Part shown: one piece after another, positions 1 to 64,000 of the stretch
Position numbering within the stretch: position 1 is the stretch's first letter
Layout: the number at the start of each line of letters is the position of its first letter
Notes under the pieces: generated by a model
Database searches by the model: none
Told to the model about the DNA's origin: nothing
Seen by the model: the letters and a program-made list of their open reading frames with translations, nothing else
Source: Dehalococcoidia bacterium
GTDB lineage: Bacteria > Chloroflexota > Dehalococcoidia > Lucifugimonadales > UBA3495
Direction of reading: 5' to 3'
Assembly: GCA_965237775.1 (NCBI GenBank)
Contig: OZ250155.1
Span: forward strand, 5,057,419 to 5,121,418
DNA length: 64,000 nt
Program-made: the position numbers and the translations under genes

Positions 1-171
1 GGTCATCACTGGTAACAACCACTCTCTTACGCGCTCCCTTGCGGGAGGCCGAGCCGCCCCAACAGTGCAAGGCGGCTCCGTCCGGGAATCTCACCCGGGA
101 ACACCGAACGGGTCCGCGTTCAAGCCACCCCGGAGGAACAGCCCTCCGGGACAGCCCGGACCGGATGGGGA

Positions 172-1644
172 CTACCCCGCCGGTGCTGCGCTGCAAGCGC
201 CGGTCTCAACTGCCCCAGGATCGCGCCCCAGTGCGTCCATACGTGCTTCACGCGCTTCCTCGCGGGTACGCTGAAGGCGACATGTCCGCCCGCCGTCAGG
301 ACACTCCCGGCGGCGCGGAACGCGCTCGGAACAGCCGAGTAAACGCCGGGCCAGCGCCAGCGCCGCTGCCTGGTGCACCGTCAGCCCGTAACGTTCCATG
401 AACTTCACCCGGCCTATGACGGAACTGTAGGCCGGGTTGACCTGAAATACCTCTACTCCATTCCGGTGGCCGCGGGAGATGAAGTAAGCCTTGACCTTGC
501 CGTAGCTGAAACTGGACAGCATCCGGCTGTACCTGCGGGACTCGCCCTCCAGTTGGGCCTTCTTCTGCTTGAAGTCCAGCCGCTCAATCACGACGGGCTT
601 GCCGCCTGCCGGGCATGCTCCACCACCCCGGCCACCGAGTCCCCGGTCAGCGCCTCAGCCTGATGGCTGGACCGGCCGTAGGTCACCAGCGGGACCCGCC
701 AAGCTCGAAGGTAGTTGCCGCTGGCGTCGGTCTCGGCCACGGGGCCGGCATTCAGGTCCACGCCAATGGCGCCGCGCCCCCGGTCCGTCGCCGCGGGCAC
801 GGGGGCCATCTTCGTCGTGACGAACACCCGCCATCCCTTCTCATCCCGCTTGAAGCGGTACGATATTGCCTGTCCCAGAGACGTTGCCCGGGCAGCCTTA
901 TCGCCGTGTTTCCGCCGGCATTCAGCAAACTCCAGGTTGGCCTGCAGGGCCGCCAGCACCCTGGCCGTGGCCGTAGGCGAACTTCAAGCCTTCGATGACC
1001 AGGTACTTGCCATGCTGCCCGGCCAGGCAATCCGGCATCCGCAGCCGCAGGGTCAGGGAGCCATCGTCAGCAACCCCGGCCACGCACAACTGGCAACCGC
1101 CGGACTCGTCCCGGCTGCCCAGCACGAAGAACTCGCCGCTGCGGGCATCCCGCCAACCGGCCAGCCATTCCTCATGGCTGCCGTAGCCGTTGGCCTCCAG
1201 GTTGTGCTGGCCGCGCCAGAGCTTCCTGCCGCCGAAGCACAGCCGGACCTGGACCGCCGCCGCGTCGGCCTCGACCCGCGCCAACCTGGACCGCAGGTTG
1301 TCCAGCCTGCGCATCTTCTGATGGACCCTGTGCCGGTCATCCTTCTTCCCCGCGCTTGCCAACTCCCTGCCGGCCCTGCGGACCAGGCCCTTCAGGGTCT
1401 CGCCGTGCAGCAGTTGGGACTCCCGCGCCCCCGAGACCTTCCCCTCCAGGGATACCCGCACCGCGTTGAACCTACGGGCCGGTATGCCGTATTCCCTGAC
1501 GCAGTCCCGCTTCATCGACGCCGCGTACCTGCCGGAAGAAACCTCCGCAAAAAGACGCCTCTGCACCCTGCCGTACAGGGCCGCATAGGCGGACAGGGCC
1601 GCGTCATCACACGAAATTCGCGTCTGATAGGTGGCCTGCATCAT
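172..1644 (-). pseudogene. tnpB: IS607-associated TnpB-like RuvC nuclease, split over at least three frames (922-1644, 588-959, 172-591)
   Basis: Starts MMQATYQTRI at 1644, overlapping the tnpA stop (ATGA). RuvC-I GAIGVDLN, RuvC-II IERLDF, VNPAYSS and HQAAALALARR motifs lie in successive frames. Confidence 0.85.
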
Positions 1645-3304
1645 AGCTCCCTGGCCGCGGCGACGGCCCGCTCGGCCCTTCTCCGGGCGGAACGCCTCCC
1701 GTACAAACGGGGTATTCCAAAGAGCGCTGACGCTTCCTGAGGAGGAGTTCCTCCGTATCCGCACGCTCCGTCCATTCCCGTGGGGGCATTGGAATCCGGT
1801 ATTGGATGATCACGGTCGTAGTGTCTTTCTCCTCTCCTGGGCGGATTCTCACCTGGACTATGACTTCGTTCAGGATCTGCCTTGTGAGGTCCGTATTTCC
1901 TTCCCGGAGCCATGTTTGCAGGCTCTTGGCGTAGGCGGTCACCTTCTTGGGGTTGGCAGTGAGAGCCTTTTCGTTGGACAGCTTGGCCCTTGCTTTCAGG
2001 GCTCTCGCTTCCAGTTGGCCCTTTTCTTCCCTTATTTCAGCGAGCCTTCCCTTGATGTCTCCTGGGACTGCCTGGCCCGTCTCGACCAGATTGAGGAGGT
2101 TCTTCCGGGCTTTCTCCCGCTTCTCGATCTCTATTTGCAGGTCGGTCAGCTCCTCCTCCACTTCCTGTGTGGTCACTGTCTCGCCCTTGGCGACGAGCTC
2201 AATGATTTGGTCCATATTCTCGGGGGTGAGAATGTTCCCGAACACGTGTTCGATCACTGCGGCTTCCAGCTGTTCCGCCCTGGGATTGGGGGTCTCGCAG
2301 GAGTGGTATACCTGGGTACGCCTCAGGTTGCAGTTGTAGTAGCAGCGTTCTCCGCCTGTGGGGGACATCTTGCTGCCGCATACGTCGCTGTAGACCAGTC
2401 CACTGAGCAGGTGACGGCTGGCGACCTCTCGGGGATGTCGGTCCTTGGGTGTGTGGGACGCCATTATCTCCTGGATCCTGTTGTACTCCTCCAGGGTTAT
2501 GATTTCCATTTCGGGTGCAGGTACCAGCAATTCCGTCCCGTCAAATTTTGAGCGTTTTCCGAACTGCACGAATCCGGCGTATGCTATGTTCTTGAGCATT
2601 TTGATGACTCTGGCGTGAGTCCAGGGGTTGTCGTTGGCGCCCGGCACGTTCTCGTCCAGGAAGGTCTTGGCGATTCTCCTGGCGCCAGTGCCGTCAAGGT
2701 ACAGTCCACACATCCTTTTAATGATGTGCTCCGTATTCGGATCGGGTATAAGAAAGGGTCTCATCCTCCCTCTGTCCATACGGTAGTCCCGAATAAATCC
2801 GAAGGGAACGGAAGAGTTGGTCCACACTCCGTGGCTCGCGGACGTCATCCTTCCCCGTGCGATATCCTCGCCCATGTTGTCGCTGTACAGTTCGGCGACG
2901 CCGCCAAGCAGGGTTCTCACGAACCTCACCACTGAGGGTTTCCCCTCGATGGGTTGCTGGACGGCTGTGAGTTCGATGCCCAGTTCTTCCAGTTCGGTCG
3001 CCCTTCGGTCGATGGTGCTGGCTTTGCGGCCGAGCCGATCAAATTTCCATATGGCGACTTCGTCGAAGGCCCGGCTGCGGGCGTCCCGCATCAGCTGGCT
3101 GAGTCCCGGCCGGTCGTCCCGTCTACCGCTGATGCCCTCGTCTGTGTAGACTCCGACGCGGATGCCACCGGTGGCATCCGCGTACGCTTGGAGGGCATTG
3201 TATTGTCCCTCCCTGGTGTTCTCGGCGTCCTGCTTCCAGCTTGACCACCTGATGTAAAAGACGATCCTTTTCTGCTCCCCATCCTGTTTCTTCCTGGCGG
3301 GCAT
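1607..3304 (-). CDS. Large serine recombinase/integrase
   Basis: N-terminal resolvase domain (YIRWSS, DEGISG, RPGL, FDRLGR), recombinase domain (PFGF...LKNIAYAG), zinc ribbon (HLLSGLVYSDVCG...YYNC...C) and coiled coil; 565 aa. Confidence 0.93.
   Translation of the reverse strand: MPARKKQDGEQKRIVFYIRWSSWKQDAENTREGQYNALQAYADATGGIRVGVYTDEGISGRRDDRPGLSQLMRDARSRAFDEVAIWKFDRLGRKASTIDRRATELEELGIELTAVQQPIEGKPSVVRFVRTLLGGVAELYSDNMGEDIARGRMTSASHGVWTNSSVPFGFIRDYRMDRGRMRPFLIPDPNTEHIIKRMCGLYLDGTGARRIAKTFLDENVPGANDNPWTHARVIKMLKNIAYAGFVQFGKRSKFDGTELLVPAPEMEIITLEEYNRIQEIMASHTPKDRHPREVASRHLLSGLVYSDVCGSKMSPTGGERCYYNCNLRRTQVYHSCETPNPRAEQLEAAVIEHVFGNILTPENMDQIIELVAKGETVTTQEVEEELTDLQIEIEKREKARKNLLNLVETGQAVPGDIKGRLAEIREEKGQLEARALKARAKLSNEKALTANPKKVTAYAKSLQTWLREGNTDLTRQILNEVIVQVRIRPGEEKDTTTVIIQYRIPMPPREWTERADTEELLLRKRQRSLEYPVCTGGVPPGEGPSGPSPRPGSYDAGHLSDANFV
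1641..1712 (-). pseudogene. tnpA: C-terminal remnant of IS607-family serine transposase TnpA
   Basis: Reads RLYGRRSARRRAERAVAAAREL*, the typical IS607 TnpA tail (ARLYG motif), directly upstream of tnpB. The rest of the gene is replaced by the integrase 3' end. Confidence 0.75.
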
Positions 3305-3383
3305 GGTCGTTTCCTCCCGTAGGTCTTGTTGCTGGCGGCGGCTCTTGGCGCGGATTGTAAATTCCCGTTGGGTTGCCTGTCGT

Positions 3384-3860
3384 TCAGTGCAAAAGCAGTT
3401 TTCCGGTCAGGAGCTCGTACATTCTGACAACATGCCTCTTGGCCTCTATTGAGAGCGGCGTTTCTGGTTCCCGGCAGGCACTGAGCTTCGGGTCATCCAT
3501 GATGAACTGGTAGGACCGCTCGACGTCGGCTATCCTGGTGTCCTCCGTATCAAGGAGACTGTTTCTGAGCAGTTCTGCGTGGCGGATGATCTCCGCCACG
3601 CCCACCTGGTAGTACTCGGCCACGCGGGTCAAAAATTTCAGGCCCGGTTGCTGGTAGCCGAGTTCCACATTGCACAGGTAGCTGTTCGCTATTCCCGTTT
3701 CGGTCTGAACATCCCTCAGTGTTCTCTTGCCCCTGAGCCGTCTCAGCACAGCGCCGATGGGGAGTGAGTCCTCCTCTGTGGCGTCGCTCTTCTCCTTTTC
3801 CTGTAGGGCTGAGGACACTCCGGTTCCTGCATTTTCTGGCCTGTTCGTCTGGTCATTCAT
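3384..3860 (-). CDS. XRE-family HTH transcriptional regulator
   Basis: IGAVLRRLRG.RTLRDVQTETGIANSYLCNVELG..QPG HTH_3 pattern, immediately upstream of the integrase. Confidence 0.85.
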   Translation of the reverse strand: MNDQTNRPENAGTGVSSALQEKEKSDATEEDSLPIGAVLRRLRGKRTLRDVQTETGIANSYLCNVELGYQQPGLKFLTRVAEYYQVGVAEIIRHAELLRNSLLDTEDTRIADVERSYQFIMDDPKLSACREPETPLSIEAKRHVVRMYELLTGKLLLH

Positions 3861-3990
3861 GGCTTGGACCGCTCCACTGGCGAGGAATTGATGACAGTTG
3901 CTGGTATGCTGCGGGGCTCCGGTGAGTTATAATATATCATAACAGGATTACCCCCCGTAACCGGTCCGTTTTCTTGTAAAACATTCCTGT

Positions 3991-4437
3991 ATGCAAGTGA
4001 CGGATGCCGGGCTGGTTATTAAGCCGAAGATGAGCGACAGAGAATTCGGATCCTCCGTTGGTGGCCGGGAACCTGGTGAAGATACCGTCCCTGGCCTGCG
4101 TCAACTCATGGGCAAAGCGGTCCTGAGGGCTATGGTGGAGGACTGGACCGTCGAGTCGTTGGAGCGGTACTTGAGGACCGGGCAGGGATTGCCCGTCCGG
4201 GAACTGCCGGACGATTCGATCTCAGAGGGTTCGGTGTTGCAGACCCGGTTGATGCGGCAGCTGGCGGGGTTTCCCTATCCGCTGGAAGATCTCTCCAGAG
4301 TCGTCAGAGACTTCTTTGCCCTGGCGGTTTCGGGTACCCGGGTTCTTGAGGATGAGACTATCTCTTACCGGGTGGTCTGGGCATCACGAGGTGCGGTGGC
4401 CGACCCGGTCTTCGTGCTGCGCGGAAACTCCTGGTAG
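3991..4437 (+). CDS. Hypothetical protein divergent from the XRE regulator
   Basis: 148-aa ORF with globular composition after an AT-rich intergenic region (about 3920-3990). Confidence 0.5.
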   Translation: MQVTDAGLVIKPKMSDREFGSSVGGREPGEDTVPGLRQLMGKAVLRAMVEDWTVESLERYLRTGQGLPVRELPDDSISEGSVLQTRLMRQLAGFPYPLEDLSRVVRDFFALAVSGTRVLEDETISYRVVWASRGAVADPVFVLRGNSW

Positions 4438-4578
4438 AGCGCTCCGCTCTGAGGTGCATGCCATTGGATAAGAATCGGGGGACGCCATAAACGTGAGGCG
4501 TCCCCCGTCTGTTTCAGTGCGTCTCGTGGAGTGGTCTTCTCGGTTGGTCCAATGTTCTGATCTGTCCCTGTCACTCGT

Positions 4579-5244
4579 TCAGAACTGAACCTCGTCGGAG
4601 GGCCTGGCCTTTGTTCCGGCGCCGTGAGGGAGCGGCAGCCTGTAGTTGATTTTCGCGGACCCTGGTCCGGCCAGGATCTCCGTTACGGCGGATTCCAAAA
4701 TGGCCCTGGTGATGCTGATGTTGCTGGGCCTGAGATAGGTTTCCAGGTTAAGTGCGTACTGTCTCACCTTCCTTGGATTTTCCACGGCGTTCCGGTACGG
4801 TCCGGCCTGTTCCCACCTCTCGAGGTATTCTGTTTCCGTCTTCTGCGCGTGTTGCATCTTTTCGTCCGTGAGGGGGTACCTTTCGCTCTCGTACAGTGGC
4901 TCCGATTCGTAGTGGTTGAAGCGACGGTGCCGCATGCGTTGCATGTGGAGCATGGCGTCTACGGCGTCTTCGTTCTCTTTCAAGGCTTCCTCGTGGACGA
5001 TCTCCGTTACCTTGCTGATGTTGTTCTCATCCAGGATGGCGTTTATCACGGTCCTGAGTATGAGGCGGTTGAACGGTCCTGCGTCTATGTCCGGCGTGCC
5101 GCAGCCCTTGTTCTTGGTGGTGCAGACATACCTGGAGGCTTCGTCGAGGGATTTTCCAGCCGACTCCATGGGTGCGCCGCAGTGCTGGCACGTCACCATC
5201 CTGTCCAGGAGGTGGCTGGCGGGGTTCTGTTCTATCAGTGTCAT
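4579..5244 (-). CDS. Stand-alone recombinase zinc-ribbon/helical domain protein (no catalytic domain)
   Basis: HLLDRMVTCQHCGAPM...YVC...C, NPRKVRQYA and INYRLPLP align by eye to the C-terminal half of the integrase at 1607-3304; GGAGG RBS upstream. Confidence 0.8.
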   Translation of the reverse strand: MTLIEQNPASHLLDRMVTCQHCGAPMESAGKSLDEASRYVCTTKNKGCGTPDIDAGPFNRLILRTVINAILDENNISKVTEIVHEEALKENEDAVDAMLHMQRMRHRRFNHYESEPLYESERYPLTDEKMQHAQKTETEYLERWEQAGPYRNAVENPRKVRQYALNLETYLRPSNISITRAILESAVTEILAGPGSAKINYRLPLPHGAGTKARPSDEVQF

Positions 5245-5416
5245 TGATGCTGGACCTCCTGGGTGGTTTCGATGCTCACCGCCTGTATGCGACTGCCTTC
5301 AGGGTTTGATCTGCCTTGGCTCCCAGGATTTTCTTCCGGTTCGCCCTTCAGGATAACACAGGCGTCTGAAGAACTTTCCATTCTGGCGTCGTCGTCGACG
5401 ACCGGGGTGGTGCGGT

Positions 5417-5782
5417 TCATTCTTGGTTATCCTCCGACTCGTCCAGGTTAACCGTGGCGGTTGTGAGGGTGATGTCTGGCTCGAATGACCCTCTTTGGGC
5501 TAGGTACACAGGGGCTCCGGGGTCCAGAGGGTTGATTTCTGAGGGCCACCTTTCGTCCACTTCCGCCCTCAGTAAGGAGAAGGTCGCGGATTTGCCGCTG
5601 ATCTCCGTGATTCGTCCTGCATATTTTGCCATGGCGAGCTGCTCAGGATGGTAACGCCAGATGGTCACCTGGGTGCCGTTCCTGAGTCCTGCACGTTGTC
5701 CTTGGGGAGTCAGTCGAAAGGTTGCTCCTGCCGGAGCGGGCTCCTCGATGATCCCTATGGGCATGACTATGGTCTGGTTCAC
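5417..5782 (-). CDS. Hypothetical protein, paralog of 5802-6158
   Basis: Shared pattern PIG.IE.P...ATF.L...T.WRY.P.QLA.AK..G.I; AGAGG RBS upstream. Confidence 0.65.
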   Translation of the reverse strand: MNQTIVMPIGIIEEPAPAGATFRLTPQGQRAGLRNGTQVTIWRYHPEQLAMAKYAGRITEISGKSATFSLLRAEVDERWPSEINPLDPGAPVYLAQRGSFEPDITLTTATVNLDESEDNQE

Positions 5783-5801
5783 TTTTTTCCTCTCTTGCAG
5801 A

Positions 5802-6158
5802 TTATAGCGTTTGCTTTTTTTCGTAAAGGTCTGAGCCCCTTCTTTGGTTGGGAAAATGAAAAAGGGACAGGCAACCGCCTGTCCCTGGGGTTGCTGGGGT
5901 TGCTCTGGTTCCTGGCTGACCCGGCGCCATGTCAGGTTCGCCCCCGGAGGAACCGCAAGTGGCCGTCACGTATCCCACGGCGCTTATGAGCCCCCGGACC
6001 TTGGCGAGAGCCAGTTGTCCGGGTGAGTAGCGCCATACTGTTGCGGGAGTGTTGATGCGCAGGCTCTTCGAGTCCTCGGCATTGTTGAGGATGAACGTGG
6101 CGCCTTCGTCGGTCGGGCGTTCGATGTAACCTATGGGCACGGCGTATGGTCTCGCCAT
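5802..6158 (-). pseudogene. Truncated paralog of 5417-5782
   Basis: Similarity stops at about GYVTAT (~5960), after which the frame runs into a repeated hairpin. Confidence 0.55.
5864..5885 (-). terminator. Intrinsic terminator-like hairpin, copy 1 of 3
   Basis: GGGACAGGC-N4-GCCTGTCCC followed by a T-run on the minus strand. Confidence 0.6.
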
Positions 6159-6169
6159 TTTTTCTCCCG

Positions 6170-7050
6170 ACTCTGATTGAATGGAAAAGGACAGGCTTGC
6201 GCCTGTCCCTGGGCGCTCTCGCCGCCGCGTTAGGTGGGCGGGAGGCGGAGGAACTCTTGCTCTCGGGGGTTCCTGATAGCTCCGCGGAAGCTCGGTGCGG
6301 CCCCAGCGGCCGTGGGCTCTACGTGGTCCTTTGACCCGGATGACGGATGCTGTGTCCGCCGTCTTCGTTCGCCTGTTGGGGCTGCTCCACCGTTTCTTTC
6401 AGGCGAGCGCCTCCTCCGGCAAGTCTATTTCCTGCCGGCGCATGTCGGCCAGGGGGCTGCCTTCCGGCAGCGGGATGGAGTAGCAGATGACTGCCCTCTC
6501 GTCGTGGATTTGAATCTCGGTGATGAACCTGCCCAGGAATTCCCTGCTCTCCACGGTTCTGCCGACGGCCAGGACGAGGCGCTCCGAGTTTTCCATGAGT
6601 TCCTGCACGTCCTGCATGGTCAGCCTGTGTTCTCGTGCTTCGTCGTACCGCCCTGGGTCGTTTGCCACCGCCAGCACCCTGAAGATGGTCTCGTCGATCA
6701 GGACCGTTTGCAGCACCTTGCCGATGAGCAGGACCTCTGCGCTGCGGGCGTGCAGCCGCGGCGTGGGACAACGGCTCTGGCCGGGGCCCGGCCGGCAGGC
6801 GTAGCTGGCTTCCTGGCCGCCCTGGGTGTCGTCCAGCGCCATCGGTTGGCCGCAGCTCCCGCAGGTGATCAGCCCTTCCAGCACGGATATGGGGGTAGAT
6901 CCGATTGTCACGGCGGCGCTCTCCGTTTCCTCTCTGCCTCGCCTGAAGTTGATGAATTGCCACGGTGTTGCAGGTCTGCCCTTTAGGTTCACCCACCGTT
7001 TCGCCCCGCAGGCGCAGAGCTCCATGTCGAGCCGGCACGGGAAGGTGCCG
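6170..7050. repeat. ~880-bp module repeated at 15580-16440 (zinc-ribbon gene, downstream non-coding segment and terminator)
   Basis: Long stretches of direct nucleotide similarity, e.g. GCTCGGTGCGGC, TTGACCCGG.TGACGGATG, CTCCATGTCGAGCCGGCACGGGAAGGT. Confidence 0.85.
6189..6208 (-). terminator. Intrinsic terminator-like hairpin, copy 2 of 3
   Basis: GGACAGGC-N4-GCCTGTCC plus T-run on the minus strand. Confidence 0.6.
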
Positions 7051-7112
7051 CGGTTCACTCGCTTTTCCGAGACCTCGTGCTGGTGGCTTCCGTTGACTCC
7101 GTTCTTCTGCAT
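6399..7112 (-). CDS. Stand-alone recombinase zinc-ribbon domain protein lacking the long coiled coil
   Basis: VLEGLITCGSCGQPM...YAC...C.TPRL and FITEIQI...ICYSIPLP motifs. Confidence 0.75.
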   Translation of the reverse strand: MQKNGVNGSHQHEVSEKRVNRGTFPCRLDMELCACGAKRWVNLKGRPATPWQFINFRRGREETESAAVTIGSTPISVLEGLITCGSCGQPMALDDTQGGQEASYACRPGPGQSRCPTPRLHARSAEVLLIGKVLQTVLIDETIFRVLAVANDPGRYDEAREHRLTMQDVQELMENSERLVLAVGRTVESREFLGRFITEIQIHDERAVICYSIPLPEGSPLADMRRQEIDLPEEALA

Positions 7113-7346
7113 GGCTGACTCCTTCTCCCGTTCCGTCGGATTAGTCTCCCCGGGCCGGAGGGCAGGGAAGGGGCCGGGCGTTCTGCGGGCACGGGTGACG
7201 GACCCGTCCGTCTCTTTGGTGCAGGGAGGCTACCCGGTGTGGCAGGGGTGGTGTGTTGGGTGGAGCCGGTTGCTTAGCCCTGGAGCTGGGCTGGGTTGGC
7301 GGCCATATTGCAGGAGGGTCAGCCGGCGCGCCGGCCCCCCGGGCCC

Positions 7347-7733
7347 TCAGGCCGCCCTCCTCCGCCGGACCGCCGGGTCCCGGGCCACCTGGGCGCCTCT
7401 TGGCGGCTTGTTCCACACACAGAGCAGTTCGACCCCGGCGTCCCGGAGTTCCCTGGCGTACTTCGCCTGGTCTGCCGCGCCCGCGGTGAACCGCCAGCGT
7501 TCGTACGTGATGACGGCGCCGAAGGGTCTGCTTTCCGGCCTGGCCTCTTCCATCATCCGCTGGAACTGGGGCCGGCCGCGTGGGCCCCGATCGTACTCCT
7601 CGTCCTCGTATTCCCGGACGATGGTCATGCCCATGGCGTCCGCGAGCCGCCGGATGGACTCGGCCTGGTAGGCGGCCGTCAGGGTATCGCCCGGGAACAC
7701 CCAGATGTAGGAAGCTGCCCGGTTATGGTGCAT
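7347..7733 (-). CDS. Resolvase N-terminal-domain protein with degenerate active site
   Basis: AASYIWVFP replaces the Y.RVS motif. IVREYED, RPQFQRMM, AVITYERWRF and ELRDAGVELL follow the resolvase fold pattern. Confidence 0.7.
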   Translation of the reverse strand: MHHNRAASYIWVFPGDTLTAAYQAESIRRLADAMGMTIVREYEDEEYDRGPRGRPQFQRMMEEARPESRPFGAVITYERWRFTAGAADQAKYARELRDAGVELLCVWNKPPRGAQVARDPAVRRRRAA

Positions 7734-7904
7734 CCGGTCCCTCCCATCGGCGTTGTCTGCTGACGCCCCGCCACCGGCGGCGGACCGCCGGCGCCCTTAG
7801 GGGAGATTTCCTGCGTGTTTCCGGCCCGGGCGGATTTGTTCTGGGTCCCTTTCTCAGGGAATCCGCCTTGTTTTGGGGATTGTGCTGGGGTTTTGCCCAC
7901 AGGT

Positions 7905-7992
7905 TCAACTCTGTGCAAAATTGGATTTCCTAGCCGGGTGAATTTTGTGCACTTTGGCGCTTTGCACGAGAAGTCGGAAGAGCGGCACGATC
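7905..7992. repeat. Non-coding motif X, repeated at 17425-17522
   Basis: Shared TCTGTG.AAAATTGGATTTCC..GCCGGGTGAATT...GCACGAGAA.TCGGAAGA.CGGCACGA. Confidence 0.8.
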
Positions 7993-8060
7993 TTCCCCTG
8001 TAGAGGGAACCTAGATGCGGACGGGGAAGACGAGTCAGAGACACTCCAACCTTATGGCAT

Positions 8061-8564
8061 CTACCTCGTGAACGCTCGGATGGTGAGGAATGGCGCAGGA
8101 CCCTCCAGTTCAAGCGCGCTGACGACGCCGGCCTCCTTCAGGGCCTTGGCTCCTTCGGGGTCCGTCTTGGGCATGGTAGATATCGTTTCCAACCATGCGG
8201 AGTCCTGGGCGTCGTACAGTCCCTCGTCCAGCGCACACTGGTTGATAACTCTCAGCCTGCGATCCCTCTCAGCCCGCTCCTCGGGGTTGGCGGATCGTAT
8301 GGCCTCAATGGCCTTCATGTCCAACGGCGGCCCCGTCTGCGCTGCGGCGTTCCCGGCGGCCGCGGCGGCGATCAGGATGAGGACCGCGAGGATTGCCGGG
8401 ACTGTCCTGGGAATCCGGGCTCGTTCTGAGGTCTTCAAGGGTTCCTCATCTCGTGATATGCGGATATTTCCACCGTAACGCAGGAGGTGGTTCTCCCGTT
8501 TTAACAAGGGAGAAGATGGGTATGCGCATGGTCTTTTCACCTTGCCTCCGTTATGTAAATTCAA
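8061..8564 (-). CDS. Secreted hypothetical protein (probably internally deleted), paralog of 18435-19049
   Basis: Signal-like hydrophobic stretch; shared C-terminus CA...GLYDAQD.AW...DP..A.....AG.V..LE..GPAPFL. Start codon uncertain. Confidence 0.6.
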   Translation of the reverse strand: MNLHNGGKVKRPCAYPSSPLLKRENHLLRYGGNIRISRDEEPLKTSERARIPRTVPAILAVLILIAAAAAGNAAAQTGPPLDMKAIEAIRSANPEERAERDRRLRVINQCALDEGLYDAQDSAWLETISTMPKTDPEGAKALKEAGVVSALELEGPAPFLTIRAFTR

Positions 8565-8625
8565 CGTAGCACGGTGTTGACGTCCCGCGTTTTATCGTTT
8601 TCGCAGGTCGAGGGTTCCGGGGCCC
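8520..8625. repeat. Non-coding motif Y (promoter/RBS or recombination site), repeated at 15235-15340 and partly at ~10706-10740
   Basis: Identical core TAAATTCAACGTAGCACGGTGTTGACGTCCCGCGTTTTA with TCAAC/GTTGA dyad. Confidence 0.8.
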
Positions 8626-8848
8626 TGGATGTCCTTGGACGCACCTCGTCCATGGGAATGTTGGGGCGCGGTCCTTCCGGGTCTCGGGCCTCTTGCGGGC
8701 TGTGCCTGGCTGGCCTGGTCGGCCGGTATGGCCTGGGGCGGCTGTGCCTGGCTGGCCTGTGGCCGCGGTGTGTGGCTCGGCCCTTTTTCTTTCTGCTCTG
8801 CCGGGTGAAAGGGGATGGGCTGAATACTGTCCCCGGTCCTCTTTTCCC

Positions 8849-10522
8849 CTACGGGGTGATGGTCCATCGGACCTCCGCCGCCTTTCCGCCCCGGGCATGG
8901 ACGTAGGCCGTGTACCGGCCCGGTCTCCACCTTTTGGGCGGCGTCGGACCCGCGGAGGAACCGAGGGTGCCGCCTATGTAATGCTCCTCCATCGTGACGT
9001 CCCGTGCGCTCTCTTGGAACCGGTGCCCGTCCTCGTACATGACGCTTATCGTGAACCGCACGGTCCTGGGAGGCCCGGAGAACCGGTGCTCGTACGCCAT
9101 CCAGATGAACAGGGGTTCTCTGATCTTGCCAGAGGAGAACGACTCCCTCGAGGTTCCGGCGGCGCCCTCCCGGACCTCTATCCCGGTTATCCTCCCGTTC
9201 ACTTGGGGCATATCCGGGTTCGGCTTCGACCTGTCGTAGAGGTCCTCCCGGTAGGGCCCTTTTCCGTCGTGCCAGCGGTCCATGACCCTCTGGGCCGCCT
9301 GCGAGGGAAACTCTGCCCTCAGCCGCTCCACGGCCGTGGTTCCCGCGTCCGGCCTCTTCCGGTACATGCACACCATGCCCAGGCGGAACTCGTGCGTTCC
9401 GGCCGTGTCGTGGAGGTCGATGAAGAGCCTGTGTCCCAGCGCGTAGTCGCAGAGGCGGGACGTGTCCGACGGCGGCATCTCCTTGATGCTGCCGTACCGG
9501 AAGCAGGGCGGTTTCCTGGGGTGCATCCTCCGCCCCTCCTCGGCGCTTTCTAGGAACTCCGTTATGAAGTCGGCCATGCCCTCGTTCACCCACTTTTCGT
9601 CGCTGTTCCAGTAGTAGTGGGCGACCTCGTGGGCGGTTACCCCGGGCAGTGCCTTCTCCTTGCCCTCGGTCTGTGGGGTGATGACTATGGCAGCCCCGTA
9701 GTTGGCACCCGCGAACCCCGGCGCTGCCGTGTCGGCGAAGAGGAGCACGGCCATGTCTGTTGGGAACGGCTCGCCCATGAATCTCTCCGCGCCTCGCACC
9801 GCTCTTTCCAGCAGGTCCATGGCCTCTCTGGAACGGACGGGTCCGGTCCTGATGACCCTGAGTTCGACGGTTCCCGCCAGGGGCAGGCTGACGCTTCTGC
9901 TCTCCATCTGGGCCTCTCCCAGGCCCGGTAGGATGTCGGCGAGCTCGGGGTTCCTCTTCCGCACGGCTCCCAGCGCGGCTATCAGCGGGGTCTGCCGGTT
10001 GGTGATCCCGCCTGTCAGCCCCGGGTGCTCAAGCAGCCTTCCGGGCGCGTCGGAGTCGTCCTGGAGGAGGATGTTTATCTCCCGGAGCGCCTGCAGGTCT
10101 CCGGGCCCGTGGTCCTTGAGGAACGGCATCCCGAGCAGGGATACCGTCTCCTCCGAGTGTTTCCTCGCCAGCGCGTAGAGGAGCTGCTCCAGCGTCCTCT
10201 CCTCCCGGTCTGTCAGCCCGTCGGCGATCCACGGCAGGGCTGTTATGGTCCTGGCCGTCTCCGGGTGGGCATGCTCCAGCCAGGCGGCGTTCCGCAGGTC
10301 CGTGAACGAGCTCAGCCGGCCCGAGCCCTGCCTGGGCGCCCTGGTGGGGGCGGGCGTGCTCCTCTGGTTTATGGCCGGGGTGGCCGTTGGTTTGGGAGGC
10401 GTTGGCCGGGGAGCGCAGGTGGGATACGCAAGGTTGGCGGGCGCGGGGAGCGAGGTTTCCGGTGAAGGCCCGGAGCAGGCGATGGTGAGCGCGGCCGCAA
10501 GGGCCAGGAGGACGGCTCTCAT
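8849..10522 (-). CDS. Lipoprotein zinc metallopeptidase (gluzincin/M1-like)
   Basis: Lipobox LTIAC, Pro-rich linker, HEVAH...WVNEGMA (HEXXH plus downstream E). Confidence 0.82.
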   Translation of the reverse strand: MRAVLLALAAALTIACSGPSPETSLPAPANLAYPTCAPRPTPPKPTATPAINQRSTPAPTRAPRQGSGRLSSFTDLRNAAWLEHAHPETARTITALPWIADGLTDREERTLEQLLYALARKHSEETVSLLGMPFLKDHGPGDLQALREINILLQDDSDAPGRLLEHPGLTGGITNRQTPLIAALGAVRKRNPELADILPGLGEAQMESRSVSLPLAGTVELRVIRTGPVRSREAMDLLERAVRGAERFMGEPFPTDMAVLLFADTAAPGFAGANYGAAIVITPQTEGKEKALPGVTAHEVAHYYWNSDEKWVNEGMADFITEFLESAEEGRRMHPRKPPCFRYGSIKEMPPSDTSRLCDYALGHRLFIDLHDTAGTHEFRLGMVCMYRKRPDAGTTAVERLRAEFPSQAAQRVMDRWHDGKGPYREDLYDRSKPNPDMPQVNGRITGIEVREGAAGTSRESFSSGKIREPLFIWMAYEHRFSGPPRTVRFTISVMYEDGHRFQESARDVTMEEHYIGGTLGSSAGPTPPKRWRPGRYTAYVHARGGKAAEVRWTITP

Positions 10523-10692
10523 TGGGCGATGTGGGGGCTTACATCTGCGGTGAGATCTTCAAGCCACCTGCCGTCGGTGCTTTGCGGACCCATCTCGTCA
10601 ACTGTTCGGATAGCCTCACCGATGACTTTCTGGGCGTTGATGCCTTGCGTCTTGTCGTCCGGGAAGTTCTGTTTCGTCATGCACGGATTGTT

Positions 10693-10956
10693 TCAGGTGT
10701 CCGCCTTCCCGCGTTTTATCGTTTTGGTTGGGGACCGGCCCGGCGGCGCTCGGGTTTTCGGCGCCTCCTCCTGGAGGTCTCCGCTCCCCAGCTTCTCCAC
10801 CTCCTTGTTGTGGATCTGGTGGCAGTCCCCGTAGCGGATGGGGGTGATGACGAGCGGGTCCTCGCTCTGGATGTAGTAGTAGGCGTGCCCGCCCGGCACC
10901 GGGAAGCTCCAGAGCCTGTCCGCCGGTATCGCCTGCATGGACTCGAGCTCCCGCAC
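10693..10956 (-). CDS. Small hypothetical protein or gene fragment
   Basis: Protein-like composition (WSFPVPGGHAYYYIQSEDPLV); no family recognised. Confidence 0.35.
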   Translation of the reverse strand: MRELESMQAIPADRLWSFPVPGGHAYYYIQSEDPLVITPIRYGDCHQIHNKEVEKLGSGDLQEEAPKTRAPPGRSPTKTIKRGKADT

Positions 10957-11554
10957 GAGGGCCTTCCTGATTTGTTTGAGCGCCCGGGCGCGGGCGTTGC
11001 GGCCGGGGACGCCGCGTGCGTGCCCGTGGGGCTCGGGGCGCCGGTGGCATGGGGCTCCGGCGTCCGGGGGCAGGAGATGGCGAGCCCGGCCCGGCCGCGG
11101 GGGCGAGGGAGACGGCTCTCATCGGACGGCGGGTCCTCTGTGCTGAAGTCTGCCCTCAAGCTGTCAGCAGGGGAGCCGCCCGGGTTTTACCGTTTTGTGA
11201 GGCGTCCTGCGCTCATGTTGCCGAGGGTGCCGCTTGTTGATCCCGCGTGGTTCCTGCCGCGCAGGCGCGGCCGTTTTTGTTCCTCGCGCCGGTGTGGTGT
11301 TTGCCGGAAGATGGCTGGGTGTTTCCTCGGCTCTCGTACGTCCGGGGCGGGTGCGCCCCCGCCCGGAAGTCCATTTTGCGCAAGAAGGGCCGTGGCCTTA
11401 CCGGGATGGACGACGCAGCGACGTTGAGCGATGGGGACACCGTCACGTGGCCGGATGCGCCGCCGGATTCGCGTACATCGGGGTGCGGTGTGAGGTTGAC
11501 AACAGCCGCGTCATCTTCCCGTGGGGCTGGGCGTCGTCCCGTGCGTCCGCTCGT

Positions 11555-11660
11555 TTCCACCTGGCCGTCCTCGTCCCGGCCCAGGGTTGCCACCCTGGCG
11601 TTGTCGTAGAGGCAGCGCCGGGGCGCCCTGTCCAGGTGCTCGAAGGCGTTCACTTGCACT
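11555..11660 (-). pseudogene. IS21-family transposase fragment
   Basis: NAFEHLDRAPRRCLYDNARVA resembles the IstA catalytic-core motif. Confidence 0.6.
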
Positions 11661-11728
11661 GGATGAAGGCTGCCCGTCGCCCTGGGGGTTGGGGCCCGCC
11701 GCGAGACGGGCCCCTGGATGTTGCGTGG

Positions 11729-14700
11729 TTATTCCCACGGTGTGGCGTATACCAGTGGCGCATTGGCCCCCCACGGGCTGGAGTAGCCGTTCCGGTATGC
11801 CTTTACGGTGTACTCGTACGCGACACCGGCCTGTGCGCTGTGGTCGATGTGGGATGTGGATGGTCCCCTGGTGTAGGCGACCAGGACATGGTCCCGGTAG
11901 GAGTCTCCGATCCTGAGACTGTCGGAGGCCAGCTTCCGGTATATGCGGTAGTTGGTCACCTGTCCGGCGCGTTCCTGCGGGGGATTCCATGTCAGCCTGA
12001 CGGTGGTGGGGTCCAGCATGCGGGCTTCGAGGTCCCGGGGTGCGTTTTCCCACTGGCGCTCCGCCGCCGGCATGACGACGTGGGCCGTTACGCCCTCCTT
12101 TTGGGGGCCTTTGATCCCGAAGTGGTTCTGGGCCAGCACCCGGTAGGTGGTCTCGGAGTTGTACCCGGTTGTCATGCGGATCGTGGTGATATGACCGCCT
12201 GTTGCGCCGACTATGGTGTACTCGTTCGGGTTTCCCTCCTTGGTCTGGACGATGTAGTTCCTGGATTGACCGCTGGCGGGCTTTTCCCAGTGCAGCCTCA
12301 CGCTGGAGGCGCCCTCGCGGTTGAAGGTCAGCGCCGGCACAGCTGCCGGGGTGGTCACGGTGGCCCGTTCGATTGCCGACCAGTCGCCGGCAACCTTGTC
12401 CTTGAGGGCCCGCACCTGGTACTCGTGGAGCGTCTGGTCGGTGGACCAGTCCGCGAAGTAGAGGCGCAGGGTGGTGTCCTGGTATTGCCATTCGCCGCTG
12501 TCTATGCGGTATCGGAGCTGGTAGCCGGTTACGCCCGGCGTCTCCGACTTCGGCCACTGGACGAACAGTTGCGTCCCGAAGGGAGTGAGGGTGAACTTCT
12601 TCGGCGGCGCGGCGGTCCGGTACCAGACTCCGGTGGCGATTTCGCTCCACTGGCTGACGCCGCCGGCGTTCTCGGCCCTGACCCGGTACTCGTGGGTGGC
12701 GCCCGGGGTGGGGCCGGTGTGGCGGTGGCTGGTCTGCGCGGCGGCCACGGTGGCGCTGTTCCACCGTTCGGTGTTCTGTTCTCTGAACTGGACCCGGTAC
12801 TCGTCGATGAAGTTGCCGGCGGGCCTGGTCCAGCTCACCAGGATGTCGTCTCCGCTGATGGCGGCTGTCACGCCCGTGGGAACGCCGGGCGGGATGACCC
12901 ACATGGCTGACACGGGTCCGGCCCATGGGCTGCTGCCGGCGGAGTTCACCGAGCGCACCTGGTACGAGTGGGTGATGTCCCCTGTGGCTCCCAGGTGGGT
13001 GAACGAGGTCTCGCTGGCGTTCACGCTGGCCGTGGTGGTCTCGTCGGAGCCGCTCACGCCGTACTGGACCTGGTAGGTGTCGACGATGCCGGCTTGGGGC
13101 GCGGTCCACGAGACGGTGATGGCGGAACCGCTCACTGCGGCGGCGAGTTCGGCCGGCGCTGCCGGCGCCAACGTGCGGCTGGCGGTGAGGGTCTCGGACC
13201 ACGCGCTTTCGCCGGCCGTGTTGTGGGCGCGGACCCGGTACTGGTACGTCACGCCCTCGGTGTTGTCCGAGTGCGTGAAGGAGGTCTCGTTCGCCGCCCT
13301 GTTGACGGTCTCCAGGCTCCCTGCGTCCTGCTCGCCGTAATGCACCCGGTAGCCGTCGGCGGTGCCGGTCTCAGGGGCTCCCCAGGACAGGACGATGTCC
13401 GATTCGCCCACGGCTGCGGCGAAGTTGGTCGGGGCCGATGGCGCCAGGCGGCGCATGATCTCCACGTCCTCGGACCAGGGGCTGTCTCCGGCGTCGTTGT
13501 GGGCCCGTACTGCGATGCGGTATGCGACGTCGCCGGTTGCGTCCGTCAGCCGGAAGGCGGTCTGGGCCTCGGGGATGAGGTCGCTCTCCACGGGGTCGGC
13601 GTCTCCGGCCTGGTGGCTGACGGTGTAGCCGTTCACGTGGACCGTGCCGGGCCGTTCCCAGGTCAGCACGATGTCATCCCCGTCGATTTCTGCCGACACG
13701 TTCTGCGGCACGGCCGGCGGCGTCACGCGGGTGGCGGATGCCGGGTCGGACCAGGGGCCGTTGCCGGCGGAGTTGTGGGCCTGCACGGCGTACCTGTGCG
13801 TCACGTCGGCCTGGGCGCCTTCGTGCCGGTAGGTGGTGCCGGTGATGGCCTCGGCCAGCTTGTGCCAATCTCCGTCGCCGGTGGCGTGGCGCACCCGGTA
13901 GCCGTCGATGAAGGGGCTGTCGGGCGCCGTCCACGCGAGGACGTTGTCGTCGCCCTCCACCGTGGCGGTCAGGCCGGCGGGCCTGCCGGGCAGCGAGATC
14001 ATGGTCACCGGCTCGGACTCGGCCCAAGTGGACCCGCCGTGCCGGTTGCGGTGCTGCACCCGGTAGCGGTACTCCACGTTGGCCTGAGCAGTATCGTCGG
14101 AGTGGCTGTTCTGGGTGACGTCGGCCGGGTCCTGCCAGCCGCCCTGCTCGTCCCGCCGCTCGAGGCGGTATCCGGCGACCGTGCCGGCCGTGGGCGCGGA
14201 CCAGCTGAGGTCGATGACGCCTTCGCCCACGGTGGCCGTCAGGCCGGACGGCGGGGCCGGGGCCTCGATGTCGGCGGACGCCGACTCGTCGCTGATGTTG
14301 TCGGCGCTTCGCGCCCTCACCGCATACGAGTAGGGGACGCCGTCCTCTGCGGCGCTGTCCGTGTGGGCGTTGGCGGTGACGTTGTCGGCCAGCACGGTTG
14401 CGGCTGCGCCCCGGTCGTTCCTGAGCACCTGGTATCCGGTGACTTCCGGTCCTTGGGCCGGCTCCTCCCACGAGACCGTTACGGTCCCGTCGAAGGGGTC
14501 CGATATGGACGCCGATACCGCCGTCGGCGGCAGCACTGGCCGGGCCGGCACTGTCACCGCCGTCTCGGCGGCCGGGCTGTTGCCGATGGCGTTTCTAGCC
14601 ATGACCCGGTAGGTGTAGGTGGTGCTGAAGGCTGCGTTGTCGTCGGTAAAAGAGGTGGCGCCCTTGCCGGGGGTTGAGATCTCCGTTTCCTGGCCGCCGT

Positions 14701-15244
14701 CCGAGCGCAGGACCGTGTAGCCCAGCAGCGGGTAGGGGACCTCGCACTGGGCGGCGGCTGGAACCGTGGACGCCGTCCAGGTCAGGGTGACGGACGCGGC
14801 TTCATCCGCCGCTTCGATCTCGGCCAGCTCCGCGGCCAGGCCGCCGGGCTCCCCGGGAGCTTCGGGGACCGATGCCGAGGCTGTCGCCGAGGCGGGGCTA
14901 AACCCCTGCTCGTTCCGGGCCATGACGGTGTATGTATAGGATGTTCCGGGTTCCACCGAGTGGTCCGAGAAGGTGGTGGCGGTCCCGGCGGCCTGGAACG
15001 CCTGGCCGTCGTCTCTCGTGATCGTATAACCGGGCACCGGCGCGCTGAGCGCGTCCCAGCTGACCCGGACGCGCGGGTCCCCGCCCTCTGGGACGATCAG
15101 GTGGGCCAGGGGGTTGGCCGGGGTTCCGGGGAGTCCGGCGCCGGCGTTGGCCGCTCCCTGGTGGGCGAAAAGCAGCGCCGCGGCGACTGCGATTGTGACT
15201 GCGGCCGCAAGCCAGGGCCCCTCGTAGAATATGGGTATTCGCAT
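11729..15244 (-). CDS. Secreted multi-fibronectin type III repeat protein
   Basis: Signal peptide followed by about 11-12 repeats of the type P..P..L....LSW..P......GY.V...Y.YRVRA.N..G.S.WS. Confidence 0.92.
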   Translation of the reverse strand: MRIPIFYEGPWLAAAVTIAVAAALLFAHQGAANAGAGLPGTPANPLAHLIVPEGGDPRVRVSWDALSAPVPGYTITRDDGQAFQAAGTATTFSDHSVEPGTSYTYTVMARNEQGFSPASATASASVPEAPGEPGGLAAELAEIEAADEAASVTLTWTASTVPAAAQCEVPYPLLGYTVLRSDGGQETEISTPGKGATSFTDDNAAFSTTYTYRVMARNAIGNSPAAETAVTVPARPVLPPTAVSASISDPFDGTVTVSWEEPAQGPEVTGYQVLRNDRGAAATVLADNVTANAHTDSAAEDGVPYSYAVRARSADNISDESASADIEAPAPPSGLTATVGEGVIDLSWSAPTAGTVAGYRLERRDEQGGWQDPADVTQNSHSDDTAQANVEYRYRVQHRNRHGGSTWAESEPVTMISLPGRPAGLTATVEGDDNVLAWTAPDSPFIDGYRVRHATGDGDWHKLAEAITGTTYRHEGAQADVTHRYAVQAHNSAGNGPWSDPASATRVTPPAVPQNVSAEIDGDDIVLTWERPGTVHVNGYTVSHQAGDADPVESDLIPEAQTAFRLTDATGDVAYRIAVRAHNDAGDSPWSEDVEIMRRLAPSAPTNFAAAVGESDIVLSWGAPETGTADGYRVHYGEQDAGSLETVNRAANETSFTHSDNTEGVTYQYRVRAHNTAGESAWSETLTASRTLAPAAPAELAAAVSGSAITVSWTAPQAGIVDTYQVQYGVSGSDETTTASVNASETSFTHLGATGDITHSYQVRSVNSAGSSPWAGPVSAMWVIPPGVPTGVTAAISGDDILVSWTRPAGNFIDEYRVQFREQNTERWNSATVAAAQTSHRHTGPTPGATHEYRVRAENAGGVSQWSEIATGVWYRTAAPPKKFTLTPFGTQLFVQWPKSETPGVTGYQLRYRIDSGEWQYQDTTLRLYFADWSTDQTLHEYQVRALKDKVAGDWSAIERATVTTPAAVPALTFNREGASSVRLHWEKPASGQSRNYIVQTKEGNPNEYTIVGATGGHITTIRMTTGYNSETTYRVLAQNHFGIKGPQKEGVTAHVVMPAAERQWENAPRDLEARMLDPTTVRLTWNPPQERAGQVTNYRIYRKLASDSLRIGDSYRDHVLVAYTRGPSTSHIDHSAQAGVAYEYTVKAYRNGYSSPWGANAPLVYATPWE

Positions 15245-15597
15245 GGTCTCTTCACCTCGCCTGTGTCGTATAAATTCAACGTAGCACGGTGTTGACGTCC
15301 CGCGTTTTAGCTTTTTCGTAGGTCGAAGGTCCGGGGCCGTCCCGGGAAGCGTCGGGTTGTGGTGGGTGTGCCCTGGGCCGGGCGGCGCGCGCCCCGGAGT
15401 TTCAGGGGTTTGCGTGAGGGCAAGTGCGCCGGTCCCCTGTGCAAGTCGGTACGTCCGTGGGAGGTTGATAAGCAGGCCCTTCTGGTACTTGGCGTTGTTG
15501 AGAATGAGGGCGGCTGCCCGTTGGCCGGTCGGCGTGACTCATGGGCATCAGGTATGGCCCGGCCGTCTTTTCTCCTCGCCCTGCTTGAATGAAAAAA

Positions 15598-15617
15598 GGA
15601 CAGGCGAAAGCCTGTCC
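15598..15617 (-). terminator. Intrinsic terminator-like hairpin, copy 3 of 3
   Basis: GGACAGGC-GAAA-GCCTGTCC, T-run on the minus strand. Confidence 0.6.
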
Positions 15618-15807
15618 CTGGGTGGTCCCGCCGCCGTCCACTCACCCAACGCGGCGTCGGGATCCTTGTCCCTGGGGGTTCCGATAGCCCTGCGGCAGCT
15701 CGGTGCGGCGCCGACGGCTGTGGGTCAACACGTGGTCGCTTGACCCGGGTGACGGATGATGGGTCCGTCGTGTTCGGTCGCCTGTCGGGGCTGCTCCACC
15801 GTCTATT

Positions 15808-16500
15808 TCAGGCGAGTACCCCCTCCGGCAGGTCGACTTCCTGCCGGCGCGTGCCCGTGAGTGGGCTGTCCTCTGGCAGCGGGACGGAGTAGTGGACGAC
15901 CGCTTTTCCGGCGTGGACCTGTATCTCAGTGGTGAGTCTGCCCAGGAAGTCTCTGGCCTTCGGAGACCGGCCGTCGGCCAGGACGAAGCGTTCCGGGTTT
16001 TCCCTGACCTCCTGCAGGTCCTGTCTGGTCAGCCTGTGTTCACGTGCTTCAGCGTACCGCTGGGGGTTGTTTGCCACGCCCAGCACCCTGGAGATGTTCT
16101 CCTCGGTCAGGACCGCCTGCAGCACCTCGCCGATGAGCGGGACCTCCGCGCTGCGGGCGTGCAGCCGCGGCGCCTTGCACCGGTTCCAGCCGTTGCCCGG
16201 ACCCGGCCGGCAGGGGTAGCTGGTTTCCTCGTCGCCGTGGGTGTCGTCCAGCGCCATCGGCCCTCCTCAGCTCCCGCAGGTAATCATCCCGTCCAGCGCG
16301 GACTTGGGGGGAGTTCGTATCGACTTGGCCCCCAGGTTGATGAACTGCCAAGGTGTTGCAGGTCTGCCCTGCAGGTCCACCCACCGCTTCGCCCCACAGG
16401 CGCATAGCTCCATGTCGAGCCGGCACGGGAAGGTCCCGGGAGCTGGATGCTTTTCCGATGCTTCATGGAGAGAAATACAAAACTCGAAGCGAAGGAAGCC
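15808..16500 (-). pseudogene. Second copy of the zinc-ribbon-domain gene (6399-7112), 5' part frameshifted
   Basis: 15808-16257 is close to the C-terminal 150 aa of 6399-7112; upstream similarity continues in other frames. Confidence 0.75.
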
Positions 16501-16530
16501 CCCGGCACAGAACGCCGGGGCTTCCTCTCC

Positions 16531-17358
16531 CTACGACCAACCAGCTCCCATGTGCATCAGGCCCGCGAGGGAATATGCCCAGATGTGCCAAACAAACCAC
16601 ATGAAGGCGTAGGCGAAGGGCCGGAGGTAGGAACTTGGTAACAGGATGCTCTCGGTTAGCTCATCTCTAAGAACCAAGCCCGCGCCCCTTCTGCGCACAC
16701 TATTGACCCACATTCTCCAGAACACCATGGCCAAGATGAGCGGGACGACGATGACCCATGACAAGGAAAAGAACGGGACGGTAATCATCAAGAACAACGC
16801 CAGCAGGGTCCAGGTGTAGTTGGGAGGGAGCAGGTCGGAGGTCTCGGCCCTGGCGTACATTGACTCAGGCTCGCGGTTGTTTCCGTGCCGGTTGGTATGC
16901 CAGATGGAGACCAACATGGTGGCGATGTTGACCGGGATGGGGAGTATCAAGGTCACCGCCACGATGTTGATGACGAACTGTGGAAAGTCGGGGTCTATCG
17001 GTCCCTTGACGAAGTTCTCCCATACGTAAGCCGCCGAGATAACGATGCTCGGCACTATCGTGCTCCAGACCCACAGGGCATACGGGACCGCGCGCGCCCT
17101 GTGGGATATTACAGGTGAGAGACCGGCCTCCTTTACCCTTCGGTTGGCGAACAGGTAGGGTATCAGGAGGTGGGTGGAATAGACCGCCGCGGTGTGGGCA
17201 TAGAACCGGTTGCTGTAGCCGTGTTGGCGGAAGTTCTCGCTCCATTGGAGGAATGCGACCGGGGCCCACAGGTAACCGGCTCCCATCAACGCGAGCATGA
17301 GCAACGGCCCGGCGGCCAGGAAGAATATACCCGTTACGCTTATGGTCTCAAATGACAT
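16531..17358 (-). CDS. Multi-pass membrane protein, hypothetical
   Basis: 275 aa with several hydrophobic helices. Confidence 0.7.
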   Translation of the reverse strand: MSFETISVTGIFFLAAGPLLMLALMGAGYLWAPVAFLQWSENFRQHGYSNRFYAHTAAVYSTHLLIPYLFANRRVKEAGLSPVISHRARAVPYALWVWSTIVPSIVISAAYVWENFVKGPIDPDFPQFVINIVAVTLILPIPVNIATMLVSIWHTNRHGNNREPESMYARAETSDLLPPNYTWTLLALFLMITVPFFSLSWVIVVPLILAMVFWRMWVNSVRRRGAGLVLRDELTESILLPSSYLRPFAYAFMWFVWHIWAYSLAGLMHMGAGWS

Positions 17359-17635
17359 GCTTCGACACTTTCCCGTGCTGGTCAGGGAAATTATAGGGAT
17401 TGTGCCAGGGTTTTACCTGCAAGCTCAGATCTGTGGAAAATTGGATTTCCATGCCGGGTGAATTATGCACAGTTTCTGGCGCCCTGCGGCTTGGCACGAG
17501 AAATCGGAAGACCGGCACGAACGTCCCCGATGCCGGTCTCTTCACTTCGCTCGCCCACCGGTCTGGGGAGGCGTGGGGGTTCTTGGTCAGTTCCGTCTGG
17601 CGGTCGTCCTCCCGGGCAATAGAACTGTGCCCCCC

Positions 17636-17831
17636 CTGACAGGGGTATGTAAACACGAGATTATAGCTACGAACCAGCCCCACCACGCCTGGATTCCGGC
17701 ATAGTCCGCAATGACAGAATAGGCCCGATAGCGAGCATTTCGGGGCGATTTAGTATCTGATCAAGCCTGCCCTACTTTGCGGTCTCACGTTCGACTGCAT
17801 AAGTCCCAAATCAAATACATACCCCTGTCAG
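17636..17831. mobile_element. 196-bp MITE with 16-bp perfect terminal inverted repeats
   Basis: CTGACAGGGGTATGTA (17636-17651) and TACATACCCCTGTCAG (17816-17831), flanked by C6 on both sides. The same 16-mer precedes a transposase-like start at 62036/62140. Confidence 0.75.
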
Positions 17832-18036
17832 CCCCCCGGCCCCCGGTCGAGACAAGGAAGGGCCGGGCGCAGCTGTCCGGGTCCACGTGCTGGGCGGTGA
17901 ACGTTGCCCTGCCCCTGTTGTTGTCCCCGTCACTGTTCTCCGCACGGCTGTGTTTGATGCCTTACTCGTCTTTGTGATACCGTCCGCACGCCCACGCAAA
18001 GTTTCCCCAACCTATCTAAGCGCGGAAGAGGAAGAT

Positions 18037-19049
18037 ATGGCGAGATTCAGTTTGCCAGCCATCCTTGGTATATTGGCCATGTCCCTAGTCCTGCTCGTGG
18101 CCTGCGGTCCCACTGCCCCACCCTCCCAGTCCGGCGCCCCCCAGTCCCGACGCCTCACCCGGACGCCCCGTCGGACGAAGACGACTCTGCCGACAAGCCT
18201 ACACCCGACATACCGCCTACCGATAAGCCTACCAAACCGGCTCGCCCCACGCCAACCAGAGACCCCGGGGACCCTCCGTCGCCCACCAAGCCACCCCTGC
18301 CACCTCCCCCAACTGCCGACCCAAACAGGGCACCGGACAGCCCGCCAGCACAGCACCCGGACGGGATCGCGGGTTGTCGCGCCATAAACCTGTTCGTCGT
18401 ACCCGTCGAGGATACCCGCTACCTTACTTGGTGCATGGAAACTCTATCGGACGACGTTAAGGCCAACTGCCGGGGCACCGGGACCGCTGACCAGGAACTC
18501 GCCTGCGCCCGGCAAAGGTTGGCCGAAGTGAAGGACTACGGGATGCGCGAGACCTTCGTTCCCTGCGCGGCCATCACCGACCAGGAGGCGCATGCGACCT
18601 GCTGGGAGGATACGGCCCGCGCCCACGAAGAGCACTACGCGCGTTTGATAGTGGTCTGGAACAAAATCCTCCCGGTGGTGAACCGAGACCCCAAGGTGAA
18701 GGAGCACTTCAATGCGATGGTAGAGTGCGTCCAAAGTCACGGGAAGCAGCCCCCCCGGCTTGGGGAACCATTGCTTTGGCAGTGGCTCGGCGATGGATCG
18801 CCGCCCGCCGGGAGACGCTACGAGAAGGAAGCTAGATGGCAGCAGATCGTGGACTCTTGCGCCCACGAGTCGGGTCTCTACGACGCCCAAGACCTCGCTT
18901 GGATTGCCACAGTCCGGGACTTGGCGAAGAGGGATCCGGACAAGGCGGCAACCATTCGAGATGCGGGGCTGGTGGAGGTGCTGGAAGCTCCCGGTCCGGC
19001 CCCTTTCCTAATCAACCGCAATTTCGCGGCAAGGCAAGCAGGTAGGTGA
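18037..19049 (+). pseudogene. Lipoprotein, frameshifted (18037-18387 and 18435-19049)
   Basis: MARFSLPAIL...LLVAC lipobox, Pro/Thr linker, Cys-containing helical C-terminal part paralogous to 8061-8564. Confidence 0.65.
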
Positions 19050-19068
19050 TGCCATGAGAATAAAGATT

Positions 19069-19096
19069 GCACAATCCCTTTCAAAGGGGATTGTGC
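19069..19096. terminator. Hairpin downstream of the lipoprotein gene
   Basis: GCACAATCCC...GGGATTGTGC 10-bp stem; no clear U-tract. Confidence 0.4.
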
Positions 19097-19241
19097 TAGG
19101 GCCTGTGGACATTCAGATTTTGAGGTAGTTCCAATGGCAAAGGAACGTCTTGTTTCCTCTGACAATCACTGAGAATTCCAGTCCCGAAGCATCGCTTTTC
19201 CGGCCGTCGTCTTGGCATTCGCCTTGGGCTCTGCCTGCGTC

Positions 19242-19412
19242 GGGAGCTATCACGCCCACTAAATTGAAGATGAACATCCTTCTCCTCGGCGTGTTAACGT
19301 GCGCGCTCGTGGCCTGTTAACGTCGGCACCAACAACGACGCCTATCCGCGCCCCGCAGGAGCCCGTCCCGGAGATAGCGGAAGCCCTCCTCTGGGAGGTA
19401 GACAAACACGAC
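19242..19412 (+). mobile_element. Decayed left part of the lipoprotein cassette also found at 45802-46021
   Basis: Begins GGGAGCTATCACGCCCACTAAATTGAAGATGAACATCC; near-identical to 45802-46021 with an internal deletion and a stop. Confidence 0.8.
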
Positions 19413-19564
19413 CTAAACTAAAGCCAAGGTGAAATGTACATATCGCTGACCGCACTGTCGGTGGCCACCCTTTTGGGGCTTAAGGGTGATATGAGGTGCC
19501 GTGGAGTCCTCTCGGTCGTCTTCAAGACACCCGAAATGCACATCCCACCTTGGTATTGGTTTAG
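19413..19564. mobile_element. IS630-end MITE, core type A (152 bp)
   Basis: CTAAACTAAAGCCAAGGTGAAATGTACAT ... ATGCACATCCCACCTTGGTATTGGTTTAG inverted ends. Confidence 0.88.
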
Positions 19565-19745
19565 GTCGCTTCGGTATTTAACGCCGTCCTCGGTTAGCCC
19601 GTCGCGCCCTCTGGCGCAGTTTGTAATTGGGATGTTGTTTCGCTGACCGCCCCTTGCGTCGGGCCGTGTCTCTTTTCACAGGCTTCGCGACCGGGCGGAG
19701 TGTGGTACAAAAAAGACCCGACAGGGTGTCGGGTCCGGTTGGTGT

Positions 19746-20417
19746 CTAATCGTAGCGGTCCCCGCGGGGGCAGGTGCCGGGGACAAACGCGGAGAGTATC
19801 ATCGGTCCCCTGTACACGGACCGGCCGGCTTTTTCGTTGTAGATTTCGTAGCGCCCCAGGAAGTTTCCCTGGCCGACGTCAGGCTGGTCGTCCAGGTACT
19901 GTTCTATTAACTGCGGGGGAGGATGGGGCCATAGCCTGACGATTTCCATTCTCTCGAGCGAGACCGAAAACCGCAGGAAGCGTACGTTGCCGATGGGCAA
20001 GTGGAACCGGGAGCGCACGTTTCTGCATTTGCGGCCCAGCCGTTTGGGCGCGCCGTTCGTCAGCCAGGGCCCATTGCTTTCAACGGGCTCGTCCCACTCG
20101 ACGTACACGTTGACGGTGCGGACCCCGGGGCTGTCTATCACCTCCGTAATGTCCCAAGCTTGACCAACGTTAATTCGCTCCACTGTTCCAGGCTCCCGCA
20201 CCAGGTCCACGGCAGATGGCTTCTGTGCCTCCGTGATGGGTGGCGGTGACCGGTCCAGATACTTGGGTTGTACGGGATGGAACTCGTCCCACAGGCGCAC
20301 GGCCACCAGCTCCGCAGCCACCAGGGCCAGGAACACCAACAGCAACAGCCGCCATTTCCTGCGGAGGAAACTCCTGTAGGAGGCTGTTGTTTGTTCGTGT
20401 TGCCCAGGCATTGTCAC
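19746..20417 (-). CDS. Membrane-anchored hypothetical protein
   Basis: RRKWRLLLLVFLALVAA N-terminal anchor; 223 aa. Confidence 0.6.
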   Translation of the reverse strand: MTMPGQHEQTTASYRSFLRRKWRLLLLVFLALVAAELVAVRLWDEFHPVQPKYLDRSPPPITEAQKPSAVDLVREPGTVERINVGQAWDITEVIDSPGVRTVNVYVEWDEPVESNGPWLTNGAPKRLGRKCRNVRSRFHLPIGNVRFLRFSVSLERMEIVRLWPHPPPQLIEQYLDDQPDVGQGNFLGRYEIYNEKAGRSVYRGPMILSAFVPGTCPRGDRYD

Positions 20418-20557
20418 TGTTTCGGGAAGGATAGTAGTGAATTGAAAATCGGGGTCTGGAACTTGGTGCTAGGCTCGCGTAAAAGCATGGGAGGCTTTCG
20501 TTCGAAGAGGTACACTGGAGGGCTGCGCCGGAACCGGTGGAGCCCTCGGAACCCTAA

Positions 20558-20670
20558 GTGCGGGGCGACCTGACCATCGACTACGCCCGGCGACTGGTGA
20601 CGGTGGCGGGCTTACCGGTGCAACTCACCGCCACCGAGTATAACCTGCTGGTCGAGCTGTCGGTCCACCT
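20558..20670 (+). pseudogene. OmpR-type response regulator winged-helix fragment
   Basis: GDLTIDYARRLVTVAGLPVQLTATEYNLL is a classical Trans_reg_C start. Confidence 0.7.
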
Positions 20671-20902
20671 CAGCCTACGACCTTTCGTTTCCGGCGGTTT
20701 CCAGTTCTACTGCCCAGGAGTCCCGGAGTTCTTGGTGTTGATTGGATAACGAATAAGCTATATAAGGAAGAGGCAGCCCCAACGAAGGGCTGCCTCCGAT
20801 GAAGGCGGTTCTTGGGGAACCTACGGGCTGCCAGTTCCAGATACGTTCAATTCTACCGCCCAGGAGTACTGAAGTTTTGCGTTGCTATTGTGTCGTCCGT
20901 AT

Positions 20903-20922
20903 GAAGGTTCTTGATTTTGTCC
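20903..20922. repeat. 20-bp direct repeat, second copy at 27042-27061
   Basis: GAAGGTTCTTGATTTTGTCC at both positions, flanking the GLUG gene. Confidence 0.8.
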
Positions 20923-20991
20923 AGTTAGGAGGGGTTGACCTCACTGCATAGGTTGGCATAGGCGGTCATCATGTTCACCATCCGACTAGAT

Positions 20992-23900
20992 TCAGTTACC
21001 GGACCCATCGCCGCCCCGCCGCCGCCGGGCGCGGAGCTTCAACCCGCCTGTCATACCCAGCGGAGCGACCAATAGGAACATACTTATAGCCGCCGCGCCC
21101 ATCGGCGTATCCCCGTCCGGGTAATTGCACGCGCCGCCTGATTCCGGGGCAGGCGTGGGTCCCTGCGCCGCGATTGCGGTCGCCGTTGGCGCGGATGTGC
21201 CGGTGGAACCCACCGGCTCGGTCGTTGATGTCGGCACACGGGTAGGCATTGGTGTTGGCGGCAGTGAAGGCGTTGGCGCGGAGACGTTCGTGGGTTCCGC
21301 CGGTGCTGGCGTTGACGTCGGCACATGGGTAGGCGTTGGTGTTGGCGGCAGGACAGTCGCAGGCGAACCCGGGGGTGGAGGTGGTGTCGGGGGAGTCGCC
21401 AACCAGTTGACGGTTAGCGTGAAGCTGCCGGTCTGCCCGCTATCGTAGGTGGTTACCTCTACGGTGTAGGTCCCGGCGCCCAACGTATGCCCTATCTGGG
21501 CACTTCTTCTGGCGGAGCCGTAGTCTTCAAGGACCTCTCCTGCCCTTCCGGCGCCTTGCAGCAGATAGAGGTAGGTACCGGTGTCGCCGGATTCCAGGTC
21601 AATTATCACCTCCGAGGGTTCGGTCAGGGTGAAGGTGTAGAAGCGAGCATAGCTGCCGTACCGGCTGCCGGACGCGCAGTCGACGGACCAGGTGCCTCTG
21701 ATAACGGGCGTGGCCATGAATTCCACGCAGTTCTCGACCGTTGACGCTGTTACCAGTCTTGGCGCATCTCCACGCTGGTTTCCGAACTCCTGCCAGGTCG
21801 CCGCCCCGTCGCCGTCGAAGTCAACCTTCAGCGCCGGATACTCGCTGCTCGTGCCGAAGTCCCAATAGTCACTGAGAACGTGGTACGGGGTGTTCTCCAA
21901 GCCCTCAATTCCCAGGGAAACATCCCACTCCTGGTATGGGCTGGTGTATCCTTCAGGCGATTGAAGCTCGGCAGTGGTCTTGCCAAATATGTCTGAAGAC
22001 CGCCCCTCACCGATCTCGATCCCGATTCCAACCTGCAGGCCGGAGGTTTCCGTATCCCATAAGCTGGAGTTGATGATGCCAGGGTTGTACCCGACCAGCC
22101 CTCCGATGTAACTATGCGCCGCATCAATGCTACCGTCGCTGGACACTCTGCCAACGGCGTAGCTGTAGACAACTATACTTCCATTGCCACCAGCCAGCCC
22201 CCCAACATAATGGCCTCCGGTGACTTCGCTAGTAGAATAGCTGGCGCTAATTTGCCCATCATCAATATTCCCAATCAGGCCGCCTACATACTTCTGGCCC
22301 TTTACACTGCCGGTGGCGTAGCTGGTGGTCACCCAGCCGCTGTTATCCCCGACCAATCCGCCAACCCTGGTATCGCCGGACACGCTCCCGGTGGCGTAGC
22401 TGGCGATGATCGTGCCGCCGTTGTTGCACCCCGCCAGCCCGCCGAGGTATTTGAAGCCTCCCGAGACGCCGGCGGTGGCATAGCTGGATCTGATTACGCC
22501 AAAGGCATTGCTTCCCACCAGTCCACCGACGCATCCGTAGCCGGAGACGCTGCCGGTGGCGTAGCTGTGGCTGACCGTGCCCCGATTCGCTCCGGCCAGC
22601 GGGCCAACGAAGTCTCCGCCCGCCACACTGGCGTTCAGCAGTCCGGTTTCGCGGATAACACCGGATTCGCCAACGGTGCCGAAAAGGCCGAACCCATGAA
22701 CCGAGGAACCGTCGGCCTGGGATTTGGGGGTGATATGCAGGTTGCTGACAGCGTGTCCGTTGCCGTTGAATGTAGCGGCAAAGGGGCGCCAACCATCGCC
22801 GATGGGCGGCCACCCCTCGCCCGTCGGCCATTCCGCGCTGACCGCGCCGGAGGCGTAGCTGTCGGCGGCGGCGAAGTCCAGCGGGCGAACCAGTTCGTAG
22901 CCCTTGCAGTTGTCGTTGCAGACCGCTCCCGGAAAGGCGGCGGCGTAGGCGTCTGCGCCGGAATCGTCGTCTGCCTTGCCGTCTCCGTCCAGGTCATGGC
23001 GGATGGCGTCCAACTGCTCCAGAAACTCGATTTCAATCAGCCCGTTGCCGTCGCTGTCATACCCGGCGGCCAGGGCCGGAGAGACGGCCCAAGGCGTCAC
23101 CGTGGGAGTAGGTATTTCATGGGCCGCCGGAACCGGCGGCGGAGTGGTTTCTCCTGGTCTGCTGATGGTCAGCGTGAAGCTGCCGGACTGTCCGGCTTCG
23201 TAGGTGGTGGCCTCGATAGTATAGGTCCCGGCGGCAAACCCATCCTCTATCCTGGAGTATCTGTCCGGGGAGCCCTGACTCCTGAAAGACCTGCCTGTTG
23301 TTCCCGCCCCTTTCTGCATGTACAGATACGTGTTGGTATCGTCGGACTCCAGGGTGATGAACACCTCTGAGTCAGCATTTAGGGTGAGAACGAAGAAGCG
23401 GGCATAGCTGCCGGGGCGGTTGAAAGAGAGGCAAGCGCTGCTCCATGCTCCGGAGACAACGCCGTCGGGCGCGACCGTTTCCAGGCATCTGTCCTCTGCC
23501 GGTGGCGTAGCATGGGGCGCTGGCTCAACAGTTGGCGCCGTCCGGACCTGGCCGCCGAACTCCTGCCAGGTTGCCGTACCGTCACCGTCGAAGTCAAACT
23601 TCAGGGCCGGATACTCGCTGTTCGTGCCAAAGTCCCAGAAGTCATCCGACCCGGTCGCCGGGTCGTCATCCCCGTCGGCGTTATCTAGGTCGGCCTTCCA
23701 ACCGGCAAACATACCGGTATAGATGGTAGGCGCTTGCAACTCGGCAGTGGTCTTGCCCTCCCCGCCGGCCGAGGTTTCCTGGCCGGTGGTCTGCGTATCC
23801 CAGAAGCTGGCTGATTCCCGGATGGTCCCGCTTTCGGCCCCTATCAGACCGCCGGCCTCAACATCGCCCGACACGCTGCCGGTGGCGTAGCTGGCGACGA

Positions 23901-26685
23901 CCATGCTGTCGTGGCTCTCCCCGGCCAGCCCGCCGACACTGCTTTCCCCCGACACCGCGCCGGTGGCGTAGCTGGCGATGACTGTTCCGTAGCTATTCGA
24001 TCCGACCAGACCGCCGACCTCTACGCCGCCGGACACCCGCCCGGTCGCGTAGCCGGCGATGATTGTCCCGCCATTCCCCCCGGCCAACCCGCCGACGTTG
24101 CCATCACCCATCACCGCGCCGGTGGCATAGCTCCCTCTGATGACGCCGCTGCTTCCTCCGGCCAGTCCTCCGACGCCCTGACGGCCAGTCACGTCGCCGG
24201 TCGCATAGCTGGCGATGATCACTCCGTCAAGCCCGACGGACCCGGTAAGGCCGCCGACAATGCCATCTCCCTCGACATCACCGGTGGCGTAGCTGCCGCT
24301 GATGGTTCCCCAGTTCCCCCCGGTGAGACCGCCGAGGAAGTCGCTGCTGGCGCACGATACGTTGCCGGTGGCGTAGCTGTCACTTATGGTCCCGTAGTTC
24401 CATCCGGCCAGTCCGCCGACGTTGTTGTCGTGCTCTCCGCACGACATGCTGACGGCTGCGCCGCTGCTGATGATGACCCCTTCATTCTCACCAACCAGGC
24501 CTCCGGCACGGTTATCGTGGACCGACACGCTGCCGGTAACGTAGCTGTCGCTGATTTCGCCCATATTCCGCCCGGCCAGAGCGCCAACCTTTTCTAGCCC
24601 GGCCACACTGGCGTTGACTATGCCCGTATTACGAATGATGGCGGAATACCCGGCATAGCCGAAAAGGCCAACGGCAGGCTGCTCCTCCGATCGGGTGGTG
24701 CGATTGACGTAGAGGTTGACGAGGGCGTGCCCGTTGCCGTCGAAAATGGCGTTGAACCTGCCGCCGTAGCCGTCTTTGCCGCCGATGGGCCGCCACCCCT
24801 CGCCGGTCGTCCACTCCGTGCTGGCAGCGCCGGAGGCGTAGCTGTCGGCGGCATCGAAGTCCAGCGGGCGGGCCAGTTCGTAGCCGTTGCAGTCGTTGTT
24901 GCAGACCACCTCCTCACCGGATACGGGATAGGCGGCGGCGTATTCGGCTTTGGCCGTGGTCTCAGGTATGCCGTCGCCGTCCAGGTCGTAGCGGATGGCG
25001 TCCAATTGCTCCAGGTTCGCGACTTCGATCAGCCCGTCGCCGTCGCTGTCATACGCAACGAGGGCAGGAGGGACGGCCATAACCTGCGCGGGCGTCGGGG
25101 CCGGTGGCCGCGCATCCCTGGGCTGGCCGCCGGACTCCCACCAGTCCGTAACGCCGCGGAAACCCAGATACGCTTTCAGCGCCGGGTACTGCCCGGATGT
25201 GCCGAAGTCCCAAAAATCGTAAGGCCCGGGGCCTCCCGCATAGTCGCGGTATGTCGGCTCCTCAAAGTAAATTTCCCAATCGCGATATATCCCGGAGTAG
25301 CCCGCGGCCGCCTGCAACTTCACGGTGGTCTGCCCCGTGACGCCCGCGGCGTCCCCCCTGCCGACCCCGTTGTCAATGCCGGAGGTTTCAGTGTCCCAGA
25401 CGGCGCCCGTTACGTTGGCGTCATTGAGTCCAATCAGCCCGCCCGCGTTATCGCCGCCGGAAATCCGCCCGGTGGCATAGCTGGCGGTGATGCCGGCTTC
25501 ATCCGTATTGCGCCCGGCCAGGCCGCCGACGTTCTCATCGCCGGTCACGGCGCCGGTGGCGTAGCTGATGGTGATGTCGCCCAGGTACGTGTGATTCTCC
25601 CCGGCCAGCCCGCCGACGCCCTCATCGCCGGTCACGGCGCCGGTGGCGTAGCTGGCGATAATCTTTGCTCCGTTGTATCCGGCCAGCCCGCCGGCGGCCC
25701 TGCCGCCGGTAACGCTGCCGGTGGCGTAGCTGCCGCTGATCAGGCGGCGATTGACTCCGGCCAGCCCCCCGACGCCTCCATTGCCGGTCACGTCGGCTGA
25801 AGAGTAGCTGGCAACGACGTACCCCCGATTCTCCCGGGCCAGCCCGCCGACGTACTCATCGCCCGACACGCTGCCGGCGGCGTAGCTGTCGCTGATCCCG
25901 CCATCCTGATACCCGGCCAGGCCGCCGGCGGCCTGCCCATCAGGTCCCCGGGCGGTCACGACGCCGGTGAAGTGGCTGCCGCTGATTTCCGCGCTGTAGT
26001 CGGTCCACCCGGCCAGTCCGCCGACATAAACGGCGCCCGAGACGCTGCCCGTAACGTAACTGTCCTTGATGGCGCCGCCAGTGATGCCGGCGAGCCCGCC
26101 GACAATGGCGAGTCCGGATACATCGGCATCAACCAGACCCACGTTGCGGATGATGGAATCCGAAGCAGAACCGAAAAGGCCGGCCGGGGCAGAGTCTTCG
26201 GGGTTGTCGGGGCGGCGGTTGACGTACAGGTTGCTTATGGTGTGTCCGTTGCCGTCGAAGGTTGCGGCAAACGGATTTTCCGCAACAAGAATCCACAGTT
26301 CTCCGGATTGAATGGGCTGCCACCCCTCGCCGGTCGTCCACTCCTCGCTGACGGCGCCGGAGGCGTAGCTGTCGGCGGCATCGAAGTCCAGCGGGCGGGC
26401 CAGTTCGTAGCCGCTGCAGTTGTCGTCGCAGACCGTTCCCGGAAAGGCGGCGGCGTAGGCGTCAATGCCGGAATCGTCGTCTGCCTTGCCGTCCCCGTCC
26501 AGGTCGTAGCGGATGGCGTCCAACTGTTCCAGGTACTCGATTTCAATCAGCCCGTCGCCGTCGGTGTCATGCTCCCCGTTGGCCGACGCTCGGGAATTGG
26601 CGGAGCCGTAGCTTGCCGCCGCAATCAGCAGGGCCAGGGCCAGGGTCAGAAGCAGGGGTATGGACAGCAGCAAGGTTCTGGGCAT
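20992..26685 (-). CDS. Large surface protein with three GLUG-repeat modules, two PPC-like domains and a C-terminal anchor
   Basis: Signal peptide; three DxDG(D/N)GLIE...LEQLDAIR.DLDGDG headers; many VGGLAG.N...I..SYATG.V repeats; TYT(I/V)E.TTY..GQ.GSFTLT domains; PT linker; GGAC-TM-RRRR tail. Confidence 0.92.
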   Translation of the reverse strand: MPRTLLLSIPLLLTLALALLIAAASYGSANSRASANGEHDTDGDGLIEIEYLEQLDAIRYDLDGDGKADDDSGIDAYAAAFPGTVCDDNCSGYELARPLDFDAADSYASGAVSEEWTTGEGWQPIQSGELWILVAENPFAATFDGNGHTISNLYVNRRPDNPEDSAPAGLFGSASDSIIRNVGLVDADVSGLAIVGGLAGITGGAIKDSYVTGSVSGAVYVGGLAGWTDYSAEISGSHFTGVVTARGPDGQAAGGLAGYQDGGISDSYAAGSVSGDEYVGGLARENRGYVVASYSSADVTGNGGVGGLAGVNRRLISGSYATGSVTGGRAAGGLAGYNGAKIIASYATGAVTGDEGVGGLAGENHTYLGDITISYATGAVTGDENVGGLAGRNTDEAGITASYATGRISGGDNAGGLIGLNDANVTGAVWDTETSGIDNGVGRGDAAGVTGQTTVKLQAAAGYSGIYRDWEIYFEEPTYRDYAGGPGPYDFWDFGTSGQYPALKAYLGFRGVTDWWESGGQPRDARPPAPTPAQVMAVPPALVAYDSDGDGLIEVANLEQLDAIRYDLDGDGIPETTAKAEYAAAYPVSGEEVVCNNDCNGYELARPLDFDAADSYASGAASTEWTTGEGWRPIGGKDGYGGRFNAIFDGNGHALVNLYVNRTTRSEEQPAVGLFGYAGYSAIIRNTGIVNASVAGLEKVGALAGRNMGEISDSYVTGSVSVHDNRAGGLVGENEGVIISSGAAVSMSCGEHDNNVGGLAGWNYGTISDSYATGNVSCASSDFLGGLTGGNWGTISGSYATGDVEGDGIVGGLTGSVGLDGVIIASYATGDVTGRQGVGGLAGGSSGVIRGSYATGAVMGDGNVGGLAGGNGGTIIAGYATGRVSGGVEVGGLVGSNSYGTVIASYATGAVSGESSVGGLAGESHDSMVVASYATGSVSGDVEAGGLIGAESGTIRESASFWDTQTTGQETSAGGEGKTTAELQAPTIYTGMFAGWKADLDNADGDDDPATGSDDFWDFGTNSEYPALKFDFDGDGTATWQEFGGQVRTAPTVEPAPHATPPAEDRCLETVAPDGVVSGAWSSACLSFNRPGSYARFFVLTLNADSEVFITLESDDTNTYLYMQKGAGTTGRSFRSQGSPDRYSRIEDGFAAGTYTIEATTYEAGQSGSFTLTISRPGETTPPPVPAAHEIPTPTVTPWAVSPALAAGYDSDGNGLIEIEFLEQLDAIRHDLDGDGKADDDSGADAYAAAFPGAVCNDNCKGYELVRPLDFAAADSYASGAVSAEWPTGEGWPPIGDGWRPFAATFNGNGHAVSNLHITPKSQADGSSVHGFGLFGTVGESGVIRETGLLNASVAGGDFVGPLAGANRGTVSHSYATGSVSGYGCVGGLVGSNAFGVIRSSYATAGVSGGFKYLGGLAGCNNGGTIIASYATGSVSGDTRVGGLVGDNSGWVTTSYATGSVKGQKYVGGLIGNIDDGQISASYSTSEVTGGHYVGGLAGGNGSIVVYSYAVGRVSSDGSIDAAHSYIGGLVGYNPGIINSSLWDTETSGLQVGIGIEIGEGRSSDIFGKTTAELQSPEGYTSPYQEWDVSLGIEGLENTPYHVLSDYWDFGTSSEYPALKVDFDGDGAATWQEFGNQRGDAPRLVTASTVENCVEFMATPVIRGTWSVDCASGSRYGSYARFYTFTLTEPSEVIIDLESGDTGTYLYLLQGAGRAGEVLEDYGSARRSAQIGHTLGAGTYTVEVTTYDSGQTGSFTLTVNWLATPPTPPPPPGSPATVLPPTPTPTHVPTSTPAPAEPTNVSAPTPSLPPTPMPTRVPTSTTEPVGSTGTSAPTATAIAAQGPTPAPESGGACNYPDGDTPMGAAAISMFLLVAPLGMTGGLKLRARRRRGGDGSGN

Positions 26686-27067
26686 TCCGCAGGCTCATCT
26701 CTTCCGGCCTTGAGCCGGGATCGGGAAGGGTTGAGAGCAGGCCAAGTTTCTGCTCGCGAGGATTGTTGGATTCCGGCTTTCGCCAGCAGGGTGGTGAAGA
26801 CCCCGACACCGCCCGTCAACAGTGAACAGTCACGGCCCTGTATTGTCAACCGTCGGTAATCGTGGAATCCATCACAACGGAAAAGCCCGGAAAAAGGCCG
26901 AGGCCTTCGCCCGGTGCGGAAGGGGCCGCCGGTTCATTCTTTCCGAGGGGCCACTGAACCTGACCTTTACGGCGAGACCCCGAAGCGCCGAATAGGACAA
27001 ACCACGGGGAATCCTTACACTTCCAAAGCGAACCTGATCACGAAGGTTCTTGATTTTGTCCGGTTTG

Positions 27068-27630
27068 GTGGGCCTTCCGCTCCACTCCGCCGATGACCAC
27101 CAGGGTCTCGCCGAAATCGCACTGGGCGTGGCCCGGGGGATGGGACAACGGCACGAACATCTCCCTGGTCTGACGGCGGCGCTCTCTGACATAGACTTTG
27201 ACGATGGTGTACTGGCCGTCGAAGCCGTACTCGTCCCTGAGCCGCTCGAAGGTGCGCTTGGCGGTGTGGCGCTGTTTCCTGGGCAGCCCAAGATCATCTT
27301 CCAGTATCCGGTCTATGATGCCCGTAAATGGCTACAACTCGGGACGCCGGGGCGGGCTCTGCCGGCGGTACCCCGGGGGCATGGAGTAGGCCAGCATCTT
27401 CCGTACAGTGTCCCGGTGCAGCCCGAACACCCGGGAGGCCTCCCGGATGTTCATGCCCTCCACCATCACCGCCCTGCGGACCCGCAGATACGATTCCATC
27501 TGGTACATTCCTGGCGCCATCCATAGGCTCGACTTCGAACCTATGAATGACGGCGGTCGGTACAGTATTCAATCGCCGAAAGTCAGCAATTTATCCGCCC
27601 ACGTGGTCCAATTTACCTCCGCCGATTACA
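27068..27630 (-). mobile_element. istA: IS21-family element left end with truncated, stop-containing istA
   Basis: Minus strand begins TGTAATCGGCGGAGGTAAATTGGACCAC. ORF pieces YLRVRRAVMVEG..IREASRVFGLHRDTVRKML, KQRHTAKR and PGHAQCDFGE. Confidence 0.85.
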
Positions 27631-27983
27631 TCGTGCTCCGGGCTGTGCAAGACTGCCCTTCCGCCGCGGCTGAATTTTGCACGGTTTCGGTGCTGTGGGT
27701 CCTGGACGGCCGCCCCCGGGAGATTGCCGCAGCCGCTCCGTCGTTCCATCTGGACAGTGTACTCCCGGAGGAGCAGGCGTCCTCGGCGTTGACAATCTGG
27801 TTGAAGGCCCCGATGTCCACCATCCAGTCCTGGCGCGGCGCCACGGGGCTCTGCGACGGAGTATCTCTTGGGTGGTCAGCTTCGCGGTGTCTGGTTATGA
27901 TCGGGAGGCACGGTGCCGGGGTGAGGGTGATCGGCTTGGAGGACGGGGACGTATCTCGGGGTTGTTGAAGGGGAGTCAGCGCG

Positions 27984-30011
27984 TCATGGCGGGCTGGCCT
28001 GTCCGAAGGTATCGTCTCCCCAGCATTCGATGCTGCCATCCGCTCGCAGTCCGCAGCCGTGGTCGTCGCCGACGGTGACCGCCGTGAAGATACCCGTCGG
28101 CGGCGGGTCATTGATGCCATCGGACCCCCAGCAGCCTATGTGACCACCGTCAAACAACGCACACGAAAAGCGTTGGCCGCTGTCTACGGCCTTGAGGTCG
28201 CCGTCGGGCGTGCTGTCCGGACCGCCTCCCCACGCTACGTGGGCGTCGGTCGCCCTTTCGTCCGTCCGGCATCGGCTGGCGCCGTCGGGCTGTAACTCGC
28301 AGACCTCGATTGTGTTCATCTCCCTAGTCTCGCATAGCTCAGTGCCGTCGGGTCTCAATTGGCAGAACAGGCCGAATTCCCCTCTTGGCCCCCCTACGAT
28401 ACCTCCCCAGCACCTTATTTCCCCGTCGGGCCTGAACCCGCAGGTATGGTAGCCACCGGCGCTGATGACCTCGAACGGGCCGTCTGGCGGCGTCGCCTGG
28501 CCGAGAAAATCGCCGTCGAACCCTTGATTGCCGCCCCAGCAGACGGCGGTCTGGTCGATACGGATTCCGCAGGCGTGGAAGCCGCCCGCGCTGACGGAGG
28601 TGTATTTCCCATCCGGCGGGGTCAGCGCGTCCGAGACGGAGGCCATAAGACCCCAGCACTCCGCGCTGTTGTCAGTCCTCACCCCGCAGGAGAACAGGAA
28701 CCCCGCGCTCACCGATATGAACCGCCCTTCGGGGGGCGCCAACATAGCCTCCATCATGGCCTTTGCCTCAGGAGGCATATCATCCTCAACAAGCATACCG
28801 CCCCAGCACTCCACCGTTCCGCCCTGGCGCAGAGCGCAGGAGTGGAGGTCTCCTGCGCTGATCTGAGAGAAGGTTCCGGGAGGCGAGTCGATCAGCCCGG
28901 TGGCTTCCACCCGGCGTTCGTCCTCCCCGCTCACACCCCAGCAGACGATGCTCCCGTCCGCCCGTAGCCCGCAGCTGTGGAACAGGCCGGCGGAGACCTG
29001 GACGAACGGACTGTTGGGGTCACCGGCCGGTCTGATTTCCGGCGCGACTCCGGTCTGGCTTCCGGGCGCTGGGAGCGGCGTTGCTTTCGAGGTTTCCTGG
29101 GAAGGGGATGGCATCGGGACAGCGGTGGGTCCCCCACCTGCATCCTGCATCCCGCATCCCATGGCTGCCTCGAAGAAAGCCGCCGGAGGGCCTCCGCCGG
29201 CAGGCTGCAGCGCCGCGGCCACGCCTTCAGGATCTCCCAATGCTTCCATGACGCATTGCAGCGTCTCCCGGTCGCCCGGCGCCATGTCCAGGGCTGGGCC
29301 GGCGGCCGCCCATTCATCTTCGTCCAGGCAGGAAAGGGTCAGGAAGAAGGCGGCCATGCCGCCCGCCATGCCTGCCCCTTCATCTCCCCCCGCGGCAGAG
29401 GCGAGCATCATGGAGCGAAGGTCGAACCCGGAGAATCCGCGGCGAATGCACTCCGAGGTCTCTTCGCTCAGCGTGCCTGCCTGGCCGATGAATCCGGTCA
29501 GGAACAGCCGCATCAGGGTCTCGTCTTCCAGGCACTGAATCAACTGCTCGGCCTCATCGGGAGAGGCCAGTTCAGGAGCGCCCGCCAGGGCCATGAGCGC
29601 CTGGGGGTCCGAATTTTCCGGGACGCAGGACCGCTCTTTGTCCGGCAACCCGGCCAGGAACGCCTCCGGGTCATCCATTCTCAGGGGAGCGATCACTCCC
29701 GTGGCCGCCGCCGGTTCCGGCGTCACCTCAGGCTCGCGCGTTGGGGCCGGCCCGGGGTTTGCCGTGGGCGCCGGAGTCGGAGCCGGGCCGGGCGCAGCCA
29801 TGGTCTCAGGCGTTGGACTCGAAACGGGCGTTGCCGCAGGCTCAGACGTTGGAGTGGACGTCGGCATCGCCGTAGGCTCAGACGTTGGACTCGGGACGGG
29901 CGTTGCCACAGGCGCCGGCGTATTTGTGGGAACGGGGGTTGGCTCCGAGTTGGAACAGGCCAACAGCGCCGCCACCGTCACAAGGACCGCGAAGTGCAGT
30001 AGCTTTGACAT
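27984..30011 (-). CDS. Lipoprotein with RCC1/BLIP-II-like repeats
   Basis: LLAC lipobox, PT linker, about 7 repeats of F..(V/I)SAG..HSCG(L/I)R.DG...CWG. Confidence 0.88.
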   Translation of the reverse strand: MSKLLHFAVLVTVAALLACSNSEPTPVPTNTPAPVATPVPSPTSEPTAMPTSTPTSEPAATPVSSPTPETMAAPGPAPTPAPTANPGPAPTREPEVTPEPAAATGVIAPLRMDDPEAFLAGLPDKERSCVPENSDPQALMALAGAPELASPDEAEQLIQCLEDETLMRLFLTGFIGQAGTLSEETSECIRRGFSGFDLRSMMLASAAGGDEGAGMAGGMAAFFLTLSCLDEDEWAAAGPALDMAPGDRETLQCVMEALGDPEGVAAALQPAGGGPPAAFFEAAMGCGMQDAGGGPTAVPMPSPSQETSKATPLPAPGSQTGVAPEIRPAGDPNSPFVQVSAGLFHSCGLRADGSIVCWGVSGEDERRVEATGLIDSPPGTFSQISAGDLHSCALRQGGTVECWGGMLVEDDMPPEAKAMMEAMLAPPEGRFISVSAGFLFSCGVRTDNSAECWGLMASVSDALTPPDGKYTSVSAGGFHACGIRIDQTAVCWGGNQGFDGDFLGQATPPDGPFEVISAGGYHTCGFRPDGEIRCWGGIVGGPRGEFGLFCQLRPDGTELCETREMNTIEVCELQPDGASRCRTDERATDAHVAWGGGPDSTPDGDLKAVDSGQRFSCALFDGGHIGCWGSDGINDPPPTGIFTAVTVGDDHGCGLRADGSIECWGDDTFGQASPP

Positions 30012-30249
30012 GCGTAACCTTCTTCACCTGAAAATCCTGTCTAGTATTGTAATCCAACCGGCTTCCGGTGACGCCTCAAAAACTCATCGGGAAAGGGACA
30101 TTTCCCGGGGTCGGGTTCCCAGGCTTCACCGCCCTTGACAGGCAGGTCTGGAGGTTCGGAGTAACTGTTGAGGCCAGGTTACCTTGCTGCTTCCACAACG
30201 ACCGCGCCCCTGTTGTTGGATCTCCGGCGGCGCTGGTATGCCCCGGCTC

Positions 30250-30335
30250 AGCCCTGGAACTGGGCCAGGTTGGCGGCGAGGTTGTAGGCAGACCAGCCGT
30301 CGCCGGTCCGGAAGGACTGGGGCTTGGCGGTGAGG
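30250..30335 (-). pseudogene. Remnant matching the C-terminus of the gene split at 36340-38525
   Basis: TAKPQSFRTGDGWSAYNLA versus TAKPQTFRTGDGWFAYNLA. Confidence 0.65.
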
Positions 30336-30375
30336 GCCGGTGGGTTCGTGTCGGCTTGGGCCGTCTCGTGCGGCG

Positions 30376-33375
30376 TTAATGCGTTACGGTCCACCGGGCT
30401 TCCGCCACTTTGTTGCCGCTCCCGTCATGCAGTGTGACCCGGTGTTTTCCGGGTTTCCATCTTTCGCCTGGACCGGGTCCGACGGAAAGCGCCCAGCTCC
30501 CACCGACGTGAATCCCCCTGACGTTCAGCTCCAGTGGCCTGATGTCATAGGTGAATCCGTCCTCGAAGGTTTGCGTCATCAACAGGTTTACGGTCCAGCT
30601 CTCCTCCTGGAAGGCCGGGTATTCGTAGTGGAATTGGAAGTAGGCCCACCCTGTGTGACTGCGGGCGGAGAACGACGTGACTGGTGGTTCGTCCATTCTC
30701 AGGACTATTCCAGCCTTGGTGATGGTGCCGTGAATTTCATCGAGGCGCCAGGTGGGGCTTGTCCCCGTTGTGGTCTCAACGATCCTGGGGTTTGGGCTGT
30801 TGTACCAACTATCCACATGGGGATGGTCGTTGAAGGCCTCTCTCACCTCGGCTATTCCCGCTTTTCCTGTTCCCTCCTCGGATCTCTCGTAGAGTCTCTG
30901 GGCTCCTTCCCGGAACGGCACGTTTCCCAGCTCGTTCCAGAGGTTAAGGAACAGCCTCTCCCCGAGGGTGTAGTTGCATCTGAATGCTGGCTGGTGCTCT
31001 TCCGGGTTGATCCCTTCCAGTTCCTGGATGTTGTCCGCGTCGGGGCATGGGTATTTTGATGCCGTCATGGGAAGCCCCGTCGTCTGCCAATGGTGGTACG
31101 CCTCGATGAGGTTGGCCATCCCCTCTTCGATCCAGTCCTGGTGGCCGGTCCAGTAGTAGTGGGCCACCTCGTGGCCCAGCGTGGAGGGCAGGTTCTCGGC
31201 ATCGTGCTCGTGTTCGGGCTTTATGGCGATGCTGGTCCCGAAGTTATTTCCCGCATAGGACTGGGTGACCGAGTCCGCAAAGAGTACTGCGACCATCCGT
31301 GTGGGTAGCGGAAGGTGCATGAAGAACTCTACGTTCCTAACTGCTTCTTCTAGTCTGTCCATGCTTTCTTTGTTCCCGTCTGCTTTCAGCCTGATGATGT
31401 GCAGATCTGTCCTTCCCGTCAGGGGGAGCTCTATGGTTCTGCTTTCAAGGCTCACCCGTTCCGGGTCCAGCAGCGTGGCCACGAGAGCGGGGCTGTATTT
31501 CTGGACCCCCCAGAGTGCCGCGATGAGGGGGTTCCACTCGTCGGTGATTCCGTCCGCGAAGGTTGGGTGTCCGAGGATTGTCTTGAGCTTGGTGGTGTCC
31601 TCTTGGGAAATATTCTTCAGTGACCTGATCGCCTGGGCGTCTCCGGGACTTATGCTCTGGATGAAGGGCATGTCCAGGATAGATTCCAGGGGTTTCGTTG
31701 GGTGCTCCTCTGGGTTCAGCAGGAGCGTGCCCGGGCGGCTCTGGCTGATGAGGATCTGGAGGAGGTCTTCGATGATTTCTTCCTCTTCCGCGGTGTTGAG
31801 ACCGTCCTTGACCCAGGGAAGTTGTGCCAGCCTGCGGGCGGTTTCCGGGTATTTGTGCTCGAGCCACTTGGCGTTCTGGAGGTCGGTGATGCTGGTCAAC
31901 TCCGTTTCCTCCGCGTAGATTGCGCCGGGCCCGCCGGCGCGGCGTGCGGCGTAATTCTGCAGATCTGGTGGCGCGCTTTGCTCCGTACTCCCCATATCAT
32001 GGAAGCATCCCAGGTACTGGAGGGCGTCGTGAAGGCCGGCAGGGTCGAATTCAGATACCAAAACGGAGTTTTCGTTCTCTTGGGCTCCTATTACGGCGAA
32101 CAAGTGCTGGTCTATTTGCGGTTTTTCGGCAGCGTGAGTCAGCGTGGCCATGATCTGGCGCAACTGCGCCCTATTGGTTATAGATATGCTCGACCTGTCA
32201 TCGGTTAGCACTGGGTTGTAATCAGTGTGGTGATGGTCGGGCAGGTAGTCATCGCTTGATTCGTTCCATATTCCTAACGTGAAAATGTTTACATGTTCGG
32301 GCAACACGAGCGAGTAGGGCATTATGTCCGCTACTTGGACGGGTCCAATGCATGTAAGTCTTAATGCCAAATCCGTGTACTCACTCCCCGGCGTGGCGTC
32401 GAGCGTGGCTGCTCGAATTTCGTAGGCCATGGTTGGATCTATTTCTTTCATGACTCCTGTTAAAACACGTTCCCGATCCGTATCTCGATACCAGTTGCCG
32501 GTTAGGCTCCATTCCGTGACCAATGGAATGGGGGTCTGCTTCGATGCTGCGGGGTAGAAATTCTCGTGCCAGGACCTCAGCCGGGAGTAATAGAGCCAGC
32601 ATCTCGCGCCGTCCGAGGGCCGCTTTTCCACCTTATCCGACCAGTACACGATGATGTTATTCTCCGAGTCCCGGCCCGATGTATAACGAGGAATCTGCCC
32701 ACCAGTCACCGACCTTTGCAAACTCTCCGGCAGAGCCTGGTCGCCAACCTTCAGTGCCTTCCCATCCGTGGCAGCAGTGAAACCCCCACCAGCCTTGTAG
32801 CACAGGCCCTCGGTGTCAGACATATCAATAGCTACAGGCTTCCAGCCATCCTTCGCGCACTCCTGCCGCTGCGCCTGGATCTGGGCGATGACGATGTTCA
32901 TGTTGGCAGCGGTGGACGCGCCCCGCTGGAAGATCAGCTGGTTCCGGAGGACGTTGTCGCAGTTCAGCCCGACCTCTAGTCGCCGTTCCGTGACCAATGG
33001 AATGGCGGTCGGCGTGGTTGTGGGTGCTACGGTGGGTGATGGTGTCGGTTGAGGAGTGAATGTAGGAGAAGGCTCCGCCGCCCGGGTCGCTTTGAGCCGG
33101 GTTGTTACCATGGCTTCGATAGATGCTTCAGCCTCAATGGTGGCCGCTACTCTTGCCTCTACGGTGGCAGCTATGTCTGGTGTGTCAGGTGCGTCTGCAG
33201 AGGCCGGGGGCGTGTAGGCCGGCGGGTGGGTGGAATTTTCCCCGGCGGGAATAGTGCAGGCCAGGGGCAAGGCTAGGGCTAGGAGGACGGCGGCGCAGCA
33301 TTTGGTGATCCATCTGAGTGTGGACTTCGTGGTCCGCGCTTTGGTCCCGAGTCTCGTGTAGCTGTGATCGTTCAT
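30376..33375 (-). CDS. Multidomain lipoprotein with C-terminal gluzincin metallopeptidase, paralog of 8849-10522
   Basis: PLAC lipobox; GHEVAHYYW...WIEEGMA; C-terminal ~500 aa similar to 8849-10522. Confidence 0.85.
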   Translation of the reverse strand: MNDHSYTRLGTKARTTKSTLRWITKCCAAVLLALALPLACTIPAGENSTHPPAYTPPASADAPDTPDIAATVEARVAATIEAEASIEAMVTTRLKATRAAEPSPTFTPQPTPSPTVAPTTTPTAIPLVTERRLEVGLNCDNVLRNQLIFQRGASTAANMNIVIAQIQAQRQECAKDGWKPVAIDMSDTEGLCYKAGGGFTAATDGKALKVGDQALPESLQRSVTGGQIPRYTSGRDSENNIIVYWSDKVEKRPSDGARCWLYYSRLRSWHENFYPAASKQTPIPLVTEWSLTGNWYRDTDRERVLTGVMKEIDPTMAYEIRAATLDATPGSEYTDLALRLTCIGPVQVADIMPYSLVLPEHVNIFTLGIWNESSDDYLPDHHHTDYNPVLTDDRSSISITNRAQLRQIMATLTHAAEKPQIDQHLFAVIGAQENENSVLVSEFDPAGLHDALQYLGCFHDMGSTEQSAPPDLQNYAARRAGGPGAIYAEETELTSITDLQNAKWLEHKYPETARRLAQLPWVKDGLNTAEEEEIIEDLLQILISQSRPGTLLLNPEEHPTKPLESILDMPFIQSISPGDAQAIRSLKNISQEDTTKLKTILGHPTFADGITDEWNPLIAALWGVQKYSPALVATLLDPERVSLESRTIELPLTGRTDLHIIRLKADGNKESMDRLEEAVRNVEFFMHLPLPTRMVAVLFADSVTQSYAGNNFGTSIAIKPEHEHDAENLPSTLGHEVAHYYWTGHQDWIEEGMANLIEAYHHWQTTGLPMTASKYPCPDADNIQELEGINPEEHQPAFRCNYTLGERLFLNLWNELGNVPFREGAQRLYERSEEGTGKAGIAEVREAFNDHPHVDSWYNSPNPRIVETTTGTSPTWRLDEIHGTITKAGIVLRMDEPPVTSFSARSHTGWAYFQFHYEYPAFQEESWTVNLLMTQTFEDGFTYDIRPLELNVRGIHVGGSWALSVGPGPGERWKPGKHRVTLHDGSGNKVAEARWTVTH

Positions 33376-33771
33376 TGGGAATCACCTTCCTCTTTGCAGG
33401 TTGATTCCTCATTGTGGACTCCTGAATGAGGGCCGCGGTTTAGCGTTTCCGAGTTGCTCATCGCCCGTCCGGGCGGTTGGTCCAGTTTAATGTCCTTGTC
33501 TTATGCTGCCATTCCCGGAGCGTGAACCCCGAGTCTCCGTTCTCCCGGTTTATCCGTTCCGTCGGTTCTTGGTGACGCGTCGGTGTTGTCTCATCACAGC
33601 CGGAACTCTCCGTCGGTGGGAGTTAACGGAGGATTGGCGGAGGATTGCTGACGTGGGGCTTCTGTGGCGCGGTGTACCAGCATCAGGGCTCGGCTTGGTA
33701 TCAGCTGCATCCCCAGAAGGAGGTGTTTCCAACTTGAGGGAGTAGGAGCCCCTTCCGGCATCCGGGGTATA

Positions 33772-33924
33772 CTAAACCAAAGCCAAAGTGGGATGTGCAT
33801 ATGGAGGGGGGTCAAGTGGCGGTGCCGGTCCGCCCTTCAGGTATATTTGGAAGAGCTTCACTGTGGCGCCTAAGCCAATCTTCATCGCCCCACAAATGTA
33901 GATCCCACCTTGGCTTTAGTTTAG
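33772..33924. mobile_element. IS630-end MITE, core type B (153 bp)
   Basis: CTAAACCAAAGCCAAAGTGGGATGTGCAT ... ATGTAGATCCCACCTTGGCTTTAGTTTAG. Confidence 0.88.
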
Positions 33925-34703
33925 GCGACCACGGTGGACGGCCACGGAAATGTGTGCCGTTCGTCGTAATATGTCGTCTTGAGATACTTCAAGTCATCAA
34001 CCCAATGGCCGACCGCTTCCCGATAACTATCTTTGCCCAAATTGAGTAGAATGTTGAGATTGATCCGTTCAGCTATTTTATAGAGGCGCGTCCCGGATTC
34101 CGGCCGTCCCCACTCGGCCACATAATTCGCGTCCGACATTTCGGGCAATTCCTCAACAAATGCCTTATGCAGCGCGCTTCGGCGTTTCGAACAGTCTCGG
34201 CCTTTTGCTCCAGCAGTGTAACCCATTATTTTGAGAAAACTTTCTTCTTTCCACTCCCCCGTTGCGGTGATACCAGGGCTGCTGAAGGTAGGAACCAACC
34301 TTGTGGTAGGCCAGTCAAATCCCCACTCTTTTATATGCTCTAAGGCAGGGTGACCCTCACCAAAAATCTCAGCCACGCGGGGAGATTCGAGCGGATCGTT
34401 GCCTCCAGCAATATATGCTAGAAACATCTCCTGAGAGTAAACGCGAAGCTCTTTACCCCGTCTAGCTTCGATAACGCCGTTCAAGTGTTCTTCTTCCCAA
34501 TCTTCCCGTCCAATCACCAGGATGTTCAAGTCGAACGACGGTGACAAAGCCTCGATCCCCAATTCCGCAAGGAAAGAATCGTACTCATATTCATCGAATG
34601 GACAGGACCCAGTAGTAGATACTCCATTCGGAAACATGCCGGTAGGGTCTATTCCATCGAAAAACCAAGCGCGTAATTCTGGATGTTGGAACGGACTAAC
34701 CAT
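33921..34703 (-). CDS. Hypothetical protein, lower GC, MITE-flanked
   Basis: 260-aa clean ORF whose stop codon lies in the MITE end. Confidence 0.75.
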   Translation of the reverse strand: MVSPFQHPELRAWFFDGIDPTGMFPNGVSTTGSCPFDEYEYDSFLAELGIEALSPSFDLNILVIGREDWEEEHLNGVIEARRGKELRVYSQEMFLAYIAGGNDPLESPRVAEIFGEGHPALEHIKEWGFDWPTTRLVPTFSSPGITATGEWKEESFLKIMGYTAGAKGRDCSKRRSALHKAFVEELPEMSDANYVAEWGRPESGTRLYKIAERINLNILLNLGKDSYREAVGHWVDDLKYLKTTYYDERHTFPWPSTVVA

Positions 34704-34783
34704 CCCTAAGCCCTCATCCGCCTGAGGCAGACTAAATTCTTGTGACCGTCTACGCTCTGCCCCTGGTTAGGATATCCGTCCTT

Positions 34784-34935
34784 CTAAACTAAGGCCAAGG
34801 TGAAATGTACATATCGCCAGACCACACTGGCGGTGGCCACCCAGTTGGACCTTAAAGGTGATATGAGGTGCTGTGGAGTCTTTTGGTCGTCTTCAAGACC
34901 CCAGAAATGCACATCCCACCTCGGTATTGGTTTAG
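34784..34935. mobile_element. IS630-end MITE, core type A (152 bp)
   Basis: Same ends and core as 19413-19564. Confidence 0.88.
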
Positions 34936-35027
34936 GGTACTGGAGCCTACAAACCTTGTCAGACTAAAAGGGGGACGGGGCAACAGGGTAGCCACGGTGC
35001 CCCGCACGGGACGGACGGGCCACCTTC

Positions 35028-35894
35028 CTACCTAAGCCTTTCTCCGGGTCTGAAGCTGCCGTCTAGCCACTCGACGAAGTTGCCAGCATGAAGGAGGTAC
35101 GTCCGCTTGGTGCTCGCTGTCAGGCCCGAGGTTTCGACCTCCCCGCAGTACCGTGCGAAGGCTCGTCGCACCCCGGCTATGGTCTTCGGAGGAAGCGCAC
35201 GTTTCCGATGTAACGGCCCTTTTGCCCGATCTTCCCGTTGGTCAGTCGCACCGGCGGTTTGCCTCATCTGCTCCTCAATATCTGGAGACCAGAGGTTTCC
35301 CTGCTCCGATCGTTCCTTATTGCGGTACTTCTCTATCCACCGGGCGTCAATTGGTGGCAAATTCGGACGGCGCTCGTAGACCAGCATCTCCTTTACGCTT
35401 AGTAGTTGCATCACCGGGTAAGCCCTGGTCCCGCCGTCTGCATCGTGTAGGTCGACCGTCCCGAGGCCGGTGGCGAACTGCGTCCATTTGCTGGAGGAGG
35501 GATACAGAGTGATCAGGACAGACATCGGGACACGCCCTTTCCGTTTGTCCTCCCTGGTCTGGACGCCCAACAATTCGTCCAGAACGGCTCTACTGACTCC
35601 GGCTTGGTGCATCTTCGCTTGGATTGGGACCATGACGCCACCGACGCCATAGTAACGTGCGTCAATCCCGCCGTCGCCGCCTTTCTTGCCGTTTGGGACA
35701 GCGTCCAACAGGTCAGCTATGTAATCTTCCGCCCAAGCCCAACCGGGTTCTCCGGTGCCTGCCGCTCGTTCTGTTTTGATAGCCTCCCGTTCGAATGCCT
35801 TCCATGCGCGGTCATCGTATTCCTCCAACGCGTCTAACAAGGGGTTCTCCATGGACTTTGCCTCCAAGCGGACCTGTACTCGTTTGAGCATCAC
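35028..35894 (-). CDS. Mrr-like PD-(D/E)XK restriction-endonuclease-domain protein
   Basis: AFEREA...GGDGGIDA...PIQAKM matches the Mrr_cat D-x-G-I-D...Q-x-K signature. Confidence 0.65.
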   Translation of the reverse strand: MMLKRVQVRLEAKSMENPLLDALEEYDDRAWKAFEREAIKTERAAGTGEPGWAWAEDYIADLLDAVPNGKKGGDGGIDARYYGVGGVMVPIQAKMHQAGVSRAVLDELLGVQTREDKRKGRVPMSVLITLYPSSSKWTQFATGLGTVDLHDADGGTRAYPVMQLLSVKEMLVYERRPNLPPIDARWIEKYRNKERSEQGNLWSPDIEEQMRQTAGATDQREDRAKGPLHRKRALPPKTIAGVRRAFARYCGEVETSGLTASTKRTYLLHAGNFVEWLDGSFRPGERLR

Positions 35895-36003
35895 GATGGC
35901 ATCCTATCCAACCGCTTCAAGATGTGATGGAAAGGAAGAGAGTCCCTGCTACCCTGCCCCTGCGGCACACCGGAGTGTGCCTATGGGGATCACCGGGACG
36001 CCA

Positions 36004-36155
36004 CTAAACCAATACCAAGGTGGGATGTGCACTTCGGGGTCTTGAGGACAACCGAAAGGACTCCACAGCTCCTCATATCACCTTTGGGCCCCAATTGGGT
36101 CGCCACTGACAGTGCGGTCCGGTGATATGTACATTTCACCTTGGCTTTAGTTTAG
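36004..36155. mobile_element. IS630-end MITE, core type A in reverse orientation (152 bp)
   Basis: Closely similar to the reverse complement of 19413-19564 and 34784-34935. Confidence 0.88.
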
Positions 36156-36334
36156 TTGTGGCAGCCCCGGGCTTGGATGTCCCAGACGGCCTCGACCTTC
36201 CCGTTGCGGATACCGATGAAGCGGTCCAAACGGCTTACGGTGGCGTCCTGCTGGGACGGGATTAAGGTCACCTGGTCTCCTACTTCCAGGGTTGCGCCCT
36301 CGTCTACGCGGAAGACAACGTGGTCCGGGTCCAT
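36152..36334 (-). pseudogene. C-terminal fragment of a DSD1/D-threonine-aldolase-like PLP enzyme
   Basis: LEVGDQVTLIP...DATV...VEAVWDIQARG tail. Confidence 0.6.
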
Positions 36335-36710
36335 TGGCCAGGTTGTAGGCGAACCAGCCGTCGCCGGTCCGGAAGGTCTGGGGCTTCGCGGTCTGGGCGT
36401 CCCGCATGATGCCCAGGACGTCCGAGTAGGGCTCGAAGCTCACGATCTTGTCGAACCGGACCCGGAACTTCTTCCTCGCCCCGGCGAAGTACAGGTGCTT
36501 GGTCGTGAGGCCCAGCAGGCCGGTGTCGGCGTGTACCGTCTCCTCCCATTCTATGGGCCTGCTCCGGAACTGGCGAGGGCTGTAATAGGGGAATTGTCCA
36601 GCCCGTTAGACCCGCGCACTAAGGCGCTAGAGATAGTGACAAGACAGGATAACGTAGCCTATTCCAAGTCAACAGGAAAAAGGATGCTATCTCTCACGGG
36701 CAAAGCTGGA

Positions 36711-36944
36711 TCAAATTAAGGCCGGATGAGTTATCTCGTAGCCGTTATCGGTGGGTGTAAGAATCATCTCATGAATATGGCTGCCCTCCGGGTTGTGGAA
36801 ATGCGCGACCGAAACGTCACCCAACTTACCCTGCTCTAGTTCAGGAAAGGGGTGCGAGTGGACGTGTTGGTGCTTGTGGGATAATTCAATTGTTTCAATC
36901 GTGAGTTGCCAATGGTCTTCTCGGTTAACGTTGTCTTTGGTCAA
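36711..36944 (-). CDS. Small His-rich hypothetical protein
   Basis: HKHQHVHSH, HFH and HIH motifs; GGAG RBS upstream. Confidence 0.5.
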   Translation of the reverse strand: MTKDNVNREDHWQLTIETIELSHKHQHVHSHPFPELEQGKLGDVSVAHFHNPEGSHIHEMILTPTDNGYEITHPALI

Positions 36945-37095
36945 TTCTTTCTCCTCCGAGGATTGTAATTGGAGGGCTAGACCCGTTGGCCATTTGGGTG
37001 TGTTTTTTCTCTATCAGCAACACCTCGTCGGGCTATTGGGGCTGACAGCTAGGCAGTCTCCCCAAGCGGTGGCATCTTTTGTAGAATAAGAGGGT

Positions 37096-37170
37096 GCCTC
37101 CGTAGGTCAATGGAAAGAGTATTCCTTTGACGCAAGAAGAGGTATGAGTTCGAGTCCCATCGGGGCACCC
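37096..37170 (+). tRNA. Degenerate tRNA-like gene, anticodon GAC (Val), probably a pseudo-tRNA
   Basis: GCCTCCG-TA-GGTC-AATGGAAA-GAGT-A-TTCCT-TTGACGC-AAGAA-GAGGT-ATGAG-TTCGAGT-CCCAT-CGGGGCA; cloverleaf spacing and T-loop are intact, with mismatches in each stem. Confidence 0.6.
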
Positions 37171-37345
37171 TCCTACATCACCATCGTACTATAACCGCCG
37201 ATTGCTTGGAATCCTTTGGCAGTTGACTTGTCCAGGGGCTTGCTTGGAGTTGTCGTCTTGCTAAAATAGATGGGACCGACGTGCGGGTCGGTCCCCAACC
37301 GGTGGTGGTACCGCCATGACATTCAACGAGAGGAGTTACTGAGGT

Positions 37346-37537
37346 ATGTTTATCGCGATAGCCGCCACCCTCGGCGCCATCGGTTTGGCGGGCCATGCCC
37401 TCGGCCCAGTTGTGTCGGCCTCTCATACTGAGCGGGAGGCGGCGGACGTGATCCACGCGACCTCGTTCTTCATTCTAGGCGCTGCGTTCTGGTATGCCAC
37501 CCCGACCCTCACGAAGTGGCTGGGGATGGGAATTTAG
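37346..37537 (+). CDS. Small two-helix membrane protein
   Basis: GAGGT RBS; two hydrophobic segments in 63 aa. Confidence 0.5.
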   Translation: MFIAIAATLGAIGLAGHALGPVVSASHTEREAADVIHATSFFILGAAFWYATPTLTKWLGMGI

Positions 37538-38635
37538 TCGAATCCGTGATTCTCATAGACAATTGGCCTCTTGCTCAAGTTCGCCACGGTCGCCCATGCG
37601 CTTAACCACCTGTTGTCTTCAGGGATAGGGATCTAGCGGGCTGGATAATTCCCCTGTAATAGAGTCCTCTTGCCACCCGGATACTGACACCGTGGGACGT
37701 GCCGCGGCGCACCACGGTCTCCGGGTAGTCCACGTCCTGGATCACCCAGACGAGCTGCTCGGATTTCATGAGGTTGAAGGGAACGGGGCCGGTGATGTTC
37801 TGGCGCTGGGGGACGATTCCTCGGGTGACGTCCCGGATGACCGCGGCCTGGACCAGGCTGGTCTGGACGCCGTTACTGTCCAGGTCGTGTTGCTCCAGAC
37901 CGAAGTGGGCGGCGTACTTGGCCAGCGCGTTCTCCTCGTCAAGGGACAGCAGGCCGTCCTCCAGGGCCCCCTCCACGGCGGCCTCCCAGGCGCGGATGAG
38001 GATCCTTCTCCGCTGGTGGAAGTCCAGGCGGGCTTCCTGCATGGCGTCTTCCAGGTCCCTGAGGTGGCCATCCCCGTCCTGGACGGCGATGGCGGCCAAC
38101 CTGGCCTCCAGCATGAGGCGTTGTCCCGAGGCTTGATCGAGGTCCCAGATGGCGTCCGCGTCCGCGGCGTTGTCCTCAAGGGTGAGGTGGTCCCGAAAGG
38201 CCCGGAGCCTTTCCTCCTCTTCGCGGGATATGATGCCGTCGCGCAGGGCGTGGGCGACGCCCTGCTTCCAGCCCTCCTCGAGGGCGCGTTCGATATCTTC
38301 GTCAATGGCGTGGGAGCGTTGGGCGATGGCCGATAGGGACTGCCTGAGAGCTGCCTCGTTGAAGGAATGGGTCGTGGCGGCCTGGGCGGCCAACTGGACC
38401 ATCTCGTTCCAGCCGGTCGAGTGGTTCTGCCGGCATTCCGGGTGCTCCCGCTGGAAGACCCCGGTGGGCTGGCCGCAGTGGCGGCAGGTCCCGCTTATCA
38501 ACTGGAGGAATCGGGCGAGGGGCATGGTTCTCCTCGTACTCGGATGCCCTGTGTTCGTATCGGCAATCGCCAGGGAATCGTTTCTTGGAGCCAACCTGGT
38601 GCGTTCCGGGTTGTCTGCGGGCTACCCCGTGAAGA

Positions 38636-39388
38636 TCAAGGCCCACGCCGACGCCGAAGTTCTTCCTCCAGTTCCCGAACCCGCGCTTCGGCTTGCATGC
38701 GGGCTTCCCGCTCAGTTTCTGCCTGGGTCTCCGCTGCTTCAGCTCGGTTCTCTGCGGCGATCCGGGCCTCGGCGGTCTGGTCCTGAGTCTCCAGGTAGCG
38801 TTCCGTCGCCGGGTCCCACCAGCGCAGGTGCCCGTACTCCCAGCAGATGCTCAGCCCCAGTACCTCGCTGCGTCCCCAGAGCAAGCCCGGGTGGATTTCC
38901 TCAATGGCCATGGGCCGGTAGGTCCCGTCTCGAAGGCTGTCCCCGGCCAGGCTCTGCCGATGGAAGTGGCCGCCGGAGGGGTCGAAGCGCCAGTATTCCT
39001 GTACCCCGTAGTCTTGGTACCCCTCCCGCTTCCGCTCCTCGTCCTGGCGCCCGGTGCTGGGCGATGCTATCTCCAGCACGAACTCCGGCGCCTTGCCCTG
39101 TTCCAGGGTGGAGTAGCCCCGAAAGGCGATGACGGCGGCCACGTTCACTTCGAAGGCAATCATCACGTCGGGGATCAGGATGCCCTCCCGCTGGCGGTGA
39201 TGCCGCCCCAGGGGCGTTTCGGCCAGGACCAGTGTGGTGTCCAGGGAACCGAAGTGCCGGCGCAGGGTGGCCAGGTAGCCGGGGACGTAGAGGTAGATGG
39301 GGTTGTTCATATCGTCTCGGTGGGGGAAGTCCGGGAAATGGCCGTCAGGCTTCATAGCCCGTGCCTGCTGTATCTGCTTGGTGGTCAT
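38636..39388 (-). CDS. Uma2 (DUF820) family endonuclease-fold protein
   Basis: PDVMIAF, APEFVLEIASPST..D...KR..Y...GVQEYWRFDP, C-terminal coiled coil; likely start MTTKQ at 39388. Confidence 0.9.
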   Translation of the reverse strand: MTTKQIQQARAMKPDGHFPDFPHRDDMNNPIYLYVPGYLATLRRHFGSLDTTLVLAETPLGRHHRQREGILIPDVMIAFEVNVAAVIAFRGYSTLEQGKAPEFVLEIASPSTGRQDEERKREGYQDYGVQEYWRFDPSGGHFHRQSLAGDSLRDGTYRPMAIEEIHPGLLWGRSEVLGLSICWEYGHLRWWDPATERYLETQDQTAEARIAAENRAEAAETQAETEREARMQAEARVRELEEELRRRRGP

Positions 39389-39476
39389 GGCGTTCCTCGT
39401 TGAGGGAGCGGGGCGGATTTCCTGGTTATTATACGGGATTTTGACTCGTGGGAAGGAGGAGTCCATGTCCCGTGCC

Positions 39477-39900
39477 TCACAGCCTTTTGGTAACGTTCTC
39501 CGACGCTTCCCGGTAGGCTTCCGTCAGCGCGTCCAGGACCCGCAGGCTGGTATCTTTGATGACGTTGCCCCTGCGTATCGTGAGTGGTGAGATCGTCTGC
39601 TCGACGGCCTCGATGCTCTTTGGAGCCCGGCGCTCGAAGACCGACCGGAATGGTGTAATGTACGGTTCTCCGCGGTCGTTGTAGATTGTGACGAGACCTG
39701 CGTTATCCTGTTGTAACCTGGGAAGGAGGGTGAACCGGCCGGTCCCGGCGTCGTAGGTGGATAGCCTTATTCCCGGGAGTCCTCCTATATCCTCGGCCCA
39801 ACTGATCAGCCTCTCGAAGGTTTCCCGGTTCTCTCCTGTGGTCTGTTCCACCGATGCCCGGAACGCCTCGGAGCCGTCCGACAGGACTCCGTTGCCGGAT
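39477..39900 (-). pseudogene. C-terminal fragment of a hypothetical protein
   Basis: Coding-like GC-rich segment without its own start, abutting the lower-GC R-M block. Confidence 0.45.
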
Positions 39901-39957
39901 GGCGTTGACGCTAGACAGAGGGGTTTCGCTGCGGGACTGTCTTTGTCGTTGAATTTT

Positions 39958-40575
39958 CTATGGGCAATAGTTCTTGCTAATCTCAGCATTGAATTCTGCA
40001 GGGTCGTACCAGTAGCACCCAACGCAAGTCCCTCTGTATTGGCTGTCTCCTACTGTCCATCCTACTGAGTAATGAAGTTCCCTTGCATCAAATCGTGTTT
40101 TCGAAGATTGGCAACGGTCACAGTGTGTTCGTTTCGCTCCGTTGACAGCTTTTGTCATGGGCTGATAATCCGATGGTTCGAGCCGCCTGGGGATGTCTTT
40201 GCGCCCGTCTTTGTGGTCTGCTTCGAGGTTGGCGCTTGTGCCGAGCACCACGCAGCGTTGGTTGCTGGTTACTGCCTTCCGTAGCCAATCAGGGGTTTGT
40301 GTGTTAATTGGCCGGTCGTTGAATCCCATCAGCTGAATTGAACTGATGCTGCCTTTGGAACCATCTCTGGTACGTCCGATGATGTATTTTCTGCCCAGTG
40401 GCCCGTCGCTCCTGCACCATGAGCCTCCATTGCCGAAGTTGTTCAGTTTCGCGTACTCGCCTATGAATTCTTCACGTCTCACTACTCTGGACACGCCTCT
40501 ATGGTCAGGCTCTGCTATTTCTTCAAATAATCCTGCTAAGCCTTGTAGTTTTCTCGCTCTTGGGTCAAGCGTCAT
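39958..40575 (-). CDS. NlaIII/IceA1-like HNH restriction endonuclease
   Basis: LF.E.A.PD..GVSR, GNGGSWCR, DHKDGRKD, N..KR..C..C...RFDA and CVGCYWYDP are recalled hallmarks of NlaIII/IceA1. Confidence 0.8.
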   Translation of the reverse strand: MTLDPRARKLQGLAGLFEEIAEPDHRGVSRVVRREEFIGEYAKLNNFGNGGSWCRSDGPLGRKYIIGRTRDGSKGSISSIQLMGFNDRPINTQTPDWLRKAVTSNQRCVVLGTSANLEADHKDGRKDIPRRLEPSDYQPMTKAVNGAKRTHCDRCQSSKTRFDARELHYSVGWTVGDSQYRGTCVGCYWYDPAEFNAEISKNYCP

Positions 40576-41423
40576 TCGCTGACCTCTTTGACTCGGCCCT
40601 TTGCTACTTCGACGTACTGGGGGTCAATGTCTCCTCCGATGAACTTTCGGTTATTGCTCACAGCTGCGACTGCGGTTGTTCCGGATCCCAGGAATGGGTC
40701 TACTATGATGTTGTTGGGATTAGAATGGATTCGTACTAATTCGTTGAATAGCTGGAGCGGTTTCTGTGTGGGGTGGAGCCTTTTGCCCCCATCTCTTGGT
40801 ATCGGCATCCGGAACACCCCTGAGTGGTACTTTTCGTTGAATGTTGGGTTGCTCCCTTTTACTCCGAGTAGAGCAATTTCCCTGCTGTTTGTCAGGTAAT
40901 TGACGCGCTGATTCAGGGGTACGGGGTTGCTTTTTTCCCATACGATGAGTCTCCGTTGCTTGAAACCTGCTTCTAGCATTGCTTGGGATAGGTACGACAG
41001 TTTCCACAGGTCGTACCAGATGATTGCAGTGCCGCCTTTCCTTAGGCAGGAGTAAACCAGTCTGGCTAGTTGTGGGAGGTCTATCATCGACTTGTCCCAT
41101 TCCCCGAAGTCCATGTTGACCCTGAGCCGTTTTACCCCACGAGTTCCGCAGTTTTTGAATCCAGTATTTTTACTTATTGTGTAAGGTGGGTCTGTTAGTA
41201 CGAGGTCAATATTCCCTGACTCTAGGCGAGCTAGCAAGTCAGTGTAGTCCTCGACTGTTATCTGAGGTTCTTTCCCTGGTTTGGTTAGGTCAGGCTCGTT
41301 CGGATCAGTGTTGGTTCGCGTACCGGTGGCGACCAGGTCCACCGTCTCCGAGTTCGTCCCCCGGAGGACGTCGAGGTTGTCCATGTTGTACAGGACGTTA
41401 TCTGAGAAGTTCTGCCCGGCCAC
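40572..41423 (-). CDS. N4/N6 DNA methyltransferase (beta order); the first ~33 aa come from a different MTase gene
   Basis: TDPPY, HPTQKP, DPFLGSGTT. The N-terminal DNLDVLRG.NSETVDL.AT stops just before its own DPP motif, with a GC shift near 41325. Confidence 0.88.
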   Translation of the reverse strand: MAGQNFSDNVLYNMDNLDVLRGTNSETVDLVATGTRTNTDPNEPDLTKPGKEPQITVEDYTDLLARLESGNIDLVLTDPPYTISKNTGFKNCGTRGVKRLRVNMDFGEWDKSMIDLPQLARLVYSCLRKGGTAIIWYDLWKLSYLSQAMLEAGFKQRRLIVWEKSNPVPLNQRVNYLTNSREIALLGVKGSNPTFNEKYHSGVFRMPIPRDGGKRLHPTQKPLQLFNELVRIHSNPNNIIVDPFLGSGTTAVAAVSNNRKFIGGDIDPQYVEVAKGRVKEVSE

Positions 41424-41493
41424 GTACTCATTGTTTCATGTACATGGTCCCATTCGTTTTAGCTTTTCGGGACTGTCTTGGAGTCTCACGTAA

Positions 41494-42579
41494 TGAACCA
41501 AGGCCAGGGAGAAATGTGCGGGGGATAGAGTAATTTGGGGAGGGATTGGGTTAGCCTGCGTTGGGGTTGGAGATGGGTGCGAGAGAGATAGAGCGGTTCC
41601 TCAAACAGTGGCAGATGGATGCAACGGATTTGCGCAGGCGGTTGCTTCTGGCCCGACACCCCGGGAGCGGGAAAGGTGGCACGTCCTCTGGCTCTTGGAC
41701 TAGGGTTGGACCGCCTCGGCGGTGTCCGGGGCACTGGACCGGGACCCCCACACCATCGGCCGGTGGGCCGCCGCCTTCGGCGAAGGTGGTTCGAGGGCTC
41801 TGATTTTCGAGCAGTCCGGAGGTTCCCCACCTTCGCCGGGGCGCAGTAGGCCACACTGAAAGGGTCGGCGCAGGAGTTGCCTGCGGCAGTTGGCATTGAA
41901 CTGGCCAACTGGAAGGTGGGGCGGTAGTTTGTCTCCCAGAGCTTCGGCATCAGCCTGAGCTGCGGCGGTCCGGGACCAAGATTCTCTTCGCTGAGGAGGC
42001 GCACTTCCGGGCGGACGCCGAACTGCGGGGCAAGTGGGTGCTGAAGGGAGAGTCGGCCCTGGTGGATTCGACCAGCCCGTGCGTGGCGGGAAGGCCAGCC
42101 GCTACTCGGCGGTGTGCCTGGAGACAGGAGAGGTGGGATGGATGGAACTGAAGGGGAACAGCAACGCTGAAACCTCCACCGCTTTCCTGAATCAACTGCG
42201 CAGGAAGCACCCCGGATCGTTGGCCGTGATCTGGGACAATGCCTCAGCGCGCCGTCGCGAGGCGGTGCGGGAGTGCCTGAGGACGTCCGGCCGGGGCCTG
42301 CGGCTGATGAATCTGCCGGGCTACAGTCCGGACTTCAATGCCGATGAGACGATCTGGGGCTGAGTGAGGGAGGAGGCGACCGGGAACCTGTGCCTGGGGA
42401 CCAAGTCTCGGGTGCAAGAGAGGGTGGGGAACTTCTTCGCCGCGCTGGCTGGACGGAAAGAAGAGGTCAAACACCGCTGCCGGATCGTCCTGCAATCGTG
42501 GGCTGAAAGAATACTGCGAGACTCCCAGCCCCATCGCCAACCCCAGGCAAATGCACATCCCACCTTGGCTTTGGTTTAG
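41494..42579 (+). mobile_element. IS630-family IS, transposase pseudogene
   Basis: EAHFRADA, VIWDNA and LPGYSPDFNADE.IW motifs; right end ATGCACATCCCACCTTGGCTTTGGTTTAG matches the MITE ends. Confidence 0.88.
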
Positions 42580-42805
42580 TAGACTTCTCCATCCACTGGA
42601 TGCCGCTTTACCCACGTATTCATCTTACGCATCGGCAGAGAGGTCGTTGACATGTAGAGGTTTCATACCATCCCGTTGTGGTTTCACCGGGGCGCGAAAA
42701 ACCTTGAAGTTGCCACCTTCTTCGAGAGAGCTTGTCGGGCTGTGTATAATCCAACCCATACACAAGGTGAGAAATCTTTGGCCTCGTGGCAGACGGGCGG
42801 TTTCC

Positions 42806-44557
42806 ATGAAGTTAATGGTCAGAACCTTGAACTTTCCCATTAAAAGAATCCTATTTGTGGTGGCCATTCCGGTCGCCCTCGCAGCCTTTTACTTGGGGTT
42901 ACCCCCATTAGGATGCGCGGCATTAGTTGGAGGCATGGTTTGTATTCTGCCGTGGGCCTTCATGCGGAGCCTCTACTGGAAGGCGTCACGTCGCTTGCAA
43001 GAGGCCAGGCCCTACTACAAGCGGGGTGACGCCAACCGCTATAAAAGGGAGTATGACCGGGCGATAGTTGAGTACAGCACTGCTATTGGCATTGACCGAG
43101 ACAATTTGCGAGCCTACTGCGCCAGGGGATCCGTCTATATGCTGAAAGGCGAATATGACCTAGCGATCGCCGATTTCGACACTGCCATCAACATTGACCC
43201 CATCCTTCGCGGCCTCGCCTACCGCGAATTTATGGGCCGTGATGCTGGGGAATACGACTTGGCAAATGCCTACAACGACCGAGGCTACGCCTATCATGCC
43301 AAAGGGGAATACGACTTGGCGATTGCTGATTTCGACGCCGCCATTCGCATTAACCATCCCGGTTTTGATAAGGCCGGGACTTACAACAACCGTGGTCTCG
43401 CGTACCATGCCAAAGAGGAATACGACCTGGCGGTTGCCGATTTCAACGCCGCCATCGGCTTGGGCTCCCGCGAGGCGGAGTACTACAACAACCGGGGCCT
43501 CGCCTACTTGGCCAAAGGTGAGTATGACCTTGCAATCGCCGACTTCGACACCGTTATTAGCATTGACCCCAACGGTGTTTTCATGTTGGAGGCCTATGAC
43601 GGCCGACGCAAGGCCTACGAAGCAAAAGGGGATTATAAGTTGGCAGCCAGCGAATTCGAAGCTGGCAACCGCATTATTTGGCGGGACGCCGAAGATGCGG
43701 AGGGAGATGGCGAAGCCGACGAAGCGATAATTTACTACGAGAAGGCCAGCTACTATTACAGTAAGGAAGAGTATGATTTGGCGATTGCGGAATACGACAC
43801 AGCCATTGGCATTGACCCCGACGATGAGGCTGGCTACAACAACCGTGGCCTCGTCTACCTCGCCAAATGTGAGTATGACTTGGCGATTGCCGATTTCGAC
43901 ACCGCCATTGCCATTAACCCCGACATTTGGGTGGCCTACGAGAGCCGGGATATAGCCTACATAGCCAAAGGGGATTCTAACCCGGAAGTGATAGAGGCCT
44001 ATACGAGACGAGGGCTGGCCTACATCACCACAGGGGAGCATGACATGGCTATCGAAGATTTCAACACCGCCATTCGCATTGACCCCGGCCACGTACAGGC
44101 CTATGTCAGCCGGGGCCTCGCCTACTACGCTCAAGGGGAGCATGACTTGGCGATTACCGACTTCGAAGCCGCTGTTAGCACCGATCCCGGGTACGCCCAG
44201 GCCTATATCATCCGTGGCCTCGTCTACATAACCAAGGGGGAGCATGATCTAGCGATCGCCGATTTTGACACTGGCATTGGAATTGACCCCAGCGATGCGG
44301 AGGCTTACAACGACCGAGGCCAAGCCTACAAAGCCAAAGAGAAGTATGACTTGGCTATTGCCGATTACACAGCCGCCATTAGCATCGACTCTAATTTTGC
44401 AGGAGCATACCACAACCGGAGTTTCGCCTACCTCGCCAAAGGAGAGTCCAGCTTGGCGATGGCCGACCACTATGCCGCCATTGCCATCGATCCTAATTTT
44501 GCGGAAGAAGACTATGTCCGGCTGGATATCCCCTACCCGGCTGGAGGACAAGGATGA
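42806..44557 (+). CDS. Membrane-anchored TPR repeat protein
   Basis: Two N-terminal TM helices, then more than 12 repeats of AY.NRG.AY..KGEYDLAIADFD.AI.IDP. The longer ORF start at 42551 lies inside the IS end. Confidence 0.92.
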   Translation: MKLMVRTLNFPIKRILFVVAIPVALAAFYLGLPPLGCAALVGGMVCILPWAFMRSLYWKASRRLQEARPYYKRGDANRYKREYDRAIVEYSTAIGIDRDNLRAYCARGSVYMLKGEYDLAIADFDTAINIDPILRGLAYREFMGRDAGEYDLANAYNDRGYAYHAKGEYDLAIADFDAAIRINHPGFDKAGTYNNRGLAYHAKEEYDLAVADFNAAIGLGSREAEYYNNRGLAYLAKGEYDLAIADFDTVISIDPNGVFMLEAYDGRRKAYEAKGDYKLAASEFEAGNRIIWRDAEDAEGDGEADEAIIYYEKASYYYSKEEYDLAIAEYDTAIGIDPDDEAGYNNRGLVYLAKCEYDLAIADFDTAIAINPDIWVAYESRDIAYIAKGDSNPEVIEAYTRRGLAYITTGEHDMAIEDFNTAIRIDPGHVQAYVSRGLAYYAQGEHDLAITDFEAAVSTDPGYAQAYIIRGLVYITKGEHDLAIADFDTGIGIDPSDAEAYNDRGQAYKAKEKYDLAIADYTAAISIDSNFAGAYHNRSFAYLAKGESSLAMADHYAAIAIDPNFAEEDYVRLDIPYPAGGQG

Positions 44558-44623
44558 GTTCGCGACCGCCCATTTCGAAACTGCCAAACTCATTACCTGA
44601 AATGGCTCCAATTAGCAGGTCCT

Positions 44624-45121
44624 ATGGAACCTTTTAAACTCCGGCCGTGGAAAATAAGCATTTCGCCAGGCTGCGACGCCCGGTTTTACACATGTGCCCG
44701 GCCAGGCAGGTCCAAAGGGCCAGATGGCGCTGTGCCAGACGACGTCGTTTCCTCTTGGGTCAAAGGGTTGCCTGGTCCCGATACGGCAATTATATCGCTG
44801 TTGGGTCGCAAATCAGACAAAAACGGCCTTTGTGAATACTCCTTCTACTCATTCTGTGGAGCATGGGACCGCCCCGAAGAACCCGGACGTCGACCGTATT
44901 TCCAAGAGTGGCTTGATCAAAATCATAAAGAACTCAAAATTTTGGTACGTGAACGTCCGACCTACGACAACCGCCCAATTCCCTCCGACACGATTAAGGC
45001 CATAGCCACTGACGTACATGAGCTTAATAGAGAGGGCCGGACAGTAGTTGTGATGGACTCTGGCGGCGTGGGTCGTACAGGGGACGTAGTTGCGTATCTC
45101 AGGGCTACACAGGACACTTAG
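44624..45121 (+). CDS. Dual-specificity/tyrosine-phosphatase-fold protein with Asp in place of the catalytic Cys
   Basis: ARPG, IISLLG, P.YD and VVVMDSGGVGRTG, compared with the canonical VVHCxxGxGRTG. Confidence 0.6.
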   Translation: MEPFKLRPWKISISPGCDARFYTCARPGRSKGPDGAVPDDVVSSWVKGLPGPDTAIISLLGRKSDKNGLCEYSFYSFCGAWDRPEEPGRRPYFQEWLDQNHKELKILVRERPTYDNRPIPSDTIKAIATDVHELNREGRTVVVMDSGGVGRTGDVVAYLRATQDT

Positions 45122-46021
45122 CCCGAATCCACCGAAGGAGGGCGTCGGGTCAGCTACCTGAAGCGGCTGGAAGGTGCTCCTGTGCATCTGGGATGATGGT
45201 TTGAAACAGCATACCGGCCCCGAAGCAGGAGCACCCAATAGATGCTGCCACGCAACCACCCCGACCGCATCCAAATCGCCTTCGACGACCACCGCCTGGT
45301 GGCCAACGCCGGCCTGCTCCTTCCAGCCACCTTGGCCCTGCACCTCGGCCTTTCCCAATTGGTACAGCAGCGCCTGGACCTGGGCGATGCGCCGGGCCGG
45401 GCCAACCCCGGCGACAAGATAATGACGCTGGTCGCTTCCGCGCTGGCTGGCGGCGACTGCATCGACGACGCCGATGCGTTGCGCGCTGGCGGGGTGGCCT
45501 GCGCTCTCGGCAGCGTAGTCAAGGCGCCATCCACCCTGGGCACTTTCCTGCGCAGCTTTCGCTGGGGCCACGTCCGCCAACTGGACCGGGTGAGCCGCGA
45601 GTTGCTGGCACGGGCATGGCAGGCCGGAGCCGGACCCGGCGACGCGCCATTTACCATCGACCTCGATTCCACCATCTGCGCGACCTACGGGTTGGCAAAG
45701 GAGGGAGCGCGCCATCATGGTTACACCCGCCAGCGGGGCTATCACCCGCTGCTGGCCGTGGCCGCTGGCACCGGCGACGTGCTGATGGCCCGGCTGCGGG
45801 GGGGAACTATCCCGCCCACTAAATTGAAGATGAACATCCTTTGCCTCGGCGTGTTAGCGTGCGCTCTCGTGGCCTGCTCAACGTCGGGACCAACAACGAC
45901 GCCTATCCGCGCCCTGCAGGAGCCCGTCCCCGAGGCGATGGAAGACATGGTCGGGGAGTGGGTGCGGGAGCACGCTCCGGAGATAGCGGAAGCCCTCCTC
46001 CGGGAGGTAGACAAACACGAC

Positions 46022-46162
46022 CTAAACTAAAGCCAAGGTGAAATGTGCATTTCCGGAATCTGCAGCGACTCGGCAGACCTTCCTCCAATTGCAGGACATA
46101 GATACTACCGGGATACTTGAGTCCCATTTCCCTGTACCCCCCAATATAGATTCCACCTTGGC
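46022..46162. mobile_element. IS630-end MITE, core type C, inner TIR truncated
   Basis: Left end CTAAACTAAAGCCAAGGTGAAATGTGCAT; right end stops after ATATAGATTCCACCTTGGC. Confidence 0.8.
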
Positions 46163-46409
46163 GTTACAATATTATGGACCGGGAGGAGCAGCGGAGACCG
46201 TCTGAGACTGAAGGAGACCAGGACTAGGTCTGCTTCACCCTCATCACCATATCCACCAGGTGCCAATGGTATCCGCGCCGGTTTAACGGGCGGACTGGAC
46301 AGTCCCATCCGCCGCGTAATAGCAGAGCGGGGACCGTAAGTAAACCGCATCTAGCCCGTTTCCGGGGACCTGGAGTTCGTGGGCTCCCAATCTTCATTCC
46401 GAGGAGAAC

Positions 46410-48008
46410 ATGACTCATACGGAGAATGCGACAATGCGGATGCTGAAATGGTTCGCCCCTATCTTTGCCGCCGGAACGTTGACCGTATTCGCCGCTTGCG
46501 CGTCCGCCTCCACCAGCGAACCTGCGCTCGAACCCACGGCGACGCCTGCGGACGATTCGCCGCAGGCGCCGTCCGTTTCAACTGTCATTGGCACGCCCGT
46601 ACCTCGTTCTGATGTCGGGACGGTTTTCGACAGACCCTTGTCCTCCGGTCTGTCCGTTGCCGACGTGACGGAGAACGCGCTGCCCAGCGTGGTCCAAATC
46701 ATCGCGGGTTCCGGCTCCGGGACGGGTTTCATCATCAACGAGAACGGGCTGACGGTCACCAACAGGCACGTAGTCGAAGGGAATAACCGGGTTGCCGTCC
46801 GGCTGGCGACAGGGGAGGAATACCGGGGCAGCGTGACCGAACGGCATCCAAACCTCGATTTGGCCTACGTCGAGATTGACGCCAACCGGCGTTTCACCCC
46901 CATAGCTATTGGCAACTCCGACAAAATCCGCGTTGGCGACGACGTTATCGCCATCGGTTTCCCCTTGGGCCGGTCACTGGGGCTGGAGCCTACGGTCAGC
47001 GTCGGAATCATCTCGGCCAAGCGGAATAACCGCCTGCAAACGGACGCATCCCTGAATCCGGGAAACAGCGGCGGGCCGCTGCTGGATATGTTCGGCCAGG
47101 TCGCCGGAGTGGTTGTCTCCAGGGTGGAAACCAACAAAGCCGGAAGGCCCGTCACCGGCATCGGCTTCGCCATTCCCATCAACGCGGTGAAGTCGGGGCT
47201 TGGGGGGCAGGTTTCCCGGGCCGGCAGGGCGCTGCCCACGCCCACCCTGACGCCCTTCCCGGCGATAGCCCTGCCCCCAAACGTCGAGGCCACCAAGGCT
47301 GCGATGGACGCCATAGACGCCCACCGGCGGCAGGTGGAGCAGGCCACCCGCACGGCCATCGAAGCACAGCAGGAAGCCGAGCGCTACGCCGCCTCCCTGG
47401 AAGCCACCCGCATCGCCGAACTGCCCACACCGACGCCAACGCCGCTGCCGACGGCCACCCCGACGCCGACACCTACGCCCTTGCCCACGGCCACGCCGAC
47501 TCCAACGCCCACGCCAACACCGGAACCCACGCCGACCCCACTACCCACGCCCACACCGCATCCACGCACGTTCTGCCAGGAATGGGAAGCCCTGGCGCTT
47601 GATTGGATAAAGCAGGGCAATAACTATTACAATTCGAATTATCCTCAATCACGTGGAGTGTCCTCAGTTGTACCTGACCACTCCCAGTTGTCTGCTAAGG
47701 AAGCGCACTCGTTGTGTCTTACTGCATTATTCCCGCTCGGCATCATAGAAAATAGAGGTAGTTCGAGCGTCGGAGATGGGCAAGGCCAGCTTCTGCCGGG
47801 CACTTATGAGTACCGGAGGGAGGGAGATAAGCGTGTGCCGGGGAGATGCCAGATCAATCTCAACTGGAACGAGGATAACCAGCAATCCGTAAAGATGCCC
47901 CACGGTGAGCCATTCACTTTCCGGTTCTATCAGTATCATGGGAAGGTTAGCTATGGGGCGGAATACAGGGACCGTTGCGACGGTGCCCTCTACCGCATTG
48001 GGGACTGA
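46410..48008 (+). CDS. Lipoprotein trypsin-like (S1C/HtrA-type, no PDZ) serine protease with PT linker
   Basis: FAAC lipobox; [28 protein letters not shown]; Pro-Thr repeats at about 47420-47560. Confidence 0.9.
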
Positions 48009-48078
48009 TTTGCCTCTAAAGTCGGAATCGTGGCAAGGGAAGGTTTGATACTTCCCTCAATAACAGAGAGATAGATGT

Positions 48079-48291
48079 ATGACGTACAGGGAAATTCAAC
48101 GCAGTGCAGCTCAAAAACTGGGCGTCCAACCATCTTCAGTGAAGACCTGCTGGATAGCGGAGGTAAAGCGCGAGTTTGGGCTTACACAAGGGAGGGCGCC
48201 AAAAGCCGGCCAAGGCCGAGGCGCCCCACCATGCCCGCCTCGTTATCGTGATGCGATTACACAGTGCATCCGTGCCCGCTCTTTAAAATAG
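48079..48291 (+). CDS. Small basic hypothetical protein
   Basis: TYREIQ...KTCWIAEVKREFGL...PCPP...AI; resembles a small domain seen at some RlmD C-termini (recalled, unverified). Confidence 0.6.
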   Translation: MTYREIQRSAAQKLGVQPSSVKTCWIAEVKREFGLTQGRAPKAGQGRGAPPCPPRYRDAITQCIRARSLK

Positions 48292-48299
48292 ACGTTACC

Positions 48300-48395
48300 G
48301 TTGGGCATAAGGGAGATGAAGCGGTTCCTCGAACAGTTGCAATTGGATGCGGGCGATGTAAGGAGGCGGATTCATCTGGCTCCTACACCGCTTGG
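48300..48395 (+). pseudogene. IS630 transposase N-terminal fragment
   Basis: Similar to 41575-41660 (RE..RFL.Q.Q.DA.D.RRR..LA). Confidence 0.55.
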
Positions 48396-48552
48396 GCTTT
48401 GTCCTGAAGCGGCCCAGGAAACGGTTGGCTTGGCCGGTTCAGCGACTTGGAGCGCGTAGGGCGGTCCGGACTGTTAAGCTCCAATCATGTTGATGAAACG
48501 TATGCCCCGGACTTCCTGGAGACTCTCAGACGACTGGTAGACCGGATGAGGT

Positions 48553-49236
48553 ATGAGGATTGTGAACGACAGCCCGATAGTTGTCATCCAATGCGCCGGC
48601 AGCAAGCAGAGCCATGCCGGTTGCCTTGGCCTTCGCAGCAGTGGGGAAGTGCTGTTCGTCTCCGACCCGGATAAAGCTCCCCAAGACGAATATACCTATG
48701 CTCATCCCGACGGCCAAGCGGACATTGGGGAGACGTGGCGGGAGAAGTTGTGGCGATACAATAAACGGCATAAGGACGCTCCAGGAGACAACCCTTTGGG
48801 GCTGCTGCCCGCCTGGCAGCTTTACAGGCATCCGATCTATGCCCGACTGGCGGAAAAGTACGGGCCGGAGCACCTCTACATCCTGTCGGCTGGCTGGGGC
48901 CTGATTAGGGCAGGTTTTCTGACGCCGGACTATGACATTACCTTCAGCAACAATGCAGAACCCTACAATCGCAGGCGCGAACGGGATGCTTACGACGATT
49001 GGCGTATGCTGCCTGACGACACTGCCGAGCCGGTCGTATTCTTCGGCGGCAAAAGCTATATAAAGCTGTTTTGTGCATTGACCGAACGGGTGAAAGGGCC
49101 GAGGCACGTATTCTTTAATTCACGGAATGCGCCGGATGCACCAGGTTGCCATCTCCGAAAGTTCGACACCAGAACCAGAACCAACTGGCACTATGAATGC
49201 GCCCGAGCATTTATGGACGGGAAGGTCAAGATTTAG
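48553..49236 (+). CDS. DUF6884/YaaA-like hypothetical protein
   Basis: VIQCAGSK, PAWQLY and ILSAGWGLI...YD.TF pattern. Confidence 0.6.
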   Translation: MRIVNDSPIVVIQCAGSKQSHAGCLGLRSSGEVLFVSDPDKAPQDEYTYAHPDGQADIGETWREKLWRYNKRHKDAPGDNPLGLLPAWQLYRHPIYARLAEKYGPEHLYILSAGWGLIRAGFLTPDYDITFSNNAEPYNRRRERDAYDDWRMLPDDTAEPVVFFGGKSYIKLFCALTERVKGPRHVFFNSRNAPDAPGCHLRKFDTRTRTNWHYECARAFMDGKVKI

Positions 49237-49244
49237 AAACAATG

Positions 49245-49460
49245 TCAAAATAGTAACCGGTGCTGACGACGATACCAGAGATGGGAGTACGCCAAGTGGA
49301 TCAGCCCCTTGTAGTTGGATACCTCTTTGTCATAGCGGACCAGGGTCGCCCGGTGCTTGGACAGCCAGGCCAACGTGCGTTCCACCACCCAGCGACGGGC
49401 CGGAAAGATGAGGTGAAGCGGCGCTGCCGGACCGTCCTGCAATCAAAGCCGAAGGGCCAG
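49245..49460. pseudogene. IS5-family C-terminal fragment (minus) joined to an IS630 C-terminal fragment (plus)
   Basis: RRWVVERTLAWL...LVRYDK on the minus strand; RKDEVKRRCRTVLQS on the plus strand matches 42455-42500. Confidence 0.7.
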
Positions 49461-49584
49461 TAGTCCGAAAACTCCGAAATGATGAGTAACCGAGTTGGAT
49501 ATGACTTGCCGAAACACCTTGGCTGGTGGTCTTCACGGGTCAAAAACCAGCCCATTCACCCATCAATACAAAGGCGTTGGTCTA

Positions 49585-49735
49585 CTAAACCAAAGCCAAG
49601 GTGAAATACGCATATGGAGAAAGTCATCGGCGGCGCCGGACCACCTCCAAGTGCAGGTGGAAGAGCTTCACCGTGCGCGCCTGAGCCAATCTTCATCGCC
49701 CCGCAAATGTAGATTCCACCTTGGCTTTAGTTTAG
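49585..49735. mobile_element. IS630-end MITE, core type B (151 bp)
   Basis: Same ends; core shares GGAAGAGCTTCAC and GCCAATCTTCATCGCCCC with 33772-33924. Confidence 0.88.
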
Positions 49736-51305
49736 GTGCCAAGTTGTCGGGAAACGAGAGCCTAACCGAGAAGGTCGCGGCTGCCTTGGTCGTGGGTGCC
49801 ACCATCCGGGCTGAGGGCGGGGTGTCCACCACCATTGGCTGGGACGTTGATGTGGGCAACGAGTTGGGAACCGTATTCTACGGAACATTACCTGTGGTGA
49901 TGAGGGTGGCCGAGGCCAAGATCGACGCTGAACCGTACTATGACGGAGCCATGCTTTGCATTCGCGACGCGACAGATGGGTGGGTTAGGGAGAAGTGTTC
50001 GGATGGGTAGCTCCTCCGTCTCGCTTCCCAATGGTCCTGCAGGACCATTGGGAGTTTAGCGGGTGGGATAGTTCCCGGCTGCGCGAGGGCCGCGCCAACA
50101 CCGCTCGGGGCGCCGCCCACTTCCTGTGGGAGACCGTGGGGCGGGTGCGCCATGCCGGGGCCAAGGGGCAACTCACGGTGCGGACCGACAGCGGCTTCTA
50201 CACCCACGCCGTGGTTGCCGTCTGTCGCAAGACGAAGGTCCGCTTCTCCATCACCATCCGCCAGCGTGCCAGCCTGCGCAATCTCATTGAAGCCATACCC
50301 GAGGCGGACTGGACGCCCATCCCTTACTGGATGGACGGTGCCGCCGACGTGGCCGAGACCGCTTACACTCCCTTCAGGAGCAAGCCCGATGCCGCGCCGG
50401 TGCGGCTCATCGTCCGGCGGGTGAAGCCCACGCCCGGTTCCCAGCTGGCCCTCTTCGCCAGCTACAGCTATCACGGCTTCATCACCGACCGGGACGGGGA
50501 TACCCTGGAGCTGGAGGCCGACCATCGCCGCCACGCCGAGGTCGAAAATGCCATCCGAGACCTCAAGTACGGCGTGGGACTCAATCATCTCCCGTCAGGC
50601 CGTTTCGCCGCCAACGCCGCCTGGCTGGCCGTCCAGGCGCTGGCGCATAACCTGGCCCGCTGGACGGCGCGGCTCGGCCTGGGTGAACGGATCGTGACCA
50701 CCAAGACGCTCCGGCGGCGGTTCTTCTCCCTGGCCGGACGGCTCACCCGCTCGGCACGCCGTCTCACCTTGCACCTTCCGCAAAGCTGGCCCTGGGAAAC
50801 CCAGTTCTACAGCGCCCTGGCCCGATTGCGCGCCCTCCCCCTCCCTTCCTTCCTGACGGCGTGGTCGGCAGCCGGCCCGCCTCGGACCTCATCCTCACCC
50901 GCCAGCCAATCAAACGTCTCCCCAACTCGTGCCAGATGGGCCAGCGAGAGTTTCCCGCTGCCTTCGGTCTCTCCATGAGCAGCGCCCCACGGCCACCGCC
51001 GGCAGCCACTGGCCCAGCCTGCCTCAAATCCGCCCGGACGATCGCGGCTCCATGCCCCTCACGTCCCATTCCACTGCCCCCACAACGCCGCTCGGTGGAT
51101 TCGGGCTAAGGCTGTAGACAATATAGGTTCTCGAAAGGCCAATCTTCGAGTAGAATCCGATAGCATCCATAGACGGAGCAACCACCGAAATCCGTTTCTA
51201 CCTTCGTTGACCAGTCAACAGCCAGAAACTAAAATCCTGTATGACTCGACTGGCCCAGGAACGGTAGAAGCTGCAACCCCTCGACCGCGAGAATGAGTTT
51301 AGATA

Positions 51306-52430
51306 TTGACAGTCGGTGACGTAGATTACCCCAGACCACTAGAACTAGATGATATATATGTCCTCTACCGCGATGGCGGTAGGTGGGTCACCTGCTTTTG
51401 CACCAAGACTATCTCCCGATCAATCGTCCCACACCTAAAGAGAGACCACCCTGATAGGTGGGCTGAGTGGACGCGCCTGTTCGTCAGGCTACGAGCCTCG
51501 GGTTATCCACCAAAACGAATCATGCGAGCCTTCTCGGACCGCAACGGGAACCTTCTGTTCTCTTGGACTGTTGTCGAACGATCTATTCGTGACGCGGTTG
51601 AGTCCAATATGGAGCCATATTCCCCTCCGAGAAAGAAGAGGATCACAGAATGGGAACCTGAAGGTTTCCAATTGGAAACAACCACGATATGGGACTTCCT
51701 CCAACGTGGGAGTTGGGGAGTCCATAAGGGGGATTACCGTGGCAATTGGCCCCCCCAACTTGTAAGAAACCTGATCCAAAGGTACTCATGCGAGGGTGAC
51801 CTGATAGTAGACCCATTTATGGGTGGAGGTACAACCTTACTGGAGGCTTGGCTCCTACAAAGAAAGAGCATCGGACTTGACGTATCCACTCTGGCAGTTC
51901 GGACAACCTCTGGGAGGCTGGAGGAAATGGAGGAAATGGCGGAACCGAGCAGCGAAATTACTCTCGACCCGGAAATGAGGCCAGTGGTCATCCAAGGAAA
52001 TGCACTGAACCTTGGAGAAATTCTCAAGAGCATTGGCATCGATTCCGGGGGAGTATCTCTAGCTTGCGTACACCCTCCTTATCTAAATGCCCTTCAATAT
52101 ACCAAAGACGACGAAGACGACATATCTCGCATAGACGACCCGAAAGAGTTCGCAAGACGGATAGGTTGCTTCGCCGAAGAAGTCCATGCAGTGCTGGAAG
52201 CAGGCGGATTTTGTGCGGTGCTGATGGGAGACGTTCGTAAAGAAGGGCGATTGGTTCCATTGGGGTATGAGACGTTAAACCAATTCGTTAAGGCCAAGTT
52301 TGAACTGCGGGACATCATCGTCAAGGTCCAGCACCGCGATAGAAGTTCAGAATTTTACGCGCGCAGCAACAAGCAATTACTACTGTCCCATGAATACCTG
52401 TTCATCATGCGAAAACCCAAGGGAACTTAG
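51306..52430 (+). CDS. SAM-dependent amino-methyltransferase (probably DNA N4/N6) with N-terminal extension
   Basis: HKGDYRGNWPPQ, DPFMGGGTT, HPPY and HEYLFIMRK motifs; N-terminal CFC-x10-HLKRDH. Start codon uncertain (TTG). Confidence 0.85.
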   Translation: MTVGDVDYPRPLELDDIYVLYRDGGRWVTCFCTKTISRSIVPHLKRDHPDRWAEWTRLFVRLRASGYPPKRIMRAFSDRNGNLLFSWTVVERSIRDAVESNMEPYSPPRKKRITEWEPEGFQLETTTIWDFLQRGSWGVHKGDYRGNWPPQLVRNLIQRYSCEGDLIVDPFMGGGTTLLEAWLLQRKSIGLDVSTLAVRTTSGRLEEMEEMAEPSSEITLDPEMRPVVIQGNALNLGEILKSIGIDSGGVSLACVHPPYLNALQYTKDDEDDISRIDDPKEFARRIGCFAEEVHAVLEAGGFCAVLMGDVRKEGRLVPLGYETLNQFVKAKFELRDIIVKVQHRDRSSEFYARSNKQLLLSHEYLFIMRKPKGT

Positions 52431-52756
52431 ACGACGTTCACATGACCTATCGACCTCCAGATCAACGTCGCGGTGCCCTATCTGATTCAGGCAACCGGCA
52501 GGTTAGAATGCCGTAAGCCAATCCTGCATCGATGCGCAGTGGGCCTCAGTCGCGACGGAGTCACAAACACTACCGTACTGTTGCCAACGGTGTCTTGGGG
52601 GTATCATGCCCCCACGTGACCAATAAGACCCGCGGAGGGAAATAACCCGAGCCGAACCATGTATCTGACACTCCACCGTGAACCCGAGGAAGGAGATGCG
52701 GGATAGTCCCGAGAAGTCCACATCGTTTGAGTATTCCGGGTAAAATCCCGCCATAG

Positions 52757-53269
52757 ATGAACTACACAGAACTACTAGCCGCCCACTGGACGAATGGTGT
52801 CGCATGGCTCTTCTGGAATGCCATAGCAATGCTCGGATTATGGGCAGCCGGACTCGTGATCTTCTTATTCCTAGAGCACCCGCCATGGCTCCAACTTATC
52901 GATAGAGGCCAGTTCTTCCTATACAGCGTCGGATTTCTCGGTCAGGCAATGTATATCCTCACTAAGGAGCGCAGAATAACAACAATCCCCCACCGTCGCT
53001 TGATGGTATCCGTCACCGTATCGTGCCTCATCATCTGCACGCTTCTATTCTGCGGGAACGTACTCTCCAATTTCTCTGATAGCCCCGACATCATCGCTAG
53101 GACCGCTTTGCTACGGTATATCGGGCTAACCGTCCTGCTCTCGTCGGTCACCATCGGGTTCCTAGTCACAATCGCAGCAGAGGAACGCGACAATGTAGAT
53201 CTCCATAAGCTGGGCCAGGCGGGCGTTCGCCGATTGGAGAATCAGATCACACAGGGACTGGAGAGGTAA
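52757..53269 (+). CDS. Four-helix membrane protein
   Basis: Four hydrophobic segments; 4 bp from the DGQHR gene. Confidence 0.8.
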   Translation: MNYTELLAAHWTNGVAWLFWNAIAMLGLWAAGLVIFLFLEHPPWLQLIDRGQFFLYSVGFLGQAMYILTKERRITTIPHRRLMVSVTVSCLIICTLLFCGNVLSNFSDSPDIIARTALLRYIGLTVLLSSVTIGFLVTIAAEERDNVDLHKLGQAGVRRLENQITQGLER

Positions 53270-53273
53270 GATC

Positions 53274-54506
53274 ATGTCCTCAAATTCAGCAGGAACAGTG
53301 ACCTTGCGTTGCATCCCCGTTGACCAGCCCATTGGATTGTTTTACATCGGAGCAATGGATGCAAGGGACCTAGTCGCAATTTCGTGGGCAGACGTCCGCC
53401 GGATCGCATCCGTCGAGGAACAGCCGGCCGCAGTGGTAGATGACAGCGAATCACCAAGAACCATCGGGGAAGACCACCAGGTGTCGGGACTGATTGAACC
53501 TCTAGACGAAGAAGCTGTTCGCTATGAAGACCAGGGATTCGAGCAGTTCTTGGGGATTCAGCGGGAACTGAATCAGAGTCGAGTTTCGGAAATCATGCGA
53601 TACGTCCAAAACGTCGATGCGACTTTCCCGACCGCTATCCTGCTAGCCGTTTCATCAGAACACGCTAGTTTCGACGAAGCCAGCAACAAACTGTCGATAG
53701 TCCGCCACAGTAAGGTGGCCAAAATAATAGACGGACAACACCGGATAGCTGGTTTGAGCAACGTCGAGGAAGGGACGATATTCCAAGTCAACGTAGCAGT
53801 TTTCATCGACATGGACATCCAAGATCAGGCCATGGTATTCGCTACCATTAACCTGAAGCAGACGAAAGTAAACAAATCCCTAGCATCTGACCTTTACGAA
53901 TTCACGACAAGCAGGAGCCCTCAAAGAACCTGCCATGACATTGTGAGATTCCTGAACTACCGACAAGGTAGCCCGTTCCATGGCAAAGTCAAAATGTTGG
54001 GGGTAGGCCGGGAATCAACCGAAACGATTACCCAAGCCACATTCGTGGACAGGCTATTGCGGCTGGTTTCAAGGGACCCTATGAGTGACAGGGATCTGCT
54101 GAAACGTGGGAAGAGTATTGAACGGGCACGAGGAGCGCAGGTAAAGCGTCAAATTTTCCGGAATCTGCTCATAAGGGAACAAGACGACCTTATCGCACTC
54201 GCCCTCTGGAATTTTTTCCTTGCAGTCCAGCGAAAATGGCCGACATCGTGGAACAACGTTACGCCAGGAAATATTCTGAACCGTACCACCGGATTCTGTG
54301 CTCTGATGAGATTTATGAGGGTGGCATACGTATCGACGGGCACGCCTGACCAAGTGGTCAAGGCTGACCAGTACGCCACAATCATGAGTAAGATAGACTT
54401 AGAAGACGGTACATTTACTCCGGAAACCTACCTACCAGGTTCCAGTGGGGAGAAAGCCCTGTTCGATGAACTGGTCTCACAATCCGATTTGGGAGGTTAC
54501 AGGTAA
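53274..54506 (+). CDS. DGQHR-domain protein (DndB/ParB-like superfamily)
   Basis: GIQR, FPTAILLA, IIDGQHR and FATINLKQTKVNKS motifs. Confidence 0.92.
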   Translation: MSSNSAGTVTLRCIPVDQPIGLFYIGAMDARDLVAISWADVRRIASVEEQPAAVVDDSESPRTIGEDHQVSGLIEPLDEEAVRYEDQGFEQFLGIQRELNQSRVSEIMRYVQNVDATFPTAILLAVSSEHASFDEASNKLSIVRHSKVAKIIDGQHRIAGLSNVEEGTIFQVNVAVFIDMDIQDQAMVFATINLKQTKVNKSLASDLYEFTTSRSPQRTCHDIVRFLNYRQGSPFHGKVKMLGVGRESTETITQATFVDRLLRLVSRDPMSDRDLLKRGKSIERARGAQVKRQIFRNLLIREQDDLIALALWNFFLAVQRKWPTSWNNVTPGNILNRTTGFCALMRFMRVAYVSTGTPDQVVKADQYATIMSKIDLEDGTFTPETYLPGSSGEKALFDELVSQSDLGGYR

Positions 54507-54596
54507 ACCAACAGCCGGGTAAGTCAGGATACCTATTAGGCATACCTAGGTGTACAACCCTAGCCGTCACCTCCATCCCGAAGGAGGACCCCAAGA

Positions 54597-55100
54597 TTGG
54601 AAAAGCCTGGACCGAACCGGGACAGGGTAATTGCTACATATAAACGTAGCAGAGCAGGGTTCACAGTTACAGCGCCCACTGGGAAAAAAGCCGTTGCAGA
54701 GGCCCGACGTATAGCCAAAGCTCAAGGAATGGGCCGCATACAGGTCAATCGCGTGGAAATGCTGGACGACTTCACAATCACGCACAACCCGTTCTTTGAC
54801 GCGCCACTCACCATGCTCGGTGGGAATTGCCAAGAAACGGACACGGGAATCACTTACGCTGAGCGTACATTCGCTGACGTAGTCCCGACCCTCTCTGTCA
54901 CTGAGCTTAATGCGAAGATTGAAAACGTCTGGAATCATCTGGTCTCATTCACTCCAAGACCGGAAGGACCTCCATTGAAGGCGTACGAGCTGAAAGGCCG
55001 GGTGTTCATAGACGACGGTCTCAGCGGACGTCAAGAACTATCCCAGAGGAGAAAATTGCGAAACTCAGGCGGCTTCGCAGACAGTAACGGTTTACGTTAG
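54597..55100 (+). CDS. Hypothetical protein
   Basis: AGGAGG upstream of a TTG start; same strand as the cluster. Confidence 0.55.
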   Translation: MEKPGPNRDRVIATYKRSRAGFTVTAPTGKKAVAEARRIAKAQGMGRIQVNRVEMLDDFTITHNPFFDAPLTMLGGNCQETDTGITYAERTFADVVPTLSVTELNAKIENVWNHLVSFTPRPEGPPLKAYELKGRVFIDDGLSGRQELSQRRKLRNSGGFADSNGLR

Positions 55101-55247
55101 AAATGATGAAGAAACCGTAATAGGGGATTAGTTCGGCCAGAAGCTCGTAGAGGGCGATTCAACAGGCGGCATATTGCAGATGCTGCCTTTGCTTTTGGGT
55201 CATTACGGAAGGGCAAAACTCTTGTAAGAAGAGGGCGTCAACCTAAC

Positions 55248-58145
55248 CTACATCACCAGCGTGGCGTCTTTGGGGCGGGCTTTGCCGCCGTGGACCGAGG
55301 GTTCGGCGCACCACTTAGCGGCGAGGCGGCGCACTCCCTCGTATATGCCTTCGTCAAGGCCGAGCAAATTGCAGACGACGCGGCGGTCGAGCAGGGCGCG
55401 GTTGGCGTCGGCGTCTGCCAGGTAGGCGGGTTTCAACTCCCGGTCGCGGAAGTCGTTGAGGATGTCCTCGGCGGTGGCAAGCTGGACGTCGCTGAGGGTG
55501 CGGAAGTCCAGGACGGGAAGGGATTCAATCCCGTTTATCGTCATCGCACCCCGCCCACTCTGTTGACGACTAGACCGCCACCAGAATAACAGCAACCCAA
55601 GGGTGCAGTTGCCCCACAGCGAAAAGGCTGAGTCATACCGACTATCGGCAAATCTCACGTTCGGCCACGCTCGGCCTCCTATACTCTTCTGGCCTGTCAG
55701 AGCTACCGATAGCGGCTGAGACGTAAATCGGAATTCTTGGGTGATGTGAGAGCGGCTAGCTACTTCCCACAACTTGTCAGCAGCCTTCTCCATTCCATTA
55801 CGTGCTTGCATCTGCGAATCAGGTAAGCAAACCAATCTGGCTTCGTTTTTGGCATCATGATTCCACAGGGCGGGATAAGTTGCAGTAGGACTAGGGGCTG
55901 CTTTGATGAATGGACCATTGTGGGCAGGGCTTACGAAAAATTGGTGGTCAATACCGCGCTGACCCACTTCACTTAGAGGCACCAACGGGATTGTGTGCAT
56001 CTTCGGTTCCGCCGGTAACCAGAGATTGCCAGACGCGAGCAAATTGGCGACCTGGGCCACGGAGGCGTCCAGGATCCGTGCAACTCCCCAACCATTCGCA
56101 TAGTCGTCGATTGGAGCATCCAAAGACTCTCCCACAAATTCATCCCCGACGGTCAATGGAGTCCCACCATAGGGTCCGACCTCTAGACTACGAATGGATG
56201 GTTTATTGATGATGTTATTTGCAATCGCGGCCGCATGGGCAAATCCTCGCGTGCGGCGACGCAACGACGTAAAATTCCCGCGCTGCATAGTATCACCCTT
56301 GCGGGCGATTACTAGGCATTCCGCCATGCCTGTGTCTGCCGAAAATGATAATTCGCTGTCACCAGCCGCAACGATACTCAATACGGATACATCGCTGTAT
56401 TCGGCGGAGATTAACCGTCTAAATTTTCCCCACGCGGAGCCATTGATTGCGGTGAACGGAAGTACGAGAGCTACAACTCCTCCGGGTTTGAGTTTGCGGT
56501 GAGCCAGGGAAGCGAAGGCCGACCCCAGCCCGGCGTGACCATGATAGGCACTCTCACTTGCTAACCGACGCAATTGTGCAGCCATCTCATTCTGGTCAGC
56601 TATCGAAGATGCGTATGCAGCGAATGCAGCGTTGAGTACCCCCGAGTCAGCGTCGTAGTGCTTGGTGTTGCTGGTGAACGGCGGGTTCATTATCACAATG
56701 TCAAAGGTCCCGTCGGGTATATCGACATTGATCTGGGCGGCGGTCTCCTCTCCGACGCTGCCGGTGCGTAGGGCCGGGTCGTTGGTGTTGAACAGGGTGA
56801 GCACCTGGGAGGGTTGCAACAACTCCAGGGAACCGATGCTGACTGTGCCGTCGGACTGGCGGCCGTAGGGCATGGTGTAGATGCGGGACTTGTTGAAGGT
56901 GATGTCGGGTTGGACGCCGGAGAGGGTGGCGCTGGTGATGTGGGCGGCAGAGGGCATGACGTCGCAGCCGTATAGGACCTCTTCCATCATCACCGGGTGA
57001 AGCGCGGCGAGGTCTCCACCGGTACGCTGGTGGCGGGCAGCCACCTGCTCGTAGACCGCGGACAGGAGCGCGCCGGTGCCGCAGGCGAAGTCGCCGATGC
57101 GCAGCTTGCCGATGGCCTCGGGGTCGGCCCAGTCTATTTCCGAACCGGGAGTTTGCAACTTGGCCACGGCCAGCCGGGCCAGGAGGGCGGCGGACTCGGG
57201 GCGGGTGTAGAAGGTGGCCAGGTACTTGCGGTCGGCGATGAGCCGCTGGAAGATGCGGCCGGTGAGGTCGTGGGCGTGGGTGACGCCGGCGGACTGCACC
57301 TGCTGGGCGGTGTCTCCCAATACGGCCAGGACCTGACTAGCGTGGCCGGAGTCGAGTTGGCTCAGGATGTCCCTGGCGATGGCGAATATAGGCCAGTAGT
57401 TGATTTCGAGGATGGTTGCCCACGCGGCCAGGGTCTCGGCCTGGGGGTTGGCGACCTCGGGGCCGCAGACGAGGTTGAGGGGCTTGACCCCCTCGTGCTT
57501 TCCGGCGATGCGCTCGTGGAACACCAGGGCGTTGGCGACGATGGCACAGGCCATGCGGCGGGTCTGGGGAACGTCGGACATTCCCAGGAGGCGGGCGATC
57601 TCCCTAGCTGTGACGGGATTCAGGTCTTTGAGTTCGTCCAGGATGACCGCGGCCCTTTCGATGCCGTCCTGCAGGGTGTCGGCAGCGCGGTCCACTTCCT
57701 TCTGGGGAACGGAGACCAGTCGGACAAGGTCAGCAAGGTCGGTGGCGGATCCTTCGAGCCAGCCCGATTCGGGGAAACGGCTGCCGTCCTCGTAAAGGAC
57801 ACAATAGGAGAGGCGGGCGTCGGCGACGGCCTGCGATACGTTGTAGGAGTCGCGCACGGACACGGGGTAGCGCAGGGCTATGGCCGCCTCGATGGTGCGG
57901 GACTCGCCTGCTACCTGGAGGCCTAGGCGTTGGGCCGCGTCCTGCTCCGCCTCGGGGGCGGGTTCGTACTCGGCTTCGACGACCACGGGGGAGCGGCCCG
58001 GCGCGGTGATGAGCACGTCGGCGTGGCGACCCGGATGGGCAGGGAAAGTCTGCGTGTTCTCGGACAGTACCCTGCTGCCGGGCATCATGGCGCGGAGGAG
58101 GTCGCCGAGGACGTTGTTGGCGTTGGGTTCGGTCTGGTTGGGCAT
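55248..58145 (-). CDS. Type IIG-like fused restriction-modification enzyme (nuclease, N6-MTase, target recognition domain)
   Basis: N-terminal DVLI...VVEAE, FYTRP, DFACGTG and MNPPF motifs; likely start MPNQTEP at 58145. Confidence 0.88.
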   Translation of the reverse strand: MPNQTEPNANNVLGDLLRAMMPGSRVLSENTQTFPAHPGRHADVLITAPGRSPVVVEAEYEPAPEAEQDAAQRLGLQVAGESRTIEAAIALRYPVSVRDSYNVSQAVADARLSYCVLYEDGSRFPESGWLEGSATDLADLVRLVSVPQKEVDRAADTLQDGIERAAVILDELKDLNPVTAREIARLLGMSDVPQTRRMACAIVANALVFHERIAGKHEGVKPLNLVCGPEVANPQAETLAAWATILEINYWPIFAIARDILSQLDSGHASQVLAVLGDTAQQVQSAGVTHAHDLTGRIFQRLIADRKYLATFYTRPESAALLARLAVAKLQTPGSEIDWADPEAIGKLRIGDFACGTGALLSAVYEQVAARHQRTGGDLAALHPVMMEEVLYGCDVMPSAAHITSATLSGVQPDITFNKSRIYTMPYGRQSDGTVSIGSLELLQPSQVLTLFNTNDPALRTGSVGEETAAQINVDIPDGTFDIVIMNPPFTSNTKHYDADSGVLNAAFAAYASSIADQNEMAAQLRRLASESAYHGHAGLGSAFASLAHRKLKPGGVVALVLPFTAINGSAWGKFRRLISAEYSDVSVLSIVAAGDSELSFSADTGMAECLVIARKGDTMQRGNFTSLRRRTRGFAHAAAIANNIINKPSIRSLEVGPYGGTPLTVGDEFVGESLDAPIDDYANGWGVARILDASVAQVANLLASGNLWLPAEPKMHTIPLVPLSEVGQRGIDHQFFVSPAHNGPFIKAAPSPTATYPALWNHDAKNEARLVCLPDSQMQARNGMEKAADKLWEVASRSHITQEFRFTSQPLSVALTGQKSIGGRAWPNVRFADSRYDSAFSLWGNCTLGLLLFWWRSSRQQSGRGAMTINGIESLPVLDFRTLSDVQLATAEDILNDFRDRELKPAYLADADANRALLDRRVVCNLLGLDEGIYEGVRRLAAKWCAEPSVHGGKARPKDATLVM

Positions 58146-58346
58146 GGCCCGCTCCGGCGGTGGGGTGGTTGATGCTGGGAGTATAGCAGACAGTTCAAGG
58201 GATGTTCGCGGGGATGCTGAGGGGAAGCCCTGACGCTGGATTGCTGGGTCGCTCCAGCGTCGGATTCCGGCGAGTTTTGCATTTCCCTCGGACGAGGTCT
58301 CGTTGAGCCTGACGTATTGGCCTGACATTCAGAGGTCAGGCGAGAG

Positions 58347-58994
58347 TTACTCGGGAGTCGGCGTCCGGTCCTCCAGCAGGTGCCAGTACACCGCCCCAGA
58401 CTCCACCGACTCCGTCGCCTCCCTGTCGTTCCCGACACTGGCCACGGCGGCCTGCGCCAGCTTCCCGGTGAACGATGTGATGAGTCCGGCGTTCCGGACG
58501 TCCCGGTCGCAGTCCCTGCGGTCGGCCGTGAAGGAGACCTCCATCGCTATGTACCTGGTGTCGGCCACGTCCGTCGCTTCTATCACCAGGCCGGCGTTCC
58601 TGAAGCTGCGTCCGATGTCCCTGGGAAGGGCGTCCGCTGCCATATCGCCCAGTTCCCTGGCGCTTAGGGTCCGGACGAACTGCAGGCCCATGTCGGAAGC
58701 TATCCCCGGGGCGTCCTGGACGGTTCTGGTCCGGGCGAAGTCTCCCTTGAGGGTGCCCATGTCGTTCTCGACTCGGCCCACGCGCTCCTCGAGGTTGGCG
58801 GTCCGGGCGCTTTGCTCCTGGGCGAAGGCGCTCTGCTCCTGGGCGAAGGTTTCGAACTTCTGGACGAAGGCGTCGAACCTGACCGGGAGCTGGAGCAGCT
58901 CGTCGCCCAGGATGAGGGCCCGCACGGCCTCCCGCCAGGCCGGGTTGTTCCAGAGCGCCTCCAAGAAGTCGTCCTGGTTGTTGATGGTCGTCAT
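58347..58994 (-). CDS. Coiled-coil hypothetical protein with degenerate PD-(D/E)XK-like C-terminus
   Basis: P.WREAVRALILG.ELL.LP, heptad repeats, YIAMEVS.TA...D..R..RNA. Confidence 0.75.
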   Translation of the reverse strand: MTTINNQDDFLEALWNNPAWREAVRALILGDELLQLPVRFDAFVQKFETFAQEQSAFAQEQSARTANLEERVGRVENDMGTLKGDFARTRTVQDAPGIASDMGLQFVRTLSARELGDMAADALPRDIGRSFRNAGLVIEATDVADTRYIAMEVSFTADRRDCDRDVRNAGLITSFTGKLAQAAVASVGNDREATESVESGAVYWHLLEDRTPTPE

Positions 58995-59021
58995 GGTTGC
59001 AGATTATACCCTGTTCCCGGC

Positions 59022-59460
59022 TCACTGGCCTGCTCTGTCCGTCGTTGCCGCTCGTTCCCCTCTGGCTGCGGCCCTTCGCCTGGCGTCGCTGCGCCTGCGG
59101 GACTGCCGGTGGCTCTCAGCACACGCCTCACATCTGGTCTGGCCCGGTATGGCAGGCTCTTGCTGCAGTCCCGACACTTGCTGGCCTCCTTGGCCTTCTG
59201 ACGCCGTTCCTGGGCAAGGTGCCGGTTGTACTCCATGCGCTCCGGGCTCTTGCTCCTGGCCCGTTCGTACTCCCGGTGGGCCACCTGGCTTGTCTCTTCG
59301 GCGGCCGCTATCTCCCCGGGCGTTCTGCTGGGGACTGGCTTTGTCGGTTGCTTGTTGGCGATGGCCTTGGCCGGAGCCTTGTTCTCGCGCCGGTCCGGTT
59401 GTCTTTGCTTCTTCCTCTTCTTGGTGAGGTCGATTGTGTACTGAAAAACTTGTCCTTATG
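59022..59460 (-). pseudogene. Basic Cys-motif hypothetical protein, frameshifted
   Basis: KCRDCSK and PAIPGQTRCEACAESHR occur in adjacent frames. Confidence 0.5.
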
Positions 59461-59645
59461 TACGGCAGACCCCCGTGAGGCCTGGGTGGTGGTGGACGGA
59501 CGTGGGTTGATCCTGCGGGAGGGGAATTGAGGTTCCTGCTTCCCTTGCCGGGAGGGTCTGCAGACGGTCCCGGGTTTCTCAGGGGGTTCCAGCCGCGTTC
59601 CGTCTCCGTGCGGCCATGGCTGCCTGATACAACGCGAAGTGTTAC

Positions 59646-59990
59646 ATGGGTGTCGAGGGTCAAGTTGCTAAGGTGGCGCTGTGCGCATTCGTCGGCATGG
59701 TCGCTTTTTTGGTATTGAGATGGTTTGTGCATGGGGTCGACGCTCCCTGGCCGCAGTTGGAATGTCCGGAGCACGTTTGGGGCATGGTGGAGAGTGGCAG
59801 CCTGGCGCGCGGGGACATCACTGAGTCCCCGTCCACGATGGATCAGTACAACTGCAGTTTCACGGATCCTGAGACGAGGCCGTTCGCGGCCACGAGTTGG
59901 ATATTGTTCGGGGCGATCACCGGTTTTGTCTTGGGAGCGCCGCTGTTGCGGAATTCTCGCCGCCCGGTGGAGGGATTGGTCGGTGGCTAG
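59646..59990 (+). CDS. Possible small membrane protein
   Basis: Two hydrophobic segments flanking a Cys-containing loop. Confidence 0.4.
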   Translation: MGVEGQVAKVALCAFVGMVAFLVLRWFVHGVDAPWPQLECPEHVWGMVESGSLARGDITESPSTMDQYNCSFTDPETRPFAATSWILFGAITGFVLGAPLLRNSRRPVEGLVGG

Positions 59991-60482
59991 TGCCTGCGGC
60001 CCCAGTTGTTCTGGGGTCTGTCCGCACGGACTCTGCGTTGGCTCGCATATGCGCGGTTCCGGCTCCGGGGAGCTTTCGGAGCCGGGGTTCATGCTGCTCT
60101 CGGCCGTCTGCGGAGTACTCCGGCTTGATGCCGGGTTTCCTTGCTCCGGTCCCGGGCTGGTCTCCTTCCCGGTGCTTGGCCCGGTGCCTTGCGCGTGCTC
60201 GGTCCCTGCCCCGAAAGGTACTGCCAGGTTAACCCTGCCGCAATAGGCCTGGGCTGTGCCTCCCCAGAAGTTGGACATTGTGCTCATCCCGTATGTTGGC
60301 GCGGGCTGGCCCATGCCTGGGGCTGGTTCCCTGGGGGCTGGGGGTGGCGGCCGGTTGACTTCCGCGCACGCGGACGCAAGGACCACCGTTATGACGAGCC
60401 ACCGGAGAACGGGCCCTGGCCACGTTGCGGGATGTCGTTCGGAATGTCGCCATGCGTTGCCTGGGTTCCCGGCCATGGCCCG

Positions 60483-61484
60483 TTACTTGGTCTGTTTACA
60501 GGCGAAATCGCTAAAGTGGGGGGTGCTTTCGTACGCTTTCCCGCAGACCAGCGTGGCCTGCAGGGTTCCGCTGATGATTGCTCCGGTAACTGCTGCTTCC
60601 GAGTGGTGAACCGTGGTCTCCGGCCCGGAGAGTTCAAACCAGGTGACCGATGGTTCTGGGTTGCGCTTTTCCAAGGTTCTCCGGTTCGTCCACCGTTCTC
60701 CTTCCACGCGCACGCTGACGTCGTTCAGCCCGATTCGATCGTCTGCGGCCGCGACTTCACCCTTCAGGTTGCCGCTGGGGTGGTTGTTTGACAGGCGCAT
60801 CCATATGGGGGCACTTTCCACCTGGGATTTGCTGGGTTTGATAATTTCTCCCTCCGTTGCCGCGGATGGGGTTGGCTTGGATGGATATTCAGCTGAAGGC
60901 GTCACGAAGATGATTTTCTCCTTCGGATCCGGCTGCATGGGCTGGGTTAGCTGCCAGTTGGATTTCATCTTTTGGTGGTCAATGCTGTTCAGGCAAGCCC
61001 AGACGCTGCTGTGGGAGGTTTCGTTCACCTTCCCGCAGACCAATCTATCTCTCACAACCCCGTCTATGATTACTTCGGTGACGGTTGCTTCCGAGTGGTG
61101 GTCTGGGACCGTCGGCCCGGAGAGTTCAAACCAGGTGAACGTGGATTCTTTGTGAGTCGGTTCCGCGGTCTTCCAGTTCGTCCAGCGCACGCCGTTCACG
61201 TGCACGGTAACTTCATACTGGCTGATCCGGTCATCTGCGGTCTGGATTTCACCCTTGAGGTTGTTGTTTGTATAGTCGTTTGACAGGCGTATCCATGCGG
61301 GGGACTTTTCCAGGTCTGGCCAGAAGCCCGTTATTGTTCTTGGCGCGTATGTTGGCGTGGGGGCCGGTTCCTTGGGAGTGGCGGGCGGCGATAGCCGGGC
61401 GCTTTCCGCACATGCGCACGCCAGCAATACCATTATGGCGAGCCCGGTGAGGGCGGGCAGACGCCCATTTCTGAGCTTATTCAT
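60483..61484 (-). CDS. Lipoprotein with two tandem ~105-aa beta-rich domains
   Basis: MNKLRNG...LLACAC lipobox; repeat W.RLSN....NLKGE...ADDRI...TWFELSGP...HHSEA.VT...LVCGK...AC occurs twice. Confidence 0.8.
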   Translation of the reverse strand: MNKLRNGRLPALTGLAIMVLLACACAESARLSPPATPKEPAPTPTYAPRTITGFWPDLEKSPAWIRLSNDYTNNNLKGEIQTADDRISQYEVTVHVNGVRWTNWKTAEPTHKESTFTWFELSGPTVPDHHSEATVTEVIIDGVVRDRLVCGKVNETSHSSVWACLNSIDHQKMKSNWQLTQPMQPDPKEKIIFVTPSAEYPSKPTPSAATEGEIIKPSKSQVESAPIWMRLSNNHPSGNLKGEVAAADDRIGLNDVSVRVEGERWTNRRTLEKRNPEPSVTWFELSGPETTVHHSEAAVTGAIISGTLQATLVCGKAYESTPHFSDFACKQTK

Positions 61485-62035
61485 GTCTTGCAACCTCCCA
61501 TGACGGATGGCCGTATCTGATTGTTGCAGACATGGGGTGCCCCGCGTTTTGGCGTGAGCGCAGCGGGCCCCGCGCCTCTGCGGGGGCCGTGCCTGGGAGT
61601 TGTCCTGTTGCCCTGGGCTCGGGGCCCGGAAGTCGGTGAAGCAGGTGAGTGTCGTGGCCTTGGCCTGCCAGCGGGCAGAGTCTTCCCGCCAGGTGTTGCC
61701 TTGGTCCTCGCTCCGGCCCGTTGGATGTCTCGGCCCGTTGTCTGGTTCACGGCCTGCTGGTGGGGCTGGCGCGTTCGCCTGTTTTATTGGCCCCTGACCA
61801 GCTGGGTCAAGGCCCTTGGGCTGCGCCCTGCTGGCTGGGAGGGGGGTTCCTGGCTGCCGGGCGGTTGTGAGTCCACCGGCCTTTGGAACGGGAGCGCCGG
61901 ACTTGGGCCGGTTGCCCCTCGGGACCCCCCCCGGTGCTAGCATCTCCGCGCGGGGGCTTGGCTGGTCCCCGCGGAAGGCGTAGCTCCCGGCGTGCCTCAG
62001 AGCCCGGGCGGAGGGGGGTCCCGGCCCAGGCCCCG

Positions 62036-62240
62036 CTGACAGGGGTATGTAAAGTCTTAAAATAGTTTGAGAACCTGGAAAGCGCACGGGAATCTGGCAT
62101 CTTGGTTGCAATCACGAAACCGGATGCCGGAGGTCTCCCATGCGCCTTCCCAGCGAATGCCACCAGATGAAGCAGGCTATTGAAACGCATATGCCCCACC
62201 TCAGCCGGCCGCAATTGACCGGGCTGGTCCTATGGGTGTG
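62036..62240 (+). mobile_element. Left end and truncated transposase start of an IS (IS4-like, family uncertain)
   Basis: CTGACAGGGGTATGTA terminus, GGAGG RBS, MRLPSECHQMKQAIETHMPHLSRPQLTGLVLWV from 62140. Confidence 0.55.
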
Positions 62241-62490
62241 ATGTATAATTTCGCGGAAAGCGGCAAGTCGCCGTTGATTCCGGCGCCAGAGTTGGAACGA
62301 CTGGGTTTCAAGATGGTCATTTATCCGGTCGGCGCGCTGCTCACCGTTTCAACGTTGTTGGAGAGGTAATGCGGCAGTTGAGGCAGCAAGGCGCCACCGA
62401 GCATTTGATAGAGAACATGGTGTCGGTGGTGGACGCTTTTGAGTTGGTGGGCCTGTCCCCCATGCTGGAGCGGGACGCCAGCTACTCCAA
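62241..62490 (+). pseudogene. C-terminal remnant of an isocitrate lyase/PEP mutase family gene
   Basis: NFAESGKSPLIPAPELERLGFKMVIYP motif; frameshifted downstream. Confidence 0.7.
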
Positions 62491-62517
62491 CGCCGGCAGG
62501 GGGTTTGGAGACTCGCC

Positions 62518-63777
62518 ATGAATGAAGGCCCGAGTATGAACCGGGAGCAGGGACGGGGTTTTGCCGCCCAACTGTCGGCGGAAGTGGCGGAATGGCAGGA
62601 CCGGGGCATCATCACTGCCGAACAGGCGGCGGCTATCCTGGAGAACTACCCGGTTGAGGATGCCGGGCCCGCCTCTCGCAGCAGGCTGGTCAGCATCCTG
62701 GGGACGCTGGGCGCGGCACTGATTGGGCTGGGGGTCATCCTCTTCTTTGCGGCCAATTGGCAGGGGTTGTCCAAAGAGGTCAAGCTGGCGTTGATGCTAG
62801 TGGCCGTTCCGGCGGCTTACGGGGCGGGTTATTGGGCCCGCTACCGGCGACAGTACCTCCGGGCGGGAACGGCGGTCTTGCTGCTGGCGGCGGTACTGTA
62901 CGGCGCGGCCATCCACCTGGTGGCCCAGGCGTACCACGTTCCGGTGAATAGCCCCAACCTGGTTCTGTTTTGGTTCCTGGGGGTTATTCCCCTGGCTTAC
63001 GTTACCCGTTCCCGGTCGGTGTTGACGTTGGGCATCGTCCTGTTCCTAGCGGCTATCGGGTTCCGGGGGCAGGAGTGGCTGCGCGACTGGGAGTTGATAC
63101 CCTTCCGGGCCTTCCCGCTTTACCTGGCCTTGGGGTTGGCTCTTTACGCCTGGGGCAAGCTGCAAAACGAGTTCCGGGCGACCCAGGTCTTCGCCAAGCC
63201 CTACGAACTGCTGGGGGTGGTGGTCGCCTTCGGTGCCGTTTATCTGCTGACCTTCCGGTTCTGGTGGGAGGATTTCATCTTCGATTGGGGGGGTGGAGGT
63301 TGGACAGGCCCAAGGGAAACGGTGGAGTATTGGGCGTTGGCGGCAGTCGCCGTTGCCGTAACGGTCGGTGGACTGGCGGCGAGTTGGCTGCTGAGGCGGC
63401 GGGCCGGTATGGCCCCGGGAACCCTGGCCTGGCAAGGACTGGCGGCGGCGGTTTTCCTGGGCTGCGCTGTCCTGGTGGTGTTTTTTCCGGCAGCCAACGA
63501 TTGGGCTTATCCGCTGCTGTTCAATTTGCTGCTGCTGGCCGGAATCGTCGGGCTACTGTTCCTGGGGTATTCCAGTGGGCAAGAAGCGCTCATCAACCTG
63601 GGGATGGTTTTCTTCAGCGTTGACGTTTTTACCCGGTACTTTGAACTGAGTTTTGACCTGCTGGACCGGTCGGTGGTGTTCATCGTTGCCGGGGTGATTT
63701 TGCTGGCCGGAGGGTTTGCCCTGGAGCGGGGCCGGCGAATGATGGTCCAGAGAATCCGCGCCCAGGAGGGCGGATAA
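62518..63777 (+). CDS. DUF2157-domain membrane protein
   Basis: W...GIIT.EQA, G.GVILFFAANW and GAAI.LVAQ.YH motifs; multiple TM helices. Confidence 0.88.
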   Translation: MNEGPSMNREQGRGFAAQLSAEVAEWQDRGIITAEQAAAILENYPVEDAGPASRSRLVSILGTLGAALIGLGVILFFAANWQGLSKEVKLALMLVAVPAAYGAGYWARYRRQYLRAGTAVLLLAAVLYGAAIHLVAQAYHVPVNSPNLVLFWFLGVIPLAYVTRSRSVLTLGIVLFLAAIGFRGQEWLRDWELIPFRAFPLYLALGLALYAWGKLQNEFRATQVFAKPYELLGVVVAFGAVYLLTFRFWWEDFIFDWGGGGWTGPRETVEYWALAAVAVAVTVGGLAASWLLRRRAGMAPGTLAWQGLAAAVFLGCAVLVVFFPAANDWAYPLLFNLLLLAGIVGLLFLGYSSGQEALINLGMVFFSVDVFTRYFELSFDLLDRSVVFIVAGVILLAGGFALERGRRMMVQRIRAQEGG

Positions 63778-64000
63778 TGAGTCTCCGATTCAACCTTTTC
63801 TTCTGGGGGATCGTCGGCGCCCAGATAGTGGTGCTGTTGGCGATGATCGGCGTCAAGGAAGCCACGCTGCAAACCGGAACCGAGGTGGTGCTGCAAACCG
63901 TGCCGGTGGACCCCCGGTCGCTCTTGCAGGGCGATTATGCGATTCTCGGTTACGAAGTCGGTGAGCCGGGATTTGCCGTTGACGGCATTCCCTGGGACCA
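63777..64000 (+). CDS. GDYXXLXY-domain protein (runs off the window end)
   Basis: L.TGTEVVLQT.PVDPRSLLQGDYAILGYE; usual partner of DUF2157. Confidence 0.88.
   Translation, partial: MSLRFNLFFWGIVGAQIVVLLAMIGVKEATLQTGTEVVLQTVPVDPRSLLQGDYAILGYEVGEPGFAVDGIPWD

Follow-up and report, generated by a model that had tools for sequence, protein, structure and literature searches.

A probable IS630-mobilised superfamily of ~152-bp MITEs in a Dehalococcoidia genome, with two composite transposons that carry genes

Four of the six short repeats with IS630-type ends that are present in the window (i.e., the whole stretch of 64,000 nucleotides that was analysed, from an uncultured Dehalococcoidia bacterium) serve as arms in two composite transposons, each of which was inserted as one unit. 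The repeats have common ends and belong to one size class, the cores of types B, C, D and E are homologous to the tail of an IS630-type element, insertion duplicates the TA of a CTAG, and recent copies are present. The account that we consider very likely as a whole is that of a MITE superfamily mobilised by an IS630-type element, with types B, C, D and E originating from deletions that left the tail of that element, type A being an orphan, and pairs of elements carrying genes. According to the proposed mechanism, the six repeats would form one non-autonomous superfamily for which an IS630-family insertion sequence (IS) resident in the same genome supplies the transposase, acting in trans by cut-and-paste. 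This transposase would recognise the common inverted ends of ~30 nt, insert at the TA of CTAG and duplicate that TA. A founder deletion would have brought ~32 nt from the left end of the IS next to its final ~120 nt, and its descendants (types B, C, D and E) would differ by substitutions and the occasional 1-nt indel, hence their 150-154 bp. Where two elements are neighbours, the transposase would act on the outermost pair of ends and take along all that lies in between, as has happened twice in the window (34784-36155 and 46022-49735).

The six elements and their ends

The six elements with IS630-type ends were all read at the positions given in the preliminary description (Table 1). The ends were searched with a 19-mer pattern allowing up to three mismatches, which gave 12 matches in the window (0.02 were expected from shuffles), resolving into five complete pairs plus two further ends, a left one at 46022 and another at 42561-42579. 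The five complete copies measure 152, 153, 152, 152 and 151 bp, as had been described. Their ends match those of the IS copies of the same genome at 86-96% over 22-35 nt, which bears out the assignment to an IS630-type element, and the end near 42579, already described as capping an IS630, belongs, as its right end, to a decayed copy (~41496-42579) with 72-79% identity to the 1242-bp element of the genome. The type A MITE at 19413 lies at the CTAG of a decayed DDE_Tnp_1_4 IS fragment (19242-19412), and the sequence to its right bears no relation to that IS. In the type C element at 46022, the right end is recognisable up to 46162, minus the last 10 nt (the element would be 151 bp if complete); the manner in which this inner end was lost is something that we infer.

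Table 1. Elements, composite transposons and associated genes in the window.
Feature	Positions	Strand	Description
Type A MITE	19413..19564	+	152 bp, solo
Type B MITE	33772..33924	+	153 bp, solo; left inverted repeat plus last ~120 nt of IS630-type element
Composite transposon 1	34784..36155	.	1372 bp including CTA/TAG half-sites; A(+)-cargo-A(-)
Type A MITE, left arm of composite 1	34784..34935	+	152 bp
Composite 1 cargo: 288-aa ORF	35028..35894	-	weakly Mrr-like restriction-endonuclease fold
Type A MITE, right arm of composite 1	36004..36155	-	152 bp, inverted relative to left arm
Decayed IS630-type element	41496..42579	+	internal deletion, left end unrecognisable, right end at 42579
N-terminal half of split DDE_Tnp_1_4 gene	45242..46030	+	frame ends inside MITE end
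Composite transposon 2	46022..49735	.	3714 bp; CTA...TAG around C-cargo-B
Type C MITE, left arm of composite 2	46022..46162	+	tail-derived, divergent
Composite 2 cargo: trypsin-like serine peptidase	46410..48008	+	532 aa; Pfam Trypsin_2 1.6e-31
Composite 2 cargo: 227-aa ORF	48553..49236	+	weak DUF6884 (Pfam 5.6e-6, 27 bits versus cut-off of 30)
Type B MITE, right arm of composite 2	49585..49735	+	151 bp
C-terminal half of split DDE_Tnp_1_4 gene	49995..50978	+	same gene as 45242..46030

The autonomous IS630-type element

The same ends as those of the MITEs are carried by 24 long elements in the genome. The compact IS copies (1236-1273 bp) have ends of ~30 nt and one frame of 399 codons (positions 43-1242), and the transposase frame is open in five copies of 1242 bp, with 399 codons each, and in one copy of 1236 bp, with 397. 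The products of the 1242-bp and 1251-bp elements match the Pfam families DDE_3 (2.1e-21 and 7.5e-25, respectively) and HTH_33 (5.1e-13 and 2e-12). A DDE domain with an N-terminal HTH, TA duplication in CTAG, a size of ~1.1-1.3 kb and one single gene place these elements in the IS630 family. The common ends, together with the copies that have open transposase frames, point to the 1242-bp element as the one that would mobilise the MITEs in trans.

A single DDE transposase with an N-terminal HTH, terminal inverted repeats of ~30 nt and TA duplication (here always within CTAG) are features shared with IS630 from Shigella sonnei, ISY100 from Synechocystis and, in general terms, the IS630/Tc1/mariner elements. 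Unlike IS630 and ISY100, the present elements constitute a separate lineage from uncultured Dehalococcoidia, which comprises several diverged sub-lineages with common ends, and their transposase frame has no stop of its own: it reads through the right inverted repeat with no stop within the element, and the stop codon TAG is formed by the duplicated TA plus the G of the target.

Types derived from the IS tail

Colinearity with the IS630-type element over its final ~120 nt is seen in the cores of B and C and also, from a relative, in those of D and E; this tail comprises the coding sequence of the transposase C-terminus (~40 codons) and the right inverted repeat. In the four types, ~32 nt of the left end are joined to this tail, with the junction at around nt 31-33 in all of them. 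Positions 38-152 of the B consensus can be aligned with the terminal 118 nt of the 1251-bp element (72%, E 6e-13), and the shuffle-calibrated comparison of the cores with the right sub-termini of the IS copies gives z values of 3.7-12.5 for B and 5.4-6.8 for C. The coding trace can still be read: in the frame ending at the terminal TAG, B translates into ...VKRRCRSVLQ...PTLALV and the stop, to be compared with ...KDEVKRRCRTVLQ...PTLALV and the stop at the C-terminus of the transposase, and type D reads ...KNEVLRRRRPVL... in that same frame, again comparable to this C-terminus. The cores of the B subfamilies share 54-90% identity with each other, 57-66% with the tail of the 1251-bp element and 43-57% with other tails, while the D core shares 55% with the tail of the 1251-bp element, 52-56% with other tails and 44-49% with B. 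Since D is no closer to the 1251-bp tail than to the others and less close to B, a single founder for B and D is presumptive. Type C, in turn, is 69.8% identical to two B copies over 149 nt, apart from matching the IS tail.

Judged by their sequences, B, C, D and E are plain internal-deletion derivatives of the IS630-type element with one shared breakpoint, against the preliminary description, which had viewed the unit as something other than a simple deletion derivative and the three cores A, B and C as impossible to align to each other, the latter being right for A and wrong for C. The common breakpoint accounts for the equal length of the four types. A single founder deletion is their most likely origin, and recurrent deletion at one and the same position is a conceivable alternative. 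The remnant of the transposase frame is interrupted by stop codons in 17 of the 19 B copies (in the other two it is open for only ~50 codons) and in all 12 A copies. A size of 150-154 bp (i.e., below ~300 bp), no coding capacity, ends shared with an IS, target duplication and movement define these elements as MITEs.

The type A core

In shuffle-calibrated alignments, the A core showed no similarity to any of the IS sub-termini of the genome on either strand, so that, out of the three cores initially distinguished, B and C align to IS630 sub-terminal sequence and A does not. A profile of the IS, B, C and D cores (nhmmer) recovered none of the 12 A cores, with nine of 600 shuffles scoring up to a maximum of 3.3 bits. 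The search for a parental IS of A yielded seven partial matches in relatives, all of them truncated MITEs and none within a full-length element. As far as these comparisons tell, type A is an orphan core with the same ends and size as the tail-derived types, and its equal length falls outside the founder model, given that the core has no detectable similarity to the IS. A candidate third end inside A, left-end-like (AAGGTGATATG, positions 66-83), was rejected after a weight-matrix scan (p 0.5 versus shuffles); the truncated A copies in relatives begin at varied points, none of them at this motif.

Target site and mobility

Six empty sites, each consisting of one CTAG, were found: one in the relative G005, two paralogous ones in the genome itself and three in the relatives G005 and G002. 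The two paralogous sites correspond to B copies and illustrate the change from CTAG to CTA...TAG. It is on these empty sites that the CTAG target rests, since the search pattern itself favours the CTA...TAG that bounds 52 of the 55 paired elements of the genome; they display the TA duplication inside CTAG and thus corroborate the target initially proposed. The preference of IS630 for CTAG is known, reportedly from the work of Tenzen et al. in 1990 and of Tenzen and Ohtsubo in 1991. In the present genome there are only 5537 CTAG sites, and the positions flanking the insertions are biased as well.

Recent movement is reflected in five pairs of identical (100%) copies with unrelated flanks (two of type A and three of type B). 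The type A element at 19413 has such a 100% identical copy at position 2497219 of the genome, the flanks of both being unrelated. Furthermore, the very same CTAG of two DDE_Tnp_1_4 IS copies is occupied by this A element in one of them and by the composite with a C end (46022) in the other, the first 25 nt of the end being identical in the two insertions. For the solo B element at 33772, no clean orthologous empty site was found in G005, due to the unrelated sequence upstream of the shared gene.

Two composite transposons carrying genes

Both composites possess intact outer ends and one target duplication, and their insertion site is known without the unit. The empty site of composite 1 reads ...CCGTCCTTCTAGCTATGG... 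in the relative G005 (locus L021), and in contigs of runs X8 and X17 (from two other studies) position 34784 is followed directly by 36153, the 1368 nt in between being absent. Its cargo, the 288-aa ORF, matches Pfam Mrr_cat with an E-value of 4.7e-4 and 20.7 bits, under the cut-off of 21; only three homologues were found in a large protein collection, one of them with PF04471, while PADLOC and NCBIfam gave no match and the genome contains no second copy. Composite 2 interrupts a DDE_Tnp_1_4 transposase gene at its CTAG, where the TA is duplicated, and the empty site of the composite, ...gacaaacacgacCTAGgtgccaagttg..., is present at three loci (L026, L027 and L028) of the relatives G005 and G002, the flanks of which are the same as those before 46022 and after 49735 in the window. 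The idea of a portable carrier of sequence is thereby retained only in part: the cores carry nothing, and it is the pairs of elements that carry genes.

A narrow length class

In the whole genome, 130 end matches resolve into 55 adjacent plus/minus pairs and 20 solo ends. The pairs comprise 31 short copies (three of 150 bp, ten of 151, ten of 152, seven of 153 and one of 154) and 24 long ones (1236-2269 bp), none being found between 155 and 1235 bp. The broad genome-wide distribution that would have spoken against a fixed length was thus looked for and is absent. Paired ends separated by a gap of 40-400 nt were also searched in 26 genomes, 11 of which gave matches, compared with zero for the reversed pattern used as control. 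Among the matches listed, 75 elements of relatives measured 145 bp (one), 150 (one), 151 (seven), 152 (43), 153 (21), 155 (one) and 179 (one), a tally that leaves out 35 further elements, 24 of them from the present genome. A sample of contigs, for which at least 80 loci were fetched and which partly overlaps the set of relatives, contained at least 39 paired elements, of 142 bp (one), 151 (seven), 152 (19), 153 (10), 159 (one) and 179 (one). Detection needs two recognisable ends and is therefore biased toward intact copies; with that in mind, the very narrow length class initially described is confirmed for the genome and extends to related Dehalococcoidia.

Within families, indels amount to a mean of 0.5-1.4 nt per copy, nearly all in 1-nt events, and the mean gap is 1.0-1.24 nt. 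The apparent compensation between insertions and deletions in the raw correlations (r 0.85 for A and 0.53 for B) was discarded, as it is produced by two outliers per family, which turned out to be two copies of 142 and 159 bp, a divergent element that had been wrongly assigned and a shifted alignment. Once they are dropped (36 of 38 A copies and 34 of 36 B copies being kept), no correlation between insertions and deletions is left (r 0.12 and 0.07, respectively). Few 1-nt indels without mutual compensation make length selection unnecessary within families; between A and the tail-derived class it stays conceivable.

Origin of the cores and of their common length

Where do the cores come from? 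In the preliminary description, the fixed ends were regarded as the frame of a cassette, with cores captured elsewhere or exchanged between elements. The A core, with no relative in any IS of the genome, and the shared CTAG that holds A in one IS copy and a C-ended composite in another would fit such a model, although two insertions at one CTAG are explained by a strong target preference among so few sites. For B and C the model is largely refuted by their colinearity with the IS's own tail. In addition, BLAST of A, B and C against the whole genome returned element copies alone and no donor locus, the 31 complete copies form two clean clusters with no chimeras, 37 of the 39 elements recovered in the contig sample match A, B or E (the other two being, by eye, reversed B-subfamily copies), and the cores alone fold no better than shuffles (z -1.0 and 0.0), all of which renders capture or exchange highly improbable. 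A different possibility is that A stems from the same founder as B, C, D and E, its core having diverged beyond recognition and the length being inherited throughout. Homology can indeed fade below detection in this superfamily, as the B and C cores reach only z 0.6 against each other while both match the IS tail, and a gapless in-register profile of A versus the tail class, with the sub-terminal part included, retains a faint signal (0.323 versus a background of 0.253 +/- 0.025), A resembling B over the 45 nt adjoining the right end. However, the signal is lost in the central core alone (0.313 versus a range of 0.21-0.32), and the profile search finds no A core. A copies are 82-95% alike, also across genera, unlike a very old and fast-drifting lineage, and A has a right end of the GCACAT type, as in other IS lineages, the GTAGAT type being that of C, D, E, the 1251-bp element and the majority of B copies. 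A common founder for all types appears rather unlikely.

Is the length itself selected? A separation of ~146 bp between the duplicated TAs might be needed for efficient synapsis or excision, so that independent founders would have converged on it. In its physical form, this would be a ruler that keeps the ends ~146 bp apart for efficient propagation, with unrelated founders converging on one length and keeping it across genera, and longer units moving only as the rarer composites. Two core classes with no detectable homology and equal length speak for it, as do the empty interval above 154 bp among the 55 pairs of the genome and the 150-153 bp of 72 of the 75 elements of relatives among the matches listed. 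Tail-derived types with core identities down to 34-56% all measure 151-152 bp, and D retains 3 additional nt at the junction and is short of 3 nt further in, leaving the total unchanged. The full-length IS copies of the same genome have bigger indels (mean gaps of 13-59 nt), which are nonetheless a poor neutral yardstick because most of them arose from the insertion of other small mobile repeats. Against selection, 1-nt indels alone explain the spread within families, this spread of 5 nt amounts to about half a helical turn and argues that helical phasing is not strict, and copies of 142, 145, 155, 159 and 179 bp with both ends intact exist. Only two classes are independent, and their equal length may be due to chance. 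RUP, another MITE linked to IS630, measures ~107 bp. Finally, transposase alone plus 30 bp of each end suffices for ISY100 mini-transposons (PMC2170065). Selection for length appears unlikely on balance, and convergence on a physical ruler is equally hard to favour over the IS630-mobilised superfamily with a founder deletion.

Relation to known mobile elements

Bacterial MITEs linked to IS630 include RUP from Streptococcus pneumoniae, the Correia elements from Neisseria and Nezha from cyanobacteria. Like them, the present repeats are short, non-coding and multicopy, duplicate TA, carry the ends of an autonomous element and have stops in all three frames of the end. Unlike them, they have ends of their own and two deep core classes of equal size, and the tail-derived class still displays the coding sequence of the transposase C-terminus. 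Tenzen and Ohtsubo are also said to have described, in 1991, an IS630-associated composite transposon. As for MITE-flanked composites, a pair of 439-bp MITEs around a blaPER-1 integron of Acinetobacter (PMC3934969), TIME-COMPs of Tn3-derived miniature elements (PMC13367494) and also integron mobilization units have been reported. There, as in the present case, two miniature elements bracket the cargo, with one target duplication and a site found elsewhere without the unit. The composites reported here differ in their arms, which are IS630-type MITEs of 152 bp, in their environmental Dehalococcoidia host, in a cargo that is not antibiotic resistance but an Mrr-like gene or a peptidase module, and in the arms of composite 2, which are of two types (C and B), one of them minus its inner end.

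The literature searched on MITEs, IS630, Chloroflexi and sponge yielded no report of these repeats, and the phrase "flanked by two MITEs" did not occur in the literature searched. The repeats are a new MITE family, while MITEs and MITE-flanked composites as such are already known. Mobile-element genetics hardly exists for uncultured Dehalococcoidia, and the repeats supply that group with a fully worked example, spanning an autonomous IS630-type element, deletion-derived MITEs with a readable trace of the transposase C-terminus, a MITE with an orphan core active in several genera and two gene-carrying composites with empty sites. The example also illustrates the shuffling of small gene modules by such genomes without recourse to plasmids or phages, the modules in this case being a peptidase module and a restriction-endonuclease-like gene. 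Of wider interest is the question: does the common size of 152 bp reflect a constraint on synapsis?

Searches for RNA, phage and environmental matches

The elements in loci L001 and L020 had no match in Rfam with E up to 1, and viral contigs contained no match to a 23-mer of the end. The fold obtained from the alignment consists chiefly of the end-to-end stem. RNA run X17 holds contigs with the elements, from which transcription does not follow: DNA may be present in RNA libraries, and neither strand nor ends can be read from a contig. Some of the contigs matching the locus come from a run labelled as sponge metagenome.

Element inventory and target site

The six elements of the preliminary description are present in the window as described, the sequence having been read at each place. 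The window, which lies on a single contig of 5.12 Mb (60.5% G+C), contains 12 matches to a 19-mer motif of the ends (three mismatches at most), against 0.02 expected, and 130 matches were found genome-wide. Adjacent inward-facing ends make up 55 pairs genome-wide (31 short and 24 long, the latter of 1236-2269 bp), together with 20 solo ends, and no pair measures 155-1235 bp. The short pairs are of 150 bp (three), 151 bp (ten), 152 bp (ten), 153 bp (seven) and 154 bp (one), so that the narrow length class first noticed in the window holds for 31 of 31. Reading inward from every end, stop codons occur in each of the three frames (TAA at 2-4, TAA at 7-9 and TGA at 18-20, e.g., 19413-19432), and two ORFs of the window terminate within element ends: 33921-34703 (minus strand) and 45242-46030.

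Features of the window
Feature	Position	Content
MITE	19413-19564	A core
MITE	33772-33924	
Composite 1	34784-36155	CTA, A element (34784-34935), 288-codon weakly Mrr-like gene, inverted A element (36004-36155), TAG
Uma2-type nuclease gene	38636-39466	
IceA-like endonuclease and N6/N4 DNA methylase genes	39958-41423	Overlapping genes
Decayed IS630-type copy	about 41496-42579	Right end at 42579
Composite 2	46022-49735	C element (46022-46162), trypsin-like peptidase gene, DUF6884-like gene, B element (49585-49735)

All elements are bounded as CTA/AAC...GTT/TAG. Since six empty sites (two paralogous sites of B copies in this genome, one in the relative G005 and three in the relatives G005 and G002) hold one CTAG each, the TA is duplicated on insertion and the outer C and G are the target's own, in agreement with the TA duplication, often within CTAG, that is known for IS630. 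This genome has few CTAG sites (5537 vs 18301 expected from base composition), and the pair of positions outside CTAG shows a bias too (T/A, then A/C). Copies that are 100% identical occur at unrelated sites in five pairs (two A, three B), and thus both types have been mobile recently.

The autonomous element and published systems

Several diverged lineages can be told apart among the long elements, with ends of ~30 nt common to all. A 399-codon frame is open in five 1242-bp copies, and one of 397 codons in a 1236-bp copy; because its predicted product has the Pfam domains DDE_3 and HTH_33, the putative autonomous partner is assigned to the IS630 type. In every lineage this frame crosses the right inverted repeat and closes with ...PTLALV and a stop on the very last three bases, where the duplicated TA is followed by the G of the target. 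The element proper is therefore without a stop codon, and the preference for CTAG, whose G completes the TAG, also ensures termination of the transposase frame. The right inverted repeat codes for the final nine transposase residues (L022, a copy at G000:C1:128587-129828; all IS lineages; 42550-42579 in the window), and the IS630 end noticed earlier at this last place is the right end of the decayed copy. Variants of 1265 bp (e.g., G000:C1:3313390-3314654) are the 1242-bp element with 23 extra nt inserted at its position 974, and their transposase frame is thereby broken. Next to the decayed copy, the IceA-like gene (Pfam ICEA, 9.4e-38) and the methylase gene (2.5e-33) look like a restriction-modification pair.

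IS630 and its preference for TA in CTAG have already been published, as has a composite transposon associated with IS630 (titles cited in PMC2170065), and for the related ISY100 30 bp of each end and the transposase alone are enough (PMC2170065); MITE-flanked composites have been reported from resistance plasmids (PMC3934969 and PMC13367494). The elements of the window have the same target as IS630, and composites 1 and 2 are MITE-flanked like those of resistance plasmids: they are a further example of an already known kind of mobile element. A literature search found no published account of this MITE family in Chloroflexota or sponge symbionts.

Origin of the cores and uniform length

The cores cluster in this genome into types A (12 copies) and B (19 copies). 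Positions 38-152 of the B consensus align with the last 118 nt of the 1251-bp element (72%, E 6e-13), and B still translates as transposase C-terminus in the frame closing at the terminal TAG, with stop codons in most copies. The C core, previously regarded as unalignable, aligns to the IS right sub-termini (z 5.4-6.8) and to two B copies (69.8% over 149 nt), and two more divergent types in a relative, D and E (152 bp each), read like B as transposase C-terminus. Being colinear with the IS tail and joined to the left end at about nt 31-33, B, C, D and E are ordinary internal-deletion derivatives of one common architecture, which by itself accounts for their equal length. Descent from a single founder would explain this most simply, but the identity matrix falls short of proof: B is nearest to the tail of the 1251-bp element (57-66%), and D is equidistant from all IS tails (52-56%) and farther from B (44-49%). 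The proposal that the unit is something other than a simple deletion derivative hence fails for B and C, which match the IS630 tail, and may hold only for A, whose core aligns to no IS lineage here. Nor did capture or exchange of cores between fixed ends find support, since B is not foreign and no chimeric cores appeared in the clustering or in a sample of public genomes. A B-type element of 152 bp (70% to the B core consensus) lies on L041, a 10.7-kb contig titled Candidatus Tectimicrobiota; as this contig is assigned to another phylum, the element could have been transferred among bacteria of a common habitat, or the contig could be wrongly binned.

On neither strand does the A core resemble a sub-terminus of any of the IS lineages here; a profile built from the other cores matched 0 of 12 A cores, and an in-register comparison gave a faint signal only, gone in the central core. 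In a genome-wide BLAST search the A consensus matched element copies only, and seven partial matches in relatives are all truncated MITEs, none a full-length element. A search of 41 genomes found A in 18, spread over many genera of one family (82-92% identity). An apparent motif for an internal third end in A is not significant.

A size scan of 26 genomes, allowing gaps of 40-400 nt between ends, detected elements in 11, and 0 with a reversed control pattern. Among the matches listed, 72 of 75 elements of relatives measure 150-153 bp (others 145, 155 and 179 bp); a further 35 elements, 24 of them from this genome, are outside the list. The public-genome sample, which partly overlaps that scan, has 36 of 39 paired elements of 151-153 bp among the matches listed (others 142, 159 and 179 bp), and these include no new core class (15 A, 21 B, 1 E and, by eye, 2 reversed B copies). 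Copies differ from their family consensus by 11-24 substitutions, yet by merely 0.5-1.4 nt of indels; gaps between copies of one family average 1.0-1.24 nt, and insertions and deletions within families are uncorrelated (two outliers per family left out). Because of this, the narrow spread inside families is explicable without selection, and the suggested selection on length keeps only the equal size of A and the tail-derived class, between which no homology is detectable. That equality may be due to chance, as only two classes are involved, or to homology since faded, in line with which the B and C cores themselves are not recognisable pairwise; a real size constraint seems improbable. As to a role of the cores as RNA, they fold no better than shuffles, the alignment fold is chiefly an end-to-end stem, and no Rfam family matched.

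Composite units

Four of the six elements of the window are arms of larger units. The site of composite 1 in G005 reads ...CCGTCCTTCTAGCTATGG... without the unit, and contigs of two other studies join 34784 directly to 36153, with the 1368 nt between them absent; the cargo reaches a depth of about 2 in one of these two joining runs, vs 67-91 in the flank. Thousands of metagenome contigs from runs X1, X2, X8 and X17 pile up on the three elements within 33744-33965, 34743-34964 and 35964-36185, with 1889-3081 records per DNA run, so that the MITE families seem very abundant in these communities, summed contig depth not being equivalent to copy number.

For composite 2, three loci in G005 and G002 read ...gacaaacacgacCTAGgtgccaagttg..., and in the window the same flanks precede 46022 and follow 49735. 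Since the flanks adjoin in the relatives, its 3714 bp are one insertion, which splits a DDE_Tnp_1_4 transposase gene. This IS occurs about 50 times in the genome and comprises at least two sub-families, the split copy being at 45117-45804 and 50073-50881. The inner end of the C element is short of its final 10 nt, and in L025, another copy of the cargo module in this genome, a CTAG precedes the module; from this we infer that C would have inserted beside the module, and that GGC repeats would later have recombined to delete 12 nt, removing the inner end and tying C to the cargo. The module (46163-49584) has three other partial copies in the genome, L025 included (87-94% identical), and the one at L024 lies directly against about 60 nt left over from the right end of an IS630-type element. 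At 19413, an A element sits in the same CTAG as composite 2, within a 171-nt fragment of the same DDE_Tnp_1_4 IS (fragment and element together 19242-19564); as its right flank is unrelated to this IS, a rearrangement ends at the element.

Follow-up and report, generated by a model that had tools for sequence, protein, structure and literature searches.

A probable non-autonomous insertion cassette of the IS1595 lineage interrupts a host gene in a Dehalococcoidia bacterium

Within the window, by which we mean the whole stretch of 64,000 nucleotides that was analysed, a minus-strand host gene is divided by an insertion with a lower G+C content. The question raised by this locus is what the insertion is, from which transposon lineage its ends derive and where its cargo came from. 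Very probably, positions 36589-37653 (1065 bp) are a mobile insertion cassette, non-autonomous, whose IS1595-family lineage is in circulation within a single Dehalococcoidia family. The boundaries of the cassette and the two parts of the host gene are located as follows.

36147..36588, minus strand, C-terminal remainder of the interrupted host gene (in-silico excision, homologue alignment)
36580..36588, no strand, left copy of the target-site duplication, CTGTAATAG (repeat analysis)
36589..36610, plus strand, left terminal inverted repeat, GGGAATTGTCCAGCCCGTTAGA (end comparison)
37632..37653, minus strand, right terminal inverted repeat, read inward, GGGAATTATCCAGCCCGCTAGA (end comparison)
37654..37662, no strand, right copy of the target-site duplication, CTGTAATAG (repeat analysis)
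37663..38594, minus strand, N-terminal 310 codons of the interrupted host gene (ORF list, homologue alignment)

The direct repeat CTGTAATAG flanking the cassette is perfect over 9 bp, and because the ends begin with G and close with C the true duplication may be 8 or 9 bp. Compared as inverted repeats, the two 22-bp ends agree at 20 of 22 positions. A search of the window for inverted repeats of at least 20/22 within 5 kb gave seven distinct loci, the cassette included, against no comparable inverted repeat in any of ten block shuffles. The G+C content of the cassette is 53.1%, compared to 62.7% in the 1 kb on each side and 60.5% in the genome. The cassette is present in one copy in its own 5.12-Mb genome.

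The interruption of the host gene is precise. When 36589-37662 (the element and one repeat copy) was removed in silico, a minus-strand ORF of 457 codons resulted. The restored ORF aligned without a gap at the junction to all of five intact homologues (best 63% identity over 365 aa), and paralogous loci elsewhere in this genome aligned to the excised junction DNA without a break, at approximately 70-80% identity. In its present form the host frame is cut after residue 310 and runs on for 20 codons inside the element to a stop at 37602. Homologues of the N-terminal host protein were found in 14 of the 41 genomes searched, the own genome counted, with open frames of about 375-426 aa.

In contigs from three of four metagenome runs, position 36579 is joined directly to 37654; 1074 bases are missing between them, and 8-9 letters fit on both sides. 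The depths of these joints were 223.6 in X2, 96.1 in X6 and 4.8 in X8. They are suggestive of an empty site in close relatives. As the gene has paralogues, the runs are metagenomic and each joint has a short side of only 19-97 letters, they were not counted as proof of a presence/absence polymorphism. Furthermore, the whole element is spanned with 0 differences by one contig of 1125 letters from X2, which may be from the same organism.

A first-pass annotation had described the insertion as a transposase-free mobile insertion cassette in a host gene, and this is borne out by the ends, the duplication and the read-through after excision. No decayed transposase was found in the interior, where tblastn with four IS1595 transposases returned no remnant at E<=10 and all seven cassette ORFs of at least 40 aa were without a Pfam or PHROGs family match at E<=0.01. 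The ends, the 9-bp duplication, the lower G+C, the clean interruption of an ORF and the three cargo items given by the annotation were all recovered. The cargo and its possible signals are listed here.

36711..36944, minus strand, His-rich ORF of 77 aa with a TTG start (ORF list)
37083..37110, minus strand, promoter-like site, TTGACC-16 nt-TATTCT, 9/12 (consensus match only)
37095..37170, plus strand, degenerate tRNA-Val(GAC)-like sequence (ARAGORN call tRNA-Val(gac))
37272..37295, minus strand, perfect 9-bp hairpin followed by a T-rich tail, terminator-like
37346..37537, plus strand, hydrophobic ORF of 63 aa (ORF list)

A Shine-Dalgarno sequence, GGAGGAG, lies 6 nt upstream of the start of the 77-aa ORF (plus-strand positions 36951-36957). 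The promoter-like site, also upstream of this ORF, shares positions with the 5' portion of the tRNA-like gene, which is encoded on the other strand. A word-index homology search with the 77-aa ORF returned only the sequence itself, which reflects the sensitivity limit of that search, as relatives were later found exhaustively. Exhaustive phmmer gave four short homologues with E-values from 1.4e-22 to 4.2e-4 and identities from 62 to 42%; two further matches, both to repetitive proteins, were taken as spurious. A profile search gave nine other clusters, each of them unnamed and derived from metagenome assemblies. Across the family alignment nine histidines are invariant, in four HxH pairs, and there is also a GYEIxHP motif. 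No member turned up in 202 other genomes belonging to the same bacterial family or in 400 genomes sampled from the phylum. For the 77-aa ORF, neither Pfam nor the protein atlas nor a profile search against PDB sequences yielded a match. A structure model from the single sequence was unusable (pLDDT 47). The alignment-based AlphaFold model is all-beta, of low to moderate confidence (pLDDT 65.8), with no fold match in PDB at E<=0.001.

Judged from this conservation, we take the 77-aa ORF to be a real gene of a rare family without a name, and its product, speculatively, is probably metal-binding. The 63-aa ORF, as judged by eye, probably encodes two membrane helices; one homologue (P0002) was found, with 94% identity. 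The cassette thus holds passenger coding DNA, in the form of the 77-aa ORF with conserved homologues and the 63-aa ORF with one. The cargo is foreign DNA.

According to the annotation, the cassette also delivers a tRNA-like gene. A tRNA-like sequence is present, and the wording was too strong for a sequence just below the Rfam threshold and with several stem defects. One may ask whether it could be functional cargo, as an unusual tRNA-Val or as a regulatory RNA of tRNA shape that is spread by the cassette, and the reason why the cassette is kept. The sequence is clearly tRNA-derived: its Rfam E-value is 0.0031 in 2.2 kb, it is 74-75% identical to tRNA-Val genes of relatives, and it has a canonical T loop, the GG of the D loop and U33. 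In addition, the region 37080-37185 folds better than its shuffles (z -2.9), and complementary flanks lengthen the acceptor helix (37087-37098 with 37164-37175). On manual reading, this flank-extended acceptor can be drawn with 9 pairs, with a T arm of 5 pairs and a short variable region. An odd and well-formed tRNA is carried by L008, an autonomous relative of the cassette described below, and there are published descriptions of irregular tRNAs in association with transposable elements and with toxin-antitoxin loci (PMC5389517).

Against a function stands the score of 28.4 bits, where the gathering threshold of RF00005 is 29 and the five host tRNAs tested all scored 52.3-73.9 bits. The cloverleaf is incomplete: the anticodon, T and D stems contain mismatches, the acceptor stem is bulged or mismatched, and the 3' end is CCC and not the CCA encoded by the Val tRNAs of the host. 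The host is already equipped with a sound tRNA-Val(GAC), and any tRNA-like call was made in only two of the seven two-ended elements examined. A functional role is therefore considered unlikely, and the sequence is most likely a pseudogene or relic that was carried with the foreign DNA. It resembles the allo-tRNAs and tRNA pseudogenes at transposable elements (Mukai et al., PMC5389517) in being a stem-disrupted tRNA-derived sequence within a mobile element. The 8/4 or 9/3 acceptor/T-arm geometry that goes with a long variable arm in allo-tRNAs could not be clearly assigned, and the body is class I and Val-like, not Ser/Sec-like.

The tRNA of L008 has a long variable arm, a Ser/Sec-like body, the anticodon UUC (Glu), G73 and an encoded CCA. 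A similar tRNA of 95 nt, with the Trp anticodon CCA, is located 1.35 kb outside the cassette at another locus, L013. The L008 tRNA(UUC), the L013 tRNA(CCA) and the published precedent of irregular tRNAs near transposable elements (PMC5389517) are what suggests that the Dehalococcoidia IS1595 lineage could be a vehicle for non-standard tRNA genes, which we regard as quite unlikely. A limited literature search, which is a weak negative, gave no description of a tRNA gene as cargo of a mobile insertion cassette.

A divergent tRNA-like gene together with small orphan ORFs is a common phage pattern, and the G+C of the cargo is below that of the host. Both would agree with the proposal of the first-pass annotation that the cargo was captured from a phage. 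This proposal did not find support in the searches. The element had no blastn match in 50,697 phage records, the 77-aa ORF had no tblastn match in phage records, the end pattern had 0 matches in viral contigs, and no relative of the His-rich family was confirmed there. PHROGs gave a single weak row for the 63-aa ORF (E 0.015). We consider a phage origin very unlikely. DNA and protein searches of plasmid collections likewise gave no match to the element or to the 77-aa ORF.

The lineage of the ends was derived from their neighbours in other genomes. Exact matches to a degenerate end consensus were sought in a collection with one genome for each prokaryotic species, and the resulting nine loci, every one titled as a Dehalococcoidia MAG, are the following.

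L008, complete element of 5.77 kb with an 8-bp duplication, a 322-aa protein with PF12762 (E 1.7e-39) and PF12760, and passenger genes
L006, transposase with PF12762 and PF12760 just inside the end; the candidate left end is weak (7 mismatches, without duplication)
L009, truncated zinc-ribbon ORF adjoining the end
L011 and L012, elements of 568 bp with both ends and without transposase; the duplication is 7-8 bp in L012, and the flanks of L011 agree at only about 6-7 of 8 positions
L013, element of 2049 bp with both ends, without transposase, with a DUF4145 gene and a 9-bp duplication
L005, L007 and L010 (3/9 loci), a single end only within 6 kb

An IS1595-type transposase ORF thus adjoins the end in three of the nine loci (L006, L008 and L009, the last truncated), and three others (L011, L012, L013) are transposase-free two-ended cassettes with other cargo. 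As the cassette reading of the first-pass annotation implied, the same ends are therefore found elsewhere with different cargo (L008, L011-L013). The right end of the present cassette is identical at 22/22 positions to ends in L008 and L009. Separately, a back-to-back pair of ends measuring 68 bp was observed at L013:7982-8049.

In a search of 203 genomes of the bacterial family, 104 gave a match to IS1595-type transposases (E<=1e-40). Consensus-like ends adjoin transposases that are 53-75% identical to that of L008 in L038, L050, L053 and L057, and more weakly in L046; next to more distant transposases (44-59%) the ends agree only over the first nine or so bases. The ends of the cassette hence match those of elements encoding DDE_Tnp_IS1595. 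Target duplications of this end family are 8-9 bp: 9 bp as read in the cassette (8 possible), 9 in L013, 8 in L008 and 8 in an IS1595-type element resident in the host genome, and the literal 9 bp of the cassette, where the family norm is 8, count somewhat against the assignment. According to PMC8101967, the IS1595 family is characterised by duplications of usually 8 bp and by zinc-ribbon and DDE_Tnp_IS1595 domains, and the IS1595-related Merlin elements by GG termini and 8-9-bp duplications.

By our own arithmetic the end pattern holds about 36 bits, at which chance exact matches are expected in very large collections. Four matches in metagenomes, on contigs of 41-44% G+C, were judged to be chance or unrelated; two of them lie inside ORFs, and the other two are one and the same sequence without IS features. 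A class-level scan allowing at most one mismatch gave 0 matches in 400 other genomes, a sample that contained one genome of the host's family.

The ends had been assigned to the IS256/Mutator type by the annotation. Ends starting with GG and a duplication of 8-9 bp, as found here, are also features of IS256. Nevertheless, every transposase adjoining these ends has IS1595 domains (PF12762 and/or PF12760), as is the case for the transposase ORFs of L006, L008 and truncated L009, and consensus ends adjoin IS1595-clade transposases in 4-5 further loci. Without a specific search for PF00872, no gene of IS256 type was noticed next to ends of this kind. Because the neighbours of the ends and the published family features fit IS1595, the assignment to IS256/Mutator is unsupported, and we hold a derivative of that type to be highly improbable. 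That the ends and duplication are a chance arrangement without any mobile element can practically be dismissed, given the shuffling control, the precise interruption of the host gene and the sharing of these ends by other genomes. On the sequence evidence the cassette ends appear to belong to an IS1595-type transposon lineage, and catalysis by its enzyme is our proposal.

In the own genome, ends of the cassette type were found only inside the window, also when mismatches were allowed. Besides the cassette, two further elements carry them.

19242..19263, plus strand, solo left end of the same family (end scan)
45802..50076, plus strand, second element with ends of this family, 4.27 kb in length and lying within an IS1380-like transposase gene

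The first approximately 174 bp from the solo end at 19242 are homologous to the 568-bp cassettes L011/L012, and 568-bp cassettes of the L011/L012 type form the ends of the second element. All three elements are located within 31 kb, in a variable region with many genes for restriction-modification and recombinases. The sole PF12762 gene of the genome belongs to the resident IS1595-type element at G000:C1:3994695-3997449, which has 2755 bp, carries passengers and is flanked by an 8-bp duplication. Its 323-aa transposase is 42-44% identical to that of L008, and its ends have only the first 9-10 bases in common with those of the cassette, the inner ends being different. A cognate transposase, the partner of a mobile insertion cassette, was not found in the cassette's own genome.

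We propose that an IS1595-type DDE transposase, with a zinc ribbon and a DDE domain and supplied in trans, would recognise the 22-bp ends. A staggered cut in the host gene would then have led to insertion of the cassette, to the 8-9-bp duplication and to truncation of the gene. Since the genome is without a transposase of the cognate clade, the cassette would now be stranded there. This lack of a partner and the single copy of the cassette also count against the proposal, as do the solitary ends in L005, L007 and L010 and the weak left end of L006. The variable region with all three elements may have come from a donor that had an active transposase.

Mobile insertion cassettes (MICs), as defined in PMC3129680, have the inverted ends of an IS, a target duplication and passenger DNA, are without transposase and are presumed to be mobilised in trans. 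The present element shares the IS ends, the target duplication, the passenger DNA and the lack of a transposase, and it was called a MIC because no transposase remnant is found inside, following PMC3129680. Published examples are MIC231 from IS231 and the qnrD and qnrS2 cassettes (PMC3913671, PMC2600179). Unlike MIC231 and the qnr cassettes, the present one derives from an IS1595-type lineage in Dehalococcoidia, and its cargo, made up of a His-rich protein, a membrane peptide and a tRNA relic, includes neither a resistance gene nor a known adaptive gene. It also differs from MICs in being without a cognate transposase in the same genome.

The ISNwi1 group has passenger-carrying members. The ends of the cassette are as in L008 and L006, which encode zinc-ribbon and DDE_Tnp_IS1595 domains with passenger genes, and the 8-9-bp duplication and the termini starting with GG are likewise shared with the transporter IS of the IS1595 family, in contrast to which the cassette has no transposase. 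Such passenger-carrying 'transporter IS' are confined to the IS1595 and IS66 families, according to a preprint (bioRxiv 10.1101/2021.05.26.445724). Like MITEs, the cassette is a non-autonomous derivative between IS ends, and related loci have 568-bp elements and the 68-bp end pair; unlike MITEs, which are non-coding and a few hundred bp long, it has 1065 bp and at least one real gene, and it was not classified as a MITE.

MICs and transporter IS of the IS1595 family are both already published, and the cassette is a further example. The mobile DNA of Dehalococcoidia is poorly annotated, and the cassette contributes to it a documented family whose members occur both with and without transposase. 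The corrected family assignment, from IS256/Mutator to IS1595, matters for annotation. The rare family of small proteins with nine invariant histidines and the recurrence of odd tRNA genes within this lineage's elements, or next to them, are leads. Were such tRNAs expressed, missense or recoding tRNAs, or regulators shaped like tRNAs, would be passed from genome to genome by these elements. The cassette also illustrates how small foreign genes can get into genomes of this kind when neither phage nor plasmid signatures are present.

Besides the main cassette, whose 22-bp inverted ends also bound elements in Dehalococcoidia MAG loci (hereafter the family), two further features of the window carry ends of this type:
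19242-19420, solo left end belonging to the family
45802-50076, second element with family-type ends, 4.27 kb, inside an IS1380-like transposase gene

The second element splits this gene into two PF13701 halves, one starting at 45242 and the other ending at 50978. Both of its ends are 97-99% identical to the transposase-free 568-bp cassettes found in two MAG loci, L011 and L012, and the L011 cassette has a matching insertion site in the same kind of transposase gene. Compared with these cassettes, it holds approximately 3.7 kb of additional interior DNA (about 46025-49732). A small palindromic repeat flanks this stretch as inverted copies, and within the stretch are a gene for a trypsin-like protease of 532 aa and a DUF6884-like ORF. 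Over approximately 135 bp, the solo left end shares 88-91% identity with the left ends of L011 and L012, which encode a lipoprotein; a right end partnering it was looked for and not found.

A palindromic repeat was located at four places in the window:
19413-19564, 34784-34935, 36004-36155 and 46022-46053, palindromic repeat of approximately 150 bp

Across the genome this repeat gives 14 matches of at least 100 nt. Two inverted copies bracket an Mrr-like nuclease gene (35028-35894), and this arrangement directly adjoins the host gene interrupted by the main cassette. The repeat may be a MITE forming composite structures.

The source genome also contains a resident element:
G000:C1:3994695-3997449 (L036; part in L014), IS1595-type transporter IS, 2755 bp

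It has 53.5% G+C, 24-bp ends matching at 22 of 24 positions and an 8-bp duplication, TATGTTTT. A 323-aa transposase is encoded together with passenger ORFs of 220 aa and 93 aa, the latter coiled-coil. A solo end was seen at about 2807108.

Among the family loci, a zinc-ribbon and DUF4145-type protein is a repeated cargo, being present in three elements (L008:8285-8881, L010:6754-7506 and L013:6048-6833). The L010 and L013 copies have a Pfam match, and the L008 copy is weakly similar to that of L013 (E 4e-4). At the right-hand boundary of the L013 cassette, two family ends stand back to back and form a 68-bp mini-element (7982-8049).

tRNA genes were found in or near two of these elements, and a pair of tRNA-Val(gac) calls by ARAGORN lies in the source genome:
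L008:8028-8122, well-formed 95-nt tRNA inside the 6001-11770 element
L013:4556-4650, 95-nt tRNA of similar build
G000:C1:545134-545208 and 578568-578644, tRNA-Val(gac) calls

In the L008 tRNA the variable arm is long and the anticodon stem is 6 bp; it carries UUC (Glu) as its anticodon, has G73 and encodes its CCA. Against the tRNA-Sec model it scores 42.6 bits, under the 47-bit threshold. A mobile element here carries a tRNA whose body is Ser/Sec-like and whose anticodon is not one for Ser. The L013 tRNA (anticodon CCA (Trp), G73, CCA; 56 bits) most resembles the Ser tRNAs of the host, at 0.63-0.72 identity, and is 1.35 kb away from the transposase-free cassette (6001-8049). As for the Val calls, the one at 545 kb has only its 3' half in common with the real gene (578 kb), and the Rfam tRNA model does not match it. 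Together the two have the look of attachment-site repeats belonging to an integrated element approximately 33 kb long.

Defence genes are found elsewhere in the window:
39958-41423, IceA-like nuclease gene (PF05315, E 9e-38) and adjoining N6/N4 DNA methylase

These two genes are likely a restriction-modification pair. More methylase, DndB-like and Eco57I-like genes were observed at 51-58 kb, and at 1.6-5.2 kb there are serine recombinases. The window as a whole is variable and rich in defence genes.

Follow-up and report, generated by a model that had tools for sequence, protein, structure and literature searches.

A 3.7-kb unit bounded by two different IS630-type MITEs splits a lipoprotein gene at a CTAG site, consistent with composite transposition in trans

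A lipoprotein gene in the window (the whole stretch of 64,000 nucleotides that was analysed) is split by a 3708-bp insert, 46025-49732, which is capped by a different IS630-type miniature element at each end, MITE C on the left and MITE B on the right (Table 1). The insert sits between two copies of TA where uninterrupted alleles in two related species have a single CTAG, its outer ends match those of IS630-type elements with coding copies elsewhere in the genome, and a second, similar unit lies in the same window. We consider it probable that the 3.7-kb unit arose by non-autonomous composite transposition in trans, with MITE C and MITE B serving as its ends.

Table 1. Features of the two MITE-bounded units, the surrounding layers and the decayed copy (positions are those of the window)
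Feature	Position	Strand	Description or evidence
IS1380-family insertion sequence, outermost layer	45117-51110	+	37-nt TIRs 45117-45153 and 51074-51110; transposase gene split by the next layer
TIR element with lipoprotein ORF, middle layer	45802-50076	+	566 bp when intact; TIRs 45802-45823 and 50055-50076
Lipoprotein gene, 5' half	45830-46024	+	Signal peptide, lipobox ...LVAC, ends ...KHDL; collinear with intact L002, L003 and L004
TA duplication of the CTAG target, left copy	46023-46024		Direct reading and alignment to intact alleles
MITE C	46025-46162	+	145-bp-class IS630-type; outer IRL-type end intact, inner end lacks the last 7 nt of the consensus
Cargo gene 1, 532-aa predicted lipoprotein	46410-48008	+	HtrA-like (S1C-type) trypsin-fold domain, Pro/Thr-rich linker, Cys-containing C-terminal region
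Cargo gene 2, 70-aa ORF	48079-48291	+	Weak PHROG match (phrog_27283, 7.4e-4)
Cargo gene 3, 227-aa DUF6884-like ORF	48553-49236	+	DUF6884, 5.6e-6, 27.0 bits
IS5-type transposase remnant, C-terminal 65 aa	49245-49442	-	DDE_Tnp_1_2, 9.9e-4, profile positions 42-83 of 86
IS630-type 3' end remnant with degenerate right repeat	about 49399-49535	+	Sequence matches
MITE B	49588-49732	+	Complete 145-bp IS630-type MITE; forms the composite's right end with its IRR-type repeat
TA duplication, right copy	49733-49734		Direct reading and alignment to intact alleles
Lipoprotein gene, 3' half	49735-50010	+	Direct reading, C-terminal-half search, rejoined ORF
Second unit, 1366 bp	34787-36152		CTAG site with TA duplication
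MITE A	34787-34933		First bracket of the second unit
288-aa Mrr_cat-like ORF	35028-35894	-	In the 1.07 kb between the two MITEs A; Mrr_cat 20.7 bits against a cut-off of 21
Inverted MITE A	36007-36152		Other bracket of the second unit
Decayed copy of the lipoprotein element, left part	19242-19415	+	42-bp deletion, stop; no 3' half after the MITE
Different 146-bp MITE in the decayed copy, same TA	19416-19561	+	First 29 nt one base off MITE C

Read directly, the left junction runs ...CACGACC-TA and then AACTAAAGCCAAGGTG..., and the right junction ...CACCTTGGCTTTAGTT followed by TA-GGTGCCAAG.... Deleting 46025-49734, the insert plus one TA, rejoins 45830-46024 and 49735-50010 into a lipoprotein ORF of 471 nt (156 aa, no internal stops) whose junction residues, EVDKHDLGAKLSGN, read ...KHDLGAK...; the script thus reproduced the in-frame rejoining as H-D-L-G-A-K at a CTAG that the preliminary description had proposed. 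A search of 60 relatives with the C-terminal half found three uninterrupted lipoprotein genes in two genomes, both among the six congeners (two in G002 and one in G005). Their ORFs of 158-166 aa cover both halves, so the halves do belong to one protein, and the alignment places one CTAG exactly where the window has TA...TA. A flanking TA pair has a chance of 1/16. The rejoined ORF is identical to the three intact alleles at 468/471, 465/471 and 461/471 nt, which together with the single CTAG makes the empty site real, far beyond that chance level. Contigs joining 46022 to 49733 are also present in the public runs X9, X10 and X12 (two studies; shorter side 44 nt), so that the predicted uninterrupted allele was found in congeners and is bridged in three runs. 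These contigs carry G002/G005 allele variants, for example 49972 A>G, and may come from other strains; they are not proof of excision in this strain. In X10, two of them make up all the depth over 49761-49967, but contigs drop rare variants and the occupied right junction may still be present.

Cut-and-paste elements do excise, and the order of events could in principle be reversed, with the occupied state older, the intact congener alleles being products of precise excision and the unit still moving whole. The empty and occupied forms do differ by the unit and one TA alone, and excision is mentioned for the family (PMC2170065). However, the intact copies are three, independent, from two species and in one case in a different genomic context, and all three have a clean CTAG with no footprint. 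A complete lipoprotein is made from the intact ORF only, the unit is absent from the relatives searched (six congeners), and the 468/471 identity to the copy G002_C7 suggests that the occupied copy is nested among empty ones. We therefore regard such a reversal as very unlikely.

The lipoprotein gene rides on a 566-bp TIR element that is itself nested in an IS1380-type transposase gene, which the preliminary description had missed. DDE_Tnp_1_4 (profile length 435) is matched at positions 6-190 by one transposase half, 45242-45805, and at 186-434 by the other, 50073-50975. Intact 566-bp elements occur in G002 (two copies) and G005 (one copy, bordered by the 7-bp duplication GATGATT). A TIR search for a partner element gave ∼7 weak matches with 4-5 mismatches in 22, near a rough chance estimate of a few. 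Since the intact element has exactly one CTAG, reuse of this site is expected, and the decayed copy indeed holds another MITE at the same TA. That copy is only 92-98% identical, against 99.4% between the occupied copy's flanks and the empty alleles, and the two MITE insertions are hence best read as independent. The flanks of 19242-19561 had no match in five congeners, and no orthologous locus was found there.

The outer ends of the 3708-bp unit form a 37-nt inverted repeat (89% complementary). Their types, IRL (GGTGAAAT) on the left and IRR (GGTGGAAT) on the right, are arranged as in full IS630-type elements. AAC[CT]AAAGCCAAGGTG ends are common to MITE B, MITE C and 22 IS-sized elements, which encode DDE_3, HTH_33 and HTH_23 domains. 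MITE C aligns collinearly with MITEs B and D; its match ends, and homology to the protease paralog P2 begins, within GGC at 46160-46162. Its interior is present in one of the seven genus genomes, at this locus only, and shape and ends, rather than copy number, thus make it a MITE. MITE B has 97% identical copies at 3732970 and 5050027 of the present genome (G000), which holds five copies of at least 110 nt, and many further copies occur in congeners. The two MITEs lie in direct orientation and share ∼30-nt ends and ∼70% identity overall, and both are of the IS630-type, 145-bp class, in agreement with the view that two different MITEs cap the insert. With its bracketed cargo, inverted intact outer ends and single TA duplication at a site known in its empty form, the unit has the structural features of a composite transposon.

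G000 contains 113 IS630-type ends, 109 of them preceded by CTA, and 44 of the 113 stand in adjacent pairs (20 of 145-147 bp, 22 of 1230-1493 bp and two spurious). Five 1236-bp copies, 99.7-100% identical, encode a 389-aa ORF (DDE_3 2e-21, HTH_33 5e-13) with a 98-aa HTH_23 ORF upstream in a different frame, and reading a transposase would need a frameshift between the HTH and DDE ORFs. These near-identical, apparently coding elements are the candidate source of the cognate transposase, in trans only. The empty sites of both units read CTAG. A composite transposon associated with IS630 and preferring the TA in CTAG was reportedly described by Tenzen and Ohtsubo in 1991. For IS630/Tc1 elements, insertion at TA only, with TA duplication, is described, and transposase alone is reported to be enough in vitro (PMC2170065).

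Because the element ends recur dozens of times across the genome, we also considered a faulty assembly, in which a MITE-interrupted lipoprotein locus was joined through repeats to an unrelated MITE-flanked locus. The left junction is unbridged among the short-read contigs listed, and one contig starts exactly at 46023. Against this, the common repeat is only ∼30 nt long, and with 22 IS630-sized and some 45 IS1380-like copies resolved in the single 5.1-Mb contig, the reads must have been far longer than MITEs. Three runs also contain cargo contigs with 0 differences. An artefact is thus extremely improbable.

In line with the preliminary description, profile searches of the cargo gave an S1C-type protease, a 70-aa protein and a DUF6884-like gene, with no intact transposase. 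The protease matches Trypsin_2 (Pfam, 1.6e-31) and contains GNSGGP in its translation, but no PDZ domain was found in Pfam at E ≤ 0.01, and the Do/HtrA NCBIfam models cover only residues about 100-262, far below cut-offs; the protein is best described as having an HtrA-like protease domain only. Paralogs at 2.80, 2.86 and 2.25 Mb of G000 are merely 87-90% identical, which points to a source of the cargo outside this genome. The 70-aa ORF, which had no match in Pfam, NCBIfam or PADLOC, is kept beside the protease in paralog P1, G001 and G005. For the 227-aa ORF the DUF6884 score is below the Pfam gathering cut-off of 30, hence the wording 'DUF6884-like'; it also has weak DpdC and PDC-M57A matches. 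Its 213 relatives in metagenome contigs reach 64% identity at best, none close enough for a donor. Two transposase remnants, 49245-49442 and about 49399-49535, were not part of the preliminary description. The IS5-type remnant also occurs in P1. Positions 49399-49456 resemble the 3' ends of about 25 IS630 copies and a degenerate TIR core lies at 49515; in P1 the corresponding position still has a good TIR.

The cargo has the look of a former chromosomal segment on either side of which IS630-type insertions had accumulated. A CTAG directly upstream of a protease paralog is the most likely entry point of MITE C, which would later have lost its inner tip; in P2 a CTAG lies at the very position at which MITE C meets the cargo, in keeping with the composite having formed at a chromosomal protease locus. 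An IS630-family transposase supplied from another locus of the genome would then have bound the outer ends of MITE C and MITE B and moved everything between them into the TA of the lipoprotein gene's only CTAG, duplicating TA and splitting the gene. We infer a single event in which the transposase used both outer ends, and a promoting effect of the damaged inner end. A bias towards composite movement through the loss of MITE C's inner end is plausible, and it agrees with a published model (PMC11544213).

The second unit, at 34787-36152, is independent of the first and has an empty site too: in G005 its flanks meet at a single CTAG in the alignment. Both inner MITE ends are intact here, so a damaged inner end is not necessary for composite movement, and the inverted arrangement of the MITEs is not producible by single-crossover recombination. 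The unit lends support to the wider proposal that pairs of MITEs transport cargo. The proposal that they do so in trans is supported by the empty sites, the matching IS630 ends, the coding copies elsewhere and this second unit.

A different history would have a resident MITE insert first in the lipoprotein CTAG, duplicating TA, with the cargo arriving later by RecA-type recombination between this MITE and others that bordered the cargo at a different locus. Integration of an excised circle, or a double crossover or gene conversion, would yield the same final structure without composite transposition, and the end product is indistinguishable by structure alone. The direct orientation of MITE C and MITE B is as circle integration would give, and the simple MITE at the same TA of the decayed copy (19416), with a near-identical left repeat, leaves room for such a history; the missing 3' half beside it shows that MITE-adjacent rearrangements occur here. 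Transposition and homologous recombination are both left open for MITE-flanked integrons as well (PMC3934969). However, two MITEs with ∼30-nt common ends and ∼70% identity are a poor substrate for homologous recombination, and other B copies match MITE B along its whole length at 97% identity, so that it is no visible hybrid. This route needs more steps, and the inverted MITEs of the second unit are beyond single-crossover integration. We consider it rather unlikely and favour composite transposition.

The expectation that the same 3.7-kb unit would lie at other CTAG sites did not hold: neither G000 nor the six congeners have a second copy, and the exact 27 nt spanning the junction of MITE C and cargo had no match in metagenome contigs, a collection that may lack records close to this genome. 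As the unit is single-copy, its movement as a whole is what we infer. No donor site or footprint was identified in G000. The nearest congener copy of the protease cluster is that of G001 (85% identical), which lies between roughly 300-bp direct repeats without MITEs. Its flanks map to 2451084-2453066 of G000, where the cluster is missing and no footprint is seen, and this locus gives no pointer to the donor. Among other candidate units in G000, 2813075-2815140 has no orthologous flanks in five congeners and 148291-154970 is swamped by IS repeats; 2849665-2852596 is a further candidate. A 7.9-kb duplication (5048423-5056318 = 3731366-3739261) holds a MITE and a solo end, but its borders are not IS630 ends and it gives no evidence for composite movement. 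Sponge-labelled metagenome runs matched merely 0.08-0.10 of words and provide no habitat evidence.

MITE-flanked composites are already known as a kind, and the 3.7-kb unit adds a member. In Acinetobacter, identical 439-bp MITEs are described around class 1 integrons and a MITE-297 pair around a 76-kb mer region (PMC3934969, PMC6382973). There too, cargo lies between two miniature elements without transposase, the unit has target-site repeats at its borders within an interrupted ORF, and mobilization in trans is proposed. Those MITEs, as reported, are identical, belong to another family, make a 5-bp duplication and carry resistance cargo on plasmids, whereas here the MITEs are different and IS630-type, the target is TA at CTAG, the cargo is chromosomal and of housekeeping type, and the uninterrupted allele is known. 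Tn6645 is not a MITE-bounded parallel, as its paper gives ISAba3 as the bounds. The Tn3-type TIMEs likewise are non-autonomous miniature elements that mobilize intervening DNA in units resembling IS-driven composite transposons, and such MITE-bounded composites are reported to move (PMC4133298). TIMEs are described as Tn3-family elements with 38-bp repeats, 5-6-bp duplications and AT-rich targets, and their mobility was caught in experiments with trap plasmids (PMC4133298, PMC13367494); our units belong to the IS630/Tc1-mariner family and their mobility is deduced from comparative evidence only. Closest in family is Tn630-NC1 of Nitrosomonas communis, reported in 2024 as the first natural IS630-bounded composite transposon, in which four passenger genes lie between IS630-family ends and the flanks contain TA (PMC11544213). 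In the view of its authors, degeneration of the inner repeats leads the two outer ones to function as a pair, the same idea as that put forward for MITE C in the preliminary description. The brackets of Tn630-NC1 are two complete IS630 copies of 888 bp, which the paper calls degenerate and inactive. Here 145-bp MITEs form the brackets, the transposase would be supplied from another locus, and both units have empty sites. With IS630 and ISY100 the units share the TA target and its duplication and the CTAG preference; in that system TIRs are bound by an N-terminal HTH and catalysis resides in a DDE domain. The biochemistry concerns autonomous elements or engineered mini-transposons (PMC2170065), unlike a MITE-bounded unit.

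MITEs are usually regarded as inert passengers or local regulators, and clean insertions of MITE-paired cargo with an intact target in a sister species are few, mostly on resistance plasmids and of the Tn3 family. The two units, with exact TA/CTAG signatures and empty sites, offer a testable substrate for long heterologous-ended composites and for whether inner-end damage biases the choice of ends. We lean slightly towards the broader view that IS630/Tc1-mariner-type MITEs are a general gene-shuffling device in this IS-rich lineage, with transposase supplied in trans. Any two MITEs, from the same or different subfamilies and oriented alike or oppositely, would then be usable to excise kilobase-sized chromosomal segments (protease, restriction-endonuclease-like and DUF6884-like genes) and paste them into rare CTAG sites. 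On that view the present case would stand as the first example from nature, verified by empty sites, of MITE-bounded composite transposition by the IS630/Tc1-mariner superfamily in bacteria, with two instances in a 15-kb stretch and three levels of nesting. The units show a route by which accessory genes can spread within genomes that have very few CTAG sites, and their sequences suggest that transposase-less IS630-type relics can carry passenger genes around this genome.

The boundaries of the 3.7-kb unit were read directly from the sequence. On the left, ...GACAAACACGACC-TA is followed by AACTAAAGCCAAGGTGAAATGTGC... starting at 46025, and on the right ...CCACCTTGGCTTTAGTT runs up to 49732, and TA-GGTGCCAAGTTG comes next. 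Together, the outer ends make up an inverted repeat (I1) of 37 nt with 89% complementarity. When the 3708-bp element and one TA were taken out by script and 45830-46024 was joined to 49735-50010, the product was an ORF of 471 nt (156 aa) with no internal stop, its junction reading EVDKHDLGAKLSGN; the in-frame rejoining put forward in the preliminary description is exact. The C-terminal half of the lipoprotein was searched against 61 genomes, the window's own (G000) and 60 relatives. It matched three: G000, the congener G002 (two places) and the congener G005 (one place). The relatives with a match are two of six congeners; the 54 more distant genomes had none. At all three congener places one ORF of 158-166 aa spans both halves, confirming that these belong to one protein and that an uninterrupted allele exists. 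In a DNA alignment (A1) the intact alleles read ...CACGACCTAGGTGCC..., with a single CTAG where the window has TA, insert, TA, and the rejoined ORF matches them at 468/471, 465/471 and 461/471 nt. Precise excision in the relatives would reverse the direction of the event and leave the mobility the same; we regard it as very improbable.

Logan contigs from three public sequencing runs of two studies (X9, X10 and X12) also carry the empty site, with 46022 joined to 49733 and 44 nt on the shorter side. Since these contigs bear variants of the G002/G005 type (e.g. 49972 A>G), their origin may lie in co-occurring relatives; the source sample may itself be among the runs. We take them to show that the empty allele is present, not that excision occurs in the window's strain. 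Misassembly of the locus is very unlikely, as the single-contig genome resolves dozens of kilobase repeats.

Features of the insert, its surroundings and related loci (window coordinates unless a genome or locus is named)
Feature	Position	Remarks
MITE C (left)	46025-46162	same 145-bp class as MITEs B and D, collinear with both (alignment A3)
Protease gene	46410-48008	Trypsin_2, 1.6e-31; HtrA-like in the protease domain only
70-aa ORF	48079-48291	without family
DUF6884-like ORF	48553-49236	27 bits vs cut-off 30
IS5-type transposase fragment	49245-49442	minus strand
IS630 3' end	about 49399-49535	degenerate repeat
MITE B (right)	49588-49732	complete; preceded by a spacer of ~50 nt
Lipoprotein-bearing small element	45802-50076	22-nt TIRs at 45802-45823 and 50055-50076
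Intact 566-bp copies in congener loci	L002 about 1440-2005; L004 1272-1837; L003 about 1440-2010	
Decayed copy of the lipoprotein element	19242-19561	degraded left part at 19242-19415
Split IS1380-type transposase gene		bounded by 37-nt IS ends at 45117 and 51110
668-aa ORF	42551-44557	just upstream of the nested IS region
Second MITE-bounded unit	34787-36152	1366 bp
Protease paralogs in G000	C1:2803072-2806335, 2864873-2866635, 2247588-2249292	the first is P1

The insert had been described as lacking an intact transposase, and none was found in it; nor was a PDZ found in the protease gene product. The inner tip of MITE C reads GTTACAA in place of the consensus TTTAGTT, and its interior has no other occurrence in the seven genus genomes. 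Homology to the native region upstream of a protease gene, as seen in the paralog P2, begins within GGC at 46160-46162, and P2 has CTAG exactly at the position of the MITE C/cargo boundary. The simplest history consistent with these sequences would be that MITE C inserted at the CTAG of a P2-like locus and that a 12-nt deletion across the GGC microhomology then removed its inner tip; a same-length substitution could possibly take the place of the deletion. The exact MITE C/cargo junction pattern gave no match in metagenome contigs, where the DUF6884-like protein has its closest relatives at 64% identity. The paralog P1 (about 89%) shares the cargo up through the IS5/IS630 remnant junction, at which it retains a good IS630 repeat. 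This junction, being common to P1 and the unit, is therefore older than the split of the two copies. The protease family is small and multi-copy, its members being 87-90% identical within G000 and some accompanied by the 70-aa ORF. The closest copy in the congener G001 (locus L006) sits between two direct repeats of roughly 300 bp, and the matching G000 locus (2452300-2452580) is without the protease gene.

G000 contains 113 (C)TA-AAC[CT]AAAGCCAAGGTG-type ends. Of the 44 adjacent plus/minus pairs among them, 20 measure 145-147 bp and are MITEs, 22 are IS-sized (1230-1493 bp) and two are long and spurious. CTA precedes 109 of the 113 ends; the elements thus target CTAG almost exclusively. CTAG itself occurs 5537 times against 18301 expected from base composition; all other palindromic tetramers of equal composition that were counted are more frequent. 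Going by its title, a 1991 study reportedly found that an IS630-associated composite prefers the TA in CTAG. The IS-sized partners belong to the IS630 family, with a 389-aa ORF carrying DDE_3 (2e-21) and HTH_33 and, upstream in a different frame, a 98-aa HTH_23 ORF. Five copies of 1236 bp are mutually 99.7-100% identical, a similarity that suggests recent activity. The two ends of a full element are dissimilar, one being GGTGAAAT and the opposite one GGTGGGAT; in the 3.7-kb unit the left end is of the former type and the right end of a GGTGGAAT type.

The nesting is three layers deep, which the preliminary description had not included. The lipoprotein gene lies in a small element of 566 bp when uninterrupted, which in turn splits an IS1380-type transposase gene into halves matching DDE_Tnp_1_4 profile positions 6-190 and 186-434. 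Both G002 copies of the small element lie at the identical spot in the same kind of IS, so that three of four full copies (window, G002 twice) share one site in this gene. The copies in IS1380 are flanked by a duplication of GGCTGCG plus 2-3 extra G, and the G005 copy by a 7-bp duplication (GATGATT). No partner element bearing its ends was found in G000. Because nucleotide differences between the alleles are mostly amino-acid changing (3 aa/3 nt, 5/6 and 6/10), purifying selection may not act on the ORF. An IS1380-like element related to the one in the window has about 45 copies in G000, and IS1380-like copies also flank protease paralogs in the congeners G005 and G006. The neighbouring 668-aa ORF consists mostly of TPR-like repeats with a recurring EYDLAIADFD motif.

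In the decayed copy the left part of the lipoprotein element survives at 92-98% identity, with a 42-bp deletion and one stop; at the same TA follows a different 146-bp MITE in the same orientation, and then unrelated DNA. A resident MITE that brought in the cargo by homologous recombination would give the same structure as transposition if the MITEs were directly oriented, and the MITE at this TA keeps that explanation alive. However, MITE C and MITE B have just ends of about 30 nt in common and are about 70% identical, MITE B shows no sign of being a hybrid and more steps are needed; we consider this route unlikely. The 566-bp element contains a single CTAG, so any IS630-type hit must use that site, and the shared orientation is the sole coincidence, with a one-in-two chance. 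In its flanks the occupied copy resembles the empty alleles (99.4%) more closely than it does the decayed copy. We read the two MITE hits as independent.

A second MITE-bounded unit was found while 'solo' IS630-type ends were being sorted. It comprises a complete 147-bp MITE, 1.07 kb and an inverted second MITE of the same subfamily (both 146-147 bp); its cargo is a 288-aa ORF (Mrr_cat, 20.7 bits vs cut-off 21) that is full-length in none of the six other genus genomes. In G005 (L108, around 1501) the left flank (88%, 810 nt) meets the right flank (83%, 182 nt) at ...CCGTCCTTCTAGCTATGG..., whereas the window reads TTC-TA, unit, TA-GTTGTGG, a CTAG target with duplicated TA. As its MITEs are mutually inverted, this structure cannot result from one-crossover integration of a circle into a resident MITE, but it can result either from transposition of the complete unit or from its precise excision in G005. 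The second unit independently supports the mechanism, but not the 3.7-kb unit as such. In G000, MITE copies of 110 nt or more number only 34 and make six neighbour pairs within 12 kb, of which the window holds four; such units are therefore uncommon. Two further G000 segments lie between outward-facing IS630-type ends with CTA/TAG flanks: C1:2813075-2815140 (2066 bp; 439-aa ORF), orthologous flanks of which are absent from five congeners, and C1:2849665-2852596 (2932 bp; IS630 N-terminal remnants and a 675-aa ORF). Within a 7.9-kb segmental duplication (99.95% identical; C1:5048423-5056318, whose end lies about 1.1 kb before the window starts, and C1:3731366-3739261) are a copy of MITE B and a solitary IS630-type end. 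One copy begins directly after an IS630 end. The boundaries of the duplication itself are not IS630 ends.

No second copy of the 3.7-kb unit is present in G000 or the six congeners; a donor footprint was looked for and not found. A cut-and-paste family is expected to leave a single copy. MITE pairs that enclose cargo and have target repeats at the flanks are described both for a 439-bp MITE around class 1 integrons (PMC3934969) and for MITE-297 (PMC6382973). Mobilization of bracketed DNA is reported as demonstrated for Tn3-type TIMEs (PMC4133298, PMC13367494). ISY100 is described as targeting and duplicating TA, its transposase sufficing in vitro (PMC2170065). A 2024 paper presents what it calls the first natural IS630-family composite, bounded by a pair of IS630 copies that are full but degenerate; its authors propose that weakened inner repeats let the outer pair act jointly (PMC11544213). 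We found no bacterial IS630-type MITE-bounded composite in the open-access library searched. The interpretation as a composite transposon is supported; we infer movement of the unit as a whole, backed by the second unit nearby. The 3.7-kb unit is a real, sharply bounded composite transposon that is non-autonomous; its general kind is known, and natural examples are scarce in the IS630 family.
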